The position numbers and the translations under genes are program-made. This document shows, piece after piece, positions 1 to 64,000 of a stretch of 64,000 bases of DNA. The notes under the pieces were generated by a model, which saw only the letters and a list, made by a program, of their open reading frames with translations, did no database searches and had not been told where the DNA came from. Numbering within the stretch: the first letter of the stretch is position 1; each line of letters begins with the position of its first letter. The stretch is taken from IMG/VR virus record IMGVR_UViG_3300045988_147517, positions 1-64,000 of that record; one strand, 5' to 3'. This DNA comes from a virus.

Positions 1-1
1 A

Positions 2-931
2 AAAGAAGAAGAACGTCTAAAAGAACTTAAAGAGCAAACAGAAAAACAATATGAAAACACTCGTGATTATATTGTTGATATGATTGATGAACAAATAGAT
101 GCAGAAGATGCAAAGCTTGACGCTCTTGATAAAGAAAAAGAAGAGCAAGAAAAACTGCAAAAGATTGAAGAGGCTCGCAAAAAACTTGCAGAAGCCCAAA
201 ATCAAAAGGTTATGGTTTATCGTGCTGGTCAAGGATTTGTTTATGAATCAGATGCCGCCGCCATTGAAGAAGCTAACAAGGAATTAAATGACCTTCTTGA
301 AGAAGAAAAGTTTGACAAACAAAAAGAAGAAATCCAAGCAGAGATTGACCGACTAGAAGAACTCAAAAAAGCATGGGAAGATTCACTTGATATCAATGAA
401 GACCTTGAAAAATATGGGGTCTTGATGGATTGGATTAAAGCTTACGAAGAGGCAAACTATGAAGACCGACTTAATATGGCGGAAAAATTCGGGGAAGAAT
501 ATAGAAGAATCTTGAAAGAAATTGAAGATGCTCAGGCACATGTTTCGGATACCGCTTCGTCTCAGCTACCTAATTTTAAACCAAATGGTTATGCCAGAGG
601 TACAAATTATGTACAACAAAACGAAAAGGCGCTTGTCGGAGAAAACGGGCCGGAGTTAGTCAATTTACCGAAGGGTTCAGGAGTTTTAACATCAGATGAA
701 ACCAAAAATATGCGATTATGGGGAAGTATATCCCCGGTCGATATGTTTTCAAGCATTTGGAAATTACTTTCAGATGCACCACGATTTACATTTGATACTC
801 CAAACACCGCGCCATCATTTGATTTTAGCGCTTGGAATGTTGGCGTTGATTTTGATAGTGGGCTTGCGGATGCAATCAAGAATAACTTACAGAATACAGT
901 TATTCAATATTTATCAAAGAGGGATAGGTAA
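2..931 (+). CDS. Tail tape-measure-like protein, C-terminal part (5' end outside window)
   Basis: The frame is open from nt 2. A Glu/Lys-rich coiled coil is followed by GENGPELVNLPKGSGV, a motif typical of tape-measure C-termini. Tail fibre genes follow directly. Confidence 0.5.
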   Translation, partial: KEEERLKELKEQTEKQYENTRDYIVDMIDEQIDAEDAKLDALDKEKEEQEKLQKIEEARKKLAEAQNQKVMVYRAGQGFVYESDAAAIEEANKELNDLLEEEKFDKQKEEIQAEIDRLEELKKAWEDSLDINEDLEKYGVLMDWIKAYEEANYEDRLNMAEKFGEEYRRILKEIEDAQAHVSDTASSQLPNFKPNGYARGTNYVQQNEKALVGENGPELVNLPKGSGVLTSDETKNMRLWGSISPVDMFSSIWKLLSDAPRFTFDTPNTAPSFDFSAWNVGVDFDSGLADAIKNNLQNTVIQYLSKRDR

Positions 932-955
932 TATCCCTCTTTTAAAGGAGGAAAC

Positions 956-3900
956 ATGGACGATAAAAATACACAAGTTGTTGATACAATAGCGTCTGCA
1001 CTTGTGGATAGTATATACGACCAGTTAGGAACAGCCCCTTATGATAGAATTACAAACGGTAAACTTGTATCTTACGTGACAGAAAACACTTGTAAGGTTC
1101 TTGTGGATGGTCAAGTATATGTGGCAGAAATCTATGGCGCTCCTACCGTTTCAAAAAATGCTATTGTTAAAGTAGTTGTTCCACAGAATCAAGATTCAAA
1201 TATGTTTGTATTAATGCCACACGCTCAGGCAGGAGATTTGGCGCTCCTTATCCCGGGCGATTATATTTTGGGGGATACATACAATGGAACTACCACAAGA
1301 TTATGGGCTGTTGATGCTACAACCGAACCTACTGCTGGTAAGATTCCTGCATATGATGAAAATGGAGATTTACACGCCAATCATTTTATTGGTGGAATTA
1401 CATCAGAGGATATTTCTACTGATAAATTATCATTAGATGGATATATTATTTATCAAGACCAAGAAAACGCTAATACTAGCGCACATATTTTAAACTATGC
1501 TTATTATATCTTTAGGCAAGGAAGACGCTTATACGATGATGAAGAATTTGGAATTGGGTTAAATAGTATTACTCCATTTAATAATGGTTATACTGGAACT
1601 GGATTAAACGCTGTAACTTTAAATCGTGTTCAAGATGCAACCGCGCCAAATAGCACAGGGTATGTATTAAGTGTCACAACCGATAAGGATAGCACAGTTA
1701 CACCGGGTGCTGGGGGTATTACTCAATCTGTTCCATATGGCGCTAATAAACGCTTTGTAACTGTGATGAAAGCAAAGTTACCTGTAAACACAGAGATGCT
1801 TTTGTTTTCTAATGCATCTGGCTCTCAGGGAAATTATTACTTCATGAGTGATAACAAGGGGACAGGAAAGTGGGAAACATATGTTATTATGTGGAACAGT
1901 GGTGACCCCGGGCCGTTCTCTACAGGCGGAAGTATTTATGTTAATACTACTACAAGACCATTCACTTGGTCAATAGCGTCATGCACAGTTTTTGATATTA
2001 CACAATTAAATACGCGCTATGTCGAAATTGCATACAGGGCTTATAGCGCTGATAAGGTTGCTCATAATCTCATTTTTAAGGGATTTCAAGAAGCAATATT
2101 TAATGGCGAAGAAGACATTACAATTAACTTACCAACAACATTGCCGCCAAGCGGCCCTGCTGGTGGTGATTTATCTGGGAATTATCCAAACCCAACTGTT
2201 GCTAAATTCAACGGGCAGTTGCCAGCGTATTATCTGAACTATGTAAATTTAACGAATAAACCTACCATTAATAGTACTAACTCAGCAAGTTTGCCAACTT
2301 CTGCAAGCGAAACTATTACTGGTATGATTAATTTGCATCAAATTGCTAAAACAGGTTCGTATAATAGTTTATTGGCTAAACCTATTTTAAATACGAATAA
2401 TGCAACCGCGCTACCTGTTAATGCGTCAGAGCAAATATCGGGAACAATTTCTTTAAATAAACTTGCTAAAACAGGAACGTGGACAGATGTTTTATCACGC
2501 CCACAACCAGTTGATAACTTAACAAGTACATCTACTTTTGACTATCTAACTGCAAATCAAGGAAATGTCCTAAAAGGAATTACAGATGGGTTACAAAGCA
2601 ATAAATTTGGGGTTCAAGATTTAGTCGCTACAGATTTTAATGCATTTACCGTTCATGGAGAGTACTTTATTAATTACTCAACAATGACTGCAAATAAACC
2701 AGCACAATCCCTAAGTAATGGTGTGTTACTTGTTTTTAAAAATGGTAGTCATTTATCTCAGGTTTATATGCCTGTACAACTTGGTCAATTTTGGTATCGC
2801 GCTGGTAATGGCACTCCTACTACATGGCAAGGTTGGAGCAGTGTTGCCAATACGAATACAGCTAACACTTTTGCGCTACCCCAGACAATGCCAGAACTTA
2901 GTTTAGTAAATGGCAATAACACATGGCATTTCTTTAGTGAGGATAATCCAAATTCATCTGGTGGGACTGATAATGTTTATGTTTTAGAAAATATTAACGC
3001 AGGCACATCAGTACAGGCAATGTCTTTGAACATGACGCAGTACAAAGGATATATTTTTGGACAGGAAGTTCCTGTTTATAATGGTACCTATCCAGAAATG
3101 ACGGTTGGAAAAGTGTCACAACAATTGCGCCTTTACGGCCCAGACATCCCGGGTGGAGAGGTACTTTTTGATGGCGGTACAGCTACAGAAGCTTATATAC
3201 CAGCGGAAGTATTGGTTATTGATAATTTAGATTCTAACGATACCACAAATGCTCTTTCTGCTAGACAGGGTAATATCCTTAGCAAAAATAAGGCAAATCT
3301 TGTTGGCGGGAAAGTGCCTATTGAAGAACTTCCTGTTGATTTAATTGCTAGAACATGGGTTGTTACTAATAAGGCCGACCTTGTTACTTTAACAGAAGCA
3401 AAGCCGGGTGATATCGCTCGTGTTACTTCTGAGGACAAGGCTTATTTATTGACTGACTTACCACCAACCACTTTAGATAATTGGGTAGATATTACTAACC
3501 AAGGTGCAGTTGTTTCTGTTAATGGCTTAACAGGTGTTGTTACACTTAATATCGCAAATATACCGGGGCTAGATACAGCGCTCGCTAGTAAGTGGTCTTC
3601 AACTAATCCGCCAGCAACCCTAACAAGGGGAAGTTATTTAACTGGCGCTAACTATAATGGCGTAACCGCTACGACATGGGCGGTTGATGCAACCTCTGGG
3701 GATGCCTCTCCAAACAAGGTTGTTGCACGAAATTCATCTGGTCAAATTTGGGGGTCAACATTTGTTGGCACTGATGCAGACAGCACTTCTATGTCGGGAG
3801 CTCTAGCATATCGTGTAAATGGTACTAATGATAGACAGTTACGTTATTGCTCAAGCCCAACAGCCGTTAAGAATTGGTTGCAGCTCCCAAGTAAACTTCC

Positions 3901-4096
3901 AAATCCTTATGCTGTTACGTTTAAGGATGCAGATGGAAATCTACTCGGAACTTATGATGGTAGTGCAGCGGTTGAAATTACTGCTGGTGGGGGTGGCACC
4001 ATTCCTGATAGAATTGCTCTAGGCGATAACCTGTTCCAAATTAAAGCAGATGGTTTGTATTATAATGGCGTAAAAGTTATATTACAGACTGATTAA
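956..4096 (+). CDS. Large tail fibre / tail spike-like structural protein (1046 aa)
   Basis: SD aaaggagg lies upstream of the ATG. Tandem ~30-aa fibre repeats are present (LPTSASETITGMINLHQIAKTGSYNSLLAKP / LPVNASEQISGTISLNKLAKTGTWTDVLSRP). The composition is Thr/Asn/Gly-rich. Confidence 0.6.
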   Translation: MDDKNTQVVDTIASALVDSIYDQLGTAPYDRITNGKLVSYVTENTCKVLVDGQVYVAEIYGAPTVSKNAIVKVVVPQNQDSNMFVLMPHAQAGDLALLIPGDYILGDTYNGTTTRLWAVDATTEPTAGKIPAYDENGDLHANHFIGGITSEDISTDKLSLDGYIIYQDQENANTSAHILNYAYYIFRQGRRLYDDEEFGIGLNSITPFNNGYTGTGLNAVTLNRVQDATAPNSTGYVLSVTTDKDSTVTPGAGGITQSVPYGANKRFVTVMKAKLPVNTEMLLFSNASGSQGNYYFMSDNKGTGKWETYVIMWNSGDPGPFSTGGSIYVNTTTRPFTWSIASCTVFDITQLNTRYVEIAYRAYSADKVAHNLIFKGFQEAIFNGEEDITINLPTTLPPSGPAGGDLSGNYPNPTVAKFNGQLPAYYLNYVNLTNKPTINSTNSASLPTSASETITGMINLHQIAKTGSYNSLLAKPILNTNNATALPVNASEQISGTISLNKLAKTGTWTDVLSRPQPVDNLTSTSTFDYLTANQGNVLKGITDGLQSNKFGVQDLVATDFNAFTVHGEYFINYSTMTANKPAQSLSNGVLLVFKNGSHLSQVYMPVQLGQFWYRAGNGTPTTWQGWSSVANTNTANTFALPQTMPELSLVNGNNTWHFFSEDNPNSSGGTDNVYVLENINAGTSVQAMSLNMTQYKGYIFGQEVPVYNGTYPEMTVGKVSQQLRLYGPDIPGGEVLFDGGTATEAYIPAEVLVIDNLDSNDTTNALSARQGNILSKNKANLVGGKVPIEELPVDLIARTWVVTNKADLVTLTEAKPGDIARVTSEDKAYLLTDLPPTTLDNWVDITNQGAVVSVNGLTGVVTLNIANIPGLDTALASKWSSTNPPATLTRGSYLTGANYNGVTATTWAVDATSGDASPNKVVARNSSGQIWGSTFVGTDADSTSMSGALAYRVNGTNDRQLRYCSSPTAVKNWLQLPSKLPNPYAVTFKDADGNLLGTYDGSAAVEITAGGGGTIPDRIALGDNLFQIKADGLYYNGVKVILQTD

Positions 4097-4106
4097 GGAG
4101 GTATTT

Positions 4107-5933
4107 ATGGGTAATCAATTTTTAGGTAGAGCAGACACAGCAACGAAACTTGAAACGCCACGTACTATTTTTAGCCAAAGTTTTGATGGCACTGCCAATA
4201 TTAGTGGACAGGCACTAGTATATGGAAAAGCTGTTGATACACATCAATACAGTTATGGTGCGCTTCAAATTCGTGAAGCAGACCTTATTGGCAATACACA
4301 GACTACTGACAAATATGCTCCAAGGGTGAGTTTCCATTGGGCTAATCGCACGGCGGCCAATCTCTATATGACCTCTAGTGGAAGTTTTAAAGTTACTACT
4401 GGTAACGATGAGAGTCTTACAGACATATACGCAAGAAAATTTATTGGCGCTCTTTCAGGGAATGCGACTTCTGCTACAACCGCTACTACGGCAACATCGG
4501 CTAATAAGTGGACAACCGCCAGAACGTTAACGCTCTCAGGGAACGCTTCTGGTAGCGTATCATTTGACGGGTCTGCTAATATGGCACTTAATATCACCAA
4601 TCATTATGCAACAGGTTCTGATAGTTCAAATTGGCTGAATGTTCCTGATACGAGAGGAACTAACCCTGCGCCATCAGCTTTAACAAGAAGTGTTAGGTTT
4701 GAGTTTAAAGGGCACGCAACTATCAACAATCCATATGGTAATGACACCTATAATGGATTAATGTCCGCTGCATTCTATAGTGATGCAAGCGGTGGAAATA
4801 GATACCAAATAGCGTTTGGCTCCAATATGGCTACAATCCCATATCTTTCTATGAGAACAAATCCAGGTGGCGCTACTTCGTGGGGTGATTGGAAGTTACT
4901 TCCAACGATGAGTGCGGATAGTGGTTTTTGGGGTTTTGATTTTCCATCAAATAATACCTATTTAAGAACACCGCCAGATGGGTTGGTGCCAAACGCAGCA
5001 AGCTCTTCTGGTCTTGGGTATGTGGGGACATCAGCGTGGCCGTTTTTAGCGATGTATGCAAAAAAATTCTACGGTGATTTATCTGGCAATGCTGCAACAG
5101 CCACCAATGCAAGTCAGCTAGCATATTTTAAATGTACATCCAGTACTAATGTTGGTGTGGATGATGTAACAGCGAATGCGATTGGATATGTAAGTGGTAT
5201 TGGTTTATTAGGCAAATCCGATGGCGGATTGTTTAAACAAGTTTATAGTTCTGTGTGGGCTGGTGAAATATTTATTGACTATCGAACAGGCAACCTAGCT
5301 ACTCGCGGTAAAAATAATGGAACGTGGACGGCATGGAATAATATTGTTCGTAACACAATAAATTCTATACCACAGCCTATTGGTGGAGAGTATATTACAA
5401 ATGCACAATATACCACTGGTGCGCTACAAATAAAACTCCCCGTCGGTTATACATCATCTATGTTGAGATTTACGGTGGATATATTTGACTATGCAACAAA
5501 CCAATCGTGTACCTATAATATTGCAGGATATAATTATGGCTCAAATAGTAATTGGGTGAATTGCTCTGCTTATTCCCATGGGTATTTTAATTCTAACACT
5601 TCTAATCTCACAGTAAGTTTCTGCAAAACGGGCACAACTCCATGTGTGTGTATTGGCGATGTTGGTACCCGTTGGGATTATGTTCAGGTTAAGGTAAGAG
5701 ATGTATTCGTTGGATATTCAGGGTATACCTACGCCTTTCAACAAGGGTGGGGCATTTCATTTGTAACAACAATGCCAACAGTACAAACTACTGTTGCCAA
5801 TCCTGCGAACTGGTACAATGCTTATAATGCTGTAACGGCTGGTTCGGCCACGAATGCTACTCAACTAGGTGGTGTAGCGGCGGCTAATTATATTAACACC
5901 AGTGATACGCTTATTTTACGTGGTACAGTTTGA
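4107..5933 (+). CDS. Tail fibre protein (608 aa)
   Basis: SD aaggagg. Contains a phage-fibre repeat segment (SGNATSATTATTATSANKWTTARTLTLSGNASGSVSFDGSANMALNI) and a second SGNAATATNASQL segment. Confidence 0.6.
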   Translation: MGNQFLGRADTATKLETPRTIFSQSFDGTANISGQALVYGKAVDTHQYSYGALQIREADLIGNTQTTDKYAPRVSFHWANRTAANLYMTSSGSFKVTTGNDESLTDIYARKFIGALSGNATSATTATTATSANKWTTARTLTLSGNASGSVSFDGSANMALNITNHYATGSDSSNWLNVPDTRGTNPAPSALTRSVRFEFKGHATINNPYGNDTYNGLMSAAFYSDASGGNRYQIAFGSNMATIPYLSMRTNPGGATSWGDWKLLPTMSADSGFWGFDFPSNNTYLRTPPDGLVPNAASSSGLGYVGTSAWPFLAMYAKKFYGDLSGNAATATNASQLAYFKCTSSTNVGVDDVTANAIGYVSGIGLLGKSDGGLFKQVYSSVWAGEIFIDYRTGNLATRGKNNGTWTAWNNIVRNTINSIPQPIGGEYITNAQYTTGALQIKLPVGYTSSMLRFTVDIFDYATNQSCTYNIAGYNYGSNSNWVNCSAYSHGYFNSNTSNLTVSFCKTGTTPCVCIGDVGTRWDYVQVKVRDVFVGYSGYTYAFQQGWGISFVTTMPTVQTTVANPANWYNAYNAVTAGSATNATQLGGVAAANYINTSDTLILRGTV

Positions 5934-5962
5934 TTATATCATACTTATAGAAGGAGGTCAAT

Positions 5963-6367
5963 ATGGCTTTAGAATATGAAGATAAAAATGAATATGGGGT
6001 TGTAACAGGTTATCATCGTGTCGATAATGTAGTTTATGATTTTAAACAAGGCGTGATTCATTTTGATATGGTGAATTATGCAGATAGAAGTTTTAGGGAA
6101 AAAGAAATTGAATATGAGGAAGAAGTAAAAGAGAAGTATTTAAGGTACAGAGAGTTAGAAGCGCTAGGGAATACTCGTGATACTGATGATACAACAGAAT
6201 TCAATGGTATAGATTTAAACACTTTATTAGTGTGGAAAGACCTAGAGGAAGAGTTTTCTATATCTAAGACTCATTATACAATCCCTTTAACTGATGAAAT
6301 TAGGATTCCATTTTACACATTATTAACAAATCAAATTTTAGACTTTGAAGGCGGGGAAGCAGTTTAA
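5963..6367 (+). CDS. Small acidic protein, paralogue of 7056..7463 (possible fibre adaptor/chaperone)
   Basis: SD aaggagg. It shares the Y-H-[RK]-[VI]-D pattern and overall layout with 7056..7463. Its stop overlaps the start of the next gene (TAATG). Confidence 0.5.
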   Translation: MALEYEDKNEYGVVTGYHRVDNVVYDFKQGVIHFDMVNYADRSFREKEIEYEEEVKEKYLRYRELEALGNTRDTDDTTEFNGIDLNTLLVWKDLEEEFSISKTHYTIPLTDEIRIPFYTLLTNQILDFEGGEAV

Positions 6368-7035
6368 TGGCAACTAAAACATTAAACGCAAAAATATGTC
6401 AAGCCGCCAATACAAAAGCGGGGTTTGGAAGTGTTGTGCTAGGTCGTTTGCAACTCGCTTATGAGACAGATACAAACATGCTTAAGGTTGGAATTGGAGA
6501 GGGTATTACATATCCCGCACAACCTTATGCCGCTTTAGACACACCAGTAGGAACTACTGTTGAGATGGCAAAGAAAGTCGTACCATATGGATATTTGGCG
6601 CAAAATGGGCAAGCAGTTTCAAGAACCACGTATGCCGCACTGTTCGCTGTGATTGGAACAACATATGGTGCGGGTGATGGTTCTACTACTTTTAACTTAC
6701 CAAATCCAGACCAGAAGTGTACTTGGGGAACAAACGTTAATAGCGAAGTTGGAACAGTAAACGGTACGTTCTCACATTATCATAATACGAGTACCTTTGT
6801 TGCGGCTGGCGGTGCTATTAATAATAATTCAGGAGCGTGGGCATATAGCGCTATTGGACGTGATGACTCATATGGATTTAACTCTGGTGTTTATACCTAT
6901 TGGAAAGAAGGAGACGAAGGTACAATTACTAGTATATGGAATATTAATCATGGTTCTGCTTGTATGGATTCGAGCACAGGAATCACAAACCAAGTGCCAA
7001 GACTTTACCACACCTATAAGGTTATAAAATATTAA
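6367..7035 (+). CDS. Tail-collar domain receptor-binding protein, paralogue 1
   Basis: Collar motif GQAVSRTTYAALFAVIGTTYGAGDGSTTFNLPN. N-terminus is MATKTLNAKI... and the C-terminus ends ...KY, like its paralogues. Confidence 0.7.
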   Translation: MATKTLNAKICQAANTKAGFGSVVLGRLQLAYETDTNMLKVGIGEGITYPAQPYAALDTPVGTTVEMAKKVVPYGYLAQNGQAVSRTTYAALFAVIGTTYGAGDGSTTFNLPNPDQKCTWGTNVNSEVGTVNGTFSHYHNTSTFVAAGGAINNNSGAWAYSAIGRDDSYGFNSGVYTYWKEGDEGTITSIWNINHGSACMDSSTGITNQVPRLYHTYKVIKY

Positions 7036-7055
7036 TTATAGAAAGAAGTGATAAT

Positions 7056-7463
7056 ATGGCGATAGGAAAAATGATATCAGATGACTATGGAAGAAAAGCA
7101 ACTTACCATAAAATAGATAAAATTGAATTTGATTATTTATTAGATATTATATCTGTCACAGTTAATCATTACGTAGATACCGAAATGCGCAATGTTGAAA
7201 AAGAAGCTGAATCTGATATACAAAATGAAATAGATAAATATTATACGTATAAAGAATTATTTGCAGATGATGAATTAACCAATCGACAAACGCAAGAATT
7301 TTGTGGAATGAATATACAAGAGTTAGAAGCATGGAAAGTTCCACAAACTTTTATGGGTTCAACAATTTATAAATTAGAAGATACCGGGATTGATTTCAGA
7401 GAAAATCTTTATAAAGAAATTGTTAAAATTATTCCTCAATTACAAAATAGCAAAGGGGTATAA
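7056..7463 (+). CDS. Small acidic protein, paralogue of 5963..6367
   Basis: It has the same size (135 aa) and the same position upstream of a tail-collar gene as 5963..6367. The two sequences are similar by eye. Confidence 0.5.
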   Translation: MAIGKMISDDYGRKATYHKIDKIEFDYLLDIISVTVNHYVDTEMRNVEKEAESDIQNEIDKYYTYKELFADDELTNRQTQEFCGMNIQELEAWKVPQTFMGSTIYKLEDTGIDFRENLYKEIVKIIPQLQNSKGV

Positions 7464-7465
7464 TT

Positions 7466-8158
7466 ATGGCAGAAAAAACACCAGCCGCTGTACAATTTCA
7501 GGAAATGGTTCAGACGGCGGCTCAATGGGTATCTAGCAACCCTGTTTTATTAAAAGGGCAATTAGGGATTGAAAGTGATACGTTGATGGTAAAAGTCGGA
7601 AATGAAAGTAGTTTATATTCGGCACGACCATATTTACAAGGTGGTTGTCCTGTAGGCGGTATGATATATTACGCTGGCGTTTCAATTCCATCTGGTTACT
7701 TCCCATTAGATGGTAGAGCTATTTCAAGAACTACCTACTCTGCATTATATAATGTAATTGGTACAACTTGGGGTGCTGGTGATGGCTCAACAACATTTAA
7801 CATCCCAAATTCATATGGTAGATTTCCTCAGCATGTATCAGGTGGGCCGGATGCAGAACAATATTATGATGGATGGAATCATAGTCATAGTACATGGTTT
7901 ACGACTTATGCCAGCCATTTTAACACATCATCAGTTGGAAATACAGGTGATGATGGCAATAATAATTTACGTAGTTTGTGTTATACAGTTGTAAGCCCAC
8001 CAGCAGGAATAGGCTATACTTATGGTCTACAATGTCGTTGGAGTTACAATAATATTGCGGGAGGAAACAGATATGGAAACATATTGTCTCGGGGGGATGT
8101 TGCGGCTACTGAAGGGCCGTATCCAAAATTAAACTTATATGTATTAATAAAATATTAA
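7466..8158 (+). CDS. Tail-collar domain receptor-binding protein, paralogue 2
   Basis: Motif GRAISRTTYSALYNVIGTTWGAGDGSTTFNIPN; the protein ends ...LIKY. Confidence 0.7.
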   Translation: MAEKTPAAVQFQEMVQTAAQWVSSNPVLLKGQLGIESDTLMVKVGNESSLYSARPYLQGGCPVGGMIYYAGVSIPSGYFPLDGRAISRTTYSALYNVIGTTWGAGDGSTTFNIPNSYGRFPQHVSGGPDAEQYYDGWNHSHSTWFTTYASHFNTSSVGNTGDDGNNNLRSLCYTVVSPPAGIGYTYGLQCRWSYNNIAGGNRYGNILSRGDVAATEGPYPKLNLYVLIKY

Positions 8159-8170
8159 AGGGGGATAATA

Positions 8171-8827
8171 ATGGCAACCAAATCAGCTAATGCTAAAATA
8201 TATCAATATTACACAGTACCAGCAGTTGGTAATGGCAAGGTTATTCCCAATAAAATGTTAGCAGGAGAAACGTATGAGCATTATTTAAAAATCGGTAATG
8301 GTTCGACTGCTTGGAATGCATTACCAAGATTATGTGGGCAAACGCCTACGGGAACAATCATTGAATGGAATGGAACGACTGTTCCGGCGGGGTATTTAAA
8401 TTGTGATGGTGTAGCAGTTTCTAGAACTACATATTCAGCTTTATATAGTGTAGTAGGAACACGATATGGTGCTGGGAATGGAAGTACAACTTTTAATCTA
8501 CCAAATTTAGTGAATAGAACAGTACATGGTATAGGAAATTCGTCGGGCGTAATTGCGCAAGGAACTTTCGACCAAGCACATACACATGGCGCAGGAGGTG
8601 TCCATGCTGTCGGTGGTGCGTGGGGGCCATATACGGATTCATATGGATATCAAGAAAATTATGGCGGCTCCGCAGGAAATGCAACTTATGCCATGATATT
8701 CAGATACTTTATGGATAATGCTAAATCTGTTGGAGAGTGTACACACGCTACTGCTATTGGAAACAATAGCACCGCTGGTGGTAATCCGCCTCCATTTATG
8801 AAAAGAAAATTAATAATTAAATATTAA
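8171..8827 (+). CDS. Tail-collar domain receptor-binding protein, paralogue 3
   Basis: Motif GVAVSRTTYSALYSVVGTRYGAGNGSTTFNLPN. N-terminus MATKSANAKI; the protein ends ...IIKY. Confidence 0.7.
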   Translation: MATKSANAKIYQYYTVPAVGNGKVIPNKMLAGETYEHYLKIGNGSTAWNALPRLCGQTPTGTIIEWNGTTVPAGYLNCDGVAVSRTTYSALYSVVGTRYGAGNGSTTFNLPNLVNRTVHGIGNSSGVIAQGTFDQAHTHGAGGVHAVGGAWGPYTDSYGYQENYGGSAGNATYAMIFRYFMDNAKSVGECTHATAIGNNSTAGGNPPPFMKRKLIIKY

Positions 8828-8836
8828 GGAGATTAT

Positions 8837-9262
8837 ATGGCAAAGACTATTATTACAAAATCAGACGTAGAAAGACATCGTATTTTATTCAACAGAACAG
8901 GTTTACCAACAGAGGGTAGACAATATTTAATATTAGACGGAACAAGAGAACAACTTGAAAGTTGGCAACCTTGGATTGATTTTAAAGCCGCAAAACCAAA
9001 TTATGTATTTTACTACATTAATTTTGATGAAGAAAATGGTGACCCGCTACGCTATGATATTGTAAATTATGCCCAACAATTACCACCAGAAATGGGCGGA
9101 AGTTTAATGGGAAGTTGGGCTGGCTTATATCCCGGAGATTCTATGTTAGTAGCATATAATGATTATACTGAACAAATGGGGCCGATTCTTGAATTTATTC
9201 ATGGTAATATTGAAAATATGAGTCAGTATATTGTTATAGATGATGAAGCGGTAGGTGCTTAA
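8837..9262 (+). CDS. Hypothetical structural-module protein, paralogue of 9265..9675
   Basis: Shared motifs with 9265..9675: LPTE...Y[LV][IV]LDGTR.Q.E...PW..FK...PNY...YIN.D..NGDP.R[YF]DIV[ND]YA. Confidence 0.5.
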   Translation: MAKTIITKSDVERHRILFNRTGLPTEGRQYLILDGTREQLESWQPWIDFKAAKPNYVFYYINFDEENGDPLRYDIVNYAQQLPPEMGGSLMGSWAGLYPGDSMLVAYNDYTEQMGPILEFIHGNIENMSQYIVIDDEAVGA

Positions 9263-9264
9263 TA

Positions 9265-9675
9265 ATGAAGAAAGCAATTCCAACCACATCTATTGAGATG
9301 CATCGAATTAATAAACAACTCCCGGGATTGCCAACAGAAGTTGCTTGTGAGTATTTAGTTCTTGATGGAACTAGAAGTCAAGTAGAAAATTTGGCACCTT
9401 GGAATAGATTCAAAGAAATTCATCCGAACTATATCTATTTCTATATTAATATGGATGATGTAAATGGCGACCCTACAAGATTTGATATTGTAGATTATGC
9501 AATACCAGAAGGAGAACCGGGCTTTGAAACTATGAGAGGTTCTTGGTCTGGTGCTGAACCGGGAGATACTATGTTGGTGCGTTATAATGCAAAAGAAAAT
9601 ATTATGACAGAAGATATTATTTTCGTGAAAGGTAATATTGAAGAAGATAAATATTACTATATTATAGAAGAGTAA
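9265..9675 (+). CDS. Hypothetical structural-module protein, paralogue of 8837..9262
   Basis: Tandem duplicate of the preceding gene, with the same motifs. Confidence 0.5.
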   Translation: MKKAIPTTSIEMHRINKQLPGLPTEVACEYLVLDGTRSQVENLAPWNRFKEIHPNYIYFYINMDDVNGDPTRFDIVDYAIPEGEPGFETMRGSWSGAEPGDTMLVRYNAKENIMTEDIIFVKGNIEEDKYYYIIEE

Positions 9676-9714
9676 ATTCCTGCAATTAAAATTTAAATAA
9701 GGGAGGATTATACC

Positions 9715-10827
9715 ATGCTAACAACTCCTATTATGTTGTTGACAGTAGCGTGGGATGCTTCTCAGGTTCACACATTCCAGTTCAATGTCATAGGTGGTGA
9801 CCAAGCGGTGAAAAACCGCTTGGTCATCCGTGACCAAGAAACTAACAATATTGTGTATGACCAGACGCAAACCACATTTAAATATGAGCATCAAGTCATT
9901 CCACCTAATGGAATGCAAAATGGTAAATATTATTCAGCGCAAGTACAGACATTCAATGCACAAGGCGCAACCAGTGCACTAAGTCTCCCTATACAATTTT
10001 GGTGTTATAGTGTACCAACATTAGATTTTACTAACATACCTGTTGATAGAGTAATTCGTAATATCCAATATTCTTTTGATTTCACCTACAATCAAGCGCA
10101 GGGAGAAGCATTAGATTTTTGGGAGGTGCGGCTCTATGATTCAGGTGGGCACTTACTCACATCGAGTGGTTCACAATATCCGGGAAGTCCCGTAGTTCCA
10201 TTTCAAGGAAGTTATCTTATTGAAGGTTTAGATGATAATTCCAGCTATAGCATTCAGGTTGTTGGCGCTACTATTAACGGAACTGTAGTACAAAGTGAAA
10301 CAATTACTTTTACTGTAGATTACGAAAGGCCTTCACAGTTTGCCGTATTGCAATTAGAAAATAATGCTTGTGAGGGATATATTCGAATCACATCTAATGC
10401 GGCAATTATTGATGGTAAATCCAACCCATCCCCACCTGTATATATTGATGATTGTACCAAGGTAGACGCAAGGCCTGATGGTTATTGGGTTATGTGGGAC
10501 GAAGGATATCGGATTGATGGGAATTGGACTATTGGAATATGGGGAAGTGAATACAACATTAATAAACCTTTATTTGTTCAATGGACACCAAATAGCACCG
10601 ATAGAAATCCCGAAAGGTTGGAGATTACCTATAATGAATCATGGCAGGGTGGAACTGACCAACAATTGTATAGTTTTGTAAAAATGAAAGTGTGGTATCG
10701 TAACCAGACACCACATGTTGTTTATTCAAATTTAATTCCGGCCGTTACAGATGAACAAGTTTTTATTTGGGCTAGAAGAATTGATAATTTATTTGACTTA
10801 AGAGTTGAAAATTTGGGGGTGGTATAA
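9715..10827 (+). CDS. Tail/baseplate structural protein (370 aa)
   Basis: SD aagggagg. It lies inside the tail module. No family was recognised with certainty. Confidence 0.5.
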   Translation: MLTTPIMLLTVAWDASQVHTFQFNVIGGDQAVKNRLVIRDQETNNIVYDQTQTTFKYEHQVIPPNGMQNGKYYSAQVQTFNAQGATSALSLPIQFWCYSVPTLDFTNIPVDRVIRNIQYSFDFTYNQAQGEALDFWEVRLYDSGGHLLTSSGSQYPGSPVVPFQGSYLIEGLDDNSSYSIQVVGATINGTVVQSETITFTVDYERPSQFAVLQLENNACEGYIRITSNAAIIDGKSNPSPPVYIDDCTKVDARPDGYWVMWDEGYRIDGNWTIGIWGSEYNINKPLFVQWTPNSTDRNPERLEITYNESWQGGTDQQLYSFVKMKVWYRNQTPHVVYSNLIPAVTDEQVFIWARRIDNLFDLRVENLGVV

Positions 10828-11751
10828 ATGATAGGATTTTGTAGTTATAACTTCTGCAAAGATATTAATTGTATTGACCCTGTTCCAACAGACCTAAACG
10901 GCATTACTTATACTATGGTTCAAAATGGTATATTTGACCATTTAAACATTGACCAAAGTACAGATAAGGAATATAGCCCAGAAAAACCACTTATGTGGGA
11001 TTATTCTACTATATTAAATGCAAACTTTGATTGTAATATTAAAGGCGGAAATATTGATGATATCTTTGCCAATGTAACTTCGCTACGTGTCAAACGCCGT
11101 AAAGTTGGAGAGTTTGACTGGATTACTTTATTTGATGTACCAGTTAATACATTTGAAGACCTTAAATTTGATGAGGTTGATATGCTTAACCAACATGGTG
11201 TTGAATATCAATATGCCATTATACCAATGACAAATAGCATTGAAGGAGACTATGCTATTAATACAGTAGAATCTTGGTTTGATGGTGTATTTATTTGTGA
11301 CCATGATACCATCTTTAGATTTTATGCTGGTGTTTCTTATGGGGAAACAGAGGTTGTTCAACGCACTGGTATCTTTGAACCGTTAGCAACGAAATATCCT
11401 ATTGTTGTATCTAATGCTCTTACAGGATATAGCAAAGGTAGTTTTCAAGGAACGGTTACATCCAAACAATATTTACAGGATAGAATCCTTGACAGATTTG
11501 AAGAGCAAGAATTTAGAAAAGATATTCTTGACTTCTTAACAAACAAAAGAGCAAAATTATTGAAAGACTGGAATGGTAATGTATGGCTCTGTATCATTAT
11601 TGATAGCCCATCAGTAAGTTATACTTCCGAAATAGGCATGGGTATTGCAAGTGTTAGCGCCAATTGGGCTGAACTTGGAGATTTCGATAGTGAATCAGAC
11701 CTTGTTTCAACTGGATTATTACCACCAGTCACACCGAAAGTGAGAACATAA
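10828..11751 (+). CDS. Tail/baseplate structural protein (307 aa), possibly distal-tail-like
   Basis: The start abuts the upstream stop (TAAATG). The call rests on its position before the large baseplate protein. Confidence 0.45.
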   Translation: MIGFCSYNFCKDINCIDPVPTDLNGITYTMVQNGIFDHLNIDQSTDKEYSPEKPLMWDYSTILNANFDCNIKGGNIDDIFANVTSLRVKRRKVGEFDWITLFDVPVNTFEDLKFDEVDMLNQHGVEYQYAIIPMTNSIEGDYAINTVESWFDGVFICDHDTIFRFYAGVSYGETEVVQRTGIFEPLATKYPIVVSNALTGYSKGSFQGTVTSKQYLQDRILDRFEEQEFRKDILDFLTNKRAKLLKDWNGNVWLCIIIDSPSVSYTSEIGMGIASVSANWAELGDFDSESDLVSTGLLPPVTPKVRT

Positions 11752-11752
11752 A

Positions 11753-14155
11753 ATGGCATTAAATATCACAGCAACTGATTATAATACCGCTAAACAGCCA
11801 ATAAGAAATTTATGGTGTAAAATAAACTTGCTTAATTTTAATTATCAAACAGTAAATTCTTTAGAAGGCAGAATTATTGATGGTAATATTAGCGTCGACT
11901 CTAATGCAGATATTCGAAGGACGGCTAATGTTACTATGGTTATCGAAGATGCCAGTGATGAAATTACAGTTGGTGGAGAACTTTGGCTTGACAAATTTTT
12001 TCAAATCTATATTGGTATTACGGATATAGCCACAGGTGAAATAAATTGGACAAATCAAGGAATTTATTTAATTAACGCGCCAAATATAACCTATAATGCA
12101 ACCACCAATACAGTCGCAATTACAGGACTAGATTTAATGGCTAAAATAACTGGATTGAGGAATGGTAATCTTCCCGGACTTCCAATGGTTATTCCACAAG
12201 GTTCAGTAGTGCGTGATGTTGTAAAAGACCTGTTAACACAGTTTACACCATTCAGAAGATTTATTATTGCAGAAAGTTCTCAAATTACACCATATGAAAT
12301 CAAGGTAGAAAAATCTTCCACACTTTATGACTTATTGGTTCAAATCAGAGATATCACTCCAAATTGGGAATTCTTTTTTGATGTTGAAGGTATATTTCAT
12401 TGGCAACCTATTCCAACGGGTCACAATGAACCTGTTATGATAGATAACACTACATGGGATAATGTGGTAATTTCTCATACTATTAATGTAGATTTTGAAA
12501 ATGTTAAAAATCGCATTATGGTATTTGGAAAATCTCACGACCCTTACAAGTGGGCTGATAAAGCTACTCTTAATGGTAATACATACAAGTGTACCATAGA
12601 ATCCTTAACGAAACCTTTAGAACCAAACACATCAATTGGCTTTATTGTTGGTGAACCAGTAGCAGAGCCATACCTACAAATTAATGAGTATCCCGCTATG
12701 CGATTAGAAAATGAGGATGGTAGCGCGGCTGTACTTGACCCTACAACAGAGGATGTTTATTATGTGGCGCGTACTATTGACGAAACACATGCTTTGTTTT
12801 TAGGGCATCAACAAACATATGGAGAAGCACAGGACAATAACCCTGATAGCCCTTACTACATTAAAAATCCAGCGGGAGAAATTTTATTGGTTTGTTCTGG
12901 TGGAGAATATGATAACATATGGACTGACGATTTAGCTAGACAACGTGCGGAATATGAGCTATACTTACATTGTAGAATGAATGACACTTTAACACTTGAA
13001 TGTGTCCCATTATATTGGCTCGATGTTAATATTGTAATGGAGTATCATGAAACAAATATAGGAGAAGATGGTTATTATCTCATTAAAAGTTTTTCATATG
13101 GACTAAAACCTGATTCGACAATGAGTGTAACAGCAGTTAAATATTATCCTGCATATCCTTATCCACTCGAATCAAATGAAGTTAATGTACGTGATGTTGT
13201 TATTGGAGATGGGAGCAAAAACTTAACCATTGATTCTAATCAAACAGTTAATCCGGGAATTCAGTTAACTCCTTCTACTATTATTAATGAAACTGTAAAA
13301 TGGGAAAGCAAAGACCCTAACATTGCAAGTGTTGATGATAATGGAAACATATCAGGAGTATCTGATGGGTCGACAACGGTTACAGTCACTGTAAATGACC
13401 TCGTGACAGATACAGTTGACGTAACTGTTAAAAGAGCACTTTTATCGACAGATATGATTACAAAATATGCAGTAAACACTGGGTGTTCTGATTGCCAGTG
13501 TACGATGCCCGGCCCGGTCACTATCCTAGATGTCGGCAGTTGGCGGACACTTCGGCAAGGAATCGCTTGGGATGGCTTACCCTCGAATAATGATTGGTAT
13601 GCGAACTCATTACCCTTCACACTAGAAGATAACACTAAATATAGGATTGATGTCACTGTTCAGAACGATGCATGTTCATGGGCTGGTGCTTATTACAAAC
13701 AAGACATAAATGATTCTACAAATAACGGAGGTCATTTAGTCATTCCAGAAAATGGAGAAGATTGGAGTAGAGCGGCCATCGGTTCGGTATTTCAAAGAAC
13801 AATGCATATGGAAATTCCATATTTTGTACGCTTTCCATATGTAATGTGGGTAGAACCTGTAGAATTTAGGTCACAAGAGTCGGTGGATTGCTATTGGTAT
13901 AGTCATATTCTGCCGGGAGATAATAGTATTGTTTTTTATGCAGAAGTGCCAAATCAACTTACGTTGTCTTTGACATTTACTACTGGAATTAATATTGAAT
14001 CTGTTTTGAATCCGGGAACTTTTGTTCATGACTATATGGTATCTTTTAGATGGTCAAATGGTTTATTAGACATTGATGACCCAACTAACGGCCCAACAAA
14101 ATGGAGTGGTGAACCTGTTGTCGGTATTAAAAATTTACAAATAACAAAATTATAA
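11753..14155 (+). CDS. Large baseplate / tail-associated protein with Big_2-like Ig domain (800 aa)
   Basis: The N-terminus resembles phage minor structural/tail endopeptidase-type proteins. An internal Ig-like segment is present (VKWESKDPNIASVDDNGNISGVSDGSTTVTVTV). Confidence 0.55.
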   Translation: MALNITATDYNTAKQPIRNLWCKINLLNFNYQTVNSLEGRIIDGNISVDSNADIRRTANVTMVIEDASDEITVGGELWLDKFFQIYIGITDIATGEINWTNQGIYLINAPNITYNATTNTVAITGLDLMAKITGLRNGNLPGLPMVIPQGSVVRDVVKDLLTQFTPFRRFIIAESSQITPYEIKVEKSSTLYDLLVQIRDITPNWEFFFDVEGIFHWQPIPTGHNEPVMIDNTTWDNVVISHTINVDFENVKNRIMVFGKSHDPYKWADKATLNGNTYKCTIESLTKPLEPNTSIGFIVGEPVAEPYLQINEYPAMRLENEDGSAAVLDPTTEDVYYVARTIDETHALFLGHQQTYGEAQDNNPDSPYYIKNPAGEILLVCSGGEYDNIWTDDLARQRAEYELYLHCRMNDTLTLECVPLYWLDVNIVMEYHETNIGEDGYYLIKSFSYGLKPDSTMSVTAVKYYPAYPYPLESNEVNVRDVVIGDGSKNLTIDSNQTVNPGIQLTPSTIINETVKWESKDPNIASVDDNGNISGVSDGSTTVTVTVNDLVTDTVDVTVKRALLSTDMITKYAVNTGCSDCQCTMPGPVTILDVGSWRTLRQGIAWDGLPSNNDWYANSLPFTLEDNTKYRIDVTVQNDACSWAGAYYKQDINDSTNNGGHLVIPENGEDWSRAAIGSVFQRTMHMEIPYFVRFPYVMWVEPVEFRSQESVDCYWYSHILPGDNSIVFYAEVPNQLTLSLTFTTGINIESVLNPGTFVHDYMVSFRWSNGLLDIDDPTNGPTKWSGEPVVGIKNLQITKL

Positions 14156-14202
14156 GGAGAGAGTTATATGAAATTATATGGAAATCCCTGCACTATTTTT
14201 GC

Positions 14203-14212
14203 GGGGGGGGGG
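14203..14212 (+). repeat. Homopolymeric G10 tract in the intergenic region upstream of a tail-collar gene
   Basis: Ten consecutive G in an otherwise AT-rich genome. The tract lies inside a well-SD'd 18-codon mini-ORF (14168..14224), 45 nt before the ATG at 14257. Confidence 0.9.
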
Positions 14213-14256
14213 CAACTTTCCTAATATAAGAAAAAATAGTTTTTTGGTGGTGCGTT

Positions 14257-14868
14257 ATGGCTACTAAAAATGTTAATGTAAGAATGCAACAAGTATACAA
14301 CACTAGTTCTACTTTAAGCAATAAGACTTTGCTAGAAGGAGAAATAGGCTATGCGACTGATACTGGAAAACTTAAGATAGGCGATGGATTTAACATGTTT
14401 AATCGGCTTGTTGAGTTACCACTTATACCGACAGGTGGCCTACTTTTTTATGGTGCCGCTGTTCAACCAGATGGATTCTTGGTTTGTAATGGCTCGGCTG
14501 TAAGCAGGAGTACATACTCTAGGTTATTTGCCGTTTTGGGCACAAAATATGGCGCAGGAAATGGTTCTACTACTTTTAACCTACCTAACTTCTTAGGAAG
14601 ATTTTTAAAAGGTGGAGAGGATAATTTTATTTATGAAGGCGGCCAACAAACTGTAACACTGACAACAGACACAACACCAAGTCATAATCATGGAATTCCC
14701 TCTCAAGTGTGGATGGACGTATCGGGCGGAGAATGGACTACTACTGCTGGTTCTGGAAATAGATGGTTCAGAACCTCTGCGGGGTATACAACAGGAAATA
14801 CTGGTGGTAGCCAGCCACATAATAACGAACCACAATATACGGAGATTTATACGTTTATAAAATATTAA
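14257..14868 (+). CDS. Tail-collar domain receptor-binding protein, paralogue 4
   Basis: Motif GSAVSRSTYSRLFAVLGTKYGAGNGSTTFNLPN. N-terminus MATKNVNVRM; the protein ends ...FIKY. Confidence 0.7.
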   Translation: MATKNVNVRMQQVYNTSSTLSNKTLLEGEIGYATDTGKLKIGDGFNMFNRLVELPLIPTGGLLFYGAAVQPDGFLVCNGSAVSRSTYSRLFAVLGTKYGAGNGSTTFNLPNFLGRFLKGGEDNFIYEGGQQTVTLTTDTTPSHNHGIPSQVWMDVSGGEWTTTAGSGNRWFRTSAGYTTGNTGGSQPHNNEPQYTEIYTFIKY

Positions 14869-14886
14869 AATTATAAGGAGATTAAT

Positions 14887-15639
14887 ATGAGTGAATACTA
14901 TCCAGATTTAGGTAACACCACCTTCCCTAATATCATTGATGTTATCGCAAACAAACTTGATATTTTACCAGAAGATGGTGGATTAATCTCTCAATATCAA
15001 ACATATATGCAACTTGGCGATTTTGCCAATGCCAATAAAACGCTCGGCTCTATTGCAAATGCAGACCAGAAATTAATTTCATCAGAAGATATGAATACGT
15101 TCAGGGATTGTATATTGGCGCTTGAACGTTTTTATAAGAATGATATTAAGGATTATACAGAACAGAAACAGCAAGAATGGCTTACGATTGTAAATAGATT
15201 TAGTTATATGGGGAGTTATGACCCAATCACACTTTATTATAAAAATAACATAGTGGGGTATCCGGTTGGCTCTAACTTACTTTTATTCCTAGCTATATCA
15301 GACCCACCACGAGGAACATCCCCATTAGATTCAAACTTTTGGAAACCATTAACGATTGTTGGAAAAAAAGGTGATAGTGGTCATGGCCTAACCTTTAGAT
15401 GGGAATGGAGTGACCAAATGGATTATACAGAAGAAGATGTTGTTACATATCATAATATGGTATGGGGATGTATAAAAAATCACACAACACCACAAGCGCC
15501 ATTCGATGGTTCCCCATTCTGGGAATTATTAATGATGCTTTCTCCTGTTCCGTATCCATCGCAGGCCAACCAACCTATTAATCAACAACCCGGCGAAATT
15601 TGGTTTCAAGTAGCGCCAACATTAACAGGAGGTCAATAA
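14887..15639 (+). CDS. Structural-module protein (250 aa)
   Basis: SD aaggag. The stop overlaps the next start (TAATG). Confidence 0.5.
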   Translation: MSEYYPDLGNTTFPNIIDVIANKLDILPEDGGLISQYQTYMQLGDFANANKTLGSIANADQKLISSEDMNTFRDCILALERFYKNDIKDYTEQKQQEWLTIVNRFSYMGSYDPITLYYKNNIVGYPVGSNLLLFLAISDPPRGTSPLDSNFWKPLTIVGKKGDSGHGLTFRWEWSDQMDYTEEDVVTYHNMVWGCIKNHTTPQAPFDGSPFWELLMMLSPVPYPSQANQPINQQPGEIWFQVAPTLTGGQ

Positions 15640-16385
15640 TGCCCAATCCTAATACCATAAATATATCGAGGAGTCAGGACATTCACTATCCTGATGAGCC
15701 TACCAGAAAGCAATTTATCAACCTCTGGAAGGAAGAAAAAAATTATGATGAAGCGCTTGGTATTATTGATACAACTGATGCGCTTCTCACTAAAAAATTA
15801 ACACAAACAATTTTTAACCAAATTAAAGAAGGTATTCTTTTTATGGAAAATAAATATGACCAAGATTATATTCAGAAGATGGAAGAATACCTTCAACTTT
15901 TACAAACTAATATTGACCAATATCAAATATTTAACGAATTCAATCCGTTGCGTCAATATGAAAAATTTCAATCAGTATTTGATGGTGAATACTGGTACTT
16001 TTGTTATAACAGGCCACCTATTGGAACGCCACCAACAAATGAAACCTACTGGTTGCAACTTAAATTAAAAGGCGAAATAGGTGACAATTCCTTAGGGATT
16101 TCGTTAGCACTAGAACCAAATTATTGGGACTCTAACGCACAATATCCTGAAAAGGATACTGTCAGTTATGACTACAAAACATTAAGAAATACAGACTTCT
16201 TTACACACTCTTTCTTTGTTTCTCGTAGAGCGAATACTGGAAAAGAGCCAACCAAAAGCCCAGACGATTGGATGGAGTTAGTAAGAGTGAGAAGAGAGCA
16301 TGTAGAAGTTGGCGCTACTGAGCCAACACCGATTGACTACCCACCATTTCCAGTCGTCGGAACTACATGGTTTCAAGAAGTATAA
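15639..16385 (+). CDS. Structural-module protein (248 aa)
   Basis: The start was moved to the ATG at 15639, preceded by aggagg. The longer track ORF (15600) overlaps the upstream gene. Confidence 0.5.
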   Translation: MPNPNTINISRSQDIHYPDEPTRKQFINLWKEEKNYDEALGIIDTTDALLTKKLTQTIFNQIKEGILFMENKYDQDYIQKMEEYLQLLQTNIDQYQIFNEFNPLRQYEKFQSVFDGEYWYFCYNRPPIGTPPTNETYWLQLKLKGEIGDNSLGISLALEPNYWDSNAQYPEKDTVSYDYKTLRNTDFFTHSFFVSRRANTGKEPTKSPDDWMELVRVRREHVEVGATEPTPIDYPPFPVVGTTWFQEV

Positions 16386-16396
16386 AGGAGGAAAAT

Positions 16397-17359
16397 ATGG
16401 CAGTAAGAGAAATATTACCAAGATATAATACCGAAAGTGGCTATGATTACCTCTACTTTCACTCACCCTTTGAAGTTGTAACGCCATCTGATACGGTTAC
16501 AAATACTAGCGGAGTTTATAATATCCCGACTAAAGTTCCCTATGCGCATTATACTAGACCTATATTGGTGGCATTTCAAGCTCCAAGTGCGTGTGTCGCG
16601 GCTCAAAAGGTGGCGATTAATGGTGGAACGGGTATATTAATCAAACCATCCTATCGTGCAGATTTGGTGGCTGGCGATATTCCAGCCAATGCCGCAGTTA
16701 TTTTATATGTAGACCTAGTTAAATCTATAGCAAGATTAATTAGTGTTGATGGCGCTAGTGCACACGCTTCATATTTTACAAATAATTATGGGGTAGCATC
16801 ATTCCCAGCTAATAGTCAAAGCGGAGATATGCTGTGGAATTCACTATATACATGGGCTTCTACAACTCAAAGTTATACCGAAGTGAGCATATATAATGGC
16901 ACCACTGGGGTAGTTCAGTATCCGGTAACACCACGTCAAGTTTATTATGCTACTGCAACATCTAAATCAGGTGCCGCCTACTCTGTTACATTAGGAGAGT
17001 TCCCATTAACTAGACGTTCGGGCGCTAATAAATATGGGATAATGTTTATTGCACGTTTTGCAAACGCTTCAACAGGCAACGACACTATTACTATAGATGG
17101 GTCTAATTATGGACAAATTCGTATAGGTACTGGCGCTACAGGCGGTTTTTATAGAGGATTATTTGCTGGTGAAATTAAGGCAAATCAAACATGTACGTTC
17201 CAAATTAATCAAGACGGTGCAGTTTATTTATTATTTATAGATGGTAAAGCCGCAACTGGTGCTGGTAGCACCATTACATTATCACCGGAATCAGCCCCAC
17301 CTACAAACCCTTTGGCAAAAGATGTATGGTTTAAGGTTGTTAAGGTGGTGTCCTCTTAA
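16397..17359 (+). CDS. Structural-module protein (320 aa)
   Basis: The start was moved to the ATG at 16397, preceded by aaaggagg. Confidence 0.5.
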   Translation: MAVREILPRYNTESGYDYLYFHSPFEVVTPSDTVTNTSGVYNIPTKVPYAHYTRPILVAFQAPSACVAAQKVAINGGTGILIKPSYRADLVAGDIPANAAVILYVDLVKSIARLISVDGASAHASYFTNNYGVASFPANSQSGDMLWNSLYTWASTTQSYTEVSIYNGTTGVVQYPVTPRQVYYATATSKSGAAYSVTLGEFPLTRRSGANKYGIMFIARFANASTGNDTITIDGSNYGQIRIGTGATGGFYRGLFAGEIKANQTCTFQINQDGAVYLLFIDGKAATGAGSTITLSPESAPPTNPLAKDVWFKVVKVVSS

Positions 17360-17889
17360 TGGCAAAATATAATGTAATAGGAAGTTATTATGTTAGCCCA
17401 ACAGAAAATGTTAATTTTTATCCTGTTACTAGATATGATAATTTAGATACAATGGGAGTGTATGCGCGTAGGATTCCCGGAGGTGTTGATATTTCCGGGA
17501 CAATTCCATTTATCAACAAACTAAATTGGGACACTAATCCTACATGGGCTACACAACAATCAGATGGAAGTATTTTAATTAACAGAGCGGGGTTTTATAA
17601 TTGTCATATATTCTTTTATGCTCCCGGAGAAGCAAAAGGATATGAATTTGCAGTTTCTTTAAGAGCCAGAAGAGGCTCTAACAACGAATTATTGCTGGCA
17701 GAAAATTACGCAAATGCTCTAGATTCTGGTCAGGTTGTAATGGTAACTGTTGGTGGAATGTACTATCTAAACGTAGGAGATATTGTACGTGGCGCTACTT
17801 CTATTAATCCCGGTGGAGGGATTCATCCTAGTAGTCAAACTTACATTTGTTTAAAGCCGTACCAATTTGATACCAAGTTTTGGGGGTAA
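17359..17889 (+). CDS. C1q/TNF-like jelly-roll tip protein (176 aa)
   Basis: C1q-like pattern GFYNCHIFFYA...YEFAVSLRARRG....VGGMYYLNVGDIV. The assignment is an inference from the motif pattern only. Confidence 0.45.
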   Translation: MAKYNVIGSYYVSPTENVNFYPVTRYDNLDTMGVYARRIPGGVDISGTIPFINKLNWDTNPTWATQQSDGSILINRAGFYNCHIFFYAPGEAKGYEFAVSLRARRGSNNELLLAENYANALDSGQVVMVTVGGMYYLNVGDIVRGATSINPGGGIHPSSQTYICLKPYQFDTKFWG

Positions 17890-17896
17890 TTATAGA

Positions 17897-18445
17897 ATGA
17901 GTCAATACAATACAATAGAATCGTATTACCAGAATGATATATGGAATGAATTTTATCCCGAAACATATGATGCATGTGTTAAAGGTAGAACCTATTTTTC
18001 TGGAAATCAAAGTGAAATGGTAGGAACAATTGCTGGTGTATATAAAATACCTATTAATAGAAATATTATTGCTAAAGGTGGTTTAACGTGGAACAGTAAC
18101 GGCACCGTAACCATACAACAAGCTGGTATTTATGCAGTAAGCGCCAGAATGTATGTTTCTGACCAAGCATATAATAATTATAATTTAGCAGTAAGAAAAA
18201 ATAATAATGTGGCTCTGGCTGAATCAATGGCTGGAAGTTTACAAATGAGCAGAAATATGGATGGTTATAATCCCGGTGATGGATTTACCTATGGGCATCC
18301 TTCTAGTTTTCTTAATGTATACAGCATAACACCACTAGAGGCTGGTGACAATGTTTATATGACGCTTCAAAGTGAGTCGCAAACATTCTCACGTATGAAT
18401 CAGAATGGTGGTATGGAATTATTCTTATTACAGGCAAACTTATAG
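17897..18445 (+). CDS. C1q/TNF-like jelly-roll tip protein (182 aa)
   Basis: The start was moved to the ATG at 17897. Pattern GIYAVSARMYV....YNLAVRKNNNVALAES....PLEAGDNVYMTLQ. Confidence 0.45.
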   Translation: MSQYNTIESYYQNDIWNEFYPETYDACVKGRTYFSGNQSEMVGTIAGVYKIPINRNIIAKGGLTWNSNGTVTIQQAGIYAVSARMYVSDQAYNNYNLAVRKNNNVALAESMAGSLQMSRNMDGYNPGDGFTYGHPSSFLNVYSITPLEAGDNVYMTLQSESQTFSRMNQNGGMELFLLQANL

Positions 18446-18458
18446 AAGGAGGTAAATT

Positions 18459-19595
18459 ATGGCTTATACGAGTGGTGAATTAGTTCTATACCATGGAAGT
18501 GGTCATTATTGGGGATATAAATTTGAACTATGGGCAGACCGTTCAACAACCCCCGGTGATACGAATGTTCACATCACAGGATATGTCAACACTGGTGCAT
18601 GGAATTTAATTGATGGAATTTCATGGGAAGGCGATGCAATGTCTGGGAACCTCAATATTGGAGGGTATGACATTGGCGTTTCTCATCCACCTTTTGATTG
18701 TAGAGGTGGCGGTTGTCCTCAAGGTGGAGATAATTTTATCCGAACTAATATTGATTTTTGGTTAAATTGGCCCGGTCAAGGAAATATAGGAGTAAGCGGA
18801 TGTTTATCATCTAGGGATGATGGTACTGCATGTGGTAATTGGGCTATTACAGGTATCCCGCCATATGTTCCACCATGTGACCCAAATCCAGTCGGCCCAT
18901 GGGGAAATGCCTTTCCTACGGTTCCATCACATCCAACTAATCCTAATACGCAATTACCATTACCAACAAATACTATCTTACAAGAAGTATATAATGGTTC
19001 AGAATGGGAAATAACCTATCCTAGAACGACATTGGAAAACGTGTATAGATACGCGCCAATGATAAGAGCGATGTCTAATAATAAAAGCGAATCGGATGCT
19101 TTTAATATTCCTTTCGATAAAGATGAATCTCCTATCCCTCAAAGATGGGGATATTATGATAATACCTATTTTTATATCTATAGAGATGGTTTATATGATA
19201 TCTCATGTTATACGGCTATTGTTGATAGGAAGGCCGGAGTTGGCCCGAAGAATTGTAATCGAAACGTAGACGGAAATAGTTATGCATGGTTAAGGGTAAA
19301 TAAAAATCCTGACAATGGTAATTGTACTTTTTTGAGTGGACGTGTGTCGCATAATTATGGAAATAATATCGACATGGGCGTTCATAATATTGTCCCACTG
19401 AAAGCGGGAGATAAAGTCTTTGCAAGAGTAGGTTGGCAATATGGGAATGGCTCGACATGTGATGGTGTAAGTGGATGTCAAGGTGGTATCAGTTATAATA
19501 TGGCCTGTACAATTGCAGGCGTTAACTCTGGATATGACACCAGAATGATAATTGTACCGCTAGTATTCTTTGACGAAGACATAACATATAATTAA
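18459..19595 (+). CDS. Tail tip protein with C-terminal C1q/TNF-like pattern (378 aa)
   Basis: SD aaggagg. The C-terminal segment reads GLYDISCYTAIV...AWLRVNKN....VPLKAGDKVFARVG. It is the last gene of the plus-strand module. Confidence 0.45.
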   Translation: MAYTSGELVLYHGSGHYWGYKFELWADRSTTPGDTNVHITGYVNTGAWNLIDGISWEGDAMSGNLNIGGYDIGVSHPPFDCRGGGCPQGGDNFIRTNIDFWLNWPGQGNIGVSGCLSSRDDGTACGNWAITGIPPYVPPCDPNPVGPWGNAFPTVPSHPTNPNTQLPLPTNTILQEVYNGSEWEITYPRTTLENVYRYAPMIRAMSNNKSESDAFNIPFDKDESPIPQRWGYYDNTYFYIYRDGLYDISCYTAIVDRKAGVGPKNCNRNVDGNSYAWLRVNKNPDNGNCTFLSGRVSHNYGNNIDMGVHNIVPLKAGDKVFARVGWQYGNGSTCDGVSGCQGGISYNMACTIAGVNSGYDTRMIIVPLVFFDEDITYN

Positions 19596-19620
19596 TGGGG
19601 CTTTATGCCCCATTTTTTTA
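19595..19620 (+). terminator. Rho-independent terminator of the tail module
   Basis: Hairpin ATGGGGC-tttat-GCCCCAT followed by T7, directly after the stop codon. Confidence 0.8.
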
Positions 19621-19628
19621 TGCATATT

Positions 19629-19686
19629 AAAACAGCTTTTTCATAGAGCGGTTTTATTTTTGTTTGCCTATAACTTATACCTGTAC
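19629..19686. repeat. Intergenic repeat, copy 1 (pairs with 25344..25400)
   Basis: aaaacagctttttcatagagcggttttatttttgtttgcctataacttatacctgta is roughly 80% identical by eye to the copy between the Prs-like and Nampt-like genes. Confidence 0.7.
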
Positions 19687-19736
19687 GAATAAAAAGTCCT
19701 CTTATTTTTAAATTAAGTGCTATGTAAATGCAAGAT

Positions 19737-20153
19737 TTAATTGATTTTTGGAAGATTTCTTTTGTCTTTCGGCCCCAATTTCTTTCCTCTAGTCATAGGT
19801 TGTAAAATTTTTACTACCTCTGGATTATCTAACGCATCAATTGGAATGTGAATAATATATTCTTCACTGCTACTTTCATAACTCAATACACCACATGTTT
19901 TCTTTAAATCGTTTAGAACTTTATATCCTTTTTTTAAACTTGGGATATAAATATATAAAGAGTCTCCATCCACCGATAAGTTTGACATCGCAAACCAATC
20001 GTTGAGTTTTGGTGTTAATTTTAGAGGAATACAATAATCTTCTTCCCCAATTCCATCTTTAGAAGAAAGAAAATAATATTTTTTATTCTTGGTGTCATAT
20101 GCGTAGTATGCAATTGTCCTATAAGTGCCCATATATTTTCTTAATGTCTTCAT
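19737..20153 (-). CDS. Hypothetical protein
   Basis: Last ORF of the minus-strand module. The ATG at 20153 is preferred over the TTG at 20168. Confidence 0.5.
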   Translation of the reverse strand: MKTLRKYMGTYRTIAYYAYDTKNKKYYFLSSKDGIGEEDYCIPLKLTPKLNDWFAMSNLSVDGDSLYIYIPSLKKGYKVLNDLKKTCGVLSYESSSEEYIIHIPIDALDNPEVVKILQPMTRGKKLGPKDKRNLPKIN

Positions 20154-20157
20154 GTTA

Positions 20158-20520
20158 TTACCACTCAATTTTCATAATAAAACGTTTAAAGCCAACTGGT
20201 TCTTGATATCTTTCAAGTATAGAACATTTATATCCAAACGAATTCACATAATTTTGAATTGTACTTGAATCTTCCAACAAAGATGATGCGTCTATATTTG
20301 GTCGAGAATCAGCCCACCAATGTTTTATACCATAAGGGAATAATACATCTAATGGAATTTCGACAAAGTTATTTTCTTCCTCTCTACACGCTTGCGTTAT
20401 TTCTGATTCTATATAAAGAATTTCTTTGGTAAATTTAGATTTTGTTTCCCTTCTAAACTTCTCAATTCTTTGTTGATGATTTTCTTTAGACATTTCTCTT
20501 GCCGCTTCTGCTGTAATCAT
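20158..20520 (-). CDS. Hypothetical protein
   Basis: Its start is coupled to the upstream stop by an ATGA overlap. Confidence 0.5.
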   Translation of the reverse strand: MITAEAAREMSKENHQQRIEKFRRETKSKFTKEILYIESEITQACREEENNFVEIPLDVLFPYGIKHWWADSRPNIDASSLLEDSSTIQNYVNSFGYKCSILERYQEPVGFKRFIMKIEW

Positions 20521-20957
20521 AGTACGTCCTCCATATTATGAGAATATGTATATGTTATCAACCCATCATTATGATAAACATAAATTATATCCATTCCAAA
20601 TACTTTGGCCATTCTATATTCTGCAAGACAACCTTCTGAATTTTCCCATTCACCACTTAAAATAATACCATCACAAGCTTGCAACAGTAGATGCCATGTC
20701 CTAGCACACTCTCTTTTTTCTCTATCTTCTGGCAACAAATCTAAAGGTCGAACTAAATGTTCAAACCCTTCATCATATAAGAATGCGGCTACCACCCTTT
20801 CATCTTCGTAATTATCTTTCATATCGCCACATGTTGTAAGCGGGTGGGATAGATACCAGATTTTATCCTTTTTGTAATCTTTAAGTTTTACGCCAATACC
20901 ATATCTTTCTGCGATTGTTCTTATAACATCATCGCCAAGTTCATCTCTTATTCTCAT
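20517..20957 (-). CDS. Nucleoside 2-deoxyribosyltransferase-like (DUF4406-like) protein
   Basis: ATG at 20957 after ggaggt. Pattern ...ACDGIILSGEWENSEGCLAEYRMAKVFGMDIIYV resembles the DUF4406 family (recalled from memory). Confidence 0.4.
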   Translation of the reverse strand: MRIRDELGDDVIRTIAERYGIGVKLKDYKKDKIWYLSHPLTTCGDMKDNYEDERVVAAFLYDEGFEHLVRPLDLLPEDREKRECARTWHLLLQACDGIILSGEWENSEGCLAEYRMAKVFGMDIIYVYHNDGLITYTYSHNMEDVL

Positions 20958-20959
20958 AA

Positions 20960-21274
20960 TTATACCTCCATAAATGCACATCTATCACATTGATTTTCAC
21001 TATCATAAATAGTGTCAATATAGCCGTCTTCATAACCGCCATCTTTGCATGGGTCTAACATCCCAAAGTAAGGCTTGAAACGATTGATTTCAGCCCCGCT
21101 ATATTCACATGTTACATTATGACGATGGCGCACCTTCATTTTTCTTCTCTCTGTATCAAAAAATTCAACCAATCCAATACGGCCCGTCTCACTGTCATAA
21201 ATTTCCTGTCCTGTTTCAAATTCTTTGTTTCCTCTTGTCAAAAAGTCCTTTAATACTTCATATACCTTACTCAT
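20960..21274 (-). CDS. Hypothetical protein
   Basis: SD aggaggg. It is the first gene after the promoter at 21307..21335. Confidence 0.55.
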   Translation of the reverse strand: MSKVYEVLKDFLTRGNKEFETGQEIYDSETGRIGLVEFFDTERRKMKVRHRHNVTCEYSGAEINRFKPYFGMLDPCKDGGYEDGYIDTIYDSENQCDRCAFMEV

Positions 21275-21306
21275 AGTAAAGCCCTCCTAAGTAATTTGTT
21301 AATTGT

Positions 21307-21335
21307 ATTATATCACTTCTGGAGGGCTTTGTCAA
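21307..21335 (-). promoter_or_regulatory. Consensus sigma70-type promoter
   Basis: Read on the minus strand: TTGACA-aagccctccagaagtga-TATAAT (17-nt spacer, TGn extended -10). Confidence 0.7.
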
Positions 21336-21348
21336 ATTATTTTTTTAC

Positions 21349-21648
21349 TTATTCAAATACAAACTCAATTTGAACCTCATCTTCGCTGTCATCTTCCACT
21401 TCATCATCTTCATATTCTTTGCCATTAATAACATCCTCATATGCGTTAAAAATAAGTGATGAAAGGTCATTAGAAATATTATCGGAAAATTTCTTCAATG
21501 ACTCTTCGCTCATAATATCGTAACAATCCTTCAAGAATAGATGGAAAAGTCGAGCAGTTAAATCAAAATATTCATTCAAAATATTTTCTGGACTTCCTCC
21601 ATACTCTACATTACCATTTTCTTCTTCATCAATGTTTAAAAATATCAT
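21349..21648 (-). CDS. Hypothetical acidic protein
   Basis: SD aaggag. The C-terminus is Asp/Glu-rich. Confidence 0.5.
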   Translation of the reverse strand: MIFLNIDEEENGNVEYGGSPENILNEYFDLTARLFHLFLKDCYDIMSEESLKKFSDNISNDLSSLIFNAYEDVINGKEYEDDEVEDDSEDEVQIEFVFE

Positions 21649-21661
21649 AATTATTCTCCTT

Positions 21662-21907
21662 TTATTTCATGTTAAACAAGTTCGCCCCAACACTTTCTGC
21701 CGAAACAATCTTCTGAAATTCTTTTAACGCATCATCTTCGCTTTCGTATCTTCCTAAAGAAAAGCTATCGTAGGTATTGGTATTTAGTTCACTAGCGTTT
21801 GGCTTTGCAAAAACCCCATGAAATGTATCGCCATCTAATGATTTGACAAAGATATAAAAAGCGTTAGTGTCAATCATTAATTTTTTACTTTGGTCTATTA
21901 TTTTCAT
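21662..21907 (-). CDS. Hypothetical protein
   Basis: ATGA overlap with the nadE stop. Confidence 0.5.
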   Translation of the reverse strand: MKIIDQSKKLMIDTNAFYIFVKSLDGDTFHGVFAKPNASELNTNTYDSFSLGRYESEDDALKEFQKIVSAESVGANLFNMK

Positions 21908-22695
21908 CTCTTAATACCCGCGCCAATGACAACAGGAAGTTTACGCTTGTGTCCAGTTTTATCATGAGCATCCTTAATTAAAGCGTCTTTCTTCTTATCG
22001 CCACAGGTTCCTTTTAAAGAATAATCCTTAACTTCTGCATAGGTAAAACCTAAAACATCTTCATCCGCTTTTCCTCGGATACCATCACTTGGCGCTTTAT
22101 TTAAAATATCTGTAAGTTGAATGTATTCATATTCACCTTCAAAATATTTTTTAATTAAGTATTCTCCAATTTCTAATACTTCATCTAAATAAAGTTCTCG
22201 CAGTGGACAAATATCGCCAGTGTCACCAAACTTTGTAGTATACCCTACATAGTTCTCAGCCGCATTGCTAGTGCAAACAACAACTGCGTCCTCTAAGGAT
22301 TGTGCAAAATAGTAAAGCACAGCCATTCTGATACGTGGTTTTGCGTTAATAACTGACTGTTCCTCTAACATAACCGTTTCAACATTACCCTCTGGCATCA
22401 TAACATTAAGATTGATGCTTGGTAGCGCGGCTGTTAACGGAAGAATATTGAATGAACTTTGTTTAATTCCCAATAAATTAGTCACAAGATTTGCATCATT
22501 GATATCCTTTTGATTACCCTCAGGTAATAAAACCCCTAAAATATTTTCAGCGCCAATAGCTTCTTTTAATAACATGGCCGCTACCAAGCTATTTTTTCCA
22601 CCAGAAATACCAATAACGGCTGTTTTTCTTCCATTATCTTTGAAGTATTTCTGGATATTTTTCACTAATTTATCAACTGTTTTTTTTGTATCCAT
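21904..22695 (-). CDS. nadE: NH3-dependent NAD+ synthetase-like protein
   Basis: PP-loop region VIGISGGKNSLVAAMLL (SGGxDS-type loop, with N in place of D). The length and the remaining pattern fit NadE. Confidence 0.65.
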   Translation of the reverse strand: MDTKKTVDKLVKNIQKYFKDNGRKTAVIGISGGKNSLVAAMLLKEAIGAENILGVLLPEGNQKDINDANLVTNLLGIKQSSFNILPLTAALPSINLNVMMPEGNVETVMLEEQSVINAKPRIRMAVLYYFAQSLEDAVVVCTSNAAENYVGYTTKFGDTGDICPLRELYLDEVLEIGEYLIKKYFEGEYEYIQLTDILNKAPSDGIRGKADEDVLGFTYAEVKDYSLKGTCGDKKKDALIKDAHDKTGHKRKLPVVIGAGIKR

Positions 22696-22714
22696 TTTAA
22701 TCTCCTATCTAATC

Positions 22715-23695
22715 TTATTTGACAATACTAGAAATATCCATCAGTGTGCCACCCCCACTAACTTTTGGAAGTTCACCATTCCATTTATCCAACATTTTAT
22801 TTTGGTTGTCTAAATTTTGTTTTTGTAAAACTTCTGATGAGATAGATTCATTTAATCTGCGATTGGCTTCTGCTTCACCCTCTACCTCTTTTATTTTCGC
22901 CTGAGCGTCCGCTTCTGACTGTTCAATTTTCTTCTGATTTTCAATTTGTTGTTGTTCATACGCTAATTGGGTTTTCTGCTTGTTTGCAATCGCTTCTTTG
23001 TAACTTTCTTCAAAATCCGCGCCATTAATAACCACTTTATTGATTTCAATTACATCTTTTCCATACTTATCATTTACGCTTTTTTGTAGCATATCTTTTA
23101 CTAATGGTTCAATGCTCCCACGATTCGTAGCCTGAGCATCTTCCAGTGTAGCACTGGCGCTTTTAATAGAAGATGCAACCATAGAATCTGTGATTAAATT
23201 ATCTTTATAATTTGTTACGTTAGCATAAATCCACGCTGATTTTTCTGGTAAGATTCTGTAGGTAACAGTAATGTCCTTATACCAAATTGCAGTACGATTA
23301 ACTGTCTCTCCCCAAATCTGGTCTTCTGTTGCCACAGGTCTATCTTGCAATTTGTTATTTACTGGCTCTACGCTTTGAACAAATGGAATTTTTAAACTAA
23401 ATCCGTTTGGAACAGGTTCTTCACTGATTTGTCCAAACGTTCTTCTTACCCCTGTATATCCTGTGTTAATAACTACAATAGTTTGGGACAATACAATTAG
23501 GATAAGCCCAATAATCCCAAAAATTTTAACTTTTTTATAACCCAATTTTTTAAGGTTATTTATTTCTTTTTCTCTATCTTCATATGTTCCATTATAATTG
23601 TAATTTAATCGTTTTAATTTATTATTAATTTTAAACAGATTAAAAACACCAAGCCCAACTGATATGATTGCCAAAATAAGTAAAATAATTTGCAT
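22715..23695 (-). CDS. SPFH/Band-7 (prohibitin/HflC-like) membrane protein
   Basis: Two N-terminal hydrophobic helices, then a Band-7-like core (GYTGVRRTFGQI...GFSLKIPFVQSV), then a coiled-coil tail. Confidence 0.6.
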   Translation of the reverse strand: MQIILLILAIISVGLGVFNLFKINNKLKRLNYNYNGTYEDREKEINNLKKLGYKKVKIFGIIGLILIVLSQTIVVINTGYTGVRRTFGQISEEPVPNGFSLKIPFVQSVEPVNNKLQDRPVATEDQIWGETVNRTAIWYKDITVTYRILPEKSAWIYANVTNYKDNLITDSMVASSIKSASATLEDAQATNRGSIEPLVKDMLQKSVNDKYGKDVIEINKVVINGADFEESYKEAIANKQKTQLAYEQQQIENQKKIEQSEADAQAKIKEVEGEAEANRRLNESISSEVLQKQNLDNQNKMLDKWNGELPKVSGGGTLMDISSIVK

Positions 23696-23780
23696 TCTTT
23701 TCTCCTTTTATATTTAATTTCCCTTTAAAGATTTTAGAGGTGGTGATTTGTTAGTCATAATTACATTCCTCCTTTTCTAC

Positions 23781-23809
23781 ATTATAGCACATTATACAAA
23801 GATTGTCAA
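23781..23809 (-). promoter_or_regulatory. Consensus sigma70-type promoter
   Basis: TTGACA-atctttgtataatgtgc-TATAAT on the minus strand. It abuts the Nampt-like stop. Confidence 0.65.
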
Positions 23810-25321
23810 TTAGAATTTTCCTTCGTGCAATCTATTTCGGATATAACTTAAAGAATCACGACGTACCATAGAACTATTTTGATATACTGTTTCTAATAAA
23901 TTCCCTTTCCATGAACATGCGTCTTCATAAGTTAATCCATCAATACACATCAAACCTCCATCGGCTTTTTCGGTTACAACACAACACCCTTTATGTGATT
24001 TTTTAAAATGGCCATCATCTGTTTTGGGGTCTTTATAAATAGGAATAGGTTCGCCATTTACCTCACAATAAGTTGCTTTCACCGCGCTACAATATGTATC
24101 TCTAGTAAATGGTTGGAGTGCTTGCGTCTCAAACTTAGTAGGCTCTTCTATAACAACTTCTTCGAGGCACTGCATACTAAAGGAGCCAGCGCCAAGAGAT
24201 ACATTATTGGCGGCAAATCCCAGATATTCAAGAGAGTCATAAATTGATTTTGCCCTTGAAATGGTAATAGAGTCACCATATACTACACCAATATGAGGGT
24301 CTAAAACTTTATATCCTTTTGAATTAACAGTACCCCCGAAGTTTTCCCATAGGCTTAAAACAGTATTTACTACAATATTTACAGGGGCACCACTATCGCC
24401 TCTGATATTTAGCTTTCCATTATGGCGCATAATATCTTCTTTGCATTGAGGCAAAATATTATCAACCATATTCCAATAATCATAACTGTCCGCTACCATA
24501 CTAAATGAGGTATTAGGATAAATATCGTTTAACAAGCGTTTTACCATTGTAATCTCATCGCCATCTACTGCATAGTTACTACACATTACAGAGTGCTCAG
24601 TGCTAACAGCGCCAAAATTAACTTCTTCATTTTTTACATTTGCATTATAATAATTTTCCATAAATTGAGCAGACGGGACTGTAGCAGATAATACAAAGGA
24701 TGTTAGCCAGCCAGCGCTACTTAAAATACCAGATTCGTTACTTTCTTCTCCTCTATATGAGAACAAACTCATTGCTTTGGCGCGTGGAACATCATCATCA
24801 ACAGTAAGGTCATAATATTCGTTAACAATTTGGCGATACCAGTAACCAACTGATGCGGCAATTTGTGAATGCCATAAGGTATTGCTTAACAATGATTCAA
24901 CGGTATTTACAACCCAAGCAAAATCTTTATGGGTATTTGCGATTTGAACACAAGGAACTCCCATTGGAACAATTGTTCCTTCTGGTAGTGATTTAATCTC
25001 CAATGGAAGGTACCCTAGTTTGTGTAGCGCTTCAATTTTTGGAAATAATTCGTTTTCATCTGGAATAGATGATTCCACATAGCGTTCATAATTTTCTCTG
25101 ATTTTATCAATTGGCTTTCTAAAAAATTCATTGTCGAACCAATCAATTAAATATTCAATTAAAAAATACTGTAGCCCAAAATGAACTAAACAATATTTAT
25201 CATCTAGCCGACTTTTGCGTGGTGTATAATATGAGACAATCCGTTCAGTCCCCTCTGGGTACTGTTCTTCGTGAACGGCCTTATAAAAATCAATTAACAT
25301 TAATGGGTTTGTTCTAAACAT
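23810..25321 (-). CDS. Nicotinamide phosphoribosyltransferase-like protein (Nampt/NadV or Namat-type)
   Basis: 503 aa. The N-terminus NPLMLIDFYKAVHEEQYPEG is typical of the Nampt family. SD aaaggag. Confidence 0.7.
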   Translation of the reverse strand: MFRTNPLMLIDFYKAVHEEQYPEGTERIVSYYTPRKSRLDDKYCLVHFGLQYFLIEYLIDWFDNEFFRKPIDKIRENYERYVESSIPDENELFPKIEALHKLGYLPLEIKSLPEGTIVPMGVPCVQIANTHKDFAWVVNTVESLLSNTLWHSQIAASVGYWYRQIVNEYYDLTVDDDVPRAKAMSLFSYRGEESNESGILSSAGWLTSFVLSATVPSAQFMENYYNANVKNEEVNFGAVSTEHSVMCSNYAVDGDEITMVKRLLNDIYPNTSFSMVADSYDYWNMVDNILPQCKEDIMRHNGKLNIRGDSGAPVNIVVNTVLSLWENFGGTVNSKGYKVLDPHIGVVYGDSITISRAKSIYDSLEYLGFAANNVSLGAGSFSMQCLEEVVIEEPTKFETQALQPFTRDTYCSAVKATYCEVNGEPIPIYKDPKTDDGHFKKSHKGCCVVTEKADGGLMCIDGLTYEDACSWKGNLLETVYQNSSMVRRDSLSYIRNRLHEGKF

Positions 25322-25343
25322 GCTTTTTCTCCTTTATTTTACA

Positions 25344-25400
25344 AAAACAGCTTTTTCTCAGAGCGATTTTATTTTTGTTAGCCATATACTTTATCCTGTA
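25344..25400. repeat. Intergenic repeat, copy 2 (pairs with 19629..19686)
   Basis: aaaacagctttttctcagagcgattttatttttgttagccatatactttatcctgta. Here the arm AAAACAGCTTTTT is also the reverse complement of AAAAAGCTGTTTT at 25422..25434. Confidence 0.7.
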
Positions 25401-25452
25401 AAAAATTTTCTCTCCTCTATAAAAAAGCTGTTTTCATGATTTTATTTAAATT

Positions 25453-26307
25453 TTAGGCTTCAAAATATGAAATAGCGCATTTTTGAATAGGTGTAACACT
25501 TTTTTGGCCACCTTTGCATACAATAGGTTGCATAGGCATAATACTATTCGTTGTATAGATTTGATTGATTAAACCAGAGTACAATAAGTCCCCCTTGTAA
25601 ATATTTGTTTCACAGTGAGTGACATACATATCAATATTTGATACACCTTTTTTCTTTAATTCTTTTGCGGCCCTTAAAAACGTTCCACCATAAGAACAGA
25701 GGTCGTCTATAATTAAAATATTTTTATAATCTTTTTTGTAATCTAAAATTTTATATCCTGTAATTTCTCCGGTAGCATAATCTCTTACCTTGTATCCTGA
25801 AAAATTTGGATAGGCAAGTAAACTTGAATAGCGTTTTTGAGCACCCAAGTCTGGCATAAAGAGCGCATCATATTCATTATCCTCAATTAAGCCATTTATA
25901 ATATTGACAATTAGCGCTTTGTCGTCTGTAGAATTATCAATCAGCGCCATCGTAACATCAGAATGTGGGTCAAGAACTTGTACCATATCGAATTCCAATG
26001 AATTAATAAAGTCCGCGAAATGTTTTAATGTAAAAATTTCATTTACAGAATCCTCTACCCTATCTTGTCTTCCATATGGCACGTATGGCATATAGAGTGC
26101 AAACCATGTTCCAGCACCTTTAATCTTTTTTAAATGCTTGACAACGAAATATAATTCCATCATCTCACTGTTATCGCCGCTCCAAAACCATTCAATGGAG
26201 ATTTTATCTTGCTTATTATGCGCAAAGACATCTTTGAACTTGTTCATTCTAAACTCTCCCTCGGGAAAGGTTTCGAATTTTATAGGATAGCCGTTTACTT
26301 TAATCAT
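25453..26307 (-). CDS. Ribose-phosphate pyrophosphokinase-like protein (Prs or Adps-type)
   Basis: Type I PRT loop ILIIDDLCSYGGTF, VLDPHSD segment, 284 aa. It lies directly upstream of the Nampt-like gene. Confidence 0.6.
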   Translation of the reverse strand: MIKVNGYPIKFETFPEGEFRMNKFKDVFAHNKQDKISIEWFWSGDNSEMMELYFVVKHLKKIKGAGTWFALYMPYVPYGRQDRVEDSVNEIFTLKHFADFINSLEFDMVQVLDPHSDVTMALIDNSTDDKALIVNIINGLIEDNEYDALFMPDLGAQKRYSSLLAYPNFSGYKVRDYATGEITGYKILDYKKDYKNILIIDDLCSYGGTFLRAAKELKKKGVSNIDMYVTHCETNIYKGDLLYSGLINQIYTTNSIMPMQPIVCKGGQKSVTPIQKCAISYFEA

Positions 26308-26577
26308 ATTATCTTTCCTCCATTAATTTAATTTTAATTGTGTCATTGGCGCTCATATTTTTAATAAGCTTCTTCAACTTTTTATACGGCACTATACAAG
26401 ACATTTCAGTATTAACAAATGTACGTTTTTTGGTAATATTAACTTCAAAATATTTTTCATTTTTTTGGTGCACTCATTTAATCCTACTCCTTTTTAATAT
26501 ATTTACATTTGTGCTTATTTTGTTAATTATTTAGAATTTTATACAAATTTCACCTTTTTCTAGTAAAAATTAGTATT

Positions 26578-27189
26578 TTATATAACCTCAATAAAAAGGT
26601 GTTTCAAAATGTCTAGTGTTTGCTGGTGTTTTTGAGGGGTCGAGCCTGCACAAAGTGTCGATAAAACACGAATTTTATTGGGAGAACAAATGTAAAAATA
26701 AAGAAGCATAACATTTGCCAAAACACAATAATCTGTACACACTCCAACAACGTTTACCTCATAGTCTAATATAGGACACCCATCAAACTCAGGACAATCA
26801 TCAAAGTAATTAAGGCAACATTCTTTACTACAATAGTCATTCATATCTTTTAATTTTTCTTGAATGAGATACGGAAGTTCATAGTTACCAAACATACTTT
26901 TTTCTACTATAATAAAATCTTGCCCTGCATTTAATGAATCAAAAACATCATCCACAATATTACTTCCGTAGGTATTTCGAATACAGTGTCGAATGGGTAA
27001 ATTTTTCCCTTCATGAGTATCTAAATAATTTTCCCCATGAATATCTTTTGTGAATACCACTAAATCATAACCACCATTCTTGATTTCATCCGAAATTTTT
27101 GGAACAATTTCTTTTGCTTCTTCTGTTCCCAGCGGGCCATATACAAAATCATCTTGCATATCCACAACTAATAAAACTTTTCGCTTCAT
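26578..27189 (-). CDS. Isochorismatase-family hydrolase (nicotinamidase PncA-like)
   Basis: N-terminus VLLVVDMQDDFVYGPLG and the later VGVCTDYCV catalytic Cys motif. Confidence 0.6.
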   Translation of the reverse strand: MKRKVLLVVDMQDDFVYGPLGTEEAKEIVPKISDEIKNGGYDLVVFTKDIHGENYLDTHEGKNLPIRHCIRNTYGSNIVDDVFDSLNAGQDFIIVEKSMFGNYELPYLIQEKLKDMNDYCSKECCLNYFDDCPEFDGCPILDYEVNVVGVCTDYCVLANVMLLYFYICSPNKIRVLSTLCAGSTPQKHQQTLDILKHLFIEVI

Positions 27190-27217
27190 TTCTGTCTCCT
27201 ATTTATTTGTTGAACAT

Positions 27218-27246
27218 ATTATACCATACATTTTTCGCAATGTCAA
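27218..27246 (-). promoter_or_regulatory. Consensus sigma70-type promoter
   Basis: TTGACA-ttgcgaaaaatgtatgg-TATAAT on the minus strand, ~30 nt before the ATG at 27189. Confidence 0.7.
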
Positions 27247-27294
27247 TTCCAATGTGTCACGAATATTATATAATATTCGTGACATTATTCTTCG

Positions 27295-27489
27295 TCATGA
27301 GTTTTCCAATCTCCACGTTTTATACCATACAATATTGTCTCTACGAACGCCATCATGAGCGCCATAGAACGAAACAAACGGAGTAGTTCCCTCATGAATT
27401 TTTTCAATTAAATTTTCAATACTATCTGAATAGTCATAGAAGGATACAACCTCTCCGTCTTTTAATCCGATATCAACTTTAAATTTCAT
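27295..27489 (-). CDS. Hypothetical protein (64 aa)
   Basis: Its ATG directly abuts the iscB stop codon and the right end of the IscB element. Confidence 0.5.
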   Translation of the reverse strand: MKFKVDIGLKDGEVVSFYDYSDSIENLIEKIHEGTTPFVSFYGAHDGVRRDNIVWYKTWRLENS

Positions 27490-28779
27490 CTAATCTTTGG
27501 CAATTCCACCTCCTTTTATAATGAGGTGGAATTGCCTTTTCCTTTCTTCTTGTAAATAGCTCATTCTAGCTTTTAATAATTTTAATTTTTTACAACTTAT
27601 ACCTGCATGAATTCTAGTTCCATCAAGTAATCTAATATCAAAATAACCTGTACTTCTTCTACCAAATATAAAGCACTCTTGGTCTTGAAATTTAACCTTG
27701 TCAAATAATCTAAAACCTTTAACAATATATGGCGCTTGGTTTAATTTCCTCCTTCCACCTTTTAGAAAATTAGCTTTATGGATTTTTCTATTATGGCATC
27801 TTACTTTTTTCTGATAGATGAAAGTTTCAAGAGGCTTTGCATTGAAATTTCCACTAATGCAATAAGCATCGTTATAGTGTTCTTTAGCCAAACCATGTTT
27901 GATGCGATTACTTTTTGTTATGTAGCCATAAGTTAATTCTACATCTTGATATACCTCTTTTAGTTTGTTATATAGCGGCCATCTCATAATTCCCATAAAG
28001 GTGGCATCATTATACTTTTTACCTCGTTTGATTTTAAAATCAATTTCTCCATTATGGTATTTCTTATGACAAGTACGGCATAAAGTAATTAGATTATTTG
28101 GAGCGTTTCCGCCTGTCTTTCGTGATTCTAGATGATGCACTTCCAACACTTTATCTTTAGACTTACCTAGACAATACCTACAAGTATGATTATCTCTAAA
28201 TAAGATATATTCTCTTGTATTCCAACCTTTCATTTCACCATTTTGGTAATCAACACCACTCATTGTTTTACCCTCAGCTTTAGCTTTAAGAAGTTGAGTA
28301 TCAAAAGACGCTACTTCTACTATTACTTTGCTAATAGGTAAAATTTTGTGAACATTTTCTATTACCTTTAAATGGCTATCAATCTTATGTCTTATTGATG
28401 GTGCTAACCACCCTTCTTTTTTAGTAGCTACACGATTATTAAATCTTGCTTTGCGATATCTTAAACGGTTTCGTCTAGCTCTTCTACTTTCTCTTCTTGT
28501 TGACAACAACTCAACAATGTCATTGCGAAGTTCAACTTCAGAACAATATAGTTCCTCTGTTTCTGTAGTTGCTGATAAACCTACGTGTTTAGAACCAGCA
28601 TCTACGCCTAAAGTAATTGGTTGGGTATAATTATTACCCTCGTAATTTAATTGAATTGTAAATGGACTACGCTTAACAATTTCAGCTTTACCATTTTTTA
28701 ATAAATGTCTCACTTTACCAAATCTATGCGTTGGCATAAGCGGTAATCCATTTTTATTTAAAACATATACTAACTGCAT
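27490..28779 (-). CDS. iscB: IscB RNA-guided nuclease (OMEGA system)
   Basis: 429 aa. PLMP motif (NGLPLMPT). RuvC-I LGVDAGSKHVG. Arg-rich bridge helix RRESRRARRNRLRYRKARF. RuvC-II VIVEVASFD. HNH EVHHLESRKTGGNAPNNLITLCRTCHKKYH. RuvC-III HYNDAY. Confidence 0.85.
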   Translation of the reverse strand: MQLVYVLNKNGLPLMPTHRFGKVRHLLKNGKAEIVKRSPFTIQLNYEGNNYTQPITLGVDAGSKHVGLSATTETEELYCSEVELRNDIVELLSTRRESRRARRNRLRYRKARFNNRVATKKEGWLAPSIRHKIDSHLKVIENVHKILPISKVIVEVASFDTQLLKAKAEGKTMSGVDYQNGEMKGWNTREYILFRDNHTCRYCLGKSKDKVLEVHHLESRKTGGNAPNNLITLCRTCHKKYHNGEIDFKIKRGKKYNDATFMGIMRWPLYNKLKEVYQDVELTYGYITKSNRIKHGLAKEHYNDAYCISGNFNAKPLETFIYQKKVRCHNRKIHKANFLKGGRRKLNQAPYIVKGFRLFDKVKFQDQECFIFGRRSTGYFDIRLLDGTRIHAGISCKKLKLLKARMSYLQEERKRQFHLIIKGGGIAKD

Positions 28780-29055
28780 TTTTTACCTAATTTAACCTAA
28801 TAAATAATTCAGCTTTAAAACTGTAATGTAGCCATCGACAATGTTATTTAAGGTTTAACGTATATATCACTATTTCTACCCCTTAAAATTGTTTAAACAT
28901 ATACCGTAGAGTAAGAGACTTGGCTAAACATCTCTTAGTACCTATTTCTTAAATAACGTAGGATATGTGTCTTATGACATTCTCCTTAGTCTAGTCAACA
29001 AGGGCTTTTTCAAGCCCCCACTTCAAGAAGGTCTATCTTGTAAGTGGTGGGTTGT
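28780..29055 (-). ncRNA. Putative IscB omegaRNA (scaffold; guide expected at its 5' end near 29055)
   Basis: A 276-nt non-coding gap lies immediately 5' of iscB on the coding strand, where IscB omegaRNAs are encoded. It contains the stem GGGCTT-gaaa-AAGCCC and other helices. Its 5' ~70 nt are conserved in the mini copy at 59677..59749. Confidence 0.6.
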
Positions 29056-32000
29056 TTACCGTCGCTCCAAAATAGAATACTCTAATAAATTATAATACGT
29101 AGTTCCATCTTTTTTATTTTTATCATATTTTTTACAGTAAATAACATCCCCTTCTTTAACTTCTCCGAAACTTTCAAGTGGAGATGGCGCTCTACGTCTC
29201 TGGACAAGGTCATACCTTCCATTGATTGGAATGGTAAACATAGATTCTTTTCCGCTACCAATAGAACGACACCATATTCTTAGCCCAAACATTTTTCCTG
29301 TGGATTTCGCTATTGCTTTCATCGTTTTAATTACATAAAGTTTTGGTCGGTCTTCCTCCTTGTCGGTTATTAGAGAAATGTATCCCAGAAATTCTTGTTG
29401 GTGCGCCATTTTTTCTGTGTAAGAAAAATCATTAACTCCCATTTCTTTTATTGCTTTTTCAGCGCCATGCAAAACATTAATGCAATCAATATTATCGTAG
29501 GATTTAGCAACACCACCTGATTTCGTAAAGCCGTTTGCATATTTTTCCATCAACGGGAATAAGTATGAATCTTCAGGGATTTTTTCCTTTTTTATTTGTT
29601 TGGCTTCTCCATATTTAAACATTTCAACAACGTATTTAATGTTCATTAATTCCTTTGCATTGCCAAAATCAGAAAAGAAATCAAGTTTAATTAATCCGTC
29701 TATCTGCCTTACATCTGCAATTCGTTCCTTTTTCATGTCAATTAATAGGTCAGCAAATGAAATATACCCTTTATGGCTCATTTTATATAGTTTATCTGCC
29801 AATTCGGCGTTCATATATTTTATAGAGCCAATACCCTTATAAATTGCCTTACTATCTTTGTCGAAAAAATATTCAGCCCTAGAATATCCAAACTTGATGC
29901 CCTTAATTTTAATACCAAATTTATTAGCGTATTGGATAATAGCGCTCGTTTTTTCTTCGTCACTACTAAAGGAATTTAGGGCGGCTGTTATAAATTCTAA
30001 AGGATAGTGATACCTTAAATATCCGATTTCATATGACGTGTAAGTATATGCGATGGCATGACTCTTATTAAAAGCATAACGAGAAGCATCCAAAATAATT
30101 TGTAAGAATGGTTCAATAATTTCCATGGCGCGATGTTCATCTAAGTCATATTTTGAAACAGCCGTTTCAATAAATCGTTTCTTTATTTCTGGGATAATAT
30201 CCTGTGTACCACCCTTATGTGCAATTTTACGCCGAACCACATCACTTTCAGATTCTGAATATCCGCAGAATTTTACTAAAAATTGCATAATCTGTTCTTG
30301 GTATACCAAATAGCCATTAGTGTCCGATAGGAGTTTGTCAATTTCGTCCCACCCATTGTTGGCTTTTTCACCAGCAGCCAATTTATTTCTATAGCTGGCC
30401 GCCGCTGGTCGAATGGCGGCGTTCGCAATAGCTACCCAATCCAACATTCGGAAATTATCATTCCATTCTTGAGCAGAAGCAACTGTTGTTGGAGAGGCAA
30501 AATTCTTTAAAAACGCGCCAGCACTGTTACTTTCAAATTGAAAAATTGCTGTGGTATCGTTTCGTATAGATGACCACACTTTTCCGTCTTCGGTATCTAT
30601 TGAATCAGCTTTTATAATTTCAATCCCTGCATTTTCACAACATGAATTAATGAGCTGTAAATTTTTAAGTCCAAGCAAATCTTCTTTTACATAATATTGA
30701 CTTTCTAATTCCTCCATATTTAACGATGTTAATCTATAAGGCGTATCAGTTGTTGTAAAACTTCCGATAACTTCATCAATACGTCTATCCGTTACGAGTT
30801 TCCCTGACGCATGTACGCCTACACTTGTGCATGTACCCCGTACAATGTCAACTAAATGGAAAACTTCTGGCTCAGAATCAATGATGTCTTGTGGGACATA
30901 AGGCTTTTTATCTTCGTCATATTCGACAGAGTTCGAAAGTTCTTGTGCATATTGAACAGTAAATCTTTTATACTGAACGTAAGGGTTGTCTTTGTCGAGA
31001 GTACCTTTCTTTCGTTCATTTTCATACATGTTGAAAAATCCACCACAGACATCTTTAATACTTCCTTTTAACTCAATAGTGTTTTCAGTCATAATAACTG
31101 CCGACTCAATCCCATCAATCTCTAAGTGTTTCCCTACAACAAATTCCTCTACCTTGTCCCTATCTTTCGACCCTATATCAATATCAATATCTGCCAAAGT
31201 GATTCTTGATGGAGACATGAAACGTGAAAAAATTAAGTTATGTTTAATAGGGTCAACTTCTGTTACGCCTAGTATGTAAAGAACTAAACTAGCAACACAA
31301 CTCCCTCTACCTAAACCAATATGGATATTATTTTTTTTACACCAATCAGCAATATACTCTTGAAGTAAAATATAGTTAGAAGCTTTACATATTTCAAATG
31401 TATCGAGTTCTTTATCAATTCTGCTTTTTAATTCATCAAAAGTATAGCGGCAATTTAAAACAGGGTGAGATTTAGCTCTATCATAAGTATGTTTTCTTAA
31501 TGTTTCAACAGGTTTATCGTATATTTTTGGATACTTAAACTCAGCATCTAAATCGAAAGGTTCAATCATTTCACTTAGAACCATTGTATTTTCTACAGCT
31601 TCTTCGACAATATTATTTGGCACGACCTCTTGTTCTTCGTAACAAATTATTAATTCGTCATAAGTTTTCCACGTCAAATCCCAACCATTTTCTTCGTCAA
31701 AATGAATCTTCTTCCGTTCTTGAAAAACCTTTCTGGCGCGCTCATGTTCTTTGTTCAAACAATGCGTATCAGTTCCCGTAATTAGCGGGATGTTATAAGA
31801 ATCGTGTAAATTTAAAAGTAATTTATTATACTCTCTTTGTTCTGGCGTATTATGATGTTGTAACTCTAAAAAACACCTATCTTTATTGGCGCTCAGGAAA
31901 TCTATGTAACTATCTACTAGTTTATTATATGCATCTAAATCGTCCCCGAATATACGTTGACGTTTTGTTTCATATCCAATAATCTCTTTCGTTTTCTTAT

Positions 32001-32475
32001 CTTTCACAGCATATCGGTTAATCTCTGCCGCCAGTGGACTGGCAATACACGCCGTTGAAACGATAATGTTCTCACTTGTATTAAACAATTCTTCAAATGT
32101 AATTCTTGGTGAATTGTAAAAATGGTTATCTCTTGTCCATGACAAACTAAATAAACGGTTTAATTCTTTAAAACCCTCATAATTACGCGCCATTAACACA
32201 CAATGGTAGTTATCTCTATGTTTGTCCTCAATCGAATAATCGTTCGTTAGATAGAATTCAGCCGCATGGATATATTTCATCCCGGCATTTTCAATTATTT
32301 TTTTTCTGGTATACCACTGTAAGATAGTGCCATGATTCGATATACCAAGTGTGACCATACCATCATCTTTTGCTTTTTCTACATAATGTTTTGCCTTTGT
32401 TACGCTATCAATTCCAGCTACAGGATTCGACAACGTATCGTGCGAATGAAAGACAGTGTATATTTTTTTACTCAT
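29056..32475 (-). CDS. dnaE: DNA polymerase III alpha subunit (DnaE-type)
   Basis: PHP domain start (IYTVFHSHDTLSN); ~1140 aa. The start was moved to the ATG at 32475, preceded by ggagg. Confidence 0.8.
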   Translation of the reverse strand: MSKKIYTVFHSHDTLSNPVAGIDSVTKAKHYVEKAKDDGMVTLGISNHGTILQWYTRKKIIENAGMKYIHAAEFYLTNDYSIEDKHRDNYHCVLMARNYEGFKELNRLFSLSWTRDNHFYNSPRITFEELFNTSENIIVSTACIASPLAAEINRYAVKDKKTKEIIGYETKRQRIFGDDLDAYNKLVDSYIDFLSANKDRCFLELQHHNTPEQREYNKLLLNLHDSYNIPLITGTDTHCLNKEHERARKVFQERKKIHFDEENGWDLTWKTYDELIICYEEQEVVPNNIVEEAVENTMVLSEMIEPFDLDAEFKYPKIYDKPVETLRKHTYDRAKSHPVLNCRYTFDELKSRIDKELDTFEICKASNYILLQEYIADWCKKNNIHIGLGRGSCVASLVLYILGVTEVDPIKHNLIFSRFMSPSRITLADIDIDIGSKDRDKVEEFVVGKHLEIDGIESAVIMTENTIELKGSIKDVCGGFFNMYENERKKGTLDKDNPYVQYKRFTVQYAQELSNSVEYDEDKKPYVPQDIIDSEPEVFHLVDIVRGTCTSVGVHASGKLVTDRRIDEVIGSFTTTDTPYRLTSLNMEELESQYYVKEDLLGLKNLQLINSCCENAGIEIIKADSIDTEDGKVWSSIRNDTTAIFQFESNSAGAFLKNFASPTTVASAQEWNDNFRMLDWVAIANAAIRPAAASYRNKLAAGEKANNGWDEIDKLLSDTNGYLVYQEQIMQFLVKFCGYSESESDVVRRKIAHKGGTQDIIPEIKKRFIETAVSKYDLDEHRAMEIIEPFLQIILDASRYAFNKSHAIAYTYTSYEIGYLRYHYPLEFITAALNSFSSDEEKTSAIIQYANKFGIKIKGIKFGYSRAEYFFDKDSKAIYKGIGSIKYMNAELADKLYKMSHKGYISFADLLIDMKKERIADVRQIDGLIKLDFFSDFGNAKELMNIKYVVEMFKYGEAKQIKKEKIPEDSYLFPLMEKYANGFTKSGGVAKSYDNIDCINVLHGAEKAIKEMGVNDFSYTEKMAHQQEFLGYISLITDKEEDRPKLYVIKTMKAIAKSTGKMFGLRIWCRSIGSGKESMFTIPINGRYDLVQRRRAPSPLESFGEVKEGDVIYCKKYDKNKKDGTTYYNLLEYSILERR

Positions 32476-32671
32476 TATTTCCTCCAACCAGCTTTTCCTC
32501 AACCTTTAAACAACGATTTAATGATTTACATTGTTCATAAATTTTGTCTGGACATGACCAGCAACAAATATCTTCCAAACATTTACAATCATTGTTTTGG
32601 CGCTCTATATTTTTACATTTTCCTTGTGGTGTTAAATATATACAATATTCAAGATTTCTTGATTTCTTCAT
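32468..32671 (-). CDS. Small Cys-rich protein (67 aa)
   Basis: Its stop overlaps the dnaE start (ATGAGTAA coupling). It contains 10 Cys residues. Confidence 0.45.
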   Translation of the reverse strand: MKKSRNLEYCIYLTPQGKCKNIERQNNDCKCLEDICCWSCPDKIYEQCKSLNRCLKVEEKLVGGNNE

Positions 32672-32858
32672 CTTTATAATCTTCCCTTATTTTATAAACA
32701 AAATGACATGATGCAATAGATAGACATGCGATAACAGCGCCAATGTAATATGCAGAAATCACATATCCAAAATCAATGCCATATACCATCTTAATAATCC
32801 ATACACCGATAAAGAATATAACCGCTGTCGTTAATAAATCATAAAATAAATCTGACAT
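32649..32858 (-). CDS. Small membrane protein
   Basis: ATG at 32858 after aggagggg; two hydrophobic helices. The longer track ORF would start inside the promoter. Confidence 0.5.
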   Translation of the reverse strand: MSDLFYDLLTTAVIFFIGVWIIKMVYGIDFGYVISAYYIGAVIACLSIASCHFVYKIREDYKDEEIKKS

Positions 32859-32889
32859 AAAAACCCCTCCTAAGTGATTTACTACATCT

Positions 32890-32918
32890 ATTATATCACT
32901 TAAAAGGGGTTTTGTCAA
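32890..32918 (-). promoter_or_regulatory. Consensus sigma70-type promoter
   Basis: TTGACA-aaaccccttttaagtga-TATAAT on the minus strand. Confidence 0.7.
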
Positions 32919-32963
32919 GTTATTATATCCGCCGCTTCAATTCGTAAAGTAAGTTTAGCAAAT

Positions 32964-33134
32964 TTATCGTAGTTTATATACAACGCTGTTAAAATTTTTT
33001 GATACAAAATTTACAAATTCAGCATAACATTTTGGACAAAGGTCTGCTTTCATTGTTTGTTTTCCTTTGTATTCGACCACCTTTTCCACATCTTTCTCAT
33101 CAATTTCTTTATGGCATATATCACATACTATCAT
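32964..33134 (-). CDS. Small zinc-ribbon protein (56 aa, below the ORF-track cutoff)
   Basis: SD aggag lies 7 nt before the ATG. Translation is MIVCDICHKEIDEKDVEKVVEYKGKQTMKADLCPKCYAEF..., with CxxC...CxxC. Confidence 0.55.
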   Translation of the reverse strand: MIVCDICHKEIDEKDVEKVVEYKGKQTMKADLCPKCYAEFVNFVSKNFNSVVYKLR

Positions 33135-33143
33135 GAAATACTC

Positions 33144-33554
33144 CTAAATAAAAATATAATTTTCTTCTTCATGTGGAGGAATGACGACTTCTGGATGGTA
33201 AGTTTTTACCTTAATCATTGGAATTAAATCGTGAAAATATACTTTCTTATCAGGAGTAAAATCTCTTATTGATAATGCATAAAAATTACATTCTCTACAG
33301 ATGTCATCTTCTGGAATATTGTATACCAATTGAAATACAGTGTTTATAGTACTATATTCTAACTTTTTATTATCGTTATCACAAATTTCGTCATGAGGTC
33401 TTTGGTCATCAATCTGAATTAAATGATAAGTTTTCCCATCATATTCTACTTTATATCCTTCAATGTCTAAGTATTCATCCCGCTGATGTTTATTATTAAC
33501 AACTTGTTGATTTACATTATCAATAAATTCAGAGAATTTCTTTTTGTTCATCAT
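33144..33554 (-). CDS. Hypothetical protein
   Basis: ATG at 33554 after ggagg. It overlaps the upstream gene's end by 26 nt. Confidence 0.5.
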   Translation of the reverse strand: MMNKKKFSEFIDNVNQQVVNNKHQRDEYLDIEGYKVEYDGKTYHLIQIDDQRPHDEICDNDNKKLEYSTINTVFQLVYNIPEDDICRECNFYALSIRDFTPDKKVYFHDLIPMIKVKTYHPEVVIPPHEEENYIFI

Positions 33555-33807
33555 TAGTTTCGTCCTCCAATGTAATATTACAAACATGACCCCACTTTGT
33601 ATAATCTACATATTCAATAGTTCTGCCAGTAATATCTTGATATTCTTTTAATTCAATTTCTTTTTTCTTTTTGTCTAATATAGTAGAGGTGTAAGCGCCA
33701 AACATAATATCCTCTACTTCTTCTCGTATGATAATCCTATCATCATCTTCTAAAAATTGCACAAAATCATATACCTTCATTGTTCCTCCTACACTAAATG
33801 AATACAA
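33529..33807 (-). CDS. Hypothetical protein
   Basis: Operon ORF. SD aggagg is near the internal MKVYDF start, so the true start may be a few codons downstream. Confidence 0.45.
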   Translation of the reverse strand: MYSFSVGGTMKVYDFVQFLEDDDRIIIREEVEDIMFGAYTSTILDKKKKEIELKEYQDITGRTIEYVDYTKWGHVCNITLEDETNDEQKEIL

Positions 33808-34139
33808 AGTATTCCAATCTCATCATCGACACGAACAGAATCCACAATTTTGTTCAATAAGTTAGGGTTAAAAGCATAGTCTATGACATCAAAATTACAC
33901 ACGTCAAAATCATTAATGCCAAGTTCAAACCAATGGTGCCACTTACTACTTTCGCTATTATAGTCCGTCAAATAAATACGAACAAGAAGGCAATCTTGCC
34001 TACCTTCTTCTGTCTCTCTATCAGAAATATAATTCCTAAAATTATACAACATTAAGAATTCTCGGAGTGTGATTGCAAAACCACACTCCTCAAGCACAAA
34101 TTCTTTAGTATATTCCCCTGATTCAAAGTTTAATTCCAT
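33789..34139 (-). CDS. Hypothetical protein
   Basis: TAATG overlap with the nrdJ stop. Confidence 0.5.
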   Translation of the reverse strand: MELNFESGEYTKEFVLEECGFAITLREFLMLYNFRNYISDRETEEGRQDCLLVRIYLTDYNSESSKWHHWFELGINDFDVCNFDVIDYAFNPNLLNKIVDSVRVDDEIGILCIHLV

Positions 34140-35712
34140 TAATCACACCCACTATAGCCGCAATCATCGTTAATGCAATGACCGCAACCACCTTCCGCAA
34201 CATAGGTTCTCTGTCCACATTTTGGACAAATTCCTAAATTGCTATTCTCCACTTCATTCTTTAGGTTTGTAACACCGCTAAGGAAATCTGTCAATTCTTT
34301 CATAGTGTTCTGTTCTTCACAAGTTTTACAGCGCGGCTCTGGGATATCAAAAACTCTAGAAACCGCTTCATTCACAATCTCTTCTTCACTATAATCATCA
34401 TCAATCAACTCTTCTTTGATTTGATTTGCCATCTCTTGCAATGCGATTCCCACTGCGGCAGGACAGCAATTCCCCGGCGAAACATCATGTTTAGTCGCCC
34501 TTCGCACCATATAACTAACGCAACCCGGGCAACTCTTTGCTTGGTCTACAATTCCCTCTACTGTTCCACCAAGGCGCATCGCATAAGAAATCATGCGAGA
34601 GCCAAATACCATCCAAGAATTACAGCCGCCCTCTGAGCCTTTGCTTAAAAATGTTTCGCAAAGTTCGCCATCTACTGGGTCAAAGAAAGCTGTTGTGTGT
34701 AAAGAGCCACACCCAGTAACAAGTTTGTGTTTTCTTCCCACAACATCGTCATAAACTTGAACCACATCACCTCGATTAAGTACCTGTAGAGGACGGGTTT
34801 CTTCTTTTGGCGGCTCTTCTTCTTGGTTGTTCACAAGGACACCAGCCCGGTCACAGCCATCTCTATAAACTGTAATGCCTTTAAGGCCTTGTTTCCACGC
34901 CTCATAGTATAATTCAAATACATCTTTAACTGTGGTATATTCAGGGAGATTTACTGTAGAACTAATTGATGCATCGATATGTTTTTGCCAAGCCGCCTGC
35001 ATAGCAATACGTTCTTTATACGGAATCATTGGCGCTGTTACAAACCAACTAGGTAAATCCGCTTCATTATCAATATTATTTTCCTGCATATATTCTTCTA
35101 CAATTGGAGTATATACTTTATACCAATACTCTTGACCATGAAGTGATTCTGTTTTTCTCATATAAGAATTGGCGAAAATGGGTTCCATCCCACCGGATAC
35201 ACCTAGCATTGTGCTAGTACTGCCCGTTGGGGCCACAGTCAACAGTTGCAAATTTCTCAACCCATATTTACGAATATCTTCATATAATTTGTCTGTTACA
35301 TGTGAATTTAAGAAAGGAGAATCTAGCACCGCGCCAGAAAACCTCGGGGCTGGGCCGAATTCTTTTGCTAACTCCATAGATGATTCGAGAGCGCATGAAA
35401 CGATGAATTCACCAATATTATCAGCTAATTTTAAAGACTCCTCACTTCCGTATCTTATTTTCAATTTAATCAGTAAGTCAGCCCATCCCATAACTCCTAG
35501 GCCGATTTGCCTGTAATTTCTTACACTTTCACGTTGATATTCTAGGGGGTGTAATTCCAACCCTTCATCTAAAACTTCATTCAAATAAATTACTGCATTT
35601 TTGACAGTAAATTTCAAAGAATCCCAATCAACTTTTCCATCTTTTTCAAATTGCGCCAAGTTAATTGAGCCAAGTAAACAACTACCTCCTTCTGGTAATG
35701 GTTCTTCTGCAC
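34139..35712 (-). CDS. nrdJ: Class II (B12-dependent) ribonucleotide reductase, exon 3
   Basis: After splicing it begins ..NP|CAEEPLPEGGSCLLGSINL. Also contains TVAPTGSTS and a C-terminal Cys-rich zinc module. The three exons total 2355 nt, which is 785 codons in frame. Confidence 0.7.
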
Positions 35713-35982
35713 CTTACCACACATAGTTTCCTATGCCATCTAATATAGATGTTGTAGTCTGGACTATATCATCCGTTATTTTATAAAAATAACAGGTGGG
35801 CGCTGGACAATAAATTGCCACTTAGTCTCTGAACCTTCCCCTGTTCGGGGCTTGGATGCTGATTGCCCAATCCATACATTTTTTAACATTCACGCCTAGA
35901 TTTATTTCATTCTTACGTTGTAGTATGTATGGCTCTAAGGGGTTTCCAGCAGTTCACCCACTTTTAAATCCGCATACACTTT
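35713..35982 (-). ncRNA. Group-I-like intron 2 in nrdJ (270 nt, ORF-less)
   Basis: It interrupts the catalytic NPCAE motif. The 5' exon ends in U and the intron ends in G. No ORF is present. Splicing restores the frame exactly. Confidence 0.55.
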
Positions 35983-36322
35983 ACGGATTAACCCCACCAT
36001 ATTGAAAATCAGGGTCTTCACTTAATAAATTATAGTCATTAATTCTATCCCAGAATAATAATCCGGGTTCAGCCTGCCGCCAATTCATCTCTGCTAAACG
36101 CATAAATACATCTTGAGCATTAATTACTTTGGTAATTTCTTCTCCTGTCTCTTGACGATAATATTTTAATGTATATTCTTCATCATTGATAACAGCATTC
36201 ATAAATTCATCTGTTACTTTAATTGAGATATTTGCCTTAGTAACTTTTCCAGCCTCCGATTTTAAATCAATAAAATCTTCAAGGTCTGGATGGCTACAAT
36301 CAAGGCTAATCATCAATGCCCC
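35983..36322 (-). CDS. nrdJ: Class II ribonucleotide reductase, exon 2
   Basis: It begins GALMISLDCSHPDLEDFI, continuing ...NGRR from exon 1, and ends ...FQYGGVNP plus the first base of the Cys codon. Confidence 0.7.
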
Positions 36323-37294
36323 CAATATGGACTATCTCTTACCACTAATCTAGTGGCTCGGGCGCTAATGTAGTCTTATTGTTATCCTCAACTACTAGTC
36401 TCTGCACGTCCTATATACCTTTTACATTATATAGTTTCGCTCAGGGTTCTTGGGTCTTCCCTGAATTCACCCAATTCAAGACGCAGGGCATTAGCTTTGT
36501 TATACTTTCTATATAATACAATAAATGAATCGTTAGGATATATATAATCTAAAAATTTTAAAACATCTTTTTTGCTAGAAAATCCTAATATAAAACAATC
36601 TTCTTTTCCTTTTGGCTTTATCTTAGATGATACTCCAACCTCATCTATTAAAACATTCTGAACACCTTCTAATAAACGGTATTGAGAAGTAAATGAAATT
36701 CTTTGCCATATCCTATTTCTGTCTTTCCTTCTTCCCCAAGTAATACACCCATCTCCATCAAAAAACCCAAGAATTAAATATCTTTTAAGGTCTTTTCTTA
36801 CAATTGGCAAATGACGGCTGTTCTTTTTTCCACCATATTTATTAATATCTGTAAGTATATTTTTATTATATATTGTATATCTTGCTCTTGGGAACCTCCT
36901 AGATTCCCTATCTAAGTATGTGGTTTCATGAACATTTCCACCAATAATTTGAGATATATAATATAGTATTTCTTTATCAGCTAATGAAACAGATAACTCA
37001 ACACACTTATCTCCAATGTATCCATCCGCTAATATAAATCCTAAGATATATGCTTTTTCTGGGGTATCAATCTTATTAAACATGTATTCATTTTTATACT
37101 CAACAGGTTTATTTTTTATTAAATGTTTTAAATTAAGTTTACCTATCCAATATAAAACAGTGGTGTAGCATAATCCAACTTTTTTTCCTATTTCCCTACT
37201 AGACATTCCATCTTCTAAATATCCTTTTAATTCATTATATTCCATATATTATCTCCTACTCTATATATTTTCGGTGATTAAATTAAGCTATTTT
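36323..37294 (-). mobile_element. Group-I-like intron 1 in nrdJ carrying a LAGLIDADG homing endonuclease
   Basis: A 972-nt insertion lies between ...AQNGRR and GALM.... The 5' exon ends in U (cgt) and the intron ends in G (ttg). It contains a free-standing endonuclease ORF. Confidence 0.6.
36427..37245 (-). CDS. LAGLIDADG-family homing endonuclease with N-terminal HTH
   Basis: Two LAGLIDADG-type motifs (ILGFILADGYI and ILGFFDGDGCI). It lies inside the nrdJ intron. Confidence 0.75.
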   Translation of the reverse strand: MEYNELKGYLEDGMSSREIGKKVGLCYTTVLYWIGKLNLKHLIKNKPVEYKNEYMFNKIDTPEKAYILGFILADGYIGDKCVELSVSLADKEILYYISQIIGGNVHETTYLDRESRRFPRARYTIYNKNILTDINKYGGKKNSRHLPIVRKDLKRYLILGFFDGDGCITWGRRKDRNRIWQRISFTSQYRLLEGVQNVLIDEVGVSSKIKPKGKEDCFILGFSSKKDVLKFLDYIYPNDSFIVLYRKYNKANALRLELGEFREDPRTLSETI

Positions 37295-37735
37295 ACGTCT
37301 TCCATTCTGAGCAATTAATTCGCTAACTAATGAATACAAATCGCAAAAACTAACTGAGCCGCTTGTTGTTTTGGCCGCATTATTTACCTTAGCGCCACTA
37401 GGAGCAAGTTTACTAATGTCTACACCACAACCGCCGCCATAACTGAACGTTCTTGCCAAATCTCGCGCACAGTCAAAGATACTTTCAATATTATCTTCTG
37501 GCGCTTTGACTACATAACAATTTCCATATGTCAGTTTTTTAATATGTCCTAGACCTCTATTAGCAAGAATTCTACCTCCTGATAGAAATTTCTGTTCTTC
37601 AATAAGTTTTTCAATAATCTTATTATTTCCTGCTACACGTTTTTTCCATTCTTCAAAAGTTTCATTTTCATCTCGATATTTGTTTTTCCAAATATCTCTT
37701 CCGATTTCTGTGCTAATCCATTGTTCTAATTCCAA
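37295..37735 (-). CDS. nrdJ: Class II ribonucleotide reductase, exon 1
   Basis: Contains FLSGGRILANRG and YGGGCGVDISKLAPSGAKV, then ...AQNGRR. The in-frame extension KIA* lies in intron sequence. Confidence 0.7.
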
Positions 37736-37759
37736 ATTACTTCCTCCTAGGTCATTATA

Positions 37760-38005
37760 CTATTCTTCAAAGTCAAAGTCAAATGATTCTTTTGGTTCTT
37801 CAGCGCCATCCTCATAGAATGATGTATTGGCGCTAACCACCTTACAATAATCTTCTTCATCAAAGCAACTAAATACCGCATCTAATAAAGCTTCTTTGTA
37901 TTCTTCTGGGCGCTTTTTAATAATGTTAATAATTCTTTCGCATTCTTCTGTCGAATCTTCCTCTACAATCTCTAAATGAAGCAAACAACTATTTACTACT
38001 CTCAT
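37760..38005 (-). CDS. Hypothetical acidic protein
   Basis: Operon ORF with an ATG start. Confidence 0.5.
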   Translation of the reverse strand: MRVVNSCLLHLEIVEEDSTEECERIINIIKKRPEEYKEALLDAVFSCFDEEDYCKVVSANTSFYEDGAEEPKESFDFDFEE

Positions 38006-38243
38006 CTTTCACCTCCACAAAATAATCTGAATTTGAGAAAAAGATAGGAATGTTTCCAATTCCTTTAACAAAATTACGAAACTCTCCGTCTTTATCATTT
38101 ACATATACTTCAAAAACAATACCACTTTTATTACATATAGCCTTTCCAAGTGGCAGATTATGTTCATTACAATACCACATATATTCCCTATCTGCCTTAC
38201 ATTGGTTAACTAATTGTGTAAAATTCAATCTCTTCTCTTTCAT
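37989..38243 (-). CDS. Hypothetical protein
   Basis: The start was moved to the ATG at 38243, after ggagg. Confidence 0.5.
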   Translation of the reverse strand: MKEKRLNFTQLVNQCKADREYMWYCNEHNLPLGKAICNKSGIVFEVYVNDKDGEFRNFVKGIGNIPIFFSNSDYFVEVKDESSK

Positions 38244-38254
38244 TGAGCCTCCAA

Positions 38255-38470
38255 TCAAAATGGAAAATTTTTATAAATAAGAATCCACGTACCAATCATT
38301 GCGATATCACCTATTACAGCAATAATAACTCCAGCTAAGACCCCCATTTTTTCTTTTAGCTCTATAGCCTCTACAATAAAAGAAGACCCAATATAAATTA
38401 CAACACTCTCTATGATTGTAATTGCTAATATAAATAGTGAAAAGAAAAATGATTCTATAAATCCATTCAT
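38255..38470 (-). CDS. Small membrane protein
   Basis: Two hydrophobic helices. ATGA overlap with the dut stop. Confidence 0.5.
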
Positions 38471-38898
38471 TTTAAATTCTCAGTTCCTTTTCCAAAACCA
38501 CCCCGGTCTTTGCTATCTAGATGGTCAACTTCTTTAAACTCTACACTATCCATAGATTTAATCAATCTAAACTGGCAGATTCTTTCATTCTTTTTGACGA
38601 ATGTATCTTCGTGGGCGATGGCTGGAAACATCCATTCATCATTATCTCCCGAATAGGAATTATCAATGACGCCAAGAGAATTTGCCTGAGTAATTCGATA
38701 TTTTTTAAATGTACTACTACGTGGCGCAACTAACGCTTCATATCCCTCTGGCAATTTCATAGCAATACCAAGTGGAATTAATTTAAAATCGCCTTTTTTT
38801 AATGAAGTATCTTCTGCGGCTCTTAAGTCAATCCAATCTCCAACATCAAATTTTTCAGGCAATTCCACGCCTCTTAAGTTCTTAATTAAAATTTCCAT
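38467..38898 (-). CDS. dut: dUTP diphosphatase
   Basis: Motifs DLRAAED, APRSS and [14 protein letters not shown]. Confidence 0.8.
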
Positions 38899-38961
38899 TT
38901 TATTGACCCTTTCTTATACTATTAATATTATTTTTTACTTATAAAACTATATTTTTTCATA

Positions 38962-39279
38962 CTATTTGTATTGAATTATACTATCGAAAGTACATTCATC
39001 ATACGCAAGCGGTTTAACAAGCCGTACATTTGCGTCACTATCGACAAGAATTCCAGTAGAGTGTACTGACTCGGCTTGGTCAGCCTGCAAAATTGCGGCA
39101 AATAAATCTAGTAGCCAATCACAGGACGAATTAAAATCTCCGATGTCAGTGCTGGACAAACAATCTATAGTAGTATTGTTATGACGACTTACAGCCTCCA
39201 AACCGCCACCAACTGGAACATAAAATTCGTAATCGTACGTATCAATAAGACTGCCAGAATTCTTAAATATAATCCTCAT
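38962..39279 (-). CDS. Hypothetical protein
   Basis: ATGA overlap with the primase stop. Confidence 0.5.
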   Translation of the reverse strand: MRIIFKNSGSLIDTYDYEFYVPVGGGLEAVSRHNNTTIDCLSSTDIGDFNSSCDWLLDLFAAILQADQAESVHSTGILVDSDANVRLVKPLAYDECTFDSIIQYK

Positions 39280-40241
39280 AAAACTTTCCTCCTCTCATAA
39301 AGATATTTCCATATATCTAAACCATAATCTATAGGCGCGTCTTTATTTTTTAATAGAAACCAATCATCTTGAACGTATTCAATTTTTGTATAATGCGCCA
39401 ATCTCATTATGTTTTTATCTTGCTTTATATCAACGCCTTTATCGTAGGCAAATACTACGGGAACCCCTAACCGAATTAATATCTTTAGTTGGTCATCGTT
39501 TAAGTGATTTGTTTGGGATGATACACAGTTATTATACCCCATACTTTCAGCAACCATGACTGATTTGGCTCCTTCAAAAATAATTATCTCATTTTTATCT
39601 ATAATATTTTTTCTGTTCTGATATTCCCAATAGAAAAAATCAACGCCATCATATTTATTATAAGAAATATACTTTGGTATACGGCCACATAATGTGCGGC
39701 TACAGATAGAAATAATATTTCCATTAGAATCAAATAGAGGAAAAACTAACGAATCGTCTTGTGGGTTATATTTAACTTGATGATTCTTTAATGTTTGTCT
39801 GCTTATACCTTCCCTTATCCAACTCATTAATTTTTCCTCGCCATCCCAATACTCATCCATACAAGAAGAATCTAAAATTTTTCGATGAATATATTCTTTC
39901 TCTTTTTTCTTTTTAGATATATACTTTCGCATTTCTTTTAAAATGCTGGGCCGACTAATATATTCACCAGTATCTTCAATCCCAGCAAATTTCATCAACA
40001 TTCGCATAGCGTTCAAGAAATCCACATGATGATATTCTTTTATGAAGGTGAGCAAATCTCCACTATATCCACTACTAAAATCACAAAATCTCTGCTTTTC
40101 TGTATCTACTGAAAATGATGGCGTCTTTTCTTCTTTAAAAGGGCTTAAGCCCCAATATTCACCACCCCTTTCTTCTAGTTCTACATACTGAGAAACATAA
40201 TCATAAATGTCAACTTCTTCAAGTAATTCTTCGTAATCCAA
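39276..40241 (-). CDS. DnaG-like DNA primase (TOPRIM) with degenerate zinc-binding motif
   Basis: The N-terminus aligns to the CHC2 zinc-finger region (SPFKEEKTPSFSV....FCDFSSGYSGDLLTF) but most Cys/His ligands are replaced. TTG start. Confidence 0.6.
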   Translation of the reverse strand: MDYEELLEEVDIYDYVSQYVELEERGGEYWGLSPFKEEKTPSFSVDTEKQRFCDFSSGYSGDLLTFIKEYHHVDFLNAMRMLMKFAGIEDTGEYISRPSILKEMRKYISKKKKEKEYIHRKILDSSCMDEYWDGEEKLMSWIREGISRQTLKNHQVKYNPQDDSLVFPLFDSNGNIISICSRTLCGRIPKYISYNKYDGVDFFYWEYQNRKNIIDKNEIIIFEGAKSVMVAESMGYNNCVSSQTNHLNDDQLKILIRLGVPVVFAYDKGVDIKQDKNIMRLAHYTKIEYVQDDWFLLKNKDAPIDYGLDIWKYLYERRKVL

Positions 40242-40259
40242 TTGCTCACCCCCGCCATA

Positions 40260-41639
40260 TTAATATGGCAATCCGTTATCGTCTGCCTCGTCTCTTTCGT
40301 CTCTATGTTGATTCTGAGCTTGATGGTAGTTGAGAGTATTACCATCATACTGAATATCAATCCACTCATTAGAGTTATGTTGTTCTCCATTACGGTTAAA
40401 CACAACTCTTAATCTTGTATTTCCACACGAATTTCCATCTCTAAATATATCTTCTGGCGCTTTTCGCTCTAATGTGATAAGTGTAGAAGTGTTTCTTGCG
40501 ATATTTTTACTAAGCGCCACACTTCCATCTGGATTCATTTGAGCGGCACCCAGTCCGGGAATACCCATATCTCCGCAAATATCATTCTTAATCATGTCAA
40601 CAGTTCTTCCCATAGCCTGAGATACTTCAAATGCTCCGCCCTCAGTTGAGTTTTTAAAGTAATCAATGACCACCAAGTCAAGTTTTTCAATGGCGTTACA
40701 ACGTTTAATCAACATCATGATTTCTGTGTTATCAAACACAGGAACATATTCATGATAAAAATTAAAAGTTTCAATTTCATTATTAGCTTCTTCAATGCGT
40801 TTTAATTTTTCTGGGTCATTAGTTCCATTTTTTACTTCTGAGAAATTAACTCCTGAAACATGAGCAACCATTCTCATATAGTATAACTCATCCGATAACT
40901 CGCTGTCAATAACAACAATTCTTTTTCCTTGTCTTAATAAAAATACAGTAGTGCTTAATAAGAATGCAGATTTTCCCACCTTCTGTTCAGCGCCAATGAT
41001 AACAAGTTCCCCCTCTTCAAGTTGAACATATCTGTCAAGTTCTGGGATTTGCATGGAGATAGATTTAATCTCGCCCTTTTGCCTTCTCAGTAGCTTCTCT
41101 TTAAGAGGTTTTACTTTATATTTAAACTCTTTAACATCCTTAATCATAGCATAGTCACGACTAACTTTTTCAAGTTCATCATAAACTGTGCTTAAAATAT
41201 TGGAAATATCATTATTAAAACACCCGCCCTCGCATTTTTTCAGGGCTTGATATGTATTTCTTCTTAACGCATAATCTTGAACAGTACGTTTGGACATTTT
41301 AAAAGCTTCGGTAGTTCGCTCAGGAAGTAAGTCAGCGTTGTCAAAGATATCTTCAATAATTGAAAACTCAATATCATCAATGTTTTCAGTTTTTGCATCA
41401 GTAGAAGATAACGCGCCAGCAATGTCAATTGGTTTGATGTCTACTTTGGCACCTTCTGTAACTAATTTTGTAAACGCCCAATATATTGACCTATTCGTTT
41501 TGTCATAAAATTGTTTATAAGTCAATCCCTCTGCCGCAAAAATAAGAACTGGTTTTTTAATAATGCTACTAATTACAGCCATTTCTGCATTTGGACTTTT
41601 TAATTCATTAATGTTTTTTCTTTTTAACATTTCTTCCAA
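40260..41639 (-). CDS. DnaB-like replicative helicase
   Basis: N-terminal DnaB-like domain. Walker A IIGAEQKVGKSAFLL. RecA-like core. TTG start after agaggtgg. Confidence 0.7.
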   Translation of the reverse strand: MEEMLKRKNINELKSPNAEMAVISSIIKKPVLIFAAEGLTYKQFYDKTNRSIYWAFTKLVTEGAKVDIKPIDIAGALSSTDAKTENIDDIEFSIIEDIFDNADLLPERTTEAFKMSKRTVQDYALRRNTYQALKKCEGGCFNNDISNILSTVYDELEKVSRDYAMIKDVKEFKYKVKPLKEKLLRRQKGEIKSISMQIPELDRYVQLEEGELVIIGAEQKVGKSAFLLSTTVFLLRQGKRIVVIDSELSDELYYMRMVAHVSGVNFSEVKNGTNDPEKLKRIEEANNEIETFNFYHEYVPVFDNTEIMMLIKRCNAIEKLDLVVIDYFKNSTEGGAFEVSQAMGRTVDMIKNDICGDMGIPGLGAAQMNPDGSVALSKNIARNTSTLITLERKAPEDIFRDGNSCGNTRLRVVFNRNGEQHNSNEWIDIQYDGNTLNYHQAQNQHRDERDEADDNGLPY

Positions 41640-41659
41640 ATTAAAACCACCTCTTATCT

Positions 41660-42505
41660 CTAGTCTGTTTCAATCTCTTTTGCGTAATATTCACATTCAT
41701 CTCTAAAGTCACAAAGGTTCGTACAATAAAATATATCAGAAGTATTTGGTAACCATAAAAATTCTGATTCAATATTCTTTACTGTATCAACAGCCCAATC
41801 TAACGCTTCTTCTATAACCTCATCGGTCATTTTAAACTTCTCAATATGATTAATTCTAAATTGGTTAAACCATGCTTCTTTAACAGGTTTCCCCCATTTA
41901 TATTGAGCATATAAAGAATAGAGCGCAAGTTGTCTACAATATTCTGCTTTCTCTCCAACAGATTTAAACTTTCCTTTAGATTTATGGTCGATAACATAAA
42001 GTTCGTCGTCCTTATCTACGATTAAGTCAATGAATCCATTTAAAATAAAAGGTTTGCCTTTGTGATTTATTAACAAATTAAAATTTTCTTCAACGCCTAG
42101 AACTTTGTATTTGTTTTTATTTCCAAAGTTATCTTGAAAACCTTCAAAATTTTCAAAGAATTGATAGCCACCATTATAGTATAATTCAGTCAAGTCCTTT
42201 TCAAAGAAATCATTACTCTTTGAAGGTATCAACATTTGAATGCCTTCGGAACATTCTTCCGAAAACCTTTCAACGTATTCATCTTTTAAATCGTTAACGT
42301 TCAATTCTTCGTTAAAATACGATTCTAATATTGAATGAACCATTGTCCCATATGAAGAAAATCCATTTGCTTTCCCATGTTTTTTTCTATTATATCGCTC
42401 ATTATATTGATATTGACAGGTATGATAAGTAGACAATCGGCTGAATGAATACTTATTAATACCTGTCAAATCTTGTACAATGAGTTTATCAATATCTAAA
42501 CTCAT
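41660..42505 (-). CDS. PD-(D/E)XK (RecB/Cas4-like) exonuclease
   Basis: Motif GFIDLIVDKDDELYVIDHKSKGK. Cys at the N-terminus (TCQYQ) and a C-terminal cluster CTNLCDFRDEC. Confidence 0.6.
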   Translation of the reverse strand: MSLDIDKLIVQDLTGINKYSFSRLSTYHTCQYQYNERYNRKKHGKANGFSSYGTMVHSILESYFNEELNVNDLKDEYVERFSEECSEGIQMLIPSKSNDFFEKDLTELYYNGGYQFFENFEGFQDNFGNKNKYKVLGVEENFNLLINHKGKPFILNGFIDLIVDKDDELYVIDHKSKGKFKSVGEKAEYCRQLALYSLYAQYKWGKPVKEAWFNQFRINHIEKFKMTDEVIEEALDWAVDTVKNIESEFLWLPNTSDIFYCTNLCDFRDECEYYAKEIETD

Positions 42506-42515
42506 TGATTACACC

Positions 42516-42848
42516 TTAGAATGGAGTAACGGTTGCAGAATCTTCGTTATAAGTGATTTCATCAATATCATAGATATTTAAAACAGGATTCTTTGGGTAG
42601 CGCTTTTCTCCATCGGCGTTAACATAAGGGGTATTTTGCATTTTCCCCTGTAAAAGTTTAAATGATTTAATGTCTGGATTCTGGGAAACTTTCTCGTATG
42701 CATTACCAAAGAATGTGCAGAAAAATCTTGAATAAATTCGCTCACCCTTTGGATTTTTATCTGGAACTGAGACAGATGCCCGCGCCAAATTCCCCTTATC
42801 CTCATAGTTATTTCCGTTCAAATACATATACTGTTCTTTTACCCACAT
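42516..42848 (-). CDS. Hypothetical protein, possibly an OB-fold ssDNA-binding protein
   Basis: The call rests on its position between the nuclease and the annealase; sequence support is weak. Confidence 0.3.
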   Translation of the reverse strand: MWVKEQYMYLNGNNYEDKGNLARASVSVPDKNPKGERIYSRFFCTFFGNAYEKVSQNPDIKSFKLLQGKMQNTPYVNADGEKRYPKNPVLNIYDIDEITYNEDSATVTPF

Positions 42849-43011
42849 AAATTATTACCTCTCTTTATTGATATTCTATAAACAAATCTTCGACTTCTAT
42901 TCCCCATGCGCGAAATACATCTTGCACATTGATTAATAGCTCGTCGACATCAATGTTATCAAAACTCTCATCGCATTCTAATAATAAATGCATTTCACCT
43001 TCATACATATT

Positions 43012-43800
43012 TTACTCCAAATTTTTCACAATGTCAAGTGCTTTTTTAATATCTGCTTCAGTAGTGATTTTATTTACATCGCCTTTTGGCTCTACCTGTT
43101 TTAACGCTTCGATTACCCTCTGTCTTCTAGTGCTATCATTCTGAGTATACTTGGCGCATTCTGCAATAAGATTTTCTTTTAGAGGGTCTTTTGCTTTAGT
43201 CACTGTTTTTTTAGCAGTTTTTGCTGGGGATTTCTTATTAACACCAGCGGCGGCATTACCATCATCATCAACCTCTCCGGCAACACCAGCAATAGCATTG
43301 ACCGAAAATCTTCTTAAATATGTGATTACAGCGCCCATACCCTGAATATCTGCTTTGGCTGGTTTCCCTGTTAAAGATGGGAAAGACATATACGCACCAC
43401 TCTCATGCGTTAAAATCGTCTGTACACTCCCCATGCCATCACTTGTAACTTTTGGAGATTGAATAAGTGCCAAACCATACTTGCCCATGACGGGACGAAT
43501 GGCATTTAATACTTCACTGAGTGGCGCGTACTTTGACTTGAAAAACGGATTATCTGCATTATTTTCAGGATTTCCAACTTCTGCAAAGTATTTCCCTAAG
43601 GCGCCAAACATCTCCGCCCGCGCTTCGTCTGAGCCGCTAATTTCTACATTTCCATCATCCGCTACCACACTGATATCTTCTAAAATTAATTCATCAGGAA
43701 TTGCATATTGCATAACGGGAGTATCGATTAATGGCGCTTCAATAGTACCATATTCTATTGTTGAATTATGAGAATTTGATTGAATAATATTTTCGTCCAT
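43012..43800 (-). CDS. ERF-family single-strand annealing recombinase
   Basis: The segment FFKSKYAPLSEVLNAIRPVMGKYGLALIQ is typical of the ERF superfamily. Confidence 0.65.
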   Translation of the reverse strand: MDENIIQSNSHNSTIEYGTIEAPLIDTPVMQYAIPDELILEDISVVADDGNVEISGSDEARAEMFGALGKYFAEVGNPENNADNPFFKSKYAPLSEVLNAIRPVMGKYGLALIQSPKVTSDGMGSVQTILTHESGAYMSFPSLTGKPAKADIQGMGAVITYLRRFSVNAIAGVAGEVDDDGNAAAGVNKKSPAKTAKKTVTKAKDPLKENLIAECAKYTQNDSTRRQRVIEALKQVEPKGDVNKITTEADIKKALDIVKNLE

Positions 43801-44492
43801 TAAATAGCACCAACCTTTTCTGCTAATATAACCATTCTTCCAAATGCAGTTACGCCTTCAATGATACTTTCTAAACTCTGTCTTTCATACAATGATAGGT
43901 CTTTGTAACTGTCGCTATTCATCATTTCTTCCATATCATTTGTTAATGAATTAAAAAACTCTTCTACGGTTTTAGCATTGTATAAGTCATCACACACTTT
44001 TCTCATCATTTTTGCGTCCTCTTCCTCGTCCTCGTCAATAATATTTAAGAGTTCTGGAATTAACGACGCTTTTAGTTGTTTAAGAATTTCGGATGATTCA
44101 TCCTTTTCTGTGTCATTCCCTACTTCATTTGTAACGAATCTCTCGAATGCCTCATTAAAATCTGATAGACTGTTCCCTGAAATCGAATCTCCATTGCAAT
44201 CATCAAATTTAACTTTAGGTTTGTTGCTAAGGCGATATTCCATGTAAGTCATAATAGAATAATTTGCCAAATCTCTTAATGTGTCTTCTAAAGACTCATA
44301 CACAACATCATCCTTATCTGCAATTTGTAGCGCACGATTTAACTTATGTTTAATCTGGTAAAGACATGGCTTTACACCATCCTCATCAAACATTTGCCCA
44401 AAGCTATCACCATATTCTTCATTTTTGCTTACGTAAACTTCACTTAACTCTTCACACACTCTTTTAAATTCAATTAATTTTTCTGATACCAT
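43800..44492 (-). CDS. Hypothetical protein with MazG/DUF1599-like N-terminal domain
   Basis: Pattern KNEEYGDSFGQ....IKHKLNRALQI (recalled family pattern). The C-terminal half is acidic. Confidence 0.35.
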   Translation of the reverse strand: MVSEKLIEFKRVCEELSEVYVSKNEEYGDSFGQMFDEDGVKPCLYQIKHKLNRALQIADKDDVVYESLEDTLRDLANYSIMTYMEYRLSNKPKVKFDDCNGDSISGNSLSDFNEAFERFVTNEVGNDTEKDESSEILKQLKASLIPELLNIIDEDEEEDAKMMRKVCDDLYNAKTVEEFFNSLTNDMEEMMNSDSYKDLSLYERQSLESIIEGVTAFGRMVILAEKVGAI

Positions 44493-44502
44493 AATATTCT
44501 CC

Positions 44503-44868
44503 TTAAAAATTTAACGTTATTTTCAATTCATTAAGCAATTCTTCATCAAAATAATCAGAATAATCTACTTTAATTTCTTTTGTCTCAGCCTCATATAACT
44601 TTTCAAACGTATCAACTGAGATATTATAGAATTCACCATCAATATTTTTTACTAAATAAGTATTGAATGGGGAGTGGAATAATACTTCGCCGCTATCTAA
44701 AGACTTAAAAGCATAATGAATAGGGGATGTTTCATTTACAACCTCCATTCTTAATCTATTCTTCTCAAGAAATCTTAACAAATCTCTAAATTCATTTTCG
44801 GTATATGCACATGATAATTTAATTCTTACTGCTTCAATTAATGTTGGCTTATGTTTATAAACTCCCAT
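44503..44868 (-). CDS. Hypothetical protein
   Basis: Operon ORF that overlaps the thyX stop. Confidence 0.5.
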   Translation of the reverse strand: MGVYKHKPTLIEAVRIKLSCAYTENEFRDLLRFLEKNRLRMEVVNETSPIHYAFKSLDSGEVLFHSPFNTYLVKNIDGEFYNISVDTFEKLYEAETKEIKVDYSDYFDEELLNELKITLNF

Positions 44869-45583
44869 AATATTCCCTCATTTCTTTGGATTTTCCACAA
44901 GACATATTTCCTTCTGGACAATTTCCGCCTACGCAAAACGGCCCAGCGTCTCTAAATAATACTGGCGCTACTTTTTTACACTCTCTTAACATTTGGTCGG
45001 CAACATCTTGTATTTCATCTTGCGCCCTAGTGCAACATCTTTGATTGAAAAAATGTAACAATTCTCTAGCGTTTGCTTTAAGAATCATTTTAGTTTCACA
45101 AGCATTTGGAAGTACATAACGAGCATTTTCGTATGCCTGTTTCTCATTCATACCACTTTTAATCAACTCATCAACGATATCATTATACGCGCCATATGAT
45201 GATTCCATGGCTCTGGTATACATATCTATAATCTTTGCTCCCCCTACAATGATTGCTGGTGTTGGAATAATATAATTAAAGTCAGTTTCTGACACATAGC
45301 GTTGTGAACGCTGATTAAAACTCATTAACCGATGACGCACTAACTGATGGCTAGTTGAACGCGAAATTCCCTCAATAGAGAATGTGAAATCGGCTTGTTC
45401 TAAAGGCGTTCCATGCGTACTTGGTAAACGTTTTAAGAATTTTTCAGCCTCTTCGTTTGTTGAGATATTAAATAAATCATCGGCCGATTTATCACTATAG
45501 CAGAGCTTAGCGGCCGTTGCTACCGCTTTTTCTGGCTCCGGTGTGTAAGATAATAATTTTACTTTTGGCGCTACTTCTTTCAT
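44855..45583 (-). CDS. thyX: Flavin-dependent thymidylate synthase
   Basis: ThyX signature HQLVRHRLMSFNQRSQRY. Confidence 0.85.
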   Translation of the reverse strand: MKEVAPKVKLLSYTPEPEKAVATAAKLCYSDKSADDLFNISTNEEAEKFLKRLPSTHGTPLEQADFTFSIEGISRSTSHQLVRHRLMSFNQRSQRYVSETDFNYIIPTPAIIVGGAKIIDMYTRAMESSYGAYNDIVDELIKSGMNEKQAYENARYVLPNACETKMILKANARELLHFFNQRCCTRAQDEIQDVADQMLRECKKVAPVLFRDAGPFCVGGNCPEGNMSCGKSKEMREYYGSL

Positions 45584-45586
45584 TAT

Positions 45587-45856
45587 TTAATTGTCCTCCA
45601 ATTCTATATTAGCATCACTGTAATCATGTGAAACAACTATATAGTATTCACCATCTTCGCTTTTAAGGATAATGACAATACTATTCCCAGACGAACAATA
45701 ATAATAACTACTATCATCATCATTTTCAAGCGTTTGAATTCCAGTTTTAATCCACTTATTAATATCCTTATCTTTTATCTTTACACCATTTTTAAAAGAA
45801 TAAAAATCTTCTGGATACTGTGGAACATCCACTTCTTTATACACTTTAATCTTCAT
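45587..45856 (-). CDS. Hypothetical protein
   Basis: The start was moved to the ATG at 45856, after aaggagg. The longer track ORF would begin inside the promoter. Confidence 0.5.
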   Translation of the reverse strand: MKIKVYKEVDVPQYPEDFYSFKNGVKIKDKDINKWIKTGIQTLENDDDSSYYYCSSGNSIVIILKSEDGEYYIVVSHDYSDANIELEDN

Positions 45857-45880
45857 ATGTACCTCCTTTTTTCTATAATA

Positions 45881-45909
45881 ATTATACCACACCCCATGCA
45901 TTTTGTCAA
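45881..45909 (-). promoter_or_regulatory. Consensus sigma70-type promoter
   Basis: TTGACA-aaatgcatggggtgtgg-TATAAT on the minus strand. Confidence 0.7.
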
Positions 45910-46041
45910 CAGGGTATGGTATTTTTCTTTAAATATTTCTAAATTCAAAAGCAATCCTAATTTAATTAATTACAAATATTTTTATAAAGCTCTATTTCTT
46001 AAAAATGCTTTAAAAAGCAAACAATTATAAAAATTTATTTT

Positions 46042-46275
46042 TTAGTCATCTTCTACGAATAATTTTATTTCTACATGGGGATTTACTCCTTTTTCAAAAT
46101 GGTAATGAAACTCTCTCTTTGCAATTATTCCATGATAAACTGTTCCATTGCTAAGATTAATTACAATCTTTTCATTTTCATTCGGTATGACAGGATAATC
46201 TCTGAAATCCATATTCCCGATTGATTCCCAATTATTTAAAAAATCATCCCAAGCATATAGTACTGTATGTATCAT
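46042..46275 (-). CDS. Hypothetical protein
   Basis: Operon ORF. Confidence 0.5.
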   Translation of the reverse strand: MIHTVLYAWDDFLNNWESIGNMDFRDYPVIPNENEKIVINLSNGTVYHGIIAKREFHYHFEKGVNPHVEIKLFVEDD

Positions 46276-46745
46276 TTTTCTTTCTTCTTAGTGAGGTCAA
46301 GTTCTACCTCAAATTCCTCAAACTCTGCATCTTCTGGCGCGCTCATTTCGACTTGTTCTTTTGCGGCCTCCATTTCTTCTTGTTCCCTTTCCTGCTCTTC
46401 TTCAAATTCTTTCTGGCGCTCTTCCATTTCTTTTTGGAATTTTTCTGCTTCTTCAGGTGTCATTGGATTCATACCTACAAAAACATAGACACTACATAAC
46501 ATTTCACCAACATCTTCAAAATCAATTTTAACAATTTGATTTGCTTCGAGCGCTACAACGTGAATAACTTTTAATTCATCATTAATATTGCATTCAAAAT
46601 ACGACCCATTTGATAGTCCATACCCTTCAAATAAATCTTCTGTTGGAACGGCAAATTGATATCTCGAAAAACCATTTTCCATTTCTTCATATTTTACACT
46701 ACATCTTACACTTCTTGTTTCATCTTTTTTAATTTCTTCCATCAT
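46272..46745 (-). CDS. Hypothetical protein with acidic coiled-coil C-terminus
   Basis: ATG ATG at 46745 after aaggag is preferred over the track start at 46772. Confidence 0.45.
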   Translation of the reverse strand: MMEEIKKDETRSVRCSVKYEEMENGFSRYQFAVPTEDLFEGYGLSNGSYFECNINDELKVIHVVALEANQIVKIDFEDVGEMLCSVYVFVGMNPMTPEEAEKFQKEMEERQKEFEEEQEREQEEMEAAKEQVEMSAPEDAEFEEFEVELDLTKKKEK

Positions 46746-46944
46746 CAATCTCCTTTGCTTCTTTATATTCAATCAAGGGGCAATTTGTTCGCCGCTTGTA
46801 TTTTAAACTAGTATCTTTTTTAGCATATGGCAAAATCTTACATTCGTAATATTCTGAATTTCCACCATAAACATGATTGCTCTTAATACTCTTGAATAAA
46901 CATTCTGCACAACTTTCTGGATATTTATCAACAACTATTTTCAT
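46729..46944 (-). CDS. Hypothetical Cys-containing protein
   Basis: Operon ORF, preceded by a possible 35-codon mini-ORF. Confidence 0.45.
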   Translation of the reverse strand: MKIVVDKYPESCAECLFKSIKSNHVYGGNSEYYECKILPYAKKDTSLKYKRRTNCPLIEYKEAKEIDDGRN

Positions 46945-47059
46945 CTTACCATTAAACTTTCTAATACTTCATTCTTTATAATGTCGTAAAGCATATCTTG
47001 TGCTACTTTTTCCATAATTGAATTATTCCCATTAATATCTAAATCCATCGCTTGTTTTA

Positions 47060-47170
47060 GATAATAAGACAAAGGCTCCCCTTATTTAGGCACATTTTCA
47101 CGCTTCTCGCTCAAGCACTACAATAAGTACAGTATCAACGAGCTATCCCCGTCCTAACAGCGGTTCTTGC
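47060..47170 (-). ncRNA. Orphan TnpB-type omegaRNA-like scaffold, copy A (with candidate 3' guide)
   Basis: Minus-strand sequence is aaccgctgttaggacggggatagctcgttgatac...ttgagcgagaagcg-tgaaaatgtgCCTAAat.... It is homologous to the scaffold 3' of tnpB. No ORF is present. Confidence 0.5.
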
Positions 47171-47300
47171 TAACGATTTGTCAATCTTTGATTAACTCCT
47201 TTTCTCTCTGGGAATCAAATTCAAAATCCTCATTCGATTCTGGTATTTCATAAGGGTCATGGTCATAGCACCACATACAACCATCACATTCCTTTGTTCC

Positions 47301-47329
47301 ATTATAACATAATAGCGCCAATATGTCAA
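47301..47329 (-). promoter_or_regulatory. Consensus sigma70-type promoter with TTGGCGCT motif in the spacer
   Basis: TTGACA-tattggcgctattatgt-TATAAT on the minus strand, ~130 nt upstream of scaffold A. Confidence 0.65.
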
Positions 47330-47616
47330 CCTTCTTTCGGTTTATCTTCAATTATATTCTTTACTTCCTCCACAAATTCTTTATTGCGTTCCGTGCTTTT
47401 AATCCTACAATGCCGAATTTGTAGCAGTGTTATAAATGCTACAATCCCCAAGATTACTGCCATAAGTCTGGCTTGTACAATTGTAACTCCTAGTCGTCCA
47501 AGCAAATGATAAAAATTAAAAAGATTGTCTGTCGCAAATCCGAAAACAACCATTATACTAAAAACAACAAAAATCGCTTCAAAAAAGCACCATAAAATAT
47601 TTTTAATTTTGTCCAT
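47326..47616 (-). CDS. Small membrane protein
   Basis: Three hydrophobic segments. Confidence 0.5.
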   Translation of the reverse strand: MDKIKNILWCFFEAIFVVFSIMVVFGFATDNLFNFYHLLGRLGVTIVQARLMAVILGIVAFITLLQIRHCRIKSTERNKEFVEEVKNIIEDKPKEG

Positions 47617-47632
47617 ACTGCCTCCATGCTCG

Positions 47633-48382
47633 TCAATTTACTTCTAAAATTCTATCATATAGCACATGAAATTCGCTGATATAATCTCCTTGCTCAATCA
47701 TAAGCCCCATAGGTATAACTTTATTATTTCCTTCTAATTTATGAAGGCATAAATCATCTTCTATATGGTAATGACCAGCGAACCATTTATCAAATTTAAC
47801 CGCGTTTAAAATTTCATCACTCAAAAAATTTGTAAACACATTGGGTTCAAACCACCTATCTCTCAAAAGTCCAACATAGGTAGGTATATCATGTGTAATA
47901 ATATAATCTACCTCATTATTATTTCTTTGCAAATTATTTATCGCATTTAAACATTCTTTATTATTCGGAACTTCCTCTGGCCACCAATCTAATCCGGGCG
48001 TCCTTAATTCTTTATCATGAGATGGCGCACCCCCTAGTGCCAAAAACTTTTTATCTTCAATAATAAAAATTTCTCCACGCATCAGGTGGTATACGCTGTC
48101 ATTAATTTTATGTGCTTTTCCGCCAAATAAATTAACTGTTTCGAATTCGTTTAATAAGTGGTGATTCTCATGATTTCCATCAATAAATAAAGTTGTGAAT
48201 GGTTTATTGTCGAACCATTTCTGCCAATACTTATCTGTATTGCTATTGTCCCACACCACTCCAAAATCGCCACAGACAATTAAGTAATCCCGCTTAGTGA
48301 GTTGGCGCTGTTCAGGCCATGCTTTCGTAGTGAGTTTATGAATATCTATAGGGCAATGTACATCACCTGTCACAAAAATCAT
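47633..48382 (-). CDS. Calcineurin-like metallophosphoesterase
   Basis: Motifs GDVHC, GDFG and GNHENH, followed by later His residues. Confidence 0.7.
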   Translation of the reverse strand: MIFVTGDVHCPIDIHKLTTKAWPEQRQLTKRDYLIVCGDFGVVWDNSNTDKYWQKWFDNKPFTTLFIDGNHENHHLLNEFETVNLFGGKAHKINDSVYHLMRGEIFIIEDKKFLALGGAPSHDKELRTPGLDWWPEEVPNNKECLNAINNLQRNNNEVDYIITHDIPTYVGLLRDRWFEPNVFTNFLSDEILNAVKFDKWFAGHYHIEDDLCLHKLEGNNKVIPMGLMIEQGDYISEFHVLYDRILEVN

Positions 48383-48678
48383 TATTTCTCAACCTTTCTG
48401 CAATGCACATTTAAATTATTTGAATCCATATTGTAAATAATTCGTTCAATCACATAATAATTTCCATTCTTATAAACTTCTTCCCCAATTTGCGGGGTGT
48501 GAAAAGTTTTCACATGTTCTGGCTTACTATCGTTGGGAATAAGATAATAATATTGTTCTTCCATCATTTCTCCTATATCCTTATTATGCGTAGTTGTAAC
48601 CTTCCAATAAACAAAACACATTCCAACAACCATTACAACAACTATAATGGCGGTAATTATATTATATCTTATCTTCAT
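48382..48678 (-). CDS. Small membrane-anchored protein
   Basis: N-terminal TM helix. Confidence 0.45.
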   Translation of the reverse strand: MKIRYNIITAIIVVVMVVGMCFVYWKVTTTHNKDIGEMMEEQYYYLIPNDSKPEHVKTFHTPQIGEEVYKNGNYYVIERIIYNMDSNNLNVHCRKVEK

Positions 48679-49091
48679 ATTTCCTTTTTCCTAAATAAAT
48701 TATTAAAGTGCTCCAGCGTATATATCGTGGCGCTATCCTTTTTAGGATAATCCATTACAATTATATGCGGGATTCCGTCTTTATCTTTTACGCCCTTAAT
48801 AATTTCATACTCATTCCCATATATATCAACATACACCGAATCGGTAGATTTAAACTCCTTATTTAATTCCACACGCCTAACAACTAGCCCTATAAGAAAC
48901 CCAATGATGGTGACACCCATCCAAATACTAGGCATAGCATTATTACCTAAGCCTAGCACTTTCATATACAAATCAAGTGTAAACATTCCATCATAGATAA
49001 ACACGCATATGACTAATGTTAAGACCGCTACCCCAACCCCACAAAACCCATAACGCAACCATGTTAAAATTGATTTTATTTTATCATTCAT
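48675..49091 (-). CDS. Membrane protein
   Basis: Two TM helices. ATGA overlap with the downstream gene. Confidence 0.5.
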   Translation of the reverse strand: MNDKIKSILTWLRYGFCGVGVAVLTLVICVFIYDGMFTLDLYMKVLGLGNNAMPSIWMGVTIIGFLIGLVVRRVELNKEFKSTDSVYVDIYGNEYEIIKGVKDKDGIPHIIVMDYPKKDSATIYTLEHFNNLFRKKEI

Positions 49092-49121
49092 AAAAGTATC
49101 CTCTCATCCAAAAGTAGTTGG

Positions 49122-49676
49122 TTACATGATGTGGCCGTATCTTTGCAAAAGTCTTAAACCGTCAACCATTTCGCTTAAAGACTCGTCAAAATTATCAGAA
49201 GTTTCATCCTTACTTTCTTCTTCTTGTTCTTCCTCTTCGTCATATCCTATCATATCAACTATAAGCGCAAATGAAGTGAATATTTCTTCCTCAGAAACTT
49301 CTTCATTGTTTTCAATCTTTTCTTCAATTTTATTAAGATATTCTAAAGCATGTAAAAGTTTAAATGCTTCTGATATTTCGGAATTTTCATCCTCCAATTC
49401 AATGGCTGTCCTTTTTGTAGAGCCACAAGCTTTAGGTTCTGCATCGATGCACCATTCAGAGCTTACTTTTAATAATTCGCCGTCTTCCGCCTCTACAATA
49501 TAAGACTTTTCATTTTCACCCAATAATTCATCATGCCAAAATTCTCCTACTATCGGCATCATATCCATTTTATCATATGGCATTTCGATGCCCATTTCAT
49601 TGGTTAAAGCTTTCCCGGCTTCATAGACATTCTTACCTACAACCTCAATCATTTTTTCTTTACTAAATACTAGCAT
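49122..49676 (-). CDS. Hypothetical acidic protein
   Basis: SD aaggag. Confidence 0.5.
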   Translation of the reverse strand: MLVFSKEKMIEVVGKNVYEAGKALTNEMGIEMPYDKMDMMPIVGEFWHDELLGENEKSYIVEAEDGELLKVSSEWCIDAEPKACGSTKRTAIELEDENSEISEAFKLLHALEYLNKIEEKIENNEEVSEEEIFTSFALIVDMIGYDEEEEQEEESKDETSDNFDESLSEMVDGLRLLQRYGHIM

Positions 49677-49719
49677 TTTGTTCTCCTTTTTTATATAAAT
49701 TTTAAAAATTAAATATAAT

Positions 49720-49851
49720 TCATGTTAACTTTAAACAATGGTAAAAGTCAATCAAATTTAAATACATTCTAATTTAAACACAGATTCAACGCTTCTCGCT
49801 CAATAACCTTACGGTTAAGTATCAACGAGCTAACCCCGGTTTAACCTCGGT
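49720..49851 (-). ncRNA. Stand-alone omegaRNA-like gene, copy B (scaffold + CRISPR-repeat-like segment + candidate guide)
   Basis: Minus-strand sequence is aaccgaggttaaaccggggttagctcgttgatacTTAACCgtaaGGTTAttgagcgagaagcg-ttgaat-ctgtGTTTAAattagaatgtatttaaat-ttgattgac.... A consensus promoter ends 6 nt upstream. Confidence 0.6.
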
Positions 49852-49857
49852 TCTTTG

Positions 49858-49886
49858 ATTATAACATATAATTTTTGTTATGTCAA
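49858..49886 (-). promoter_or_regulatory. Consensus sigma70-type promoter driving omegaRNA copy B
   Basis: TTGACA-taacaaaaattatatgt-TATAAT on the minus strand. The predicted start is ~49851, at the first conserved scaffold nucleotides. Confidence 0.7.
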
Positions 49887-49895
49887 ATTTATTTT

Positions 49896-50237
49896 TTAAT
49901 CATCCCATTCAATATCTGGGTATGGATTTCTATTAATTTCGTCTATATAGAATTCCCCGTAAAACCAATCTTTTAAATTGATATATATTTCATTTATTTC
50001 TTGCAATGTTTTTTCGATAAATTCATTTATTTCTTCGTCATCATATTTATTATCAGCAAAATACTTTTCACTATTAAATATTTTACAAAATGGATAAGAA
50101 TGCACTTCAACTTTTACATGAATGCACCAACCACAATAGCGATAATTTATAATTATATCAAATGGCAAGTCGTATAAATCGTATAATTCTTTACATTCTT
50201 TTGTTTTATTTTCATAATAATATTTTTTAGTAATCAT
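49896..50237 (-). CDS. Hypothetical protein
   Basis: It starts 27 nt after the last array repeat. Confidence 0.5.
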   Translation of the reverse strand: MITKKYYYENKTKECKELYDLYDLPFDIIINYRYCGWCIHVKVEVHSYPFCKIFNSEKYFADNKYDDEEINEFIEKTLQEINEIYINLKDWFYGEFYIDEINRNPYPDIEWDD

Positions 50238-50264
50238 TTTACCCCTACTTTATTTAAACATTCC

Positions 50265-50492
50265 ATTCAAATACATCTCGTGTTAAACACAAACTTTGGC
50301 ACTTGATGTCTATTTTTTCTGGAAATTAAAATTTAAATGCATCTCATGTTAAACACAAACCCCGGCATCTATTACCGGAGACAAACAAATAGTAAGATTT
50401 AAATACATCTCATGTTAAACACAAACCCTAATCGTCTATATCTGCGCCTTTTAGAATATCTAATTTAAATACATCTCATGTTAAACACAAAC
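50265..50492 (-). CRISPR. CRISPR-like mini-array: 4 x 30-bp repeats, 3 x 36-bp spacers, adjacent to tnpB
   Basis: Repeats lie at 50463-50492, 50397-50426, 50331-50360 (1 mismatch) and 50265-50294 (2 mismatches). Coding-strand consensus is GTTTGTGTTTAACATGAGATGTATTTAAAT. The period is exactly 66 bp and the spacers are unrelated to each other. Confidence 0.75.
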
Positions 50493-50602
50493 TATAGTAT
50501 TTATCTCATTCTCATTACGCTAACATTTGATGCTTCTCACTCGATAGTCTAATGACTAAGCATAAATGAGCTATCCCCGGTTTAACCTCGGTTGGTGGTA
50601 AG
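50493..50602 (-). ncRNA. TnpB omegaRNA scaffold, copy C (cis copy) plus degenerate repeat-like linker
   Basis: It starts right after the tnpB stop: cttaccaccaaccgaggttaaaccggggatagctcatttatgcTTAGTCattaGACTAtcgagtgagaagca, then tcaaa-tgttagcgtaatgagaatgagataaatac-tatag leading into repeat 1. Confidence 0.65.
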
Positions 50603-51751
50603 TTAATTTACCAGCCGCTTTCCTTCTTTTAGAATATTTTTAGCGGCATTTATATCCCTATCCTCTTTGTAGCCACAAACCGGGCATACAAAGGTTTTTT
50701 CGGATAAAATATTCTCTTCTATTACATGTTCACACTTATGGCACGTCTTTGAGCTTGGGAAAAATGTATTTACTTGTACATATTTATGGCCATATTCTTC
50801 TGCTTTATACGCTAACATTTGGCAGAAATTAAAGTACCCTATATCGGTAATAGCAGAATTAAAATTTTTCTTTGTTCTATTTAAAAACCCTTCTTTCTCT
50901 TTATTCTGTTTCATCATTTCTTGCAATTTAAGTTTCTCAACCGCAATAATTTTATTATCTCTCGCAATCTTCCTACTCAAATTATGTGCGAAATATGCTC
51001 TTTGTCTAGCAATTTTCTGATGAACTTTCGCTACTTTAATACGTTGTTTTTCGTAATTTTTACTACCACGTTGACAATGACTTAATTTGCGTTGCTCTCT
51101 GGCTAAACGTTCTTTGCTTTTCTTATAGTAGTTAGGATAATCTGGAATACTTCCTTTATTATCCACAAAGTAATCTCGTGATGAAAAATCAAGCCCGATG
51201 GATTGGGATTTCCCTTTCTTCTGTTTCATTTTAAATTCAATGCAGAAGGCAATATAGTATTCCCCTGATGGTGTCCTAGAAAGTGTTGCATCACATATTT
51301 TTGCATCATCTGGAATTGGCCTATCAACAATCATTTTGACGGTTGTTGACAATTTTGGAATTTTAACTCTATTACCTTCAATACGCAACCCATTACCGCC
51401 AACTGTATTTCTCGTTTTAAAGCTATCCCTACATCTACCACGCTTCTTAAATTTAGGAAATCCGGGCTTTTCCCCATTTTTTAATCTTCTAAAAAAGTTT
51501 TTATACGCCTGTTCTAAATCCCGCTGAACAAAATTTAAGGCATGTGCATCCACTTCTTTTAACCAAGTATTATCTGCTTTATATGAAGCGTAGCTCGTCT
51601 TTAATGACTTCCCCGTCTCTTCATAATGCTTTATTTTGTCAGCAAGCATAGCATTCCAAATCCATCTGCAAGCGCCAAATGTTTTATTTAAATATTCTCT
51701 CTGTTCTTTATTTGGGTAGATACGATATTTATAACCTCTAACTACTAACAT
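50603..51751 (-). CDS. tnpB: TnpB-family RNA-guided nuclease (382 aa), no tnpA
   Basis: N-terminus YKYRIYPNKEQREYLNKTFGACRWIWN. RuvC-I SIGLDFS, RuvC-II IIAVEKL. Zinc finger CHKCEH...CPVCGY. RuvC-III EDRDINAAKNI. Confidence 0.85.
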   Translation of the reverse strand: MLVVRGYKYRIYPNKEQREYLNKTFGACRWIWNAMLADKIKHYEETGKSLKTSYASYKADNTWLKEVDAHALNFVQRDLEQAYKNFFRRLKNGEKPGFPKFKKRGRCRDSFKTRNTVGGNGLRIEGNRVKIPKLSTTVKMIVDRPIPDDAKICDATLSRTPSGEYYIAFCIEFKMKQKKGKSQSIGLDFSSRDYFVDNKGSIPDYPNYYKKSKERLAREQRKLSHCQRGSKNYEKQRIKVAKVHQKIARQRAYFAHNLSRKIARDNKIIAVEKLKLQEMMKQNKEKEGFLNRTKKNFNSAITDIGYFNFCQMLAYKAEEYGHKYVQVNTFFPSSKTCHKCEHVIEENILSEKTFVCPVCGYKEDRDINAAKNILKEGKRLVN

Positions 51752-51779
51752 TTTCTTACCTCATCAACTTTATGTCTAT

Positions 51780-51808
51780 ATTATATCATGTTGGCGCTTA
51801 CTTGTCAA
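51780..51808 (-). promoter_or_regulatory. Consensus sigma70-type promoter driving tnpB (AAGCGCCAA motif in the spacer)
   Basis: TTGACA-agtaagcgccaacatga-TATAAT on the minus strand, ~28 nt before the tnpB ATG (SD gaggt). Confidence 0.7.
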
Positions 51809-52236
51809 CCATTTTTAAAAAAATTTTTTATTTTTTCTTTCTTCTCATTGCACTGTTTACTTTCATAGCCGTTACAACTATACCTATTATCACAATCTTT
51901 GCACATATTTATAATAGTATACACCGCTTCTTCTTTTGTAGTCGGGAAATCTATTTCAAAATCTTCTGGTGGCGTGTAGATACTATCGTCCTCACTCTCA
52001 TATTTTTCTTTTATTCTTTGCTTCTCTTCCTTCGGCAAACTCAATACTTCATCCCGCACTCTCTTAAAAATTCTTTCATTATCCACTGATAGATTCTGGC
52101 GCGATTTTTCTTCATTTTTCTGAGCAATCATCTCTTCTAACAACTTATCTCGCTCTTCCTCTGGAAGGGATTCTATAATCGGAACCAACCAATTTTCGAC
52201 AAACTCTTTCATAGTCATTACACAATCTTTACTCAT
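51805..52236 (-). CDS. Hypothetical protein
   Basis: SD aaggag, directly after the promoter at 52263..52291. Confidence 0.55.
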   Translation of the reverse strand: MSKDCVMTMKEFVENWLVPIIESLPEEERDKLLEEMIAQKNEEKSRQNLSVDNERIFKRVRDEVLSLPKEEKQRIKEKYESEDDSIYTPPEDFEIDFPTTKEEAVYTIINMCKDCDNRYSCNGYESKQCNEKKEKIKNFFKNG

Positions 52237-52262
52237 TAACTCTCACTCCTTACTTTACATAC

Positions 52263-52291
52263 ATTATAATACATTGTTTGCATGTTGTCAA
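52263..52291 (-). promoter_or_regulatory. Consensus sigma70-type promoter
   Basis: TTGACA-acatgcaaacaatgtat-TATAAT on the minus strand. Confidence 0.7.
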
Positions 52292-52362
52292 CAGTTTTTA
52301 TAAAAAATGTCTAAATATTTATAAAATCATTAAAAGGGCATTTTTATTGACAAAATGGCAGT

Positions 52363-52391
52363 AAAAAACCCTAGTAATTACTAGGGTTTTT
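52363..52391. terminator. Bidirectional rho-independent terminator
   Basis: Perfect palindrome CCCTAGTAATTACTAGGG flanked by A6 and T5. Confidence 0.7.
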
Positions 52392-52502
52392 ATTTTGACA
52401 TTTTAGTCATATAAGAAAAAGCCTATCGTCATGCTCATATGAACGTGATATTCTTTCAATTTTATTTTTATACATTATTAACTTATAATTATACATTATA
52501 TT

Positions 52503-52694
52503 TCAATCAATATCATTGCACCAATTTAAATCCATTTTATATTTAATGCCATCGTTCCCGACACACATCCAAACACCATCCGCTCTACAATAAACTCTGT
52601 TTCCATCGCAGGCTTCTACCCACTCTTCTTCAGCGGTGCCATCATAAGCGCCACCAATATCTTCTAAAAATTTTTCCTTACTGAAAACCATCAT
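52503..52694 (-). CDS. Hypothetical protein
   Basis: Operon ORF, followed by the terminator. Confidence 0.5.
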   Translation of the reverse strand: MMVFSKEKFLEDIGGAYDGTAEEEWVEACDGNRVYCRADGVWMCVGNDGIKYKMDLNWCNDID

Positions 52695-52786
52695 AATTAA
52701 TTAACCTCGCCTCTCGTCTAACTCTTTTATTGCCCAACTTCTTTATTTTCTTCTTCATTTTATGGTTGACATCAAACACCATCTGC

Positions 52787-53041
52787 TTATGCTGAATATA
52801 CTTTTTCCGCTGGTTGTCCATACGTGTCCAAACCTCCACTCTCAGGCTCAATTACAAGCGCCATCTTCTCACAATCTACTAAGCCGCCTTTAAGAATTAC
52901 CACATCACCTACGGCTGTCTTATGGATACTCTCACAATAGCCACTTGGCATTTCAACCACCACTTCTAAATTTCCGTCATATCTCTTTTTTGCCACATTT
53001 AATCTATTTAGCAACTCATTAATTGTCATATTTTTCTCCAA
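52787..53041 (-). CDS. Hypothetical protein
   Basis: Operon ORF. Confidence 0.5.
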   Translation of the reverse strand: MEKNMTINELLNRLNVAKKRYDGNLEVVVEMPSGYCESIHKTAVGDVVILKGGLVDCEKMALVIEPESGGLDTYGQPAEKVYSA

Positions 53042-53065
53042 AGTTATATTTTTAAAAGCATAATT

Positions 53066-53725
53066 TTATTTTTCCTTTTTATACCATGGTTTAAACCGTT
53101 TAATTCTGTCCAGAAGAGTGGCAGAATGTCCATTAAAAACAATCGCTCTGTCATCCACTACTGCAATGGCGGCTGGTTTACTATCCGTAATATCATCGAC
53201 CTTAATATCATTCTTATCTAGCCATTCTTTGATAGCCTCTCTTCCAATTTTCCATCGACATCTACTACTCTGAATAACTACACTATATCCCTTTTCACGC
53301 ATATCGTCAATAGCTTTTTTAATTCCTTTTGTTGGTGGGTCAAGGATGGTATCAATTCCATTGTAACCTGATTTGTAACTATTAACAACGCCATCAAAAT
53401 CAAGAACAATTGTTTGTTTGAATGGGGTTTCTGATTCTTTAACAAGTTCTAACATTGGCGCTGTAAAACTAAAAGGATAAAGTTCATTTTCACCTTCAAA
53501 TAAAATATAAATATTTTGAATATGTTTATCTAATAATGAATTATATATTATACCTATATCCATTACTACACCAACACATTCACATTTATCTCTCATTTCT
53601 AAAACGAAATAATCCCCTTCAATTTCTAAGTCATTTTCAGAATCAACTTCGTCACAAATATCTAATAATTCTTTAAGTGGACGAACCTTTACTGTATCGC
53701 CCACCCTGTATTTAATCCTACTCAT
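53066..53725 (-). CDS. Protein with C-terminal HAD-like phosphatase domain
   Basis: Motifs VLDFDGVVNSY and VVDDRA. The ATG at 53725 (ATGAGTAG overlap with the upstream stop) is preferred; the alternative start is 53755. Confidence 0.5.
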   Translation of the reverse strand: MSRIKYRVGDTVKVRPLKELLDICDEVDSENDLEIEGDYFVLEMRDKCECVGVVMDIGIIYNSLLDKHIQNIYILFEGENELYPFSFTAPMLELVKESETPFKQTIVLDFDGVVNSYKSGYNGIDTILDPPTKGIKKAIDDMREKGYSVVIQSSRCRWKIGREAIKEWLDKNDIKVDDITDSKPAAIAVVDDRAIVFNGHSATLLDRIKRFKPWYKKEK

Positions 53726-54035
53726 TTTCAACAAACATTTCTGGTGAAAAATCAAACATCCAATTTAAACCGCCATCTTCTGGTTTAAAATCAGGGTCTA
53801 AAAATCGCGCATCATGTAATAAGATTTTATTCGGCCCATTAACAGATGCAACATATCCTCTCATACCACATAATTTCTGCATATCTGGTGTAAAATAATT
53901 TGCAACCTTTCGATTTGATTTTGCGTTTGGATAAGTATATCCACACAAAAATGTACCATTTTCATCTGGCGCACCATACTCATTCAACAATTCTTCATAC
54001 GTTTTAATTCTTACAATATCGCCTTTTTTTACCAT
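53718..54035 (-). CDS. Hypothetical protein
   Basis: The start was moved to the ATG at 54035, after ggaggg. Confidence 0.5.
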   Translation of the reverse strand: MVKKGDIVRIKTYEELLNEYGAPDENGTFLCGYTYPNAKSNRKVANYFTPDMQKLCGMRGYVASVNGPNKILLHDARFLDPDFKPEDGGLNWMFDFSPEMFVENE

Positions 54036-54262
54036 TTTAAACCCTCCATCATATTTCTTTTTACCCAATATTCATTACTTGCCCTAATAAAATCTACATC
54101 CTCTTTACTAAGTTCTACTGCATCTTCCGGTACCGGATTTTTATCGGAAATAGTGCGAAAGTATACTCCGGCCTTATCAGCAGATGGAAACCACAAATCG
54201 CCCTCTTTAGGTTCGATTGGAGTTAGATTTTTATTCCAACACATTACTATTCTAGGTTCCAT
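54029..54262 (-). CDS. Hypothetical protein
   Basis: Operon ORF. Confidence 0.5.
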   Translation of the reverse strand: MEPRIVMCWNKNLTPIEPKEGDLWFPSADKAGVYFRTISDKNPVPEDAVELSKEDVDFIRASNEYWVKRNMMEGLKW

Positions 54263-54757
54263 TTATTCCTCCAAAATTAAACATTTAAAAATATAATTAT
54301 TTTCCCTTAAAAATTCTAATGGGATTAAATAACCAGCGCCATAGCAGTTATCCGTTTTATTCCAAAATCTACGATAATACTTACTTTCAACGCTCTGTTC
54401 GGTGCAAAATTTCTTAAGTCTAGGCCAATTAACAATATATGCAATACGATTAATGTCATCCACATAGCATAACAAATCGCTCCTACAATAATGTAACCAG
54501 CCCTTTTTATTTCCTTCTTGGCGCTCCATCATATCTTCAACAAAAATATTCTTGGTAGAATTAATGCGTTTATCAGCTTTAATTTCCATGAAATATTTCT
54601 TATTATTGATAATTATTTCTGCGTCAATATCATATTTTTGGTACTCTTTATTTTTGCTGGTATCTATTACTTGAAGCCCAACACTCCTCAATTTATCAAA
54701 TACAATATTTTCAAATTTCTTTCCATACCTTAAATCAGTTGTAAAATTTCTTTCCAT
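54263..54757 (-). CDS. Possible PD-(D/E)XK-fold nuclease
   Basis: D...E.K pattern YDIDAEIIINNKKYFMEIKADK; this is motif-level evidence only. Confidence 0.35.
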   Translation of the reverse strand: MERNFTTDLRYGKKFENIVFDKLRSVGLQVIDTSKNKEYQKYDIDAEIIINNKKYFMEIKADKRINSTKNIFVEDMMERQEGNKKGWLHYCRSDLLCYVDDINRIAYIVNWPRLKKFCTEQSVESKYYRRFWNKTDNCYGAGYLIPLEFLRENNYIFKCLILEE

Positions 54758-55692
54758 TTTAAAGCCGAACCTATGTTTGGGTAACTTTGAGAACTCATTA
54801 AAATATTAATTAATTCCGAAATATCCATTCCATATTCACACATTACTTCAATAGTATCTTTAATAAACTCAAGATTTCTCAAATCATCATGCGTATAATA
54901 AGTAATTAAATTTAAGAGTCTTCCTTTCTCATCATAAACACTTTCTTCTAACAATGATTTGATTTTATTAAAATAAAATACTAAAAGAAAATCTCTTCCC
55001 ATATCACACAATTCTTCTTTATATTCATCTTTGCATTTCATAAATGATGGAAAGTTTTCTATATCTTGAATAATATGTTCAGCCCAATTTATATCCATAG
55101 TATACAAAGGAATATATTCTTGCAATACTATTTTTGATGCCACAATTTTCCAATTTTCATCTTTAATACATTTTTCATAATATTTTTTAGAAACATAAGC
55201 TTTTACTTTGAATAATTTTGATTCTCTTATGCTATATGCATCGACAGTTTCCATTGGCGAATTGGAAAAGTGAAACCCTTGCAGACATAAAATTGGAAAA
55301 TCCACGCTGTATTCTTTTCCAATTTCATATTTTAATCCTTTTGAAACCATATTAAATGGAACGCGTTTATATCCTTCTACCCAAATTTTCTCCTCTTCGT
55401 CATAGAGTTCCTTCATTGTATTATAAGCAACCCCATCTTTGTTTTGAATATCAAATTCACCTACTTTCAAAAGCGAAAGTCCACCACGAATTTCATAATA
55501 AAACAACCCATCATTGAAATCATAAATACTATTACGCAGTGGGCTACTATCTAATTCCTTTTTCAAATTTTCAATTTTCCTTTCTCTTTCTGACATCGGC
55601 TCTTCCTTATTCATTTCATCATTAATATCTTCAATTTCTTCATTTGATGATGCCACTTTACCATTCGTATTACCTTTATTAAACCAAAACAT
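54730..55692 (-). CDS. Hypothetical protein (320 aa)
   Basis: SD aaggagg. Confidence 0.55.
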   Translation of the reverse strand: MFWFNKGNTNGKVASSNEEIEDINDEMNKEEPMSERERKIENLKKELDSSPLRNSIYDFNDGLFYYEIRGGLSLLKVGEFDIQNKDGVAYNTMKELYDEEEKIWVEGYKRVPFNMVSKGLKYEIGKEYSVDFPILCLQGFHFSNSPMETVDAYSIRESKLFKVKAYVSKKYYEKCIKDENWKIVASKIVLQEYIPLYTMDINWAEHIIQDIENFPSFMKCKDEYKEELCDMGRDFLLVFYFNKIKSLLEESVYDEKGRLLNLITYYTHDDLRNLEFIKDTIEVMCEYGMDISELINILMSSQSYPNIGSALKWKEILQLI

Positions 55693-55704
55693 TATATTTC
55701 CTCC

Positions 55705-55884
55705 TTATACCCAAATGCAAACTACAACAGAAATAAAAAAACAAATCATACATACTATTAAAGCACCCATAAAAAGTCCGGCTATTTTTCTGCTATTCCT
55801 ACTAGGAAAATCACTAAAAATACATACTAAAATTGCAAATAGTAGCCCCAATATTATAAATGTTACTACAAATTTTTGCGCCAT
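55705..55884 (-). CDS. Small hydrophobic membrane protein (59 aa, below the ORF-track cutoff)
   Basis: SD agaggt before the ATG. Translation is MAQKFVVTFIILGLLFAILVCIF.... It is preferred over the antisense 78-aa plus-strand track ORF at 55715..55951. Confidence 0.5.
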   Translation of the reverse strand: MAQKFVVTFIILGLLFAILVCIFSDFPSRNSRKIAGLFMGALIVCMICFFISVVVCIWV

Positions 55885-56029
55885 ATTATACCTCTTTCTT
55901 TTTAAAACCCCTAGTAGTCAATCGGCCAAAATTAGTTTTATTATTATTTAAATTTAAACTGTAAAATAAACACCTACTAGGGGCATAGCGGCCTTCGAGA
56001 GATTGTAATCGCTCCCTCACCATATCTAT

Positions 56030-56058
56030 ATTATACAACAAAAGCGCCAATATGTCAA
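56030..56058 (-). promoter_or_regulatory. Consensus sigma70-type promoter with TTGGCGCT motif in the spacer
   Basis: TTGACA-tattggcgcttttgttg-TATAAT on the minus strand. It is followed by a ~135-nt structured leader. Confidence 0.65.
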
Positions 56059-56083
56059 TAGATTTCTGGCGCTTTTTAAAATT

Positions 56084-56347
56084 TTATTCGTGAAACAGAA
56101 AATAATAGGATTTTTCAATGGGGTATGCGTTAATAATTTTAATCTTTGGATTTGTCAATAATTCTAAATCTTCATTATAAGCATTTGCATAATATACAAT
56201 TTTATAAGCTAAAGCCTTCTCTGTACTAATAATATACTCAGGTACCTCCATATCATCATTTTTAATTACCACACAAAACCCGCAATATAATCCTTCCGTA
56301 TCATCTTTTGTTTCAAACATCATTTTTAATAATTCAGTCTTTTTCAT
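56084..56347 (-). CDS. Hypothetical protein
   Basis: Operon ORF. Confidence 0.5.
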   Translation of the reverse strand: MKKTELLKMMFETKDDTEGLYCGFCVVIKNDDMEVPEYIISTEKALAYKIVYYANAYNEDLELLTNPKIKIINAYPIEKSYYFLFHE

Positions 56348-56928
56348 CGTTTTAAAATTTTTACTCCTACTAATTCTTCAATTAAATCTCGATAGCGCGA
56401 TTCGGCTTCGAGCAATCGTGCATCACCATAATTAATCACGTCTTGCAACCCTTCGTTTCTTTTTCGGAGCGCCACAATCAAATCCTCGTATTCGCGAATT
56501 TTTGATTTATTTTCATCCATTTCATCACGAAACTTCTTTACTTCACTTTCATTTTCGTTTTTTAATTCAGTGATTTCATTATCTAAAGCATTAAGCTTAT
56601 CTATTCTAGTTCTAATAAACAAACTATTTAACTCTGCATCTTGCTCCGTTTCTTCTTTTACTGCTTCAATTTTATAAAGTGTAATGGCAATTTCTTCTTT
56701 GCGGTCTGTTAATAGAACCCATGGATTTGAAAAGAAAATATGGACAAAATTTCCATCTTCTTTAGTTTTTCCCTCATAAATTTTAGTGCCATATTCATAC
56801 ATTTTGTTAACACGTTCACTAATTTTATCTTCATTTTGGGCAATGTAGGTATTAATAGATAGTTTCTCATCCCTTCCCATGATACGTTCTGCGTATCTTT
56901 CTTGGCAATGTTTGCTAACTTTTAACAT
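56344..56928 (-). CDS. Hypothetical coiled-coil protein
   Basis: Operon ORF with an ATGA overlap. Confidence 0.5.
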   Translation of the reverse strand: MLKVSKHCQERYAERIMGRDEKLSINTYIAQNEDKISERVNKMYEYGTKIYEGKTKEDGNFVHIFFSNPWVLLTDRKEEIAITLYKIEAVKEETEQDAELNSLFIRTRIDKLNALDNEITELKNENESEVKKFRDEMDENKSKIREYEDLIVALRKRNEGLQDVINYGDARLLEAESRYRDLIEELVGVKILKR

Positions 56929-57185
56929 GAACTACTCCTATCTTCGTCTTTATTCATAGCAGTGACTTTTGGCTGAGTGTTCGGGTCGATTCTAAAAGGA
57001 TTCAGATGTCTAGGCGCTGTTACAAATGGATAGTTTTCTCTAAAATTTTTACAACTTATATTTATTTCAAATGAATCGCTATGTTGAATGCCGTCTACTT
57101 TATCTTGTAGCGCGTATGCTTCTTCAATATTCTTACATACGTCATGATGATTACATAAGTCGCATTTTTCTCTCATATTACTCAT
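56922..57185 (-). CDS. Hypothetical Cys-containing protein
   Basis: SD aggagg. Confidence 0.5.
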   Translation of the reverse strand: MSNMREKCDLCNHHDVCKNIEEAYALQDKVDGIQHSDSFEINISCKNFRENYPFVTAPRHLNPFRIDPNTQPKVTAMNKDEDRSSSC

Positions 57186-57210
57186 TTAGTTTTCCTCCTT
57201 TTTTATTTTG

Positions 57211-57597
57211 TTAATTTTTTAATAATTGGTCAACAATTTTTCTACATTCATTTTGAACGTACTCAAGAGAGCATACTTGACCTTCATATCCAATATCTAA
57301 AATAAGCCTTTTAGGATAATACATTTTTGCCAATTCAATATCATTCCCATCCTCAAAATGTACGCAATCAAACCCGAACCACCATAAATCGGATTTGATA
57401 GGATGCGCACTATCTTTACCACCATCCGAATAGGTGAGTCCACCGTGACATTCTATCTTTAAATCATCATAGAACTTTCCATAATACTGACTTTCTGATG
57501 TTACCCCAACATAACCACACCGATATCCTCCCGGTGTAAAGGTAACAACACAGCGTAGACCTTTATAGATAAAATCACTTTCTATCTTTAACTGCAT
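57211..57597 (-). CDS. Hypothetical protein
   Basis: Operon ORF. Confidence 0.5.
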   Translation of the reverse strand: MQLKIESDFIYKGLRCVVTFTPGGYRCGYVGVTSESQYYGKFYDDLKIECHGGLTYSDGGKDSAHPIKSDLWWFGFDCVHFEDGNDIELAKMYYPKRLILDIGYEGQVCSLEYVQNECRKIVDQLLKN

Positions 57598-57776
57598 TCT
57601 TCAACCTCCAACTCTTCTTCAAAAACGTCTTCTCTATATTCTATAATTTCCATCATTCGTTCTTCAAGCCACTCTAATTCTTCTACGTTTTTACATTTAT
57701 CAAATAAGTCATCAACAAATAATTCAAAACCAAAACTATCTAAACCTAATCTTCCACTCTCATCTCTTCCCAGCAT
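57588..57776 (-). CDS. Hypothetical acidic protein
   Basis: Operon ORF. Confidence 0.4.
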   Translation of the reverse strand: MLGRDESGRLGLDSFGFELFVDDLFDKCKNVEELEWLEERMMEIIEYREDVFEEELEVEECS

Positions 57777-57952
57777 CTTTCAACCTCCTGATAAAGTTCT
57801 CCTAAATTTTCTGGTACCTCTTCTGCATTATTTAAAGACTCCTCATACCATTCCCAATTATCCACGCCGCCATATTTTAAAGATAATAACTCAGCTTCTC
57901 TCTCAAGCAATAACCGCAATTCTTTTTCTACAATAATATATTCTTTACTCAT
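57746..57952 (-). CDS. Hypothetical protein
   Basis: Operon ORF. Confidence 0.45.
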   Translation of the reverse strand: MSKEYIIVEKELRLLLEREAELLSLKYGGVDNWEWYEESLNNAEEVPENLGELYQEVERCWEEMRVED

Positions 57953-58195
57953 TTAAACCTCCCTAAAATATTTTTGCATTGCTTCTTCTGGTATTTCTAA
58001 CCAGTCCCCCGGGTCACCGTTTTGCTCAAGGTGTACGTAATTATCAGGTCGTTTCTCATGCGTTTCCACCCAGATTGTGCCCAACTTGACGGGAGGAATT
58101 TCGCTATCACTAAACACAAGTCCTTTTATGCATTCATATTTTTCATTCTTCTTCATTTCACTACCGCACAAACCTATGTATGTATAGCTCTTCAT
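57953..58195 (-). CDS. Hypothetical protein
   Basis: Operon ORF. Confidence 0.45.
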   Translation of the reverse strand: MKSYTYIGLCGSEMKKNEKYECIKGLVFSDSEIPPVKLGTIWVETHEKRPDNYVHLEQNGDPGDWLEIPEEAMQKYFREV

Positions 58196-58388
58196 CTAAT
58201 ATCTCCTGTACTTCATCTTTCACCTGTTGAGCTTCAAGCGTTGAATTTCCATTAAACACTTCTTCAAACACCATTGAGAGTAGGCAATCTAGTTCGTTAA
58301 GCTCTTTGCAAGAATTAACCAAGTCAGACACCACAACTTTTAATTTTTTTCCATTATAAAACATCTCATCATTTACATACTTTAACAT
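58161..58388 (-). CDS. Hypothetical protein
   Basis: The start was moved to the ATG at 58388, after aggagg (ATGTTAA overlap with the upstream stop). Confidence 0.5.
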   Translation of the reverse strand: MLKYVNDEMFYNGKKLKVVVSDLVNSCKELNELDCLLSMVFEEVFNGNSTLEAQQVKDEVQEILDEELYIHRFVR

Positions 58389-58753
58389 TCTTTTACCTCC
58401 TGGTTCCAACAATCATAACAAGTATAGCCCAGTCTCATACATTCCACAGATTTATCATCTTCGCCATATACATCTACAATACATGCAGTAGGATAAAGCC
58501 CACTCCCATCATCTTCTAATCTAGCATTCGGGAACTTCTCTAAAAATACATTCATGTAGGTCTTTGGTGGATGTTCTCTGTCCCACTTTTCAACAACAGA
58601 AACAGCCTCTCGAGGATAATCCTGTTCAAAACTTGCACAATAGATATGTCTTTTATTATTATGTGATTCAAACGGGCACTCAGAACAAGATGACGCTTTG
58701 CAACATTGTGTCATTCTTCTCTTTATTTTTAAATATTCAACTGCGTTCATCAT
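58382..58753 (-). CDS. Hypothetical Cys-rich protein
   Basis: Operon ORF. Confidence 0.5.
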   Translation of the reverse strand: MMNAVEYLKIKRRMTQCCKASSCSECPFESHNNKRHIYCASFEQDYPREAVSVVEKWDREHPPKTYMNVFLEKFPNARLEDDGSGLYPTACIVDVYGEDDKSVECMRLGYTCYDCWNQEVKEC

Positions 58754-59148
58754 TCAGTTACCCCAATCAAATTAAGAAGGTCGTCAATGTCAATTTCGAC
58801 GTTATTATAGTCAGTTGGATGACGATGTGATGATTTCATAGTAATATTTTCCGCGTCTAACGTTTCATCTAAAATATCAATCAAAGAATTTTCTTCATTC
58901 TCAAACAATTTATCCTTTAAAAGACCAAATAATTCTTGGTATGGCATTTCTTTTACATCATTTTCTGCTTCAATATATCCAGAGTAGCTTCCAATTTTCA
59001 CCACTACCAATACAGCATCTGATAATGGGTGTAAATACCACTGCTCCCAGTAATAACCATCATCGTATCCAAAAAACAAGGCTTTTTTATTTTGTTTATG
59101 TACCTTTAAAAGCGCATCTCTTAATTCATCTGGTGTGTCAATGTTCAC
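58750..59148 (-). CDS. Hypothetical protein
   Basis: Operon ORF. Confidence 0.5.
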   Translation of the reverse strand: MNIDTPDELRDALLKVHKQNKKALFFGYDDGYYWEQWYLHPLSDAVLVVVKIGSYSGYIEAENDVKEMPYQELFGLLKDKLFENEENSLIDILDETLDAENITMKSSHRHPTDYNNVEIDIDDLLNLIGVTE

Positions 59149-59555
59149 TCCCTTACCCCCTTCTTAATTTCCTCGAATTTCGCCAACATTTCGGGCACTG
59201 CCGCCACCGCCTCCTCTTCGGTCGGGAAACAGTTACCCATGTTGAGCATGGCAAGAGAGGCTTCTTCGTCTTTATAGAAGTGGCACCATGTCACGCGTCC
59301 ATTAAGAGAGACGGTATAATATTTACCATCATCTTTCGGCTTCCAAGGGCGTTTCTGAATTGTGTATTCTCCGGTTAATAAATACCATAGTTGACTATAC
59401 GCCATGTCATCATCGTCATAATCAATAATTGAGTCATTCGTAAATCTATAAGGACTATAAGCGACAATACTTCCATTTTTATCCATAACATCAAATTTCT
59501 CCCCAATCTCTACGCCTAACATTTTTGCCACTTCTTGCATGTAGTTTTTATTCAT
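59145..59555 (-). CDS. Hypothetical protein (136 aa)
   Basis: Its ATG directly abuts the right end of the mini IscB element. Confidence 0.5.
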   Translation of the reverse strand: MNKNYMQEVAKMLGVEIGEKFDVMDKNGSIVAYSPYRFTNDSIIDYDDDDMAYSQLWYLLTGEYTIQKRPWKPKDDGKYYTVSLNGRVTWCHFYKDEEASLAMLNMGNCFPTEEEAVAAVPEMLAKFEEIKKGVRE

Positions 59556-59749
59556 CTAATCTTTGGCAATGAAACTCCCTACTTCTATAAGTAGGAGAGG
59601 AATTGCCTTCTCCTTTCTTCCTGTAAATAACTCATTCTAGCTTTTAATAATTTTAATTTTTTACAACTTATACCCGTTAGTCTAGTCAACAAGGGCTTTT
59701 CAAGCCCCCACTTCAACAAGACCTATCTTGTAAGTAGTGGGTTATTGAC
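59556..59749 (-). mobile_element. Internally deleted (MITE-like) derivative of the IscB element
   Basis: 59556..59674 matches 27490..27603 (right end including the hairpin and the iscB 3' codons). 59677..59749 matches 28986..29059 (left end and the omegaRNA 5' part). The iscB body is absent. Confidence 0.75.
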
Positions 59750-59871
59750 TTTAAATCTCCTTTACCTTTCTTATTTTAACTGGTTTTCTTTTCTTGGGTC
59801 TACGCCTTTCTTTCAAATCTTTTTCAGCTAGGCGCTCTTCTTCTTGTTCCATAATATAATTAAAGTATTCT

Positions 59872-60405
59872 TCACTCGTTATCGGTAGATTCTTTTTCTT
59901 GTAACTCATCGTTCTTCCTAAAAATAATTAGCTTTACATGTTCGCTATCATCAAAAACTTCATGTAATATCTTACTTACAATTTTCCAATCTCCTCCACC
60001 ACATCCGCAACCTAGCTTATATGGTACTCCAATTGTCCAAATATCATCTTTTTTTGAAAAAGTAAGGGCCTCACAATGTTCTCTTAACAATATTAGTGCC
60101 TCTTTAAGCGCCCTATAATCTGTCAACCTTTCACCATTTGGGGCATGATGAAACTGGGCGAATAAATTAGCAACCAAGTCTTTTCTGCCCCCATACCGTT
60201 CCACTTCGACTATCTGAACAACGCCCATCATTGATTCAGATAGACCATATTCTTTGCAGAATTTATTATATTGCTTCAATAAATCTTTGTAAATATACCT
60301 TAAATCTCTCGAAAGTCCGGCGTGCATTTTCCCTTGACAATTTACCTGATGGGCGATAATATCAACTTTAGATTTAATTAAATCTCCATCTTTCATTTCT
60401 ACCAT
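59872..60405 (-). CDS. Macro domain (ADP-ribose binding/hydrolase) protein
   Basis: The N-terminal pattern GDLIKSKVDIIAHQVNCQGKMHAGLS and the size fit stand-alone macro domains. Confidence 0.5.
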   Translation of the reverse strand: MVEMKDGDLIKSKVDIIAHQVNCQGKMHAGLSRDLRYIYKDLLKQYNKFCKEYGLSESMMGVVQIVEVERYGGRKDLVANLFAQFHHAPNGERLTDYRALKEALILLREHCEALTFSKKDDIWTIGVPYKLGCGCGGGDWKIVSKILHEVFDDSEHVKLIIFRKNDELQEKESTDNE

Positions 60406-60406
60406 T

Positions 60407-60625
60407 TTAATCCCTCATAAGCCTTTTAATATCTCTTACATTCAAACTCAATACTATATTCACATTATCAGGCGGATTCATATTATTTACAAACCGCTTC
60501 AAACACCCAGTCGAACAAAAATAATGGCCGTGCGACCGCACCCCGTTATTGGAGATTTCTTGAATCGTCAACTGAATCATATTACAGGTACAACCCGCTT
60601 CTCCACTACAAAACTCACACTTCAT
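60407..60625 (-). CDS. Small Cys-rich protein
   Basis: The ATG at 60625, 8 nt after aaggag, is preferred over the GTG at 60634. Translation begins MKCEFCSGEAGCTC.... Confidence 0.5.
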   Translation of the reverse strand: MKCEFCSGEAGCTCNMIQLTIQEISNNGVRSHGHYFCSTGCLKRFVNNMNPPDNVNIVLSLNVRDIKRLMRD

Positions 60626-60637
60626 AATATTCACTCC

Positions 60638-60730
60638 TTAGTTAATTAAAATACCGCCAACATATTCAATATATTCGTATGCCGCCTTTGGCGATTCCAC
60701 AACATCATTTTTGCCAATCGTTTCCCAATT
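60638..60730 (-). pseudogene. Displaced, diverged duplicate of the last 30 codons of gene 60826..61248
   Basis: It translates in frame to NWETIGKNDVVESPKAAYEYIEYVGGILIN*. The functional end reads SWDAIAKDDVIESPEKAYEYIETVGGILIN*. It has no start codon and lies immediately 3' of omegaRNA copy D. Confidence 0.65.
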
Positions 60731-60815
60731 TAGGTGTACTAATGTACTTCTCACTCGATAGCATAGCTAAGCATAAATGAGCTAACCCCGTCCTAACAGC
60801 GGTTATTGTTGGTGC
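60705..60815 (-). ncRNA. Orphan TnpB-type omegaRNA-like scaffold, copy D (candidate guide = displaced gene fragment)
   Basis: Minus-strand sequence is caccaacaataaccgctgttaggacggggttagctcatttatgcTTAGCtatGCTAtcgagtgagaagta-cattagtacaCCTAAat-tgggaaacgattgg.... Confidence 0.5.
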
Positions 60816-60825
60816 TATATAATTA

Positions 60826-61248
60826 TTAATTGATTAATATGCCGCCAACAGTTTCAATATACTCATAGGCTTTTTCAGGCGATTCTATAACATCATCTTT
60901 AGCAATCGCATCCCAAGAATATTTACCCGCATATCGGGTAAAAGCCTTTTGAAAATCAACACCTTTTTTATTTTTATACAATACAATTTCATCCCACATT
61001 CTTTGACTACTCACCACAATATTATCATGCGCCATGTTTACTATTGTATTCGGCCCCATAACTCTATACCCTTTAACGTCATGCGGGATTGTCCCAATGC
61101 CATGGCAATAATGACAAACACTTTGTAAAAGGGGGTATCCCGCTTTTAAACCACGAGCATACCCCTTACCACCACATTTCGGGCAACATACTTCATCTAC
61201 GCGAAACGTTCCTTCTTTAATATAATATACTTCGTCTCCTAGTTCCAA
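60826..61248 (-). CDS. Protein with DnaJ-type CxxCxGxG zinc-finger repeats (140 aa)
   Basis: Motifs CPKCGGKG and CHYCHGIG. TTG start after aaggaggg. Confidence 0.5.
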   Translation of the reverse strand: MELGDEVYYIKEGTFRVDEVCCPKCGGKGYARGLKAGYPLLQSVCHYCHGIGTIPHDVKGYRVMGPNTIVNMAHDNIVVSSQRMWDEIVLYKNKKGVDFQKAFTRYAGKYSWDAIAKDDVIESPEKAYEYIETVGGILIN

Positions 61249-61275
61249 AACTACAAAACCCTCCTTTAAAATTTA

Positions 61276-61350
61276 TGGTGCGGGGACTGGGAATCGAACC
61301 CAGTTTTCAGGCGTATAAGACCCGCGCACTAACCGATGTACTATCCCCGT
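61276..61350 (-). tRNA. tRNA-Ile (anticodon UAU), CCA encoded
   Basis: Hand-folded cloverleaf: acceptor ACGGGGA/TCCCCGC (A1-C72 mismatch), D arm GTAC-ATCGGTTA-GTGC, anticodon arm CGGGT-CTTATAC-GCCTG, T arm CTGGG-TTCGATT-CCCAG, then ACCA. Confidence 0.75.
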
Positions 61351-61383
61351 ATAAAAGGGAAATACATCCCTTTTTATAAACAT

Positions 61384-61412
61384 ATTATAACATACTGTTG
61401 GCGCTTTGTCAA
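61384..61412 (-). promoter_or_regulatory. Consensus sigma70-type promoter upstream of the tRNA (AAGCGCCAA motif in the spacer)
   Basis: TTGACA-aagcgccaacagtatgt-TATAAT on the minus strand. It overlaps the SprT-like stop and lies ~30 nt before the tRNA 5' end. Confidence 0.7.
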
Positions 61413-62047
61413 TCAGTTTCGCCCGGAATAATATACTCAAACAGTTCTTCACAGTCAGCGCACATAACAGAAATATTTGCTTTTCCTCTTACAACCGCGC
61501 CACATGTTGGACATTGGTAATATGGTCTAGGTTTTCTAGGTTTCTTTGGCTCTTCACCTTCACTTGCGGCTAAATCTGACAATTGCCTGTTAATATTAAA
61601 AACGTCGCTGATATTAAGCGTATCAATAAATTCTATAAATTCGTCTGATGGCGCTGTCTCTGAATAACCAATTCCATCAACCTTATTAATAATCAAATCT
61701 CTCTTTTCAGCTTTTGCTTTAAACCGCTTATTATGATAGCGGTTACCTCGGGAAGTATCTTTAATATCATTCTCCCAGCAATAAATATGCACCATCTCAT
61801 GCGCCAGTGTAGAAATGATATCATATTTATCAAGGTTTAAATACTCGGCTGTAATGTTTAACTCATAGTATCTTTTCCCACTAATATCAATCCACCGATT
61901 TTTTGAAGCCCACCCATAAGCATCTCCACTTACTACTTTCTTACTTTGAATTGTAATAATTACTAGCGGCAATTCACCATCATAATATTTTTCGTTTAGA
62001 GCGTTATATACTCTTTCTAACTCATTATAAATTTCTGCCAAATTCAT
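61409..62047 (-). CDS. SprT-like zinc metalloprotease domain protein
   Basis: HExxH motif (LAHEMVHIY) plus a C-terminal zinc ribbon CPTCG...CADCEE. Confidence 0.6.
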   Translation of the reverse strand: MNLAEIYNELERVYNALNEKYYDGELPLVIITIQSKKVVSGDAYGWASKNRWIDISGKRYYELNITAEYLNLDKYDIISTLAHEMVHIYCWENDIKDTSRGNRYHNKRFKAKAEKRDLIINKVDGIGYSETAPSDEFIEFIDTLNISDVFNINRQLSDLAASEGEEPKKPRKPRPYYQCPTCGAVVRGKANISVMCADCEELFEYIIPGETD

Positions 62048-62048
62048 T

Positions 62049-63314
62049 TCATTCGCCTTTCATATCATCAAAATTCCAAGCACCATAGGCCGGAGTGGAT
62101 TCAAAAATACCTTCTGGATACTTTTCACCATCTGCAAGTGGAACAATTTTATCAATATATATTTCATTAAATAAAATTCCTGTTTTATTTAACGCACTAA
62201 ATGGAGATATATTCATATCGGCTCGTTTATTAACATGCATAAATACAAAAGCCCTGTCTTTGTTACAAGAATATGTTGAATGTGGCGCGCCAATGATAGA
62301 ACTCCCATATATGTTATTATAATATTCTCCCTCTTTATATTCAAATGAATTATCATAAAATGATACGTATTTATCCCCATCAATCTTCACATATTTCACA
62401 AATCTTAATGGGAAATTACAAGGTACTTGTTTTTCAATAGCATTGAGTCTTTTTATCATTATATCCCTTTTCGCGCTATCATTAAAAAAATAAGAACTGT
62501 AAAAATTATCGTCGAATAGGACAAACCTTTCCATTATATTGTCATTTTCTACTGTCCAATATATCTGTTTTCCCAAACAATATGAGACCAATAAATTATA
62601 GTTAATACAATATTTTGTGAAAAAATTTATACAATTAGATTGTCCTTGTTTTTCTTCAAATAATTCCATTGCCCTATTAATATCGAATGGCTCATCCCGA
62701 ATTTCTTCAAAAATATCTTCCGATTCTTCACCATACATTCCGCCTATTTGCTCAGATAAGGCATCATAACTTTCGATATTTACATTTTTCATAGACAATC
62801 CTATTTTATATAACGTTGATGTGGGAATACTATATCCTCTCTGCCTGTATTTTTCCATACGTTTTAAAGATGTAAGCGGATAAGGTGTCTTTACATTATA
62901 ATTTAGGCATCGTTTAAGATTATCTGCAATAAAATTATCATCTACGATAAATTTATCTTCATCAAAATCATATAGCCCCATATTAATAGTAAAATCAAAA
63001 CTTTCAAAAATACTTTGTGGAGTAGGATACGCCTTTAAAGTAACCACTTGCACCATCTTATTGCCTCCACAATAATCTTTAAAACTGATAGCCCTTTTAG
63101 AACACACTCTAAAATTCCCACTAGCCCATGATGACCTTAAAAAAGACTCCATATCTTTTTCTGTTTTAAAATATACATCATAGTCATTAATCTCGTTTCC
63201 AGTATAAACAGAAGTAATAGCGCCACCAGCAATCATTGCATGGTTCAGTTTTAATAAATCATATAAATCGTCACTCATTTCATCAAATAGAACTTCTTTT
63301 TTATCTTTACTCAT
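62049..63314 (-). CDS. Hypothetical protein, possible Pol-beta-type nucleotidyltransferase fold
   Basis: The start was moved to the ATG at 63314 (GATGAGTAA overlap with the recombinase stop, SD gaggagg). The motif AGGAITSVYTGNEINDYDVYF resembles GG...DxD nucleotidyltransferases; support is weak. Confidence 0.45.
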   Translation of the reverse strand: MSKDKKEVLFDEMSDDLYDLLKLNHAMIAGGAITSVYTGNEINDYDVYFKTEKDMESFLRSSWASGNFRVCSKRAISFKDYCGGNKMVQVVTLKAYPTPQSIFESFDFTINMGLYDFDEDKFIVDDNFIADNLKRCLNYNVKTPYPLTSLKRMEKYRQRGYSIPTSTLYKIGLSMKNVNIESYDALSEQIGGMYGEESEDIFEEIRDEPFDINRAMELFEEKQGQSNCINFFTKYCINYNLLVSYCLGKQIYWTVENDNIMERFVLFDDNFYSSYFFNDSAKRDIMIKRLNAIEKQVPCNFPLRFVKYVKIDGDKYVSFYDNSFEYKEGEYYNNIYGSSIIGAPHSTYSCNKDRAFVFMHVNKRADMNISPFSALNKTGILFNEIYIDKIVPLADGEKYPEGIFESTPAYGAWNFDDMKGE

Positions 63315-63966
63315 CTGCGAGTTCCTCCTCGTCCCCTTCGCACCAAAGGATACTACTTGTAATTTCATCTTGGTAATTTTTATCAACCATCTGTACGTAG
63401 CGCATCGTCATTTCAACGCTTTGATGCCCTAACATCGTTTGAATATTTTTCACATTCGTACCATGAACAGATTGTAAAGTGGCGGCAGTACTTCTTAATT
63501 TGTGGGGTGTGATATCTTTGGTGATTCCAGCGCGTTCACATACCCGCTTTAATTCTTTTGAAACATTTCTACCATCTACTTTGCCACCAGATGTCGATGT
63601 AAAAAGATAATTATTATTCCCAGACATGCGTTCTGTTGGAACAATTCTTTCGCCATCTCGATATACGGGGTAACCAAACCTATCAAGCACTACTTCACCA
63701 TTTTGTTTAACAATTTCTTTTCTACCGATATAATCATTAATATATCTCTTACATACCCAGTTAATTGGGATATAGCGAAGTTCATTACGTTTTGCTTTGC
63801 GAATATTAATGCGGCTCTTTTCAAAGTCCACATCTTCTAATTTTAAATCAGTCACTTCGCTAATACGCATTCCTGTATTAATCATCAGGTAAAATATTGC
63901 CTTTTGGCGCTTTGTTCTACAATTCTTAATAAGTAGTTTTGCTTCACTTTCAGTTAAATAAGTCAT
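63307..63966 (-). CDS. Tyrosine recombinase / integrase (XerC/D-like, short)
   Basis: Catalytic region: R in GMRISE, HKLRSTAAT, LGHQSVEMTMRY. Confidence 0.75.
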   Translation of the reverse strand: MTYLTESEAKLLIKNCRTKRQKAIFYLMINTGMRISEVTDLKLEDVDFEKSRINIRKAKRNELRYIPINWVCKRYINDYIGRKEIVKQNGEVVLDRFGYPVYRDGERIVPTERMSGNNNYLFTSTSGGKVDGRNVSKELKRVCERAGITKDITPHKLRSTAATLQSVHGTNVKNIQTMLGHQSVEMTMRYVQMVDKNYQDEITSSILWCEGDEEELADE

Positions 63967-64000
63967 TGGTTTAGGTTGAGTTTTACGAGAACTAACATGA

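What the first reader, a model, noticed from the sequence alone, without database searches (positions are those of the whole stretch)
47060..60815. Four-copy structured RNA family (TnpB omegaRNA scaffolds) with compensatory changes supporting a hairpin-loop to 3'-strand pseudoknot, in a 2x2 module mosaic
The four copies are A (47084-47165), B (49756-49851), C (50531-50600, in cis to tnpB) and D (60728-60804). All share the same architecture on the minus strand.
- 5' hairpin CCG-N9-CGG. The loop is cuGUUAGGa in A and D, and agGUUAAAC in B and C.
- Outer core stem. It covaries as CTCG/CGAG in A and B versus CTCA/TGAG in C and D.
- Inner hairpin. Pairing is kept while the sequence changes: TAACC/GGTTA in B, TAGTC/GACTA in C, TAGC/GCTA in D. 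The A hairpin is weak.
- A 3' motif ~8 nt after GAGAAG, which tracks the 5' loop type rather than the core type. A and D have CCUAA, pairing with UUAGG. B has GUUUAA, pairing with UUAAAC. C lacks the motif in its fused linker, but the CRISPR repeats supply GUUUAAC.

The variants occur in all four combinations: A is loop-x/core-1, B is loop-y/core-1, C is loop-y/core-2 and D is loop-x/core-2. The loop-to-3' pairing is therefore preserved across recombinant backgrounds.

From memory, a pseudoknot adjacent to the guide is a known feature of TnpB/Cas12 guide RNAs. One TnpB with four scaffolds, each followed by a different downstream sequence, suggests trans-acting multi-guide use.
Basis: partly seen in the sequence, partly recalled or inferred. 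Interest (0 to 1): 0.85.

Follow-up and report, generated by a model that had tools for sequence, protein, structure and literature searches.

The report
Phage TnpB guide-RNA genes, fused and split
A ~119-kb phage carries one small TnpB nuclease gene and four copies of its guide-RNA scaffold, two as one-piece guides, one as a tracrRNA feeding a mini CRISPR array and one as a tracr-repeat fusion, so the transposon-to-CRISPR transition known as TranC is visible within a single genome.

Summary
A covariance model finds exactly four copies, at the stated coordinates and all on the minus strand. Ten distinct family members (four from the window, six from related phage contigs) support a 5' hairpin, a long bulged hairpin, a short "stem 4", and a 5-bp pseudoknot between the 5' hairpin loop and the bases just before the guide. 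This is the guide-PK-stem layout solved for ISDra2 TnpB omegaRNA.

- **Copy C** is a tracrRNA-like scaffold. Its anti-repeat pairs with a four-repeat CRISPR-like array 3' of an intact 382-aa TnpB.
- **Copies A and D** are one-piece omegaRNA-like genes whose stem 4 is closed by a tetraloop.
- **Copy B** has a perfect promoter of its own and is a tracr-repeat fusion.
- **The repeat's pseudoknot strand** is its invariant 3' end (UUUAAAU), not the internal GUUUAAC.

This is a TranC-like system (Jin et al. 2025), and phage-borne examples are already known.

The new parts are the scattered stand-alone guide genes and the D locus. There, two phage haplotypes carry guides copied from neighbouring gene sequence. 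One guide matches the other haplotype's allele 20/20. This suggests RNA-guided "intronless homing". Array spacer targets and the TAM remain unknown.

The parts
51780..51808 (-). Promoter of the tnpB / scaffold C / array unit (TTGACA-17-TATAAT, TG-extended)
   Evidence: 12/12 consensus match. The same promoter is present in relative L011, where tnpB and scaffold 1 are missing.
50603..51751 (-). tnpB, 382 aa, predicted active RNA-guided nuclease
   Evidence: Pfam HTH_OrfB_IS605, OrfB_IS605 and Cas12f1-like_TNB. Full-length match to ISDra2 TnpB 8h1j/8bf8, E about 6.5e-58. RuvC D188/E272/D366 and the two CxxC pairs are invariant among the four close homologues.
50533..50593 (-). Scaffold C core: 5' hairpin with loop GUUAAA, plus the long bulged hairpin. 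This is the tracrRNA-like body.
   Evidence: CM hit of 87.4 bits. Pair counts.
50515..50532 (-). Anti-repeat of C (CAUCAAAUGUUAGCGUAA). Together with the preceding G it forms stem 4 and an extended duplex with the repeat.
   Evidence: RNAduplex gives -12.9 kcal/mol against -9.0 +/- 2.1 for shuffled repeats. The same 4-5 bp / 2x2 loop / 9-14 bp layout appears in the three orthologous loci.
50493..50514 (-). Leader (..GAGATAAATACTATA), conserved in all related arrays
   Evidence: Alignment of the loci.
50265..50492 (-). CRISPR-like array: four 30-nt repeats (GTTTGTGTTTAACATGAGATGTATTTAAAT, the last one degenerate) and three 36-nt spacers, period 66
   Evidence: Repeat families D2 and D4, spacing 66/66/66. 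Repeat and spacer list.
49858..49886 (-). Promoter dedicated to scaffold B
   Evidence: 12/12 consensus with TG extension. The -10 box ends 5 nt before AACCG.
49792..49852 (-). Scaffold B core
   Evidence: CM hit of 88.2 bits.
49756..49791 (-). B tail: the 5' strand of stem 4 (GCGUU), joined directly to a degenerate full repeat that ends AAUGU-A-UUUAAAU. This makes a natural tracr-repeat fusion.
   Evidence: Comparison with the intact tracr+array at the same locus in L007, L011 and L051-55. Coordinates.
49737..49755 (-). B guide / shortened spacer (TTGATTGACTTTTACCATT)
   Evidence: Lies between the degenerate repeat and the terminal repeat. No other match in the window or the fetched loci.
49708..49736 (-). 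Terminal degenerate repeat of the B array
   Evidence: Homologous to the last repeat of the L011 second array.
47084..47165 (-). Scaffold A, one-piece omegaRNA-like: loop GUUAGG, stem 4 GCGU-GAAA-AUGU, pseudoknot strand CCUAA
   Evidence: CM hit of 80.7 bits. Pair counts. Conserved with the same flanks in L011 and L012.
47064..47083 (-). A guide (AAGGGGAGCCTTTGTCTTAT), the adjacent DNA. It overlaps the ribosome-binding region of a small downstream ORF.
   Evidence: Position directly after the CCUAAAU motif. No empty site was found in IMG/VR.
60728..60804 (-). Scaffold D, one-piece: loop GUUAGG, stem 4 GUAC-AUUA-GUAC, pseudoknot strand CCUAA
   Evidence: CM hit of 81.3 bits..
60638..60727 (-). 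D guide (first ~20 nt, TGGGAAACGATTGGCAAAAA) plus the rest of a displaced old 3' end of the upstream gene. It encodes WETIGKND.., the population's majority allele type.
   Evidence: 91-nt imperfect duplication, 76% identical. Haplotype alignment.
60826..60916 (-). Functional 3' end of the 140-aa gene in the window allele (WDAIAKDD..). It has 5 mismatches to the D guide in the first 20 nt.
   Evidence: Divergence among the cluster's proteins is concentrated after W112, the codon where the guide starts.
60567..60586 (-). Site inside the downstream 75-aa gene that is matched 20/20 by the guide of the remnant scaffold E in the other phage haplotype
   Evidence: blastn-short hit of L044_g2. Alignment.

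Best explanation
The four elements are genes for the guide-RNA scaffold of the phage's own TnpB nuclease. The locus as a whole is a TnpB-CRISPR hybrid of the TranC kind.

**Shown by sequence and comparison**
- Every copy has a 5' hairpin whose 6-nt loop carries one pseudoknot strand, followed by a long bulged hairpin.
- A short stem 4 follows, then one unpaired base, then the second pseudoknot strand (CCUAA or UUUAA), then two bases (AU or AC), then the guide.
- In A and D, stem 4 is closed by a tetraloop. Each is therefore a one-piece omegaRNA-like gene.
- In C, stem 4 is open. Its 5' strand runs on into an anti-repeat. The 3' strand, the pseudoknot strand and the guide come from the array: each repeat ends ..GAUGU-A-UUUAAAU, followed by a spacer. 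C thus acts like a tracrRNA for crRNAs.
- B is the same tracr joined directly to a repeat by a deletion. It is a natural single-guide RNA with its own consensus promoter.

**Inferred**
- TnpB is made from the 51808 promoter, on one transcript with C and the array.
- It loads any of these RNAs and cuts double-stranded DNA that matches the guide next to a still unknown TAM.

**Further inference on role, about 40% confidence**
- The stand-alone guides serve competition between co-infecting sibling phages, as RNA-guided homing or marker exclusion.
- The guide copies a nearby gene segment in a rival's allele. The carrier is safe because its own functional copy is recoded, and because the remnant that templates the guide is preceded by the scaffold rather than by a TAM.
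For: **Copy number and family**
- Exactly four copies, scoring 80.7-88.2 bits.
- Further copies occur in related phage contigs: L007 (two), L008 (one complete stand-alone copy plus a copy truncated by the contig end), L009, L011, L014 and L044.

**Structure**
- The long hairpin is 98% paired, with 9 pairs changed on both sides.
- RNAalifold recovers the same structure independently.
- The pseudoknot and stem 4 are 100% paired, with double changes.
- The stand-alone fused copy in L008 has loop UUAAA with ..GUGU-A-UUUAAAC-guide. The loop and 3' motif therefore stay matched in fused forms of both loop types.
- L014 combines B's hairpin with the 5' and 3' modules of A and D.
- The layout equals the ISDra2 omegaRNA. 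There the pseudoknot pairs -5..-3 with -103..-105 in the stem 1 region, and stem 4 carries a tetraloop that joins the crRNA-like and tracrRNA-like halves (PMC10097598).

**Protein**
- The TnpB is intact.

**Array and anti-repeat**
- The array is shown.
- Anti-repeat:repeat duplexes have the same layout in four loci.

**Transcription**
- Consensus promoters are placed so that transcription starts at the scaffold's 5' end.

**D locus**
- The upstream gene's 3' end is duplicated around D.
- Protein divergence starts at the codon where the guide starts.
- Haplotype M carries a guide identical to the window's allele of the next gene but two mismatches from its own allele.

**Precedent**
- TranC and a phage-borne TranC are described in bioRxiv 10.64898/2026.03.27.714800.
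Against: - There is no expression, binding or cleavage data.
- Single-sequence folding is not better than for shuffled sequence.
- The pseudoknot covariation rests on two states, and the alignment for it was assembled by hand.
- The family is small, with 10 distinct sequences from one phage group. Scans of metagenome and genome collections gave only chance hits.
- No protospacer was found for any array spacer. Searches covered the window and fetched loci, INPHARED, PLSDB and exact 20-24-mers in IMG/VR.
- No TAM could be derived.
- The window's D guide has 3 mismatches, at positions 9, 12 and 15, to the only rival allele seen.
- No empty site was found for A.
- Arrays are identical in every sampled strain of one haplotype, so there is no sign of spacer acquisition.
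- Some relatives lack tnpB or carry a truncated copy yet keep arrays and scaffolds. Parts of the system may therefore be decaying.
Confidence: 0.72

Rival explanations
1. The stand-alone copies A, B and D are DNA-level relics. They would be right ends left behind by former IS605-type tnpB insertions, or PATE-like non-autonomous elements, with no RNA function today.
For: - Relatives show the system in flux. tnpB is absent in L011 and truncated in L028, and the TnpB cluster includes several truncated products.
- A and D lack a promoter of their own.
- Hairpins at IS605 ends also act as single-stranded DNA, so covariation alone does not prove an RNA.
- PATEs that encode omegaRNAs are known (PMC10055086).
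Against: - There is no room for a left end. The scaffolds start 13-21 nt after the upstream stop codon.
- The ORFs next to tnpB have no Pfam match, so no TnpA sits beside it.
- B, L007_2 and L014 have a consensus -10 box placed to start transcription at the first scaffold base.
- Stem 4 and the pseudoknot, which matter only for the RNA-protein complex, keep pairing through double changes in the stand-alone copies.
- Invariant G.U pairs fit RNA.
- A is conserved, with its flanks, in both haplotypes.
Confidence: 0.1
2. The hairpin loop of C pairs with the internal GUUUAAC of the CRISPR repeat, and in B with the GUUUAA 12 nt after GAGAAG.
For: - In the window, GUUUAAC is complementary to the loop GUUAAAC over 6-7 nt.
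- B's first motif lies at the same distance from GAGAAG (12 nt) as CCUAAAU does in A, D and L014.
Against: - The internal GUUUAAC is specific to the window's repeat. L009 and L028 repeats have GUUUGAAUAUAAC, and L007 repeats have GAUUAAC at that place.
- UUUAAAU/C at the 3' end is invariant in all full repeats and degenerate only in terminal ones.
- In the window, the internal stretch lies inside the predicted anti-repeat duplex.
- In B, the 12 nt before the first motif cannot form stem 4. GCGUU...AAUGU-A-UUUAAAU can, in the same register as the crRNAs and the L008 fused copy.
- C16 of the loop pairs with G9 within the hairpin.
- In ISDra2, the pseudoknot strand lies directly before the guide.
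Confidence: 0.12
3. The scaffolds and array are not for nuclease attack on rivals. They would act on the phage or host by binding: gene regulation in the manner of TldR or Cas12m, or as decoys that titrate TnpB.
For: - A's guide overlaps the ribosome-binding region of the next small ORF.
- No external target was found for any spacer.
- Phage-encoded TnpB-derived repressors exist (papers listed).
Against: - The RuvC triad and the zinc finger are intact and invariant, unlike in TldR.
- The guides of A and D match only their own flank, where the scaffold replaces any TAM.
- The D-locus pattern of allele-specific guides is not explained by regulation.
Confidence: 0.08

Closest known systems
ISDra2 TnpB-omegaRNA (IS200/IS605 OMEGA system; PDB 8h1j, 8bf8)
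   Same: - The protein aligns over its full length (E about 6.5e-58) and has the same Pfam domains.
- The RNA has the same order of parts: a 5' stem whose loop region supplies one pseudoknot strand, internal stems, a stem 4 closed by a tetraloop, the second pseudoknot strand a base or two before the guide, and the guide at the 3' end (one search compared).
   Different: - The scaffold is only about 81 nt, against 116 nt in ISDra2.
- It does not overlap the ORF.
- The protein lacks the C-terminal ~35 residues of ISDra2 TnpB.
- No TnpA, no left end and no recognisable transposon boundaries were found.
- One of the four scaffolds is split into a tracr and a CRISPR-like array.
TranC, the transposon-CRISPR intermediates (Jin et al., Cell 2025, known here only through citing papers), including LaTranC (PDB 9jfo) and the phage-borne CauTranC9 (bioRxiv 10.64898/2026.03.27.714800)
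   Same: - A TnpB-sized effector sits next to a short CRISPR array, with no cas1 or cas2 nearby.
- The tracrRNA derives from the omegaRNA/reRNA by a split at stem 4.
- The system is carried by a phage, as CauTranC9 is.
- The protein lacks the ISDra2 C-terminal domain, as reported for CauTranC9.
   Different: - LaTranC matches only over the RuvC part (E 7e-18), so this is not that clade.
- The repeats are 30 nt. Published values are 38 nt for clade 9 and 32-36 nt for clades 3 and 11.
- The protein is 382 aa, below the 414-aa average quoted for the smallest clade.
- Clade assignment could not be tested because no TranC sequences were on hand.
- Stand-alone unsplit guide genes scattered over the same genome, and a re-fused tracr-repeat, are not mentioned in the texts I could read.
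Cas12f tracrRNA:crRNA
   Same: Repeat:anti-repeat 1 forms the pseudoknot next to the guide, and repeat:anti-repeat 2 forms the stem that corresponds to omegaRNA stem 4 (PMC10097598).
   Different: Cas12f proteins have enlarged REC and WED domains and act as dimers. Sequence similarity here is limited to the C-terminal part of the protein (E 1e-8 to 6e-10).
PATE-like non-autonomous IS605 elements that encode omegaRNAs used in trans (Meers et al., PMC10055086)
   Same: These are protein-less guide-RNA genes that must rely on a TnpB encoded elsewhere in the genome.
   Different: PATEs have both transposon ends and are moved by TnpA. Here no left end fits, no TnpA was seen next to the elements, and at least one copy has a dedicated consensus promoter.
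Free-standing homing endonucleases of T4-like phages (SegF, SegB; 'intronless homing', reviewed in PMC13565253)
   Same: - They sit between conserved genes.
- They tell self from rival by a few sequence differences in a neighbouring gene.
- They are expected to cause co-conversion of flanking markers.
- The window phage also carries an IscB with its omegaRNA and a group I intron.
   Different: Recognition here would be by a ~20-nt RNA guide with one shared nuclease, rather than by a protein at each site. No experiment supports this yet.

Membership tests
TnpB-omegaRNA (OMEGA, IS200/IS605 type) | TnpB protein with an HTH, a RuvC domain carrying D-E-D, and a zinc-ribbon (TNB) domain | tested here: met
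   Three Pfam domains, E 7e-23 to 3e-19. Full-length match to ISDra2 TnpB. D188, E272, D366 and the two CxxC pairs are invariant.
TnpB-omegaRNA (OMEGA, IS200/IS605 type) | Structured RNA encoded at the 3' end of tnpB on the same strand, with the guide at its 3' end | tested here: met
   Scaffold C starts 10 nt after the stop codon. A distant omegaRNA homologue lies in the same position after a 35%-identical TnpB in L004.
TnpB-omegaRNA (OMEGA, IS200/IS605 type) | Guide-pseudoknot-stem core | tested here: met
   The pseudoknot (5 bp) and stem 4 (4 bp) are 100% paired in 10 sequences, with double changes. The alignment was extracted by hand. H1 and H2 were recovered independently by RNAalifold.
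TnpB-omegaRNA (OMEGA, IS200/IS605 type) | Residence in a transposon with left and right ends, mobilised by TnpA | tested here: not met
   No ORF with a transposase domain lies beside tnpB. A promoter sits directly upstream of tnpB. The tnpB+scaffold indel in L011 is bounded by AAAGTTGAT / AAATGTTAG rather than by IS ends. The rest of the window was not screened for TnpA.
TranC / tracrRNA-dependent type V-like system | TnpB-like effector next to an array of direct repeats and unique spacers | tested here: met
   Four 30-nt repeats with period 66 and three 36-nt spacers. Orthologous arrays occur in L007, L009, L011 and L028.
TranC / tracrRNA-dependent type V-like system | tracrRNA with an anti-repeat complementary to the repeat, derived from the omegaRNA by a split at stem 4 | tested here: met
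   Duplexes of -9.5 to -16.6 kcal/mol with the same layout in four loci, z from -1.1 to -3.2 against shuffles. Stem 4 of the fused forms aligns with the first 4 bp of the duplex.
TranC / tracrRNA-dependent type V-like system | crRNA-guided cleavage of matching DNA next to a PAM | not testable with these tools
   No protospacer was found, so not even a PAM could be inferred.
TranC / tracrRNA-dependent type V-like system | Placement in one of the published TranC clades | not testable with these tools
   Jin et al. 2025 and the supplementary sequences of the bioRxiv paper are not held. The only available statement is that the protein is far from LaTranC.
PATE-like non-autonomous IS605 element (for A, B, D) | Both transposon ends flanking a protein-less element | tested here: not met
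   By inspection, the scaffolds begin 13-21 nt after the upstream stop codon (A, D) or 5 nt after a promoter (B). At D, the DNA to the left is a second copy of the gene's 3' end.
Homing element (intronless homing) | The nuclease target lies in the rival allele near the element, and the carrier's own allele is resistant | tested here: inconclusive
   M's remnant guide matches the window allele 20/20 and its own allele 18/20. The window's D guide matches its own functional allele 15/20 and the M allele 17/20. No perfectly matching rival allele for D, no TAM and no empty site were found.

The most novel reading that the evidence does not exclude
One minimal phage TnpB of 382 aa, smaller than the 414-aa average quoted for the smallest TranC clade, serves a distributed set of guide-RNA genes. 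These include unsplit, split and re-fused forms. The stand-alone guide genes are ~100-bp selfish or weapon modules that carry out RNA-guided intronless homing. Each holds a guide copied from a rival haplotype's allele of a neighbouring gene, so that co-infecting siblings are cut and converted. The two haplotypes at 60.5-61 kb would then be in a reciprocal arms race. Such loci would also be a natural route by which flank-derived omegaRNA guides become free 'spacers', which is a step towards CRISPR arrays.
Probability: 0.3. Interest if true: 0.85.

Novelty: new variant of a known kind. Interest (0 to 1): 0.6.

Why it matters
**Already established.** The RNA architecture (a pseudoknot next to the guide) and the existence of TnpB-CRISPR intermediates are known. 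The core of the finding is therefore a new member of a known kind, not a new principle.

**What is unusual here.**
- One genome holds the classical one-piece guide, the split tracr+array and a re-fused tracr-repeat, apparently all for the same very small nuclease.
- The same loci in a sister haplotype differ in state. This offers a natural experiment on how omegaRNAs split into tracrRNA and crRNA.
- It also points to a compact (~81-nt scaffold, 382-aa protein) candidate editing system.

**The D locus.** It hints that phages use TnpB guides as allele-specific weapons or homing devices against close relatives. That role has been proposed for OMEGA systems only in general terms. It could be tested directly, because both haplotypes are common in public metagenomes.

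Tried and rejected
**Rfam.** No family matches the four copies. The only hits in the window are HEARO, a group I intron and a tRNA.

**Megablast of 47000-52300 against INPHARED.** No match.

**Scaffold pattern scans of metagenome and genome collections.** The 10 hits are all GC-rich chance matches. Only IMG/VR gave real copies.

**Spacer targets.** Nothing was found in any of these searches:
- blastn-short against the window and all fetched loci
- concatenated spacers against INPHARED and PLSDB
- exact 20-24-mers of window spacers S1, S2 and S3 in IMG/VR

**Empty site for A.** The only IMG/VR hits are the two known occupied loci.

**Diverged duplicates of the flank near A, B, L014 and the L008 stand-alone copy.** None were found. 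Only D has one.

**Tandem Repeats Finder.** It does not see the array, as expected with unique spacers.

**Thermodynamic folding of single copies.** It is not distinctive, so I did not use it as evidence.

**TAM from the two candidate target sites.** The flanks are ..AAATATTCT and ..GGTTGTACC. Two sites are too few, so no TAM is claimed.

**Rejected idea: the repeat's internal GUUUAAC is the pseudoknot strand.** See the rival explanations.

**Rejected idea: A and D are PATEs.** No left end fits.

Full report
**What is there**

The window is phage DNA, and almost all genes in this part lie on the minus strand. A 6.5-kb stretch around the finding is 99.985% identical to a 119,122-bp ENA metagenome contig. 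The phage is common: the TnpB cluster member P0135 is recorded on 76 contigs and the 140-aa neighbour gene product P0124 on 119.

The ORF at 50603-51751(-) encodes a 382-aa TnpB.
- It has HTH_OrfB_IS605, OrfB_IS605 and Cas12f1-like_TNB domains.
- It aligns end to end with ISDra2 TnpB (E about 6.5e-58). It matches LaTranC only over the RuvC part, at E 7e-18.
- The RuvC residues D188, E272 and D366 and two CxxC pairs are invariant in its close homologues.
- A 12/12 consensus promoter precedes it.

**Check of the observation**

The repeat finder recovers the four copies (family D3). A covariance model built from ten distinct family members finds exactly these four in 64 kb, at 80.7-88.2 bits. Nothing else scores better than E about 0.9.

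Additional copies came from related phage contigs:
- L007, with two copies; the second is also found in L011 and L013
- L009 (identical to L010)
- L011 (identical to L012), which holds the homologue of A
- L014
- L044, which holds the homologue of D
- L008, which holds a complete stand-alone copy plus a copy truncated by the contig end

The same pattern in the metagenome and genome collections hit only unrelated GC-rich DNA. The family is therefore confined to this phage group.

**Structure**

RNAalifold and my own reading give the same fold.
- **H1** is CCG/CGG plus one further pair that is U-A in one loop type and G-C in the other. It encloses a 6-nt loop, GUUAGG or GUUAAA.
- **H2** is a long hairpin built from a 6-bp outer stem, a 2-nt bulge, 2 bp, a small internal loop and a 5-bp inner stem.
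- Over the 16 pairs counted (H1 plus H2), 98% of cells are paired. Nine of the 13 H2 pairs change on both sides. With the 3' partner slid by 1-3 columns, only 27-45% are paired.

After GAGNRGRA comes a 4-bp stem 4:
- GCGU/AUGU in A and B
- GUAC/GUAC in D
- GUAC/GUAU in L014
- ACAU/GUGU in the L008 stand-alone copy
- GCAU or ACAU/AUGU in the split forms

One unpaired base follows, then CCUAA or UUUAA, then AU or AC, then the guide.

The loop bases UUAGG (UUGGG in L044) always occur with CCUAA, and UUAAA always with UUUAA. That is 5 bp paired in 10 of 10 sequences. Two pairs switch G-C to A-U together and one switches to G.U.

That alignment was assembled by hand from the relevant segments, so it leans towards the structure. 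Two things argue that the match is selected:
- Modules are shuffled. L014 has B's H2 (94% identity) but the 5' module of A (96%) and the 3' module of D (85%).
- Fused forms exist with both loop types. The L008 stand-alone copy has the UUAAA loop.

Geometrically this is a classical H-type pseudoknot: one base between H1 and the pseudoknot strand, and none after it.

It is also the layout seen in the cryo-EM structure of ISDra2 TnpB-omegaRNA. There, bases -5 to -3 pair with -103 to -105 in the stem 1 region. Stem 4 carries a tetraloop that joins a crRNA-like and a tracrRNA-like half (PMC10097598).

Single-sequence folding energies are not distinctive, with z-scores from -1.9 to +0.2.

**What the four copies are**

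*C.* Its core is followed by GCAUC-AA-AUGUUAGCGUAA, a conserved leader, and four 30-nt repeats with three 36-nt spacers.
- The linker is complementary to the repeat. GCAUC pairs with GAUGU, which is stem 4. After a 2x2 loop, AUGUUAGCGUAA pairs with UUGUGUUUAACAU.
- The same layout is present in L007 (both arrays) and L009, at -9.5 to -16.6 kcal/mol. Shuffled repeats give z from -1.1 to -3.2.
- C is therefore a tracrRNA-like gene.
- Each repeat ends ..GAUGU-A-UUUAAAU directly before the spacer. It supplies the 3' strand of stem 4 and the pseudoknot strand in the same register as the one-piece forms.

The internal GUUUAAC is specific to the window's repeat and lies inside the anti-repeat duplex. 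The 3'-terminal UUUAAAU/C, by contrast, is invariant in all full repeats and degenerate only in terminal ones.

*A and D.* Stem 4 is closed by GAAA or AUUA. They are one-piece omegaRNA-like genes with an ~81-nt scaffold.

*B.* It has a perfect promoter whose -10 box ends 5 nt before AACCG.
- L007_2 and L014 have TATAAT at the same distance.
- At the same locus, the other haplotype has a tracr, an anti-repeat, a leader and two full repeats followed by a degenerate terminal repeat.
- The window has GCGUUGAAU joined directly to a degenerate repeat, then a 19-nt spacer and the terminal repeat.
- B is thus a natural tracr-repeat fusion.

**Relation to known systems**

TnpB-sized effectors with arrays and split omegaRNAs are the TranC systems of Jin et al. 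2025. I know that paper only through texts that cite it. A Caudoviricetes-borne example, CauTranC9, has been tested. It lacks the ISDra2 C-terminal domain and its spacers target phages.

The present system fits that kind on every feature I could test. It is not LaTranC's clade. Its clade cannot be assigned with the data on hand.

Protein-less omegaRNA genes that must use a TnpB in trans are also known, as PATEs. Here there are no transposon ends, and at least one copy has its own promoter.

Other phage TnpBs at 24-42% identity have ordinary single omegaRNAs without arrays. L039 is the exception.

**Dynamics and a possible role**

The module is polymorphic.
- L011 lacks tnpB and scaffold 1. Its promoter is joined to the leader across AAAGTTGAT / AAATGTTAG.
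- L028 has tnpB cut after codon 125 and joined into a repeat.
- Arrays are identical in all sampled strains of one haplotype.

The D locus is the most informative.
- In the window, the 140-aa gene ends with an allele encoding WDAIAKDD... Then come D and a displaced old 3' end encoding WETIGKND.. (a 91-nt duplication at 76% identity).
- The D guide is the start of that remnant.
- Across the protein cluster, divergence is concentrated after W112, the codon where the guide starts.
- The majority haplotype (L044, L046-L050) keeps WETIGKND in the gene. Its sequence has three synonymous differences from the window's guide, at positions 9, 12 and 15.
- That haplotype has its own D' scaffold, followed by the 3' half of another scaffold (E). 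The guide of E, TGTAATATGATTCAGTTGAC, equals the window's allele of the next gene (60586-60567) 20/20. It differs from the haplotype's own allele at two positions.

Guides that copy the other haplotype's allele of a neighbouring gene are what RNA-guided intronless homing or marker exclusion would predict. The model comes from phage homing endonucleases (reviewed in PMC13565253).

I hold this role at about 40%, for these reasons:
- No TAM is known.
- No perfect target for D is known.
- E is truncated.
- How E acquired a guide that is not its flank is unexplained.
- No array spacer has a known target.

**Verdict**

The architecture and the TnpB-CRISPR hybrid are known kinds. Three things are new:
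- unsplit, split and re-fused guide genes coexist for one very small phage TnpB
- stand-alone guide genes are scattered over the genome without transposon ends
- the D locus shows an allele-specific guide pattern

Noticed in passing
window 27490-29059 (-): A second RNA-guided nuclease. An IscB-like ORF of 429 aa (RRXRR E 1e-60, plus HNH) has its HEARO/omegaRNA at 28823-29059 (Rfam, 137 bits). It sits directly 3' of a DNA polymerase III alpha-like gene (29056-32502).
   Followed up: partly
window 35739-36020 (-), with ORFs 35981-36325 and 34139-35659: A group I intron (Rfam, 67.6 bits) splits a ribonucleotide reductase gene. Both flanking ORFs hit Ribonuc_red_lgC.
   Followed up: partly
window 47301-47329, 49858-49886, 51780-51808, 52263-52291, 61384-61412 (-): A family of perfect 12/12 sigma-70 promoters. 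Most have a TG extension and a shared GCGCC-containing spacer. One drives a tRNA (61279-61350), then the 140-aa gene, then scaffold D.
   Followed up: partly
L011 1-620 (IMGVR_UViG_3300045988_118521, 72 kb) compared with window 50493-51808: This related phage lacks tnpB and scaffold 1. Its promoter is joined to the array leader across AAAGTTGAT / AAATGTTAG. It still keeps two arrays, the second scaffold with its promoter, and A and D'. No family TnpB was detected on that contig by the pattern scan. Guide genes without a nuclease suggest either decay or reliance on a co-infecting relative.
   Followed up: partly
L028 3001-3760 (IMGVR_UViG_3300045988_149635): A 75%-identical tnpB stops after codon 125 and is joined to the middle of a repeat. 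An array of six repeats is retained.
   Followed up: no
L044 3010-3100 (same in L046-L050): A half scaffold 'E' lies behind D'. Its 20-nt guide is not the flanking DNA but a copy of a site ~90 bp further downstream, in the other haplotype's allele. How it was acquired is unexplained. The D' loop UUGGG could pair with both CCUAA and, through G.U pairs, UUUAA.
   Followed up: partly
L039 4395-4970 (IMGVR_UViG_3300028805_000089): An unrelated phage contig has a 27%-identical TnpB-like gene followed by seven copies of a 32-nt repeat, period 55-68. This is another TnpB-plus-array candidate.
   Followed up: no
window 60922-60942 (-): An 8-bp hairpin (TTTACCCG-ATATG-CGGGTAAA) lies inside the 140-aa gene. 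It ends 6 nt before the sequence homologous to the D guide. It was flagged only by the terminator scan and its meaning is unknown.
   Followed up: no
L004 7118-7190: The omegaRNA after a 35%-identical phage TnpB shares AACCG..CGGGGATAGC with the family. It has a 7-bp stem 4 with an AUUA loop. Its 3' CUACG could pair with the 5' strand of its own first hairpin, so that hairpin and the pseudoknot would compete.
   Followed up: no

What the first reader, a model, noticed from the sequence alone, without database searches (positions are those of the whole stretch)
49720..49886. Stand-alone, promoter-driven 'unsplit' omegaRNA gene whose 3' part is homologous to the CRISPR repeat
A perfect TTGACA-N17-TATAAT promoter ends 6 nt before the first conserved scaffold nucleotide of copy B, and there is no ORF. 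After the scaffold, and 6 nt after GAGAAGCG, comes ctgtgtttaaattagaatgtatttaaat. This aligns over its full length with the array repeat gtttgtgtttaacatgagatgtatttaaat, with an identical 5' gtgtttaa and an identical 3' atgtatttaaat. A unique sequence then follows (ttgattgacttttaccattg...), in the position a spacer would occupy.

The same genome therefore holds a contiguous scaffold+repeat+guide RNA (B) and a scaffold physically separated from repeat-spacer units (C plus the array). This pair is what a model of omegaRNA splitting into tracrRNA and crRNA would predict. It also fixes the likely guide start: immediately 3' of ...UAUUUAAAU.
Basis: partly seen in the sequence, partly recalled or inferred. 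Interest (0 to 1): 0.8.

Follow-up and report, generated by a model that had tools for sequence, protein, structure and literature searches.

The report
TnpB guide scaffold heading CRISPR mini-array
A strongly promoted, non-coding copy of a phage TnpB nuclease's guide-RNA scaffold sits at the head of a shrunken CRISPR array of the bacterial type I-B family, giving a natural test case for how a transposon nuclease might start taking guides from a borrowed CRISPR array.

Summary
A perfect TTGACA-N17-TATAAT promoter (49886..49858, minus strand) abuts an ORF-free copy of the TnpB guide-RNA scaffold (49852..49772). The next 27 nt match the array repeat 22/27, and nothing else in the window exceeds 19/27.

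The interpretation needs revising:
- **Not a lone guide gene.** Copy B heads a collapsed mini-array. A degenerate terminal repeat (49736..49708) follows after 19 nt. Sister phages carry 2-3 repeats with 34-37-nt spacers at the same locus.
- **Repeats not born from omegaRNA splitting.** Their last 22 nt are identical to Clostridium type I-B repeats, and the 21 nt before the first repeat resemble host array leaders.
- **Several scaffold copies.** The window holds four (A-D). In the non-array copies the guide starts right after an 8-nt strand ending TAAAT, 19-20 nt after GAGAAG. Those guides match sister-phage alleles 19/20, 20/20 and 22/25.
- **Shared architecture.** The omegaRNA tail (4-bp hairpin plus an 8-nt pseudoknot strand) mirrors the last 19 nt of the I-B repeat.

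Copy B is most likely a secondary scaffold-repeat fusion that may give TnpB a guide. No target was found for either candidate guide.

The parts
49858..49886 (-). Perfect sigma-70-type promoter of copy B (TTGACA-17-TATAAT, TG-extended -10)
   Evidence: The same promoter sits at the same place in sister phages L011, L012, L027, L029 and L155.
49772..49852 (-). Scaffold copy B. The core has stems 1-3 and ends in GAGAAG (49797..49792). A 20-nt tail follows (weak stem 4 plus the 8-nt strand GUUUAAAU).
   Evidence: Covariance-model match of 97.1 bits. The consensus structure has 9 compensatory pairs. The pseudoknot between loop UUAAAC and tail GUUUAA is 6 bp.
49756..49771 (-). Extra 16 nt, TAGAATGTATTTAAAT. 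Read as the first 7 nt of the array leader (GAGAATG-like) joined to the last 9 nt of a repeat. With the tail it forms the 'repeat-like' unit X.
   Evidence: Alignments, and the 22/27 match. L029 has TAAAATGTATTTAAAT at the same place.
49752..49771 (-). Guide option 1, TAGAATGTATTTAAATTTGA: the 20 nt after the tail, placed by homology with copies A, D, D2 and E
   Evidence: No target was found.
49737..49755 (-). Guide option 2, the spacer position: TTGATTGACTTTTACCATT.
   Evidence: It is unique in the window. IMG/VR gave only chance-level 18-mer hits.
49708..49736 (-). Degenerate terminal CRISPR repeat, GTTTAAAGTTAACATGAATTATATTTAAT
   Evidence: It is conserved, together with the downstream sequence, in L012, L027, L029 and L155.
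49122..49676 (-). 184-aa gene directly downstream, with no terminator in between, so read-through from the B promoter is likely
50603..51751 (-). TnpB, 382 aa, with its own perfect promoter at 51808..51780
   Evidence: Pfam HTH_OrfB_IS605, OrfB_IS605 and Cas12f1-like_TNB. Best solved-structure match is ISDra2 TnpB, E 6.5e-58, with the D/E/D positions aligned.
50514..50593 (-). Scaffold copy C, directly after the TnpB stop codon. Its tail ends UAGCGUAAU and has lost the pseudoknot strand.
   Evidence: (94.1 bits).
50493..50513 (-). Leader-like 21 nt, GAGAATGAGATAAATACTATA, before repeat 1
   Evidence: It resembles host I-B leader ends (…AGAATGGCTATTTTACAGTG): 9.4-10.0 of 21 identical at the true offset against 6.1-6.9 at other offsets.
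50265..50492 (-). CRISPR array: 4 repeats of 30 nt (the last degenerate) and 3 spacers of 36 nt
   Evidence: Rfam CRISPR-DR3 scores 30.8 bits, below its threshold of 41.
47084..47165 (-). Scaffold copy A. Its guide AAGGGGAGCCTTTGTCTTAT lies at 47083..47064.
   Evidence: 85.8 bits. The guide matches 19/20 the intact RlaP-like gene of sister phage L027, next to gaaTTCA.
60728..60804 (-). Scaffold copy D. Its guide TGGGAAACGATTGGCAAAAA lies at 60727..60708 and is followed by a duplicate of the 3' end of upstream gene X.
   Evidence: 82.1 bits. A 25-nt stretch from the guide start (60727..60703) matches the gene-X allele of sister phage L026 22/25.
60567..60586 (-). Site in the 75-aa gene matched 20/20 by the guide of a scaffold remnant (D2) in sister phage L026
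   Evidence: L026's own allele differs at 2 positions.

Best explanation
Copy B is a strongly transcribed, non-coding copy of the guide-RNA (omegaRNA) scaffold of the phage's TnpB nuclease (50603..51751). It sits at the head of a collapsed CRISPR mini-array of the host type I-B family.

**Shown**
- The window holds four scaffold copies sharing a conserved core of three stems plus a loop-tail pseudoknot.
- In this TnpB lineage the last ~19 nt of the omegaRNA are a 4-bp hairpin plus an 8-nt strand ending UAAAU. The last 19 nt of the I-B repeat have the same architecture (ACAU-GAG-AUGU + AUUUAAAU).
- In the non-array copies the guide begins right after that 8-nt strand, and it matches sister-phage alleles.

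**Inferred**
- In B a deletion of about 35 nt joined the scaffold tail and the first 7 nt of the array leader to the last 9 nt of a repeat. This gave one RNA: scaffold, repeat-like unit, 19 nt, terminal repeat.
- TnpB made in trans binds the core and keeps 16-20 nt as guide. The guide is either TAGAATGTATTTAAATTTGA (49771..49752) or TTGATTGACTTTTACCATT (49755..49737).
- The rest of the transcript reads through into the 184-aa gene.

B is therefore a secondary re-fusion of a scaffold with a captured foreign repeat, not an ancestral unsplit omegaRNA.
For: **B is a TnpB scaffold**
- Covariance-model hits occur at exactly four places in the window: 97.1, 94.1, 85.8 and 82.1 bits.
- RNAalifold predicts 15 pairs, 9 with compensatory changes.
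- With the pseudoknot included, 94% of cells are paired against at most 49.5% in slid controls. Pseudoknot pairs switch from A-U to G-C between the B/C-type and A/D-type copies.

**TnpB is probably active**
- It has the full domain set, and the D/E/D positions align with ISDra2-like TnpB.

**Guide boundary and function of the family**
- Copy A's guide matches the empty-site allele in L027 19/20, and homology starts exactly after ...CCTAAAT.
- D2's guide matches the window 20/20.
- A 25-nt stretch from copy D's guide start matches L026's allele 22/25.

**Array context**
- The same promoter and scaffold are followed by 2-3 repeats and the same terminal repeat in L012, L027, L155 and L029.
- L029 has B's fused form followed by a 34-nt spacer.
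- L008-E is a scaffold whose tail is 17/19 identical to its lineage's repeat end. A 32-nt spacer and a degenerate repeat follow.

**Shared architecture of tail and repeat**
- See the table.
- The tail hairpin of L021B and of L011C matches its own array's repeats 10/11 (sequences).

**Repeats are I-B family**
-.

**Precedent for re-fusion**
- In Sigma-TnpB a half repeat fused with the tracrRNA to re-create an omegaRNA (PMC10691335).
Against: - No target was found for either candidate guide. The window, 30 related loci, GenBank phages and IMG/VR were searched.
- Guide option 1 is nearly conserved between the window and L029, which is unusual for a guide.
- The fold of B alone is not distinctive (z -0.91).
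- Sister phage L021/L026 keeps intact A, B and D scaffolds but has no TnpB at the C locus, and one search found none in that contig. The scaffolds can therefore persist without a linked TnpB.
- The commonest variant has the non-fused form at B.
- No transcript data exist.
- The direction of change (deletion versus insertion) is inferred from parsimony only.
Confidence: 0.55

Rival explanations
1. Hitch-hiker or relic. The arrays, including B's, are ordinary phage-borne mini-arrays that use the host's type I-B Cas proteins. The TnpB scaffolds at their heads are remnants of selfish IS or homing insertions into the array leader. They are kept because they sit behind a strong promoter, and they give TnpB no useful guide.
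For: - Repeats and leader end are of host I-B type.
- Spacers are 34-38 nt, as in I-B arrays.
- The TnpB-less sister phage drives its C array directly from the promoter.
- Three array-head scaffolds have lost the pseudoknot strand.
- Viral mini-arrays that exploit host Cas are well known (PMC11656645).
Against: - The scaffold cores at array heads are fully conserved with compensatory changes.
- The scaffold-array link holds at two loci and down to 72% TnpB identity.
- B, L029B and L008-E keep a pairing-competent tail directly joined to a spacer.
- No scaffold was found at 100 host array loci.
- X's Cas6-type hairpin is broken (AAUU-AGA-AUGU), so its spacer could not be processed as a normal I-B crRNA.
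Confidence: 0.25
2. First reader's model. B is the ancestral, unsplit omegaRNA, and C plus the array arose from it by splitting into tracrRNA and crRNA, with the repeats derived from the omegaRNA 3' end.
For: - B is contiguous and C is separated.
- The tail and the repeat share architecture.
- RNA splitting is the published TranC model.
Against: - The last 22 nt of the repeat are identical to repeats in more than 120 Clostridium array stretches, and to the C. autoethanogenum type I-B repeat over its last 17 nt.
- A host-like leader end precedes repeat 1.
- More distant phage TnpBs have a different, canonical 3' end (GGAAC loop with GTTCA tail) and no arrays.
- B carries a terminal repeat and a leader fragment, so it descends from an array.
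Confidence: 0.07
3. RNA anti-CRISPR decoy. The highly expressed repeat-like units of B (X plus the terminal repeat, with a too-short spacer) mimic crRNA and tie up host I-B Cas6 or Cascade, like viral single-repeat units.
For: - There are two degenerate repeats with a 19-nt spacer behind a perfect promoter.
- Single-repeat units acting as RNA anti-CRISPRs are described in PMC11656645.
Against: - X's hairpin is disrupted.
- Sister phages carry normal spacers at this locus.
- This model does not explain the conserved scaffold.
Confidence: 0.06
4. B is merely the promoter and structured 5' UTR of the 184-aa gene, and no discrete small RNA is made.
For: - There is no terminator between B and the gene, and an RBS follows directly.
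- The MFE is not distinctive.
Against: The same 81-nt structure occurs at three other places in the window with unrelated downstream genes, and it shows covariation.
Confidence: 0.05

Closest known systems
IS200/IS605 TnpB with omegaRNA/reRNA (ISDra2 type)
   Same: - A 382-aa TnpB with HTH, OrfB and TNB domains whose best solved-structure match is ISDra2 TnpB.
- The scaffold follows tnpB and has a loop-tail pseudoknot. ISDra2's omegaRNA also has a pseudoknot (PMC13639567).
- The guide is the 3' flank and matches the uninterrupted allele.
   Different: - The scaffold is only about 81 nt.
- Its 3' module looks like a type I-B CRISPR repeat end rather than the canonical ...GTTCA(C).
- Three of the four copies are detached from tnpB.
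- Two copies head CRISPR arrays.
- No TnpA or IS-end hairpins were identified.
TranC (transposon-CRISPR intermediates; Jin et al. 2025, Cell 188:6283), including phage-borne CauTranC9
   Same: - A TnpB-sized nuclease with a CRISPR array directly downstream, here in a phage.
- CauTranC9 is likewise phage-borne and TnpB-like.
   Different: [quoted passage not shown] Here the repeats are 30-nt type I-B family repeats with a host-like leader.
- Significant anti-repeat pairing was found only in L009C, where shared hairpin arms explain it.
- LaTranC matches this protein only over its C-terminal part (E 7e-18).
- Clade membership could not be tested.
Viral CRISPR mini-arrays and single repeat units that exploit host Cas proteins
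   Same: - Short arrays of 1-4 spacers with host-type repeats.
- No cas genes were seen in the proteins scanned.
- The phenomenon is described in PMC11656645.
   Different: - A TnpB guide-RNA scaffold is inserted between the promoter and the leader end at both arrays.
- No spacer target was found among related viruses.
Sigma-TnpB re-fused omegaRNA (Altae-Tran et al. 2023, PMC10691335)
   Same: A half repeat fused to the tracrRNA re-creates an omegaRNA whose 3' end equals the repeat end. This is the same kind of event inferred for B and L008-E.
   Different: That lineage descends from Cas12f, is nuclease-dead and is regulatory. Here the nuclease looks intact and the repeat is of another CRISPR type.
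Free-standing homing endonucleases of phages (intronless homing, e.g. T4 SegF)
   Same: Guides of copies A, D and D2 match the sister phage's allele of a neighbouring gene, while the carrier's own allele is diverged. This is the logic reviewed in PMC13565253.
   Different: Recognition is by RNA guide rather than by protein. This applies to copies A, D and D2. It has not been shown for B.

Membership tests
TnpB omegaRNA (OMEGA, IS200/IS605) | A cognate TnpB nuclease with an intact RuvC D/E/D triad in the same genome | tested here: met
   Pfam domains. The alignment to ISDra2-like TnpB conserves the three acidic positions.
TnpB omegaRNA (OMEGA, IS200/IS605) | A conserved structured scaffold supported by covariation, including a pseudoknot next to the guide | tested here: met
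TnpB omegaRNA (OMEGA, IS200/IS605) | The scaffold overlaps or abuts the 3' end of tnpB | tested here: not met
   B lies 750 nt from tnpB behind its own promoter. Only copy C abuts tnpB.
TnpB omegaRNA (OMEGA, IS200/IS605) | The 3' flank acts as guide and matches an uninterrupted target next to a TAM | tested here: inconclusive
   Met for A (19/20), D2 (20/20) and D (22/25), with 5' flanks TTCA, TACC and TTCT. For B no target was found for either candidate guide.
TnpB omegaRNA (OMEGA, IS200/IS605) | IS ends with TnpA-recognised hairpins, and a TnpA | not tested
   Only 11 nt separate TTGAT from the tnpB start codon. No systematic search for TnpA or end hairpins was made.
TranC / type V CRISPR | A CRISPR array directly downstream of a TnpB-like effector | tested here: met
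   The arrangement is conserved in L011, L009, L155 and L158.
TranC / type V CRISPR | Repeats derived from the reRNA, and a tracrRNA anti-repeat that pairs with the repeat | tested here: not met
   The repeats are type I-B family. Duplex z-scores are -0.9 to -1.6. L009C reaches -3.06, which shared hairpin arms explain.
TranC / type V CRISPR | crRNA-guided DNA cleavage by the effector | not testable with these tools
   This needs biochemistry or an interference assay.
Viral mini-array exploiting host Cas | Repeats (nearly) identical to those of a host CRISPR-Cas system | tested here: inconclusive
   The last 22 nt are identical to many Clostridium arrays, but the 5' 8-10 nt differ. The host is not identified; one relative is labelled Holdemanella porci.
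Viral mini-array exploiting host Cas | Spacers target related viruses | tested here: not met
   No protospacer was found in the window, the related loci or GenBank phages; three spacers scanned in IMG/VR also gave none. The databases hold few relatives.

The most novel reading that the evidence does not exclude
A phage TnpB lineage has rebuilt the 3' end of its guide RNA as the last ~19 nt of a host type I-B CRISPR repeat: the hairpin plus the 8-nt handle. The scaffold loop has co-evolved to pair with that handle. The lineage has also embedded its scaffold in the leaders of I-B-type arrays. TnpB could then draw guides from a captured foreign array. Window B, L029-B and L008-E would be natural single-guide fusions. 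The tail-less scaffolds at C would act in a tracr-like way.

This would be a living example of the 'insertion next to a pre-existing array' route to type V CRISPR, as opposed to RNA splitting. In the same phages, dispersed guide genes (A, D, D2) would mediate RNA-guided homing or exclusion between sister phages.
Probability: 0.3. Interest if true: 0.9.

Novelty: new variant of a known kind. Interest (0 to 1): 0.72.

Why it matters
Two routes have been proposed for how TnpB became Cas12. One is growth of an array from the omegaRNA itself (RNA splitting, as in TranC). The other is insertion of the transposon next to an existing array, which Altae-Tran et al. 2023 say 'cannot be ruled out'.

This phage clade offers sequence-level intermediates for the second route:
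- a TnpB scaffold fused to, or sitting just upstream of, repeats of another CRISPR type;
- a guide-proximal RNA module that has the repeat's architecture;
- fused and unfused forms at the same locus in sister phages.

It also gives directly testable guide-target pairs (A, D, D2) for RNA-guided competition between phages. Finally, it provides an unusually short scaffold of about 81 nt for a 382-aa nuclease.

Tried and rejected
- **ISDra2-type insertion at TTGAT.** The TnpB-less sister phage lacks window 51762..50524, exactly after TTGAT. I first read this as an IS boundary and empty site. I rejected it because the retained TTAGTATAAT is shared with tails of non-array copies (D TTAGTACA, D2 TTAGCA), so it is a scaffold remnant. 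The flanks of the A, D and D2 targets are TTCA, TTCT and TACC, not TTGAT.
- **Anti-repeat pairing between scaffold and repeat.** It is not significant apart from L009C, and the homologous hairpin arms explain it.
- **B guide 1 aimed at CRISPR repeats or host leaders.** There are three seed mismatches to the repeat and many to the leader, so this was rejected.
- **Rfam.** No omegaRNA family matches the scaffold. The only hit is a sub-threshold CRISPR-DR3 match to the repeats.
- **JGI metagenome scan with the scaffold pattern.** It returned only GC-rich chance hits.
- **Protospacer searches.** All 11 first-round spacers searched in GenBank phages, a further three scanned in IMG/VR, and all spacers and guides against the fetched loci gave nothing.
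- **The 18-mer of guide 2 in IMG/VR.** Five hits fell in two independent contexts, which is chance level, and none had a TAM-like flank.
- **Host spacers against the phage.** 2015 spacers gave only short, chance-level hits.
- **cas genes next to host arrays.** None lay within the two 8-kb host loci checked. The I-B assignment therefore rests on PMC4022347.
Full report
**Context.** The window is part of a large lytic-type phage genome, a 119-kb ENA metagenome contig. Tail genes lie on the plus strand. DNA polymerase, ribonucleotide reductase, NAMPT and DnaB lie on the minus strand. No close relative exists in GenBank phages. Everything discussed here is on the minus strand.

**The observation.**
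- A perfect TTGACA-N17-TATAAT promoter with a TG-extended -10 lies at 49886..49858. It is one of 11 perfect sites in the window, all on the minus strand, against 0.06 expected.
- Five nucleotides later, at 49852, a conserved sequence begins that also follows the stop codon of a 382-aa TnpB (50603..51751). That protein has the Pfam domains HTH_OrfB_IS605, OrfB_IS605 and Cas12f1-like_TNB. Its best solved-structure match is ISDra2 TnpB at E 6.5e-58, with the catalytic acidic positions aligned.
- No ORF of 20 aa or more lies inside the element.
- The stretch tgtgtttaaattagaatgtatttaaat (49782..49756) matches the 30-nt repeat of the array downstream of TnpB 22/27 without gaps. In the whole window only the four array repeats score higher, and nothing else exceeds 19/27.
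After only 19 nt (49755..49737) comes a degenerate repeat, gtttaaagttaacatgaattatatttaat (49736..49708).

**How many scaffolds, and what they look like.** I aligned ten distinct copies from the window and sister phages.
- RNAalifold gives three stems with 15 pairs, 9 of them showing compensatory changes.
- A pseudoknot joins the loop of stem 1 to the strand just before the guide. With it included, 94% of cells pair, against at most 49.5% when partners are slid.
- Two pseudoknot pairs switch together. Copies B and C have loop UUAAAC with tail GUUUAA. Copies A and D have loop UUAGG with tail CCUAA.
- A covariance model finds exactly four copies in the window:

| Copy | Coordinates (minus strand) | Bits |
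|---|---|---|
| A | 47165..47084 | 85.8 |
| B | 49852..49772 | 97.1 |
| C | 50593..50513 | 94.1 |
| D | 60804..60728 | 82.1 |

- The model finds none in 0.71 Mb around 100 bacterial arrays of the same repeat family.
- More distant phage TnpBs (29-42% identity) share the 5' AACCG...CGGGGATAGC start. They have longer scaffolds with the canonical GGAAC loop and GTTCA(C) end, and no arrays.

**Where the guide starts.** Three independent comparisons with sister phages fix the boundary in the non-array copies.
- *Copy A.* Sister phage L027 has an intact 294-aa RlaP-like gene where the window has A. Homology resumes exactly after ...GCCTAAAT. The next 20 nt match 19/20, and the 5' flank is gaaTTCA.
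- *Copy D.* The window and L026 are identical through ...CACCTAAAT and diverge immediately afterwards. The window's next 25 nt match L026's allele of the upstream gene 22/25 (flank ataTTCT). The window's own allele is diverged, and a duplicate 3' gene end follows the guide.
- *Remnant D2.* L026 carries a scaffold remnant whose 20 nt after ...ATTTAAAT match the window's 75-aa gene 20/20 (60586..60567, flank ttgTACC). L026's own allele has two mismatches.

The omegaRNA therefore ends 19-20 nt after GAGAAG. This tail consists of a 4-bp hairpin that covaries (GUAC/GUAC, GUGC/GCAU, GCGU/AUGU, ACAU/AUGU) plus an 8-nt strand ending UAAAU. These guides target sister-phage alleles. That is the expected signature of TnpB elements and resembles intronless homing (PMC13565253).

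**What the repeats are.**
- The repeat gives a sub-threshold match to Rfam CRISPR-DR3 (30.8 bits against a threshold of 41).
- Its last 22 nt, TTAACATGAGATGTATTTAAAT, occur in more than 120 stretches of bacterial genomes, nearly all Clostridium arrays with a 65-66-nt period. The commonest repeat there is GTTGAACCTTAACATGAGATGTATTTAAAT.
- C. autoethanogenum has type I-B cas genes flanked by arrays with the 30-bp repeat GTTGAACCTCAACATGAGATGTATTTAAAT and 35-38-bp spacers (PMC4022347).
- The 21 nt between scaffold and repeat 1 in the phage (GAGAATGAGATAAATACTATA, or GAGAATGGGATAAATACTGTT in L009) resemble the conserved end of host leaders (...AGAATGGCTATTTTACAGTG) at the same offset. Identity is 9.4-10.0 of 21, against 6.1-6.9 at other offsets, with a maximum of 16 of 21.
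- The arrays are therefore of the host I-B family and were not generated from the omegaRNA.

**Copy B in sister phages.**
- The commonest variant carries a TnpB 96% identical to the window's and is seen in 102 blocks of the collection (L155-L157, also L011 and L027). The TnpB-less phage (L012, L021) has the same B locus. In both, the order is: the same promoter, the scaffold, TTAGCACAAC, a leader-like AAAAATGGGATAAATACTATA, repeat, 35-nt spacer, repeat, 37-nt spacer, the same terminal repeat, and the same 184-aa gene.
- L029, whose 184-aa protein is 83% identical, has the window's fused form...CATCGAATCTGTGTTTAAATTAAAATGTATTTAAAT. A 34-nt spacer, a repeat, a 35-nt spacer and the terminal repeat follow.
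- The fused form can be derived from the other by one deletion of about 35 nt, between ...AATG in the leader and ...ATG^TATTTAAAT in repeat 1. This is an inference.
- L008, in the 72% lineage, holds a fifth type of locus, E. Its scaffold tail ACATGATAGTGTATTTAAAC is 17/19 identical to that lineage's repeat end, including the lineage-specific final C. A 32-nt spacer and a degenerate repeat follow.

**The link between tail and repeat.**
- The last 19 nt of the I-B repeat are ACAU-GAG-AUGU plus AUUUAAAU. That is the same hairpin-plus-8-nt architecture as the omegaRNA tail.
- D2 and E carry the repeat's own final 8 nt of their lineage: AUUUAAAU in D2 and AUUUAAAC in E.
- The tail hairpins of L021B and L011C match their own arrays' repeats 10/11.
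- The 8 nt correspond to the 5' handle that Cas6 leaves on type I crRNAs. This point rests on established knowledge and was not tested here.
- The scaffold loop UUAAA(C) is complementary to that handle. 'Repeat end plus spacer' therefore has the same form as 'tail plus guide'.
- Three array-head scaffolds (window C, L021B, L011C) keep a conserved core but have lost the pseudoknot strand. This fits either decay or a tracr-like role. I could not discriminate between the two. Predicted scaffold-repeat duplexes are not significant apart from L009C, and shared hairpin arms explain them.

**How B most likely works.**
- *Shown.* B is a bona fide scaffold copy behind a consensus promoter. It heads a collapsed I-B-type mini-array, and no terminator lies before the next gene.
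- *Inferred.* The RNA is bound by TnpB made in trans and trimmed to a guide. By homology with A, D, D2 and E the guide would be TAGAATGTATTTAAATTTGA (49771..49752).
- *Evidence on the choice.* Favouring the second start, that sequence differs completely between the window and L029, as spacers do, whereas option 1 is nearly conserved. Favouring the first start, its spacing from GAGAAG is the one seen in all other copies.
- *Targets.* Neither sequence has a detectable target.

**Comparison with what is known.**
- B works like an omegaRNA, but it is detached from tnpB and fused to a foreign repeat.
- The locus resembles TranC systems in layout, including the phage-borne CauTranC9. It fails the defining feature that repeats derive from the reRNA.
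- It resembles viral mini-arrays that exploit host Cas, but with a TnpB scaffold inserted in the leader.
- The closest precedent for the fusion is Sigma-TnpB, where a half repeat and the tracrRNA re-fused into an omegaRNA (PMC10691335).
- The same paper leaves open that type V arrays could arise by insertion of tnpB near a pre-existing array. This clade may be a natural example.

**Caveats.**
- There are no transcript or activity data.
- The host is unknown. One relative is labelled Holdemanella porci, while the repeat family was found mostly in Clostridium.
- A sister phage retains scaffolds without a detectable TnpB.
- The TnpB frameshift in L027 lies in an A-run and may be an assembly error.

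Noticed in passing
window 27490..29059 (-): A second RNA-guided system. An IscB-like protein (429 aa, Pfam RRXRR plus HNH) lies at 27490..28779, with its HEARO/omegaRNA (Rfam RF02033, 137 bits) at 28823..29059. The RNA overlaps the last 4 nt of the DNA polymerase gene (29056..32502).
   Followed up: partly
window 35739..37245 (-): A group I intron (RF00028, 67.6 bits) at 35739..36020 sits between the ribonucleotide reductase gene (34139..35659) and a LAGLIDADG homing endonuclease ORF (36427..37245). The phage carries many homing-type elements.
   Followed up: no
window 60638..60830 (-): Copy D sits between gene X (140 aa) and a diverged duplicate of that gene's last ~30 codons (WETIGKNDVVESPKAAYEYIEYVGGILIN against WDAIAKDDVIESPEKAYEYIETVGGILIN). 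D's guide is the start of the duplicate and resembles the sister phage's allele. This looks like a homing cassette with a recoded replacement gene end.
   Followed up: partly
L026 3522..3585; window 60567..60586: Sister phage L026 has a truncated second scaffold (D2) right after D. Its 20-nt guide matches the window's 75-aa gene perfectly, yet it is not contiguous with that gene in L026. How it got there is unexplained.
   Followed up: partly
window 46945..47165 (-); L027 8491..9375: Copy A interrupts a RlaP-like nucleotidyltransferase gene that is intact in L027. The window also lacks 705 bp of that gene, so only its last ~35 codons remain.
   Followed up: yes
window 50524..51762 (-) versus L021 3846/3847: Sister phage IMG/VR 3300045988_118521 lacks this 1239-bp segment (RBS, TnpB and most of scaffold C), so its array is driven directly by the promoter. 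It still keeps scaffolds A, B and D.
   Followed up: partly
whole window, minus strand: There are 11 perfect TTGACA-N17-TATAAT promoters, all on the minus strand, several sharing ...GCGCCAA... or TATGTTATAAT. They appear to mark the phage's early or middle transcription units.
   Followed up: no
L008 6965..7120: A fifth kind of scaffold locus (E) occurs in the 72%-identity phage lineage, upstream of the DUF7666 gene. It is a scaffold, a repeat-identical tail, a 32-nt spacer and a degenerate repeat. The window has no scaffold at the corresponding place.
   Followed up: partly
L009 versus L158 (arrays after TnpB): Phages whose TnpBs fall in one 90%-identity cluster carry completely different spacer sets. 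This implies spacer turnover or array swapping, although no adaptation genes were seen.
   Followed up: no
window 61276..61350 (-): A tRNA-Ile (anticodon TAT) lies just downstream of a perfect promoter and upstream of gene X and copy D.
   Followed up: no

Follow-up and report, generated by a model that had tools for sequence, protein, structure and literature searches.

A phage-encoded TnpB whose partial omegaRNA is fused to a leader end and CRISPR repeats of the type I-B family

The locus described here, found in a 64-kb stretch of viral DNA (all 64,000 nucleotides of which we call the window), consists of a minimal IS605-type TnpB and the 5' two-thirds of its omegaRNA, fused to a CRISPR array of the type I-B family, of which the repeats and the end of the leader are present. 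In kind, the system is TranC or type V-U-like, made by capture of an array and not by duplication of an omegaRNA segment. From comparative sequence analysis, we propose with a probability of about 0.6 that the locus would act as a self-contained RNA-guided nuclease module, which takes its guides from the captured array. The carrier appears to be a ~120-kb phage of Holdemanella-like gut Firmicutes.

The tnpB gene, its product and its promoter

The tnpB gene (50603..51751, minus strand) encodes a minimal RuvC nuclease of 382 aa, which is without the C-terminal domain of ISDra2 TnpB. Three Pfam domains were recognized in the protein (HTH_OrfB_IS605, PF12323; OrfB_IS605, PF01385; and Cas12f1-like_TNB, PF07282), and it has the HTH/WED-REC N-terminal part, the split RuvC with its D-E-D residues and the zinc-ribbon TNB domain of a TnpB. 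The catalytic residues (D188/E272/D366) and the zinc-finger cysteines (C337/C340/C356/C359) were unchanged across 53 homologues, which bears out the intact RuvC motifs and zinc finger claimed in an initial annotation of this DNA. Among relatives, dN/dS of tnpB was 0.06-0.14. Judged by these measures TnpB is under strong purifying selection with its active site intact, and we call it a functional, bona fide TnpB and a predicted nuclease.

In a sequence search of the PDB, ISDra2 TnpB matched the phage protein over its full length (E=6.5e-58), and an AF2 model of the phage protein (pLDDT 87.8) compared by Foldseek gave TM scores of 0.76-0.81 against the TnpB structures 8h1j and 8iaz. Cas12f structures matched only the C-terminal part (E ~1e-9 to 1e-8; TM 0.57-0.66), and the expanded REC/WED of type V-F was not found, the protein being colinear with TnpB and free of insertions. 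The nearest relatives outside the phage clade are canonical IS605 TnpBs (~44% identity) with a Y1 tnpA adjacent. By tblastn, neither tnpA nor any type I-B cas homologue was detected in the 64-kb window, and a PADLOC scan of its 61 ORFs likewise returned neither tnpA nor type I-B cas genes (cas6, cas8b, cas7, cas5, cas3, cas1-2-4); the initial annotation had correctly noted that tnpA and cas1/cas2 are missing from the window. The marks of residence in a transposon (LE/RE ends, tnpA and a guide from the right-end flank) were not found for the phage tnpB, at which we saw no LE/RE hairpins or recognizable transposon ends.

A consensus promoter (51780..51808, minus strand) was annotated as driving tnpB, and we confirmed a perfect, TG-extended TTGACA-N17-TATAAT (12/12 match). 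The window holds 11 perfect sites of this kind, all on the minus strand, where 0.06 would be expected. The promoter and 5'UTR are homologous upstream of tnpB in both clusters of relatives, and no more than 11 nt lie between the conserved 5'UTR and the tnpB ATG.

The array and the ancestry of its repeats and leader

Four 30-nt repeats and three 36-nt spacers lie on the minus strand downstream of tnpB with a period of exactly 66, as first described: repeat 1 (50463..50492), spacer 1 (50427..50462; TAGATATTCTAAAAGGCGCAGATATAGACGATTAGG), repeat 2 (50397..50426), spacer 2 (50361..50396; CTTACTATTTGTTTGTCTCCGGTAATAGATGCCGGG), repeat 3 (50331..50360), spacer 3 (50295..50330; TTTAATTTCCAGAAAAAATAGACATCAAGTGCCAAA) and, at the trailer end, repeat 4 (50265..50294). 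Mismatches rise toward the distal repeat (0, 0, 1 and 2 in repeats 1 to 4), and spacer 2 together with the start of repeat 3 forms a terminator-like hairpin. The repeat has no further copy in the window (0 expected by chance), and an exact match to it is missing from IMG/VR.

The repeats belong to the type I-B family. They are identical at 23-27 of 30 positions to the type I-B repeats of C. autoethanogenum, whose array is of type I-B (PMC4022347), E. maltosivorans, C. chauvoei, C. taeniosporum and C. butyricum; in the first four of these, the last 20-23 nt are identical to the end of the phage repeat. In C. butyricum, the array immediately follows a complete type I-B operon (cas6-cas8b-cas7-cas5b-cas3-cas4-cas1b-cas2). 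The period of 30+36 is that of type I-B arrays, which combine a 30-nt Firmicutes-family repeat with 34-38-nt spacers.

Between the scaffold and repeat 1 lies a linker (50493..50523, minus strand; TTAG...GAGAATGAGATAAATACTATA) that abuts repeat 1 and overlaps the anti-repeat, described below, at its 5' end; the leader sequence includes TTAGCGTAATGAGAAT. In anchored, ungapped comparison the linker was identical to the leader end of the C. taeniosporum type I-B array at 12-13 of 21 positions (p ~0.001) and to that of C. butyricum at 10-13 of 21, and these two type I-B leaders share 14 of 21 with each other. The type I-B leader motif is present, and ~30 nt of leader are retained. The linker had originally been aligned without gaps to the repeat; that similarity amounts to 15/30 only. 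Since the repeats match type I-B repeats and the linker resembles type I-B leader ends, we conclude that the array was captured, and not amplified from the omegaRNA. The initial annotation overlooked the type I-B family membership of the repeats and also a second scaffold at 49886..49707.

Related phages keep this architecture at 72-96% protein identity (with saturated dS) and have entirely different spacer sets, and repeat-spacer units have been gained or lost between phages with identical TnpB. The spacer turnover that the initial annotation had suggested looking for in related phages was thus evident in the completely different sets; no protospacer was found in the databases searched. Specifically, 18 spacers from the window and its relatives had no match in GenBank phages or PLSDB plasmids, spacers 1-3 and a single spacer of cluster 3, each represented by its 5' 22-24 nt, had none in IMG/VR, spacer 2 had none in GTDB genomes, and no spacer matched elsewhere in the window or in any fetched relative locus. 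Spacer 1 gave a single metagenome match of 22 nt in a contig of a GC-rich bacterium, which is probably due to chance. A DNA search of the locus against GenBank phages returned no match, near or distant.

The scaffold RNA, the second module and the proposed mechanism

Directly 3' of tnpB lies an omegaRNA-derived scaffold (50536..50593, minus strand) with stem 1 (3 bp, with a 9-nt loop, AGGUUAAAC, that contains the pseudoknot strand) followed by stems 2 and 3. It is colinear with the omegaRNAs of the canonical IS605 relatives L015 and L017, and across relatives seven base pairs of two stems have changed on both sides. The ~70-nt structured scaffold of the initial annotation is thereby upheld, and this covariation marks it, at the level of sequence, as a real RNA under selection. 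The retained part of the omegaRNA comprises stems 1-3 and the 5' strand of stem 4. In ISDra2, the omegaRNA has stems 1-4 and a pseudoknot of the stem-1 loop with 5-6 nt before the guide (PMC10097598); by comparison, the phage RNA has this architecture in its colinearity, covariation and pseudoknot register. In Rfam we found only sub-threshold CRISPR-DR3 matches on the opposite strand, and the scaffold motif AACCGAGGTTAAACCGGGG was matched twice in IMG/VR, whereas neither JGI metagenomes nor GTDB genomes contained it.

The 5' strand of stem 4 is an anti-repeat (50515..50533, minus strand; GCAUCAAAUGUUAGCGUAA) that pairs with repeat positions 3-22. Across relatives, 85% of cells in this helix are paired, and L003 and L025 show compensatory changes; for the repeats of most relatives, the best tracr:repeat duplex falls at the anti-repeat site, and MFE folds recover the helix in W1 and L003. 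Duplex energies are weak in this AU-rich sequence (z ~ -1 to -3.6), and the anti-repeat of the L001 and M2 lineages reaches no further than 11/13 pairs. The pairs of stem 4 and of the pseudoknot are mostly invariant within the phage family, so that covariation there means comparison with outgroups, whose omegaRNA ends were placed at the point where similarity stops.

In six canonical relatives, among which two different pseudoknot sequences occur, positions 9-13 of the loop pair with positions -3 to -7 of the tail, and a G lies opposite the A at -2, in agreement with ISDra2 (PMC10097598). The phage stem-1 loop has switched to UUAAA and forms 5 bp with the repeat tail, the last 8 nt of repeat 1 (AUUUAAAU), in the register of the six canonical relatives. 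We tested this register with a fixed-register script; a MAFFT alignment of hairpin and tail had shifted it. Both natural tail variants (A to G) retain a G-U pair in the pseudoknot, as does the A-to-G tail of repeat 4. Because the pseudoknot tail is the last 8 nt of the repeat and its register is that of canonical relatives, the guide would begin at the spacer. The initial annotation had instead paired GUUUAAC of the repeat with a GUUAAAC loop of the scaffold. That complementarity is present in the window, but its outer 3 bp break uncompensated in relatives, and we rejected the pairing since it is not conserved and the conserved pseudoknot uses the 3' tail of the repeat. A linker motif, UAAAUAC, can also pair with the repeat tail (100% paired, zero covariation) in competition with the pseudoknot; it is more likely a type I-B leader motif than a pairing partner of the tail.

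A second RNA module lies farther downstream, beyond a 113-aa ORF (49896..50237, minus strand) that has no Pfam match and is kept in cluster-1 relatives. Its scaffold (49786..49852, minus strand) is 78% identical to the first, has covarying stems and is without a tnpB of its own; a promoter of perfect consensus (49858..49886, minus strand) stands 5 nt upstream and is kept in L001, L005 and L006. The remainder of the module (49707..49785, minus strand) consists of a repeat-like unit (49785..49756) fused to the second scaffold, 19 nt (49755..49737) and a degenerate repeat (49736..49707), and could be either a decayed array or a single-guide RNA. The module is truncated in the window; intact copies with a leader and three repeats occur in L001, L005, L006, L021 and L022. 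Other relatives carry further variants. In the solo RNA of L002, a stem 4 of 4 bp with a GAUA loop (ACAU-GAUA-GUGU) precedes the tail and one guide, so that this RNA is a natural single-guide form; L025-type relatives have a tandem duplication of the unit made of anti-repeat, leader and repeat. The anti-repeat, the pseudoknot and such natural single-guide variants support a predicted split tracrRNA/crRNA guide function for the phage module. This comparative RNA evidence agrees with the initial annotation, which had linked TnpB to the array and likened the scaffold to a tracrRNA, and it fits the TranC concept.

In the mechanism that we propose, tnpB, scaffold and array would be co-transcribed as one RNA from the consensus promoter, and the second promoter would yield extra scaffold RNA. 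Pairing of the anti-repeat with the repeat would rebuild stem 4, and pairing of the repeat's last 8 nt (A-UUUAA-A-U) with the stem-1 loop (G-UUAAA) would rebuild the pseudoknot just 5' of the guide, where it is found in TnpB and Cas12 RNAs; in this way each spacer would become a guide. Spacer 1 could be used in cis, as the guide of an RNA that resembles an unsplit omegaRNA, and the other spacers would act in trans, in tracrRNA:crRNA fashion. TnpB would then cut TAM-flanked DNA matching a spacer, the likely targets being rival phages or other mobile elements. New spacers would probably be added at the retained leader-repeat junction by the Cas1-Cas2-Cas4 of a host type I-B system. Cleavage of the repeats by host Cas6, if it occurs, would strip the stem-4 strand from the crRNAs.

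A more far-reaching form of this proposal is an effector swap, in which TnpB and its scaffold would plug into the class 1 CRISPR system of the host: Cas1-Cas2-Cas4 of its type I-B system could write the spacers of the phage, and type I-B crRNAs made by the host might be loaded into TnpB. The pseudoknot tail is exactly the 8-nt 5' handle (AUUUAAAU) of type I-B crRNAs and the leader has been kept, so the phage could use host type I-B spacer writing; we regard the full swap as possible and rather doubtful. Were it true, a 382-aa class 2 nuclease would parasitize class 1 adaptation and guide biogenesis, and the origin of a type V system via capture of a pre-existing array would be documented.

We were concerned that TnpB and the array might be neighbors and not partners, with TnpB an ordinary selfish or homing nuclease and the array a phage-borne type I-B mini-array serving only host Cascade, Cas6 and Cas1-2. 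The omegaRNA would then end ...CAUCAAAUG, and the leader sequence next to it (UUAGCGUAAUGAGAAU) would be its guide. Both repeats and leader are of the type I-B kind, and one related phage, L005, has lost tnpB and scaffold 1 and kept both arrays; since arrays persist there without tnpB and some relatives have a split tnpB, the arrays may have value independent of TnpB. The tnpB-less allele of L005 has a precise junction, ...AAAGTTGAT joined to TTAGTATAATGAGAAT (TTGAT/TTAG), exactly where the linker begins; TTGAT is the TAM of ISDra2 TnpB (PMC10097598), and the sequence after the junction resembles the would-be guide. However, L005 looks like a deletion and not an empty site, because homology of the promoter and 5'UTR extends to both clusters and TTGAT is missing from cluster 3, and in the alignment of the PDB match the phage TnpB does not share the residues with which ISDra2 reads its TAM (Y52, Q80). 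The pseudoknot, moreover, cannot form with a tail that makes the leader the guide (2 bp versus 5 bp with the repeat tail), and the scaffold would be without the 3' strand of stem 4 that is found in all canonical relatives. Scaffold and array are linked in every module, including the tnpB-less second module with its own promoter, and LE/RE hairpins, tnpA and type I-B cas genes were not found, as described above. We therefore consider a mere adjacency unlikely. Homing or IS insertion at the L005 junction was demoted on the promoter/5'UTR homology, the unconserved TAM residues and the pseudoknot register.

The locus could also be a decaying relic, or a non-nuclease regulatory RNA that has no guide function or provides transcription or termination signals for neighboring phage genes. 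Repeats within one array are heterogeneous, the second module is truncated in the window, tnpB is split or missing in some relatives, spacer targets were not found in the databases searched and spacer 2 with repeat 3 is terminator-like, all of which could reflect decay or a regulatory role. Such a locus would hardly be expected to show strong purifying selection on TnpB with invariant catalytic residues, covarying RNA stems, perfect promoters dedicated to both modules, or spacers that are fully replaced with the architecture retained, and we find this explanation improbable. Even less credible is the origin first suggested for the array, by serial duplication de novo of an omegaRNA 3' segment together with a flank-derived guide. 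Duplication is the generally favored route for type V origins (PMC10691335), and the tandem units of L025-type relatives are of this form. Nevertheless, the sequences already contradict it here: the repeat is identical at 23-27 of 30 positions to those of genuine type I-B arrays, one of them directly behind a cas operon, the period is theirs, the linker matches their leader ends, and the omegaRNAs of canonical relatives end ...GGGAGYAUGUCAC, unlike the repeat.

Comparison with known systems

The captured-array module that we favor most resembles the transposon-CRISPR intermediates termed TranC (Jin et al., Cell 2025, doi 10.1016/j.cell.2025.09.004, as cited in PMC13565253 and bioRxiv 10.64898/2026.03.27.714800), in line with the recent reports of such intermediates mentioned in the initial annotation. 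The novelty implied there does not hold, as such intermediates are already described and include a TnpB-sized one, CauTranC9, from a Caudoviricetes genome (bioRxiv 10.64898/2026.03.27.714800). As in TranC, a nuclease nested in TnpB lineages, and not in an established Cas12 subtype, stands by a short CRISPR array without cas1/cas2; the array is adjacent to and downstream of the nuclease and is kept among relatives, and the guide RNA would be split at stem 4 into tracr-like and crRNA parts. CauTranC9 resembles the phage TnpB further in being phage-borne and in having neither a REC/WED expansion nor the ISDra2-type C-terminal domain. LaTranC (9jfo/9jfq) is more distant, matching over the RuvC part only (E=7e-18; TM 0.69/0.57), and ISDra2 TnpB is far closer (E=6.5e-58; TM ~0.8). 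In protein and repeat length, TranC clade 9 (mean 414 aa, 38-nt repeats) differs from the phage system (382 aa, 30 nt). Because its repeats and leader are of type I-B ancestry, the phage locus would represent capture, and not the splitting and duplication of TranC.

With canonical IS200/IS605 elements (ISDra2; L015, L017 and L007-L010), the locus shares the protein fold, the RuvC triad, the stem order, the pseudoknot register and the G facing A at -2. Unlike them it has no tnpA or recognizable transposon ends, CRISPR repeats provide the pseudoknot tail as well as the 3' strand of stem 4, and several guides take the place of one flank-derived guide. Stand-alone omegaRNAs acting in trans, as summarized in PMC10691335 from Altae-Tran et al. 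2021, resemble the second module (49886..49707) and the L002 solo RNA, which are promoter-driven scaffold RNAs with no adjacent nuclease gene; the phage RNAs differ in bearing CRISPR repeats or a repeat-derived tail and in lying 1-3 kb from a tnpB in the same genome.

Firmicutes type I-B arrays share with the phage array a repeat that is 30 nt long and of the ...TAACATGAGATGTATTTAAAT family, a spacer length of 34-38 nt, the leader-end motif and repeat decay at the trailer end; the phage window is without type I-B cas genes, and the rest of the leader has given way to tnpB and an omegaRNA scaffold that is complementary to the repeat. Phages and prophages, for example C. difficile prophages, and archaeal viruses carry mini-arrays that depend on the Cas proteins of their hosts. 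The locus points to RNA-guided nucleases as weapons of large gut phages, with spacers that may be written by host type I-B machinery. A 'Cas12 hacker' preprint was considered as a parallel and rejected, as it concerns a TrxA cofactor and not the hijacking of arrays.

That type V systems arose from a TnpB beside an existing array is a route of which PMC10691335 says only that it "cannot be ruled out". The phage locus would be a concrete natural example of this second route, in which a TnpB lands by an array and remodels its omegaRNA, here in the stem-1 loop and the 5' strand of stem 4. Within the phage family, the guide RNA occurs both unsplit, as a single-guide RNA, and split, with an array; the anti-repeat unit is also found duplicated, the scaffold also stands alone, and one allele is without tnpB. 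These coexisting states make the order of evolutionary events testable. As a possible tool, a protein of 382-386 aa would rank among the smallest CRISPR-array-guided nucleases, with a ~100-nt scaffold and natural sgRNA designs.

The Cas12f1 locus of the C. baratii plasmid pNPD11_1 (L037) provides an independent precedent for the phage arrangement. There, too, a tracr region follows a miniature effector that derives from TnpB. The locus has two or three repeats, which end ...AACATGAGATGTATTTAAAT and are of the same type I-B family as those of the phage, part of its tracr region is complementary to the tail of the repeat, and an adaptation module is missing. It has been hypothesized that V-F systems co-occur with type I-B and borrow adaptation in trans (bioRxiv 10.1101/2024.04.09.587696). 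The effectors themselves differ: the C. baratii protein, of 445 aa, is a Cas12f1 whose N-terminal half is expanded, the known enzymes of the Cas12f group work as dimers, and the identity of the C. baratii protein with the phage TnpB is only 27%, over the RuvC C-terminus.

The phage TnpB gene and its setting

The gene for the 382-aa TnpB (51751..50603, minus strand) encodes three Pfam domains of IS605 OrfB/TnpB, and its product matches ISDra2 TnpB along the full length (E=6.5e-58). The AlphaFold model (pLDDT 87.8) superposed best on the TnpB structures 8h1j and 8iaz (TM 0.76-0.81), with weaker matches to LaTranC (TM 0.69/0.57) and AsCas12f (about 0.62). D188, E272, D366 and the four zinc-ribbon cysteines were invariant across 53 homologues, and dN/dS among phage relatives was 0.06-0.14, indicating selection on the protein. 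A perfect TTGACA-N17-TATAAT promoter lies upstream of tnpB, and four 30-nt repeats follow on its 3' side (period 66 nt; mismatches 0, 0, 1 and 2). These data bear out the layout described in the initial annotation, which had a TnpB with intact RuvC triad and zinc finger, a promoter and four repeats. The 64-kb window contains neither tnpA nor type I-B cas genes, and no further repeat copies were found elsewhere in it.

The surrounding DNA is that of a phage encoding tail proteins, DNA polymerase, helicase, RNR, HNH endonucleases and NAMPT; the nicotinamide phosphoribosyltransferase and an HNH endonuclease lie at 23810-25321 and 27490-28779, and a PADLOC scan of the window ORFs returned a Cas4-like nuclease and a DarG-like macrodomain protein. 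Perfect TTGACA-N17-TATAAT sites number 11 in the window (0.06 expected), all on the minus strand between 21307 and 61412, and give the non-structural phage half a strikingly uniform promoter complement. Most are TG-extended.

Close relatives of this TnpB fall into only three 90% clusters (96%, 72% and 72% identity), and the next matches, at about 44% identity, are ordinary TnpBs of canonical IS605 elements carrying tnpA. Contigs of up to 119 kb carry the exact window TnpB, and an annotated relative 72% identical to it comes from Holdemanella porci. In some members of the P0001 protein cluster, tnpB is divided into two ORFs (P0125/P0126; 212 and 188 aa, both on one 31.6-kb contig) or shortened in some other way, so part of the phage population is losing the nuclease.

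A type I-B array and its turnover

Over its last 20-23 nt, the window repeat is identical to repeats published for C. chauvoei (PMC5465433), Eubacterium maltosivorans (PMC9303578) and C. autoethanogenum, whose type I-B repeat is GTTGAACCTCAACATGAGATGTATTTAAAT with spacers of 35-38 nt (PMC4022347); overall identity to Clostridia and Eubacterium repeats is 23-27/30. BLAST with the repeat led to multi-copy arrays on Clostridium plasmids, among them C. butyricum pNPD4_2, where an array of the same type stands directly behind cas6-cas8b-cas7-cas5b-cas3-cas4-cas1b-cas2. The linker, taken as the 21 nt 5' of repeat 1, matched the end of the C. taeniosporum type I-B leader at 12-13/21 positions (anchored, ungapped; p about 0.001) and that of C. 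butyricum at 10-13/21 (anchored, ungapped), about as well as the two type I-B leaders match each other (14/21). Because both repeat and leader match those of type I-B, we conclude that the array and its leader end descended from a type I-B array.

Contigs of the close relatives keep the window order of promoter, tnpB, scaffold, linker and array, with 3-5 repeats of divergent yet related sequence and wholly different spacer sets. Phages sharing one identical TnpB (P0137) differ in that one internal spacer unit is found in some and missing from others, and in that some have a tandem duplication of anti-repeat (the 5' strand of stem 4), leader remnant or linker, and repeat. This duplication occupies the array's leader end in L025 (3770-3865) and also occurs in six other loci (L026, L027, L029-L032). 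In the window, spacer 2 together with the opening bases of repeat 3 (50360-50380, minus strand) folds into a GC-rich hairpin with UUUGUGUUU behind it, a terminator-like element at which transcription of the array could stop once two spacers have been copied.

A second module, which the initial annotation did not mention, comprises a scaffold 78% identical to the first (49852..49786), a perfect promoter at the correct distance upstream of it (49886..49858) and repeat-like units on its 3' side. It lies downstream of a 113-aa ORF without a family match (49896-50237, minus strand; also L001 1788-2129 and L005 622-963), which in cluster-1 phages always separates one scaffold-array module from the other; different small ORFs occupy this place in cluster 3. 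Five relatives (L001, L021, L022, L005 and L006) have an intact second module with promoter, scaffold, linker and 3 repeats. One of these, L005 (IMGVR_UViG_3300045988_118521, 380-620, compared with window 51766..50520), is without tnpB and the first scaffold and retains the promoter, linker, first array, ORF and second module. Its junction joins ...AAAGTTGAT to TTAGTATAATGAG, the right side resembling the window sequence 3' of the scaffold; the locus is most likely a deletion and less probably an excision or homing footprint.

Predicted scaffold pairing and the likely start of the guide

OmegaRNAs of the canonical relatives, whose ends we placed where similarity stops, run from a 5' hairpin through a hairpin-enclosing stem (...UAGCUYG...CRAGAAGC) and a long terminal hairpin to an 8-nt tail and the guide, the ISDra2 layout of stems 1-4 plus pseudoknot tail. 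Aligned to stems 1-3, the phage scaffold shows covariation: both bases have changed in seven pairs, 0/500 shuffles reach the observed score, and slid controls collapse. Selection thus extends to the RNA stems. On the 3' side of stem 2 lies GCAUCAAAUGUUAGCGUAA, complementary to repeat positions 3-22, and this predicted helix takes the place of stem 4. It differs in compensatory fashion between the window (GCGUAA/UUGUGU) and the comparison locus L003 (UGUUUAA/UUGAAUA), and at one stem 4 position the window has U-A where L025 has C-G. The helices, rich in A and U, have low thermodynamic stability.

The stem-1 loop of ISDra2 pairs with tail nucleotides -6 to -2, and A at -2 lies opposite G (PMC10097598). 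Six canonical relatives follow this rule, hairpin positions 9-13 pairing with tail -3 to -6 or -7 and G lying opposite A at -2, through two different sequences (G-GRCA/UGUC-A and G-GAAC/GUUC-A). In the phage modules, the loop has changed to G-UUAAA and forms 5 bp with the final 8 nt of the type I-B repeat (A-UUUAA-A-U/C), keeping both the canonical register and the G·A; the alternative scaffold end ...CAUCAAAUG, which would make the leader the guide, forms only 2 bp. Tail variants from A to G (window repeat 4; L024 repeat 1) still allow a G-U pair. With the register lying on the repeat tail, the guide should begin directly 3' of the repeat, at the spacer. In L002, a lone scaffold (6965-7070) sits 3 kb upstream of tnpB and continues, via a GAUA-looped stem of 4 bp, into the repeat tail GUGUAUUUAAAC followed by one guide-like sequence; it looks like a natural single-guide RNA.

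Probable array use by TnpB and comparison with known systems

On these sequence comparisons, we consider it probable (about 0.6) that TnpB uses the array: the scaffold would pair with the repeat as a tracrRNA does, and the spacers would serve as TnpB guides. A host type I-B adaptation module may write them, and the system may act against competitors. An independent case makes such coupling more plausible. C. baratii pNPD11_1 (NZ_CP014203.1, 7457-9160) encodes a 445-aa Cas12f1 homologue (PDB 8j12/7wju, E about 5e-72) with 2-3 repeats from the type I-B family seen in the window (TTAATGATTAACATGAGATGTATTTAAAT) behind it, and its tracr-region segment CTTTAAATATAG is complementary to the repeat tail; it is a second TnpB-family nuclease linked with repeats of the type I-B kind. 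No credible protospacer was found for 18 spacers among GenBank phages and plasmids, for the window spacers in IMG/VR or for spacer 2 in GTDB, and hence no TAM was derived. The sole match, the first 22 nt of spacer 1 at a gene start in a GC-rich bacterial metagenome contig (PDWJ01007539.1; L033 410-431), is exact and stops there, and was judged to be chance.

An alternative is that nuclease and array are independent neighbours, a homing TnpB guided by the leader beside an array used by the host's type I-B system alone. The junction in L005, TTGAT joined to TTAG..., hints at this because TTGAT is the ISDra2 TAM; however, promoter and 5'UTR are homologous in cluster 3, where TTGAT is absent, the TAM-reading residues are not conserved, and transposon ends are absent. 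A leader guide would also break the pseudoknot rule and leave stem 4 missing its 3' strand, and we regard this explanation as unlikely. That the locus is a relic is less likely still, being contradicted by selection on protein, RNA and promoters. The origin proposed in the initial annotation, in which the omegaRNA 3' end was amplified de novo into an array, is highly improbable, since the repeats and leader end match those of type I-B arrays.

Its putative array use by a TnpB places the locus beside the TranC systems, a concept already published, as outlined by Jin et al. (Cell 2025). Forty V-U* branches have been described, and in the literature on TnpB/Cas12 origins, insertion close to an array already present "cannot be ruled out" (PMC10691335); the papers examined on TranC and on TnpB/Cas12 classification make no mention of type I-B. 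CauTranC9 (clade 9) is a TnpB-sized, phage-borne TranC with demonstrated activity (bioRxiv 10.64898/2026.03.27.714800). The window nuclease differs from known TranC in size (382 aa) and from LaTranC in lineage, being far closer to ISDra2 TnpB. What chiefly sets it apart from known TranC is the array, a type I-B one acquired by capture and still bearing a leader remnant. The observed locus is genuine, and although the TranC-type concept is known, this type I-B-capture form is probably new.
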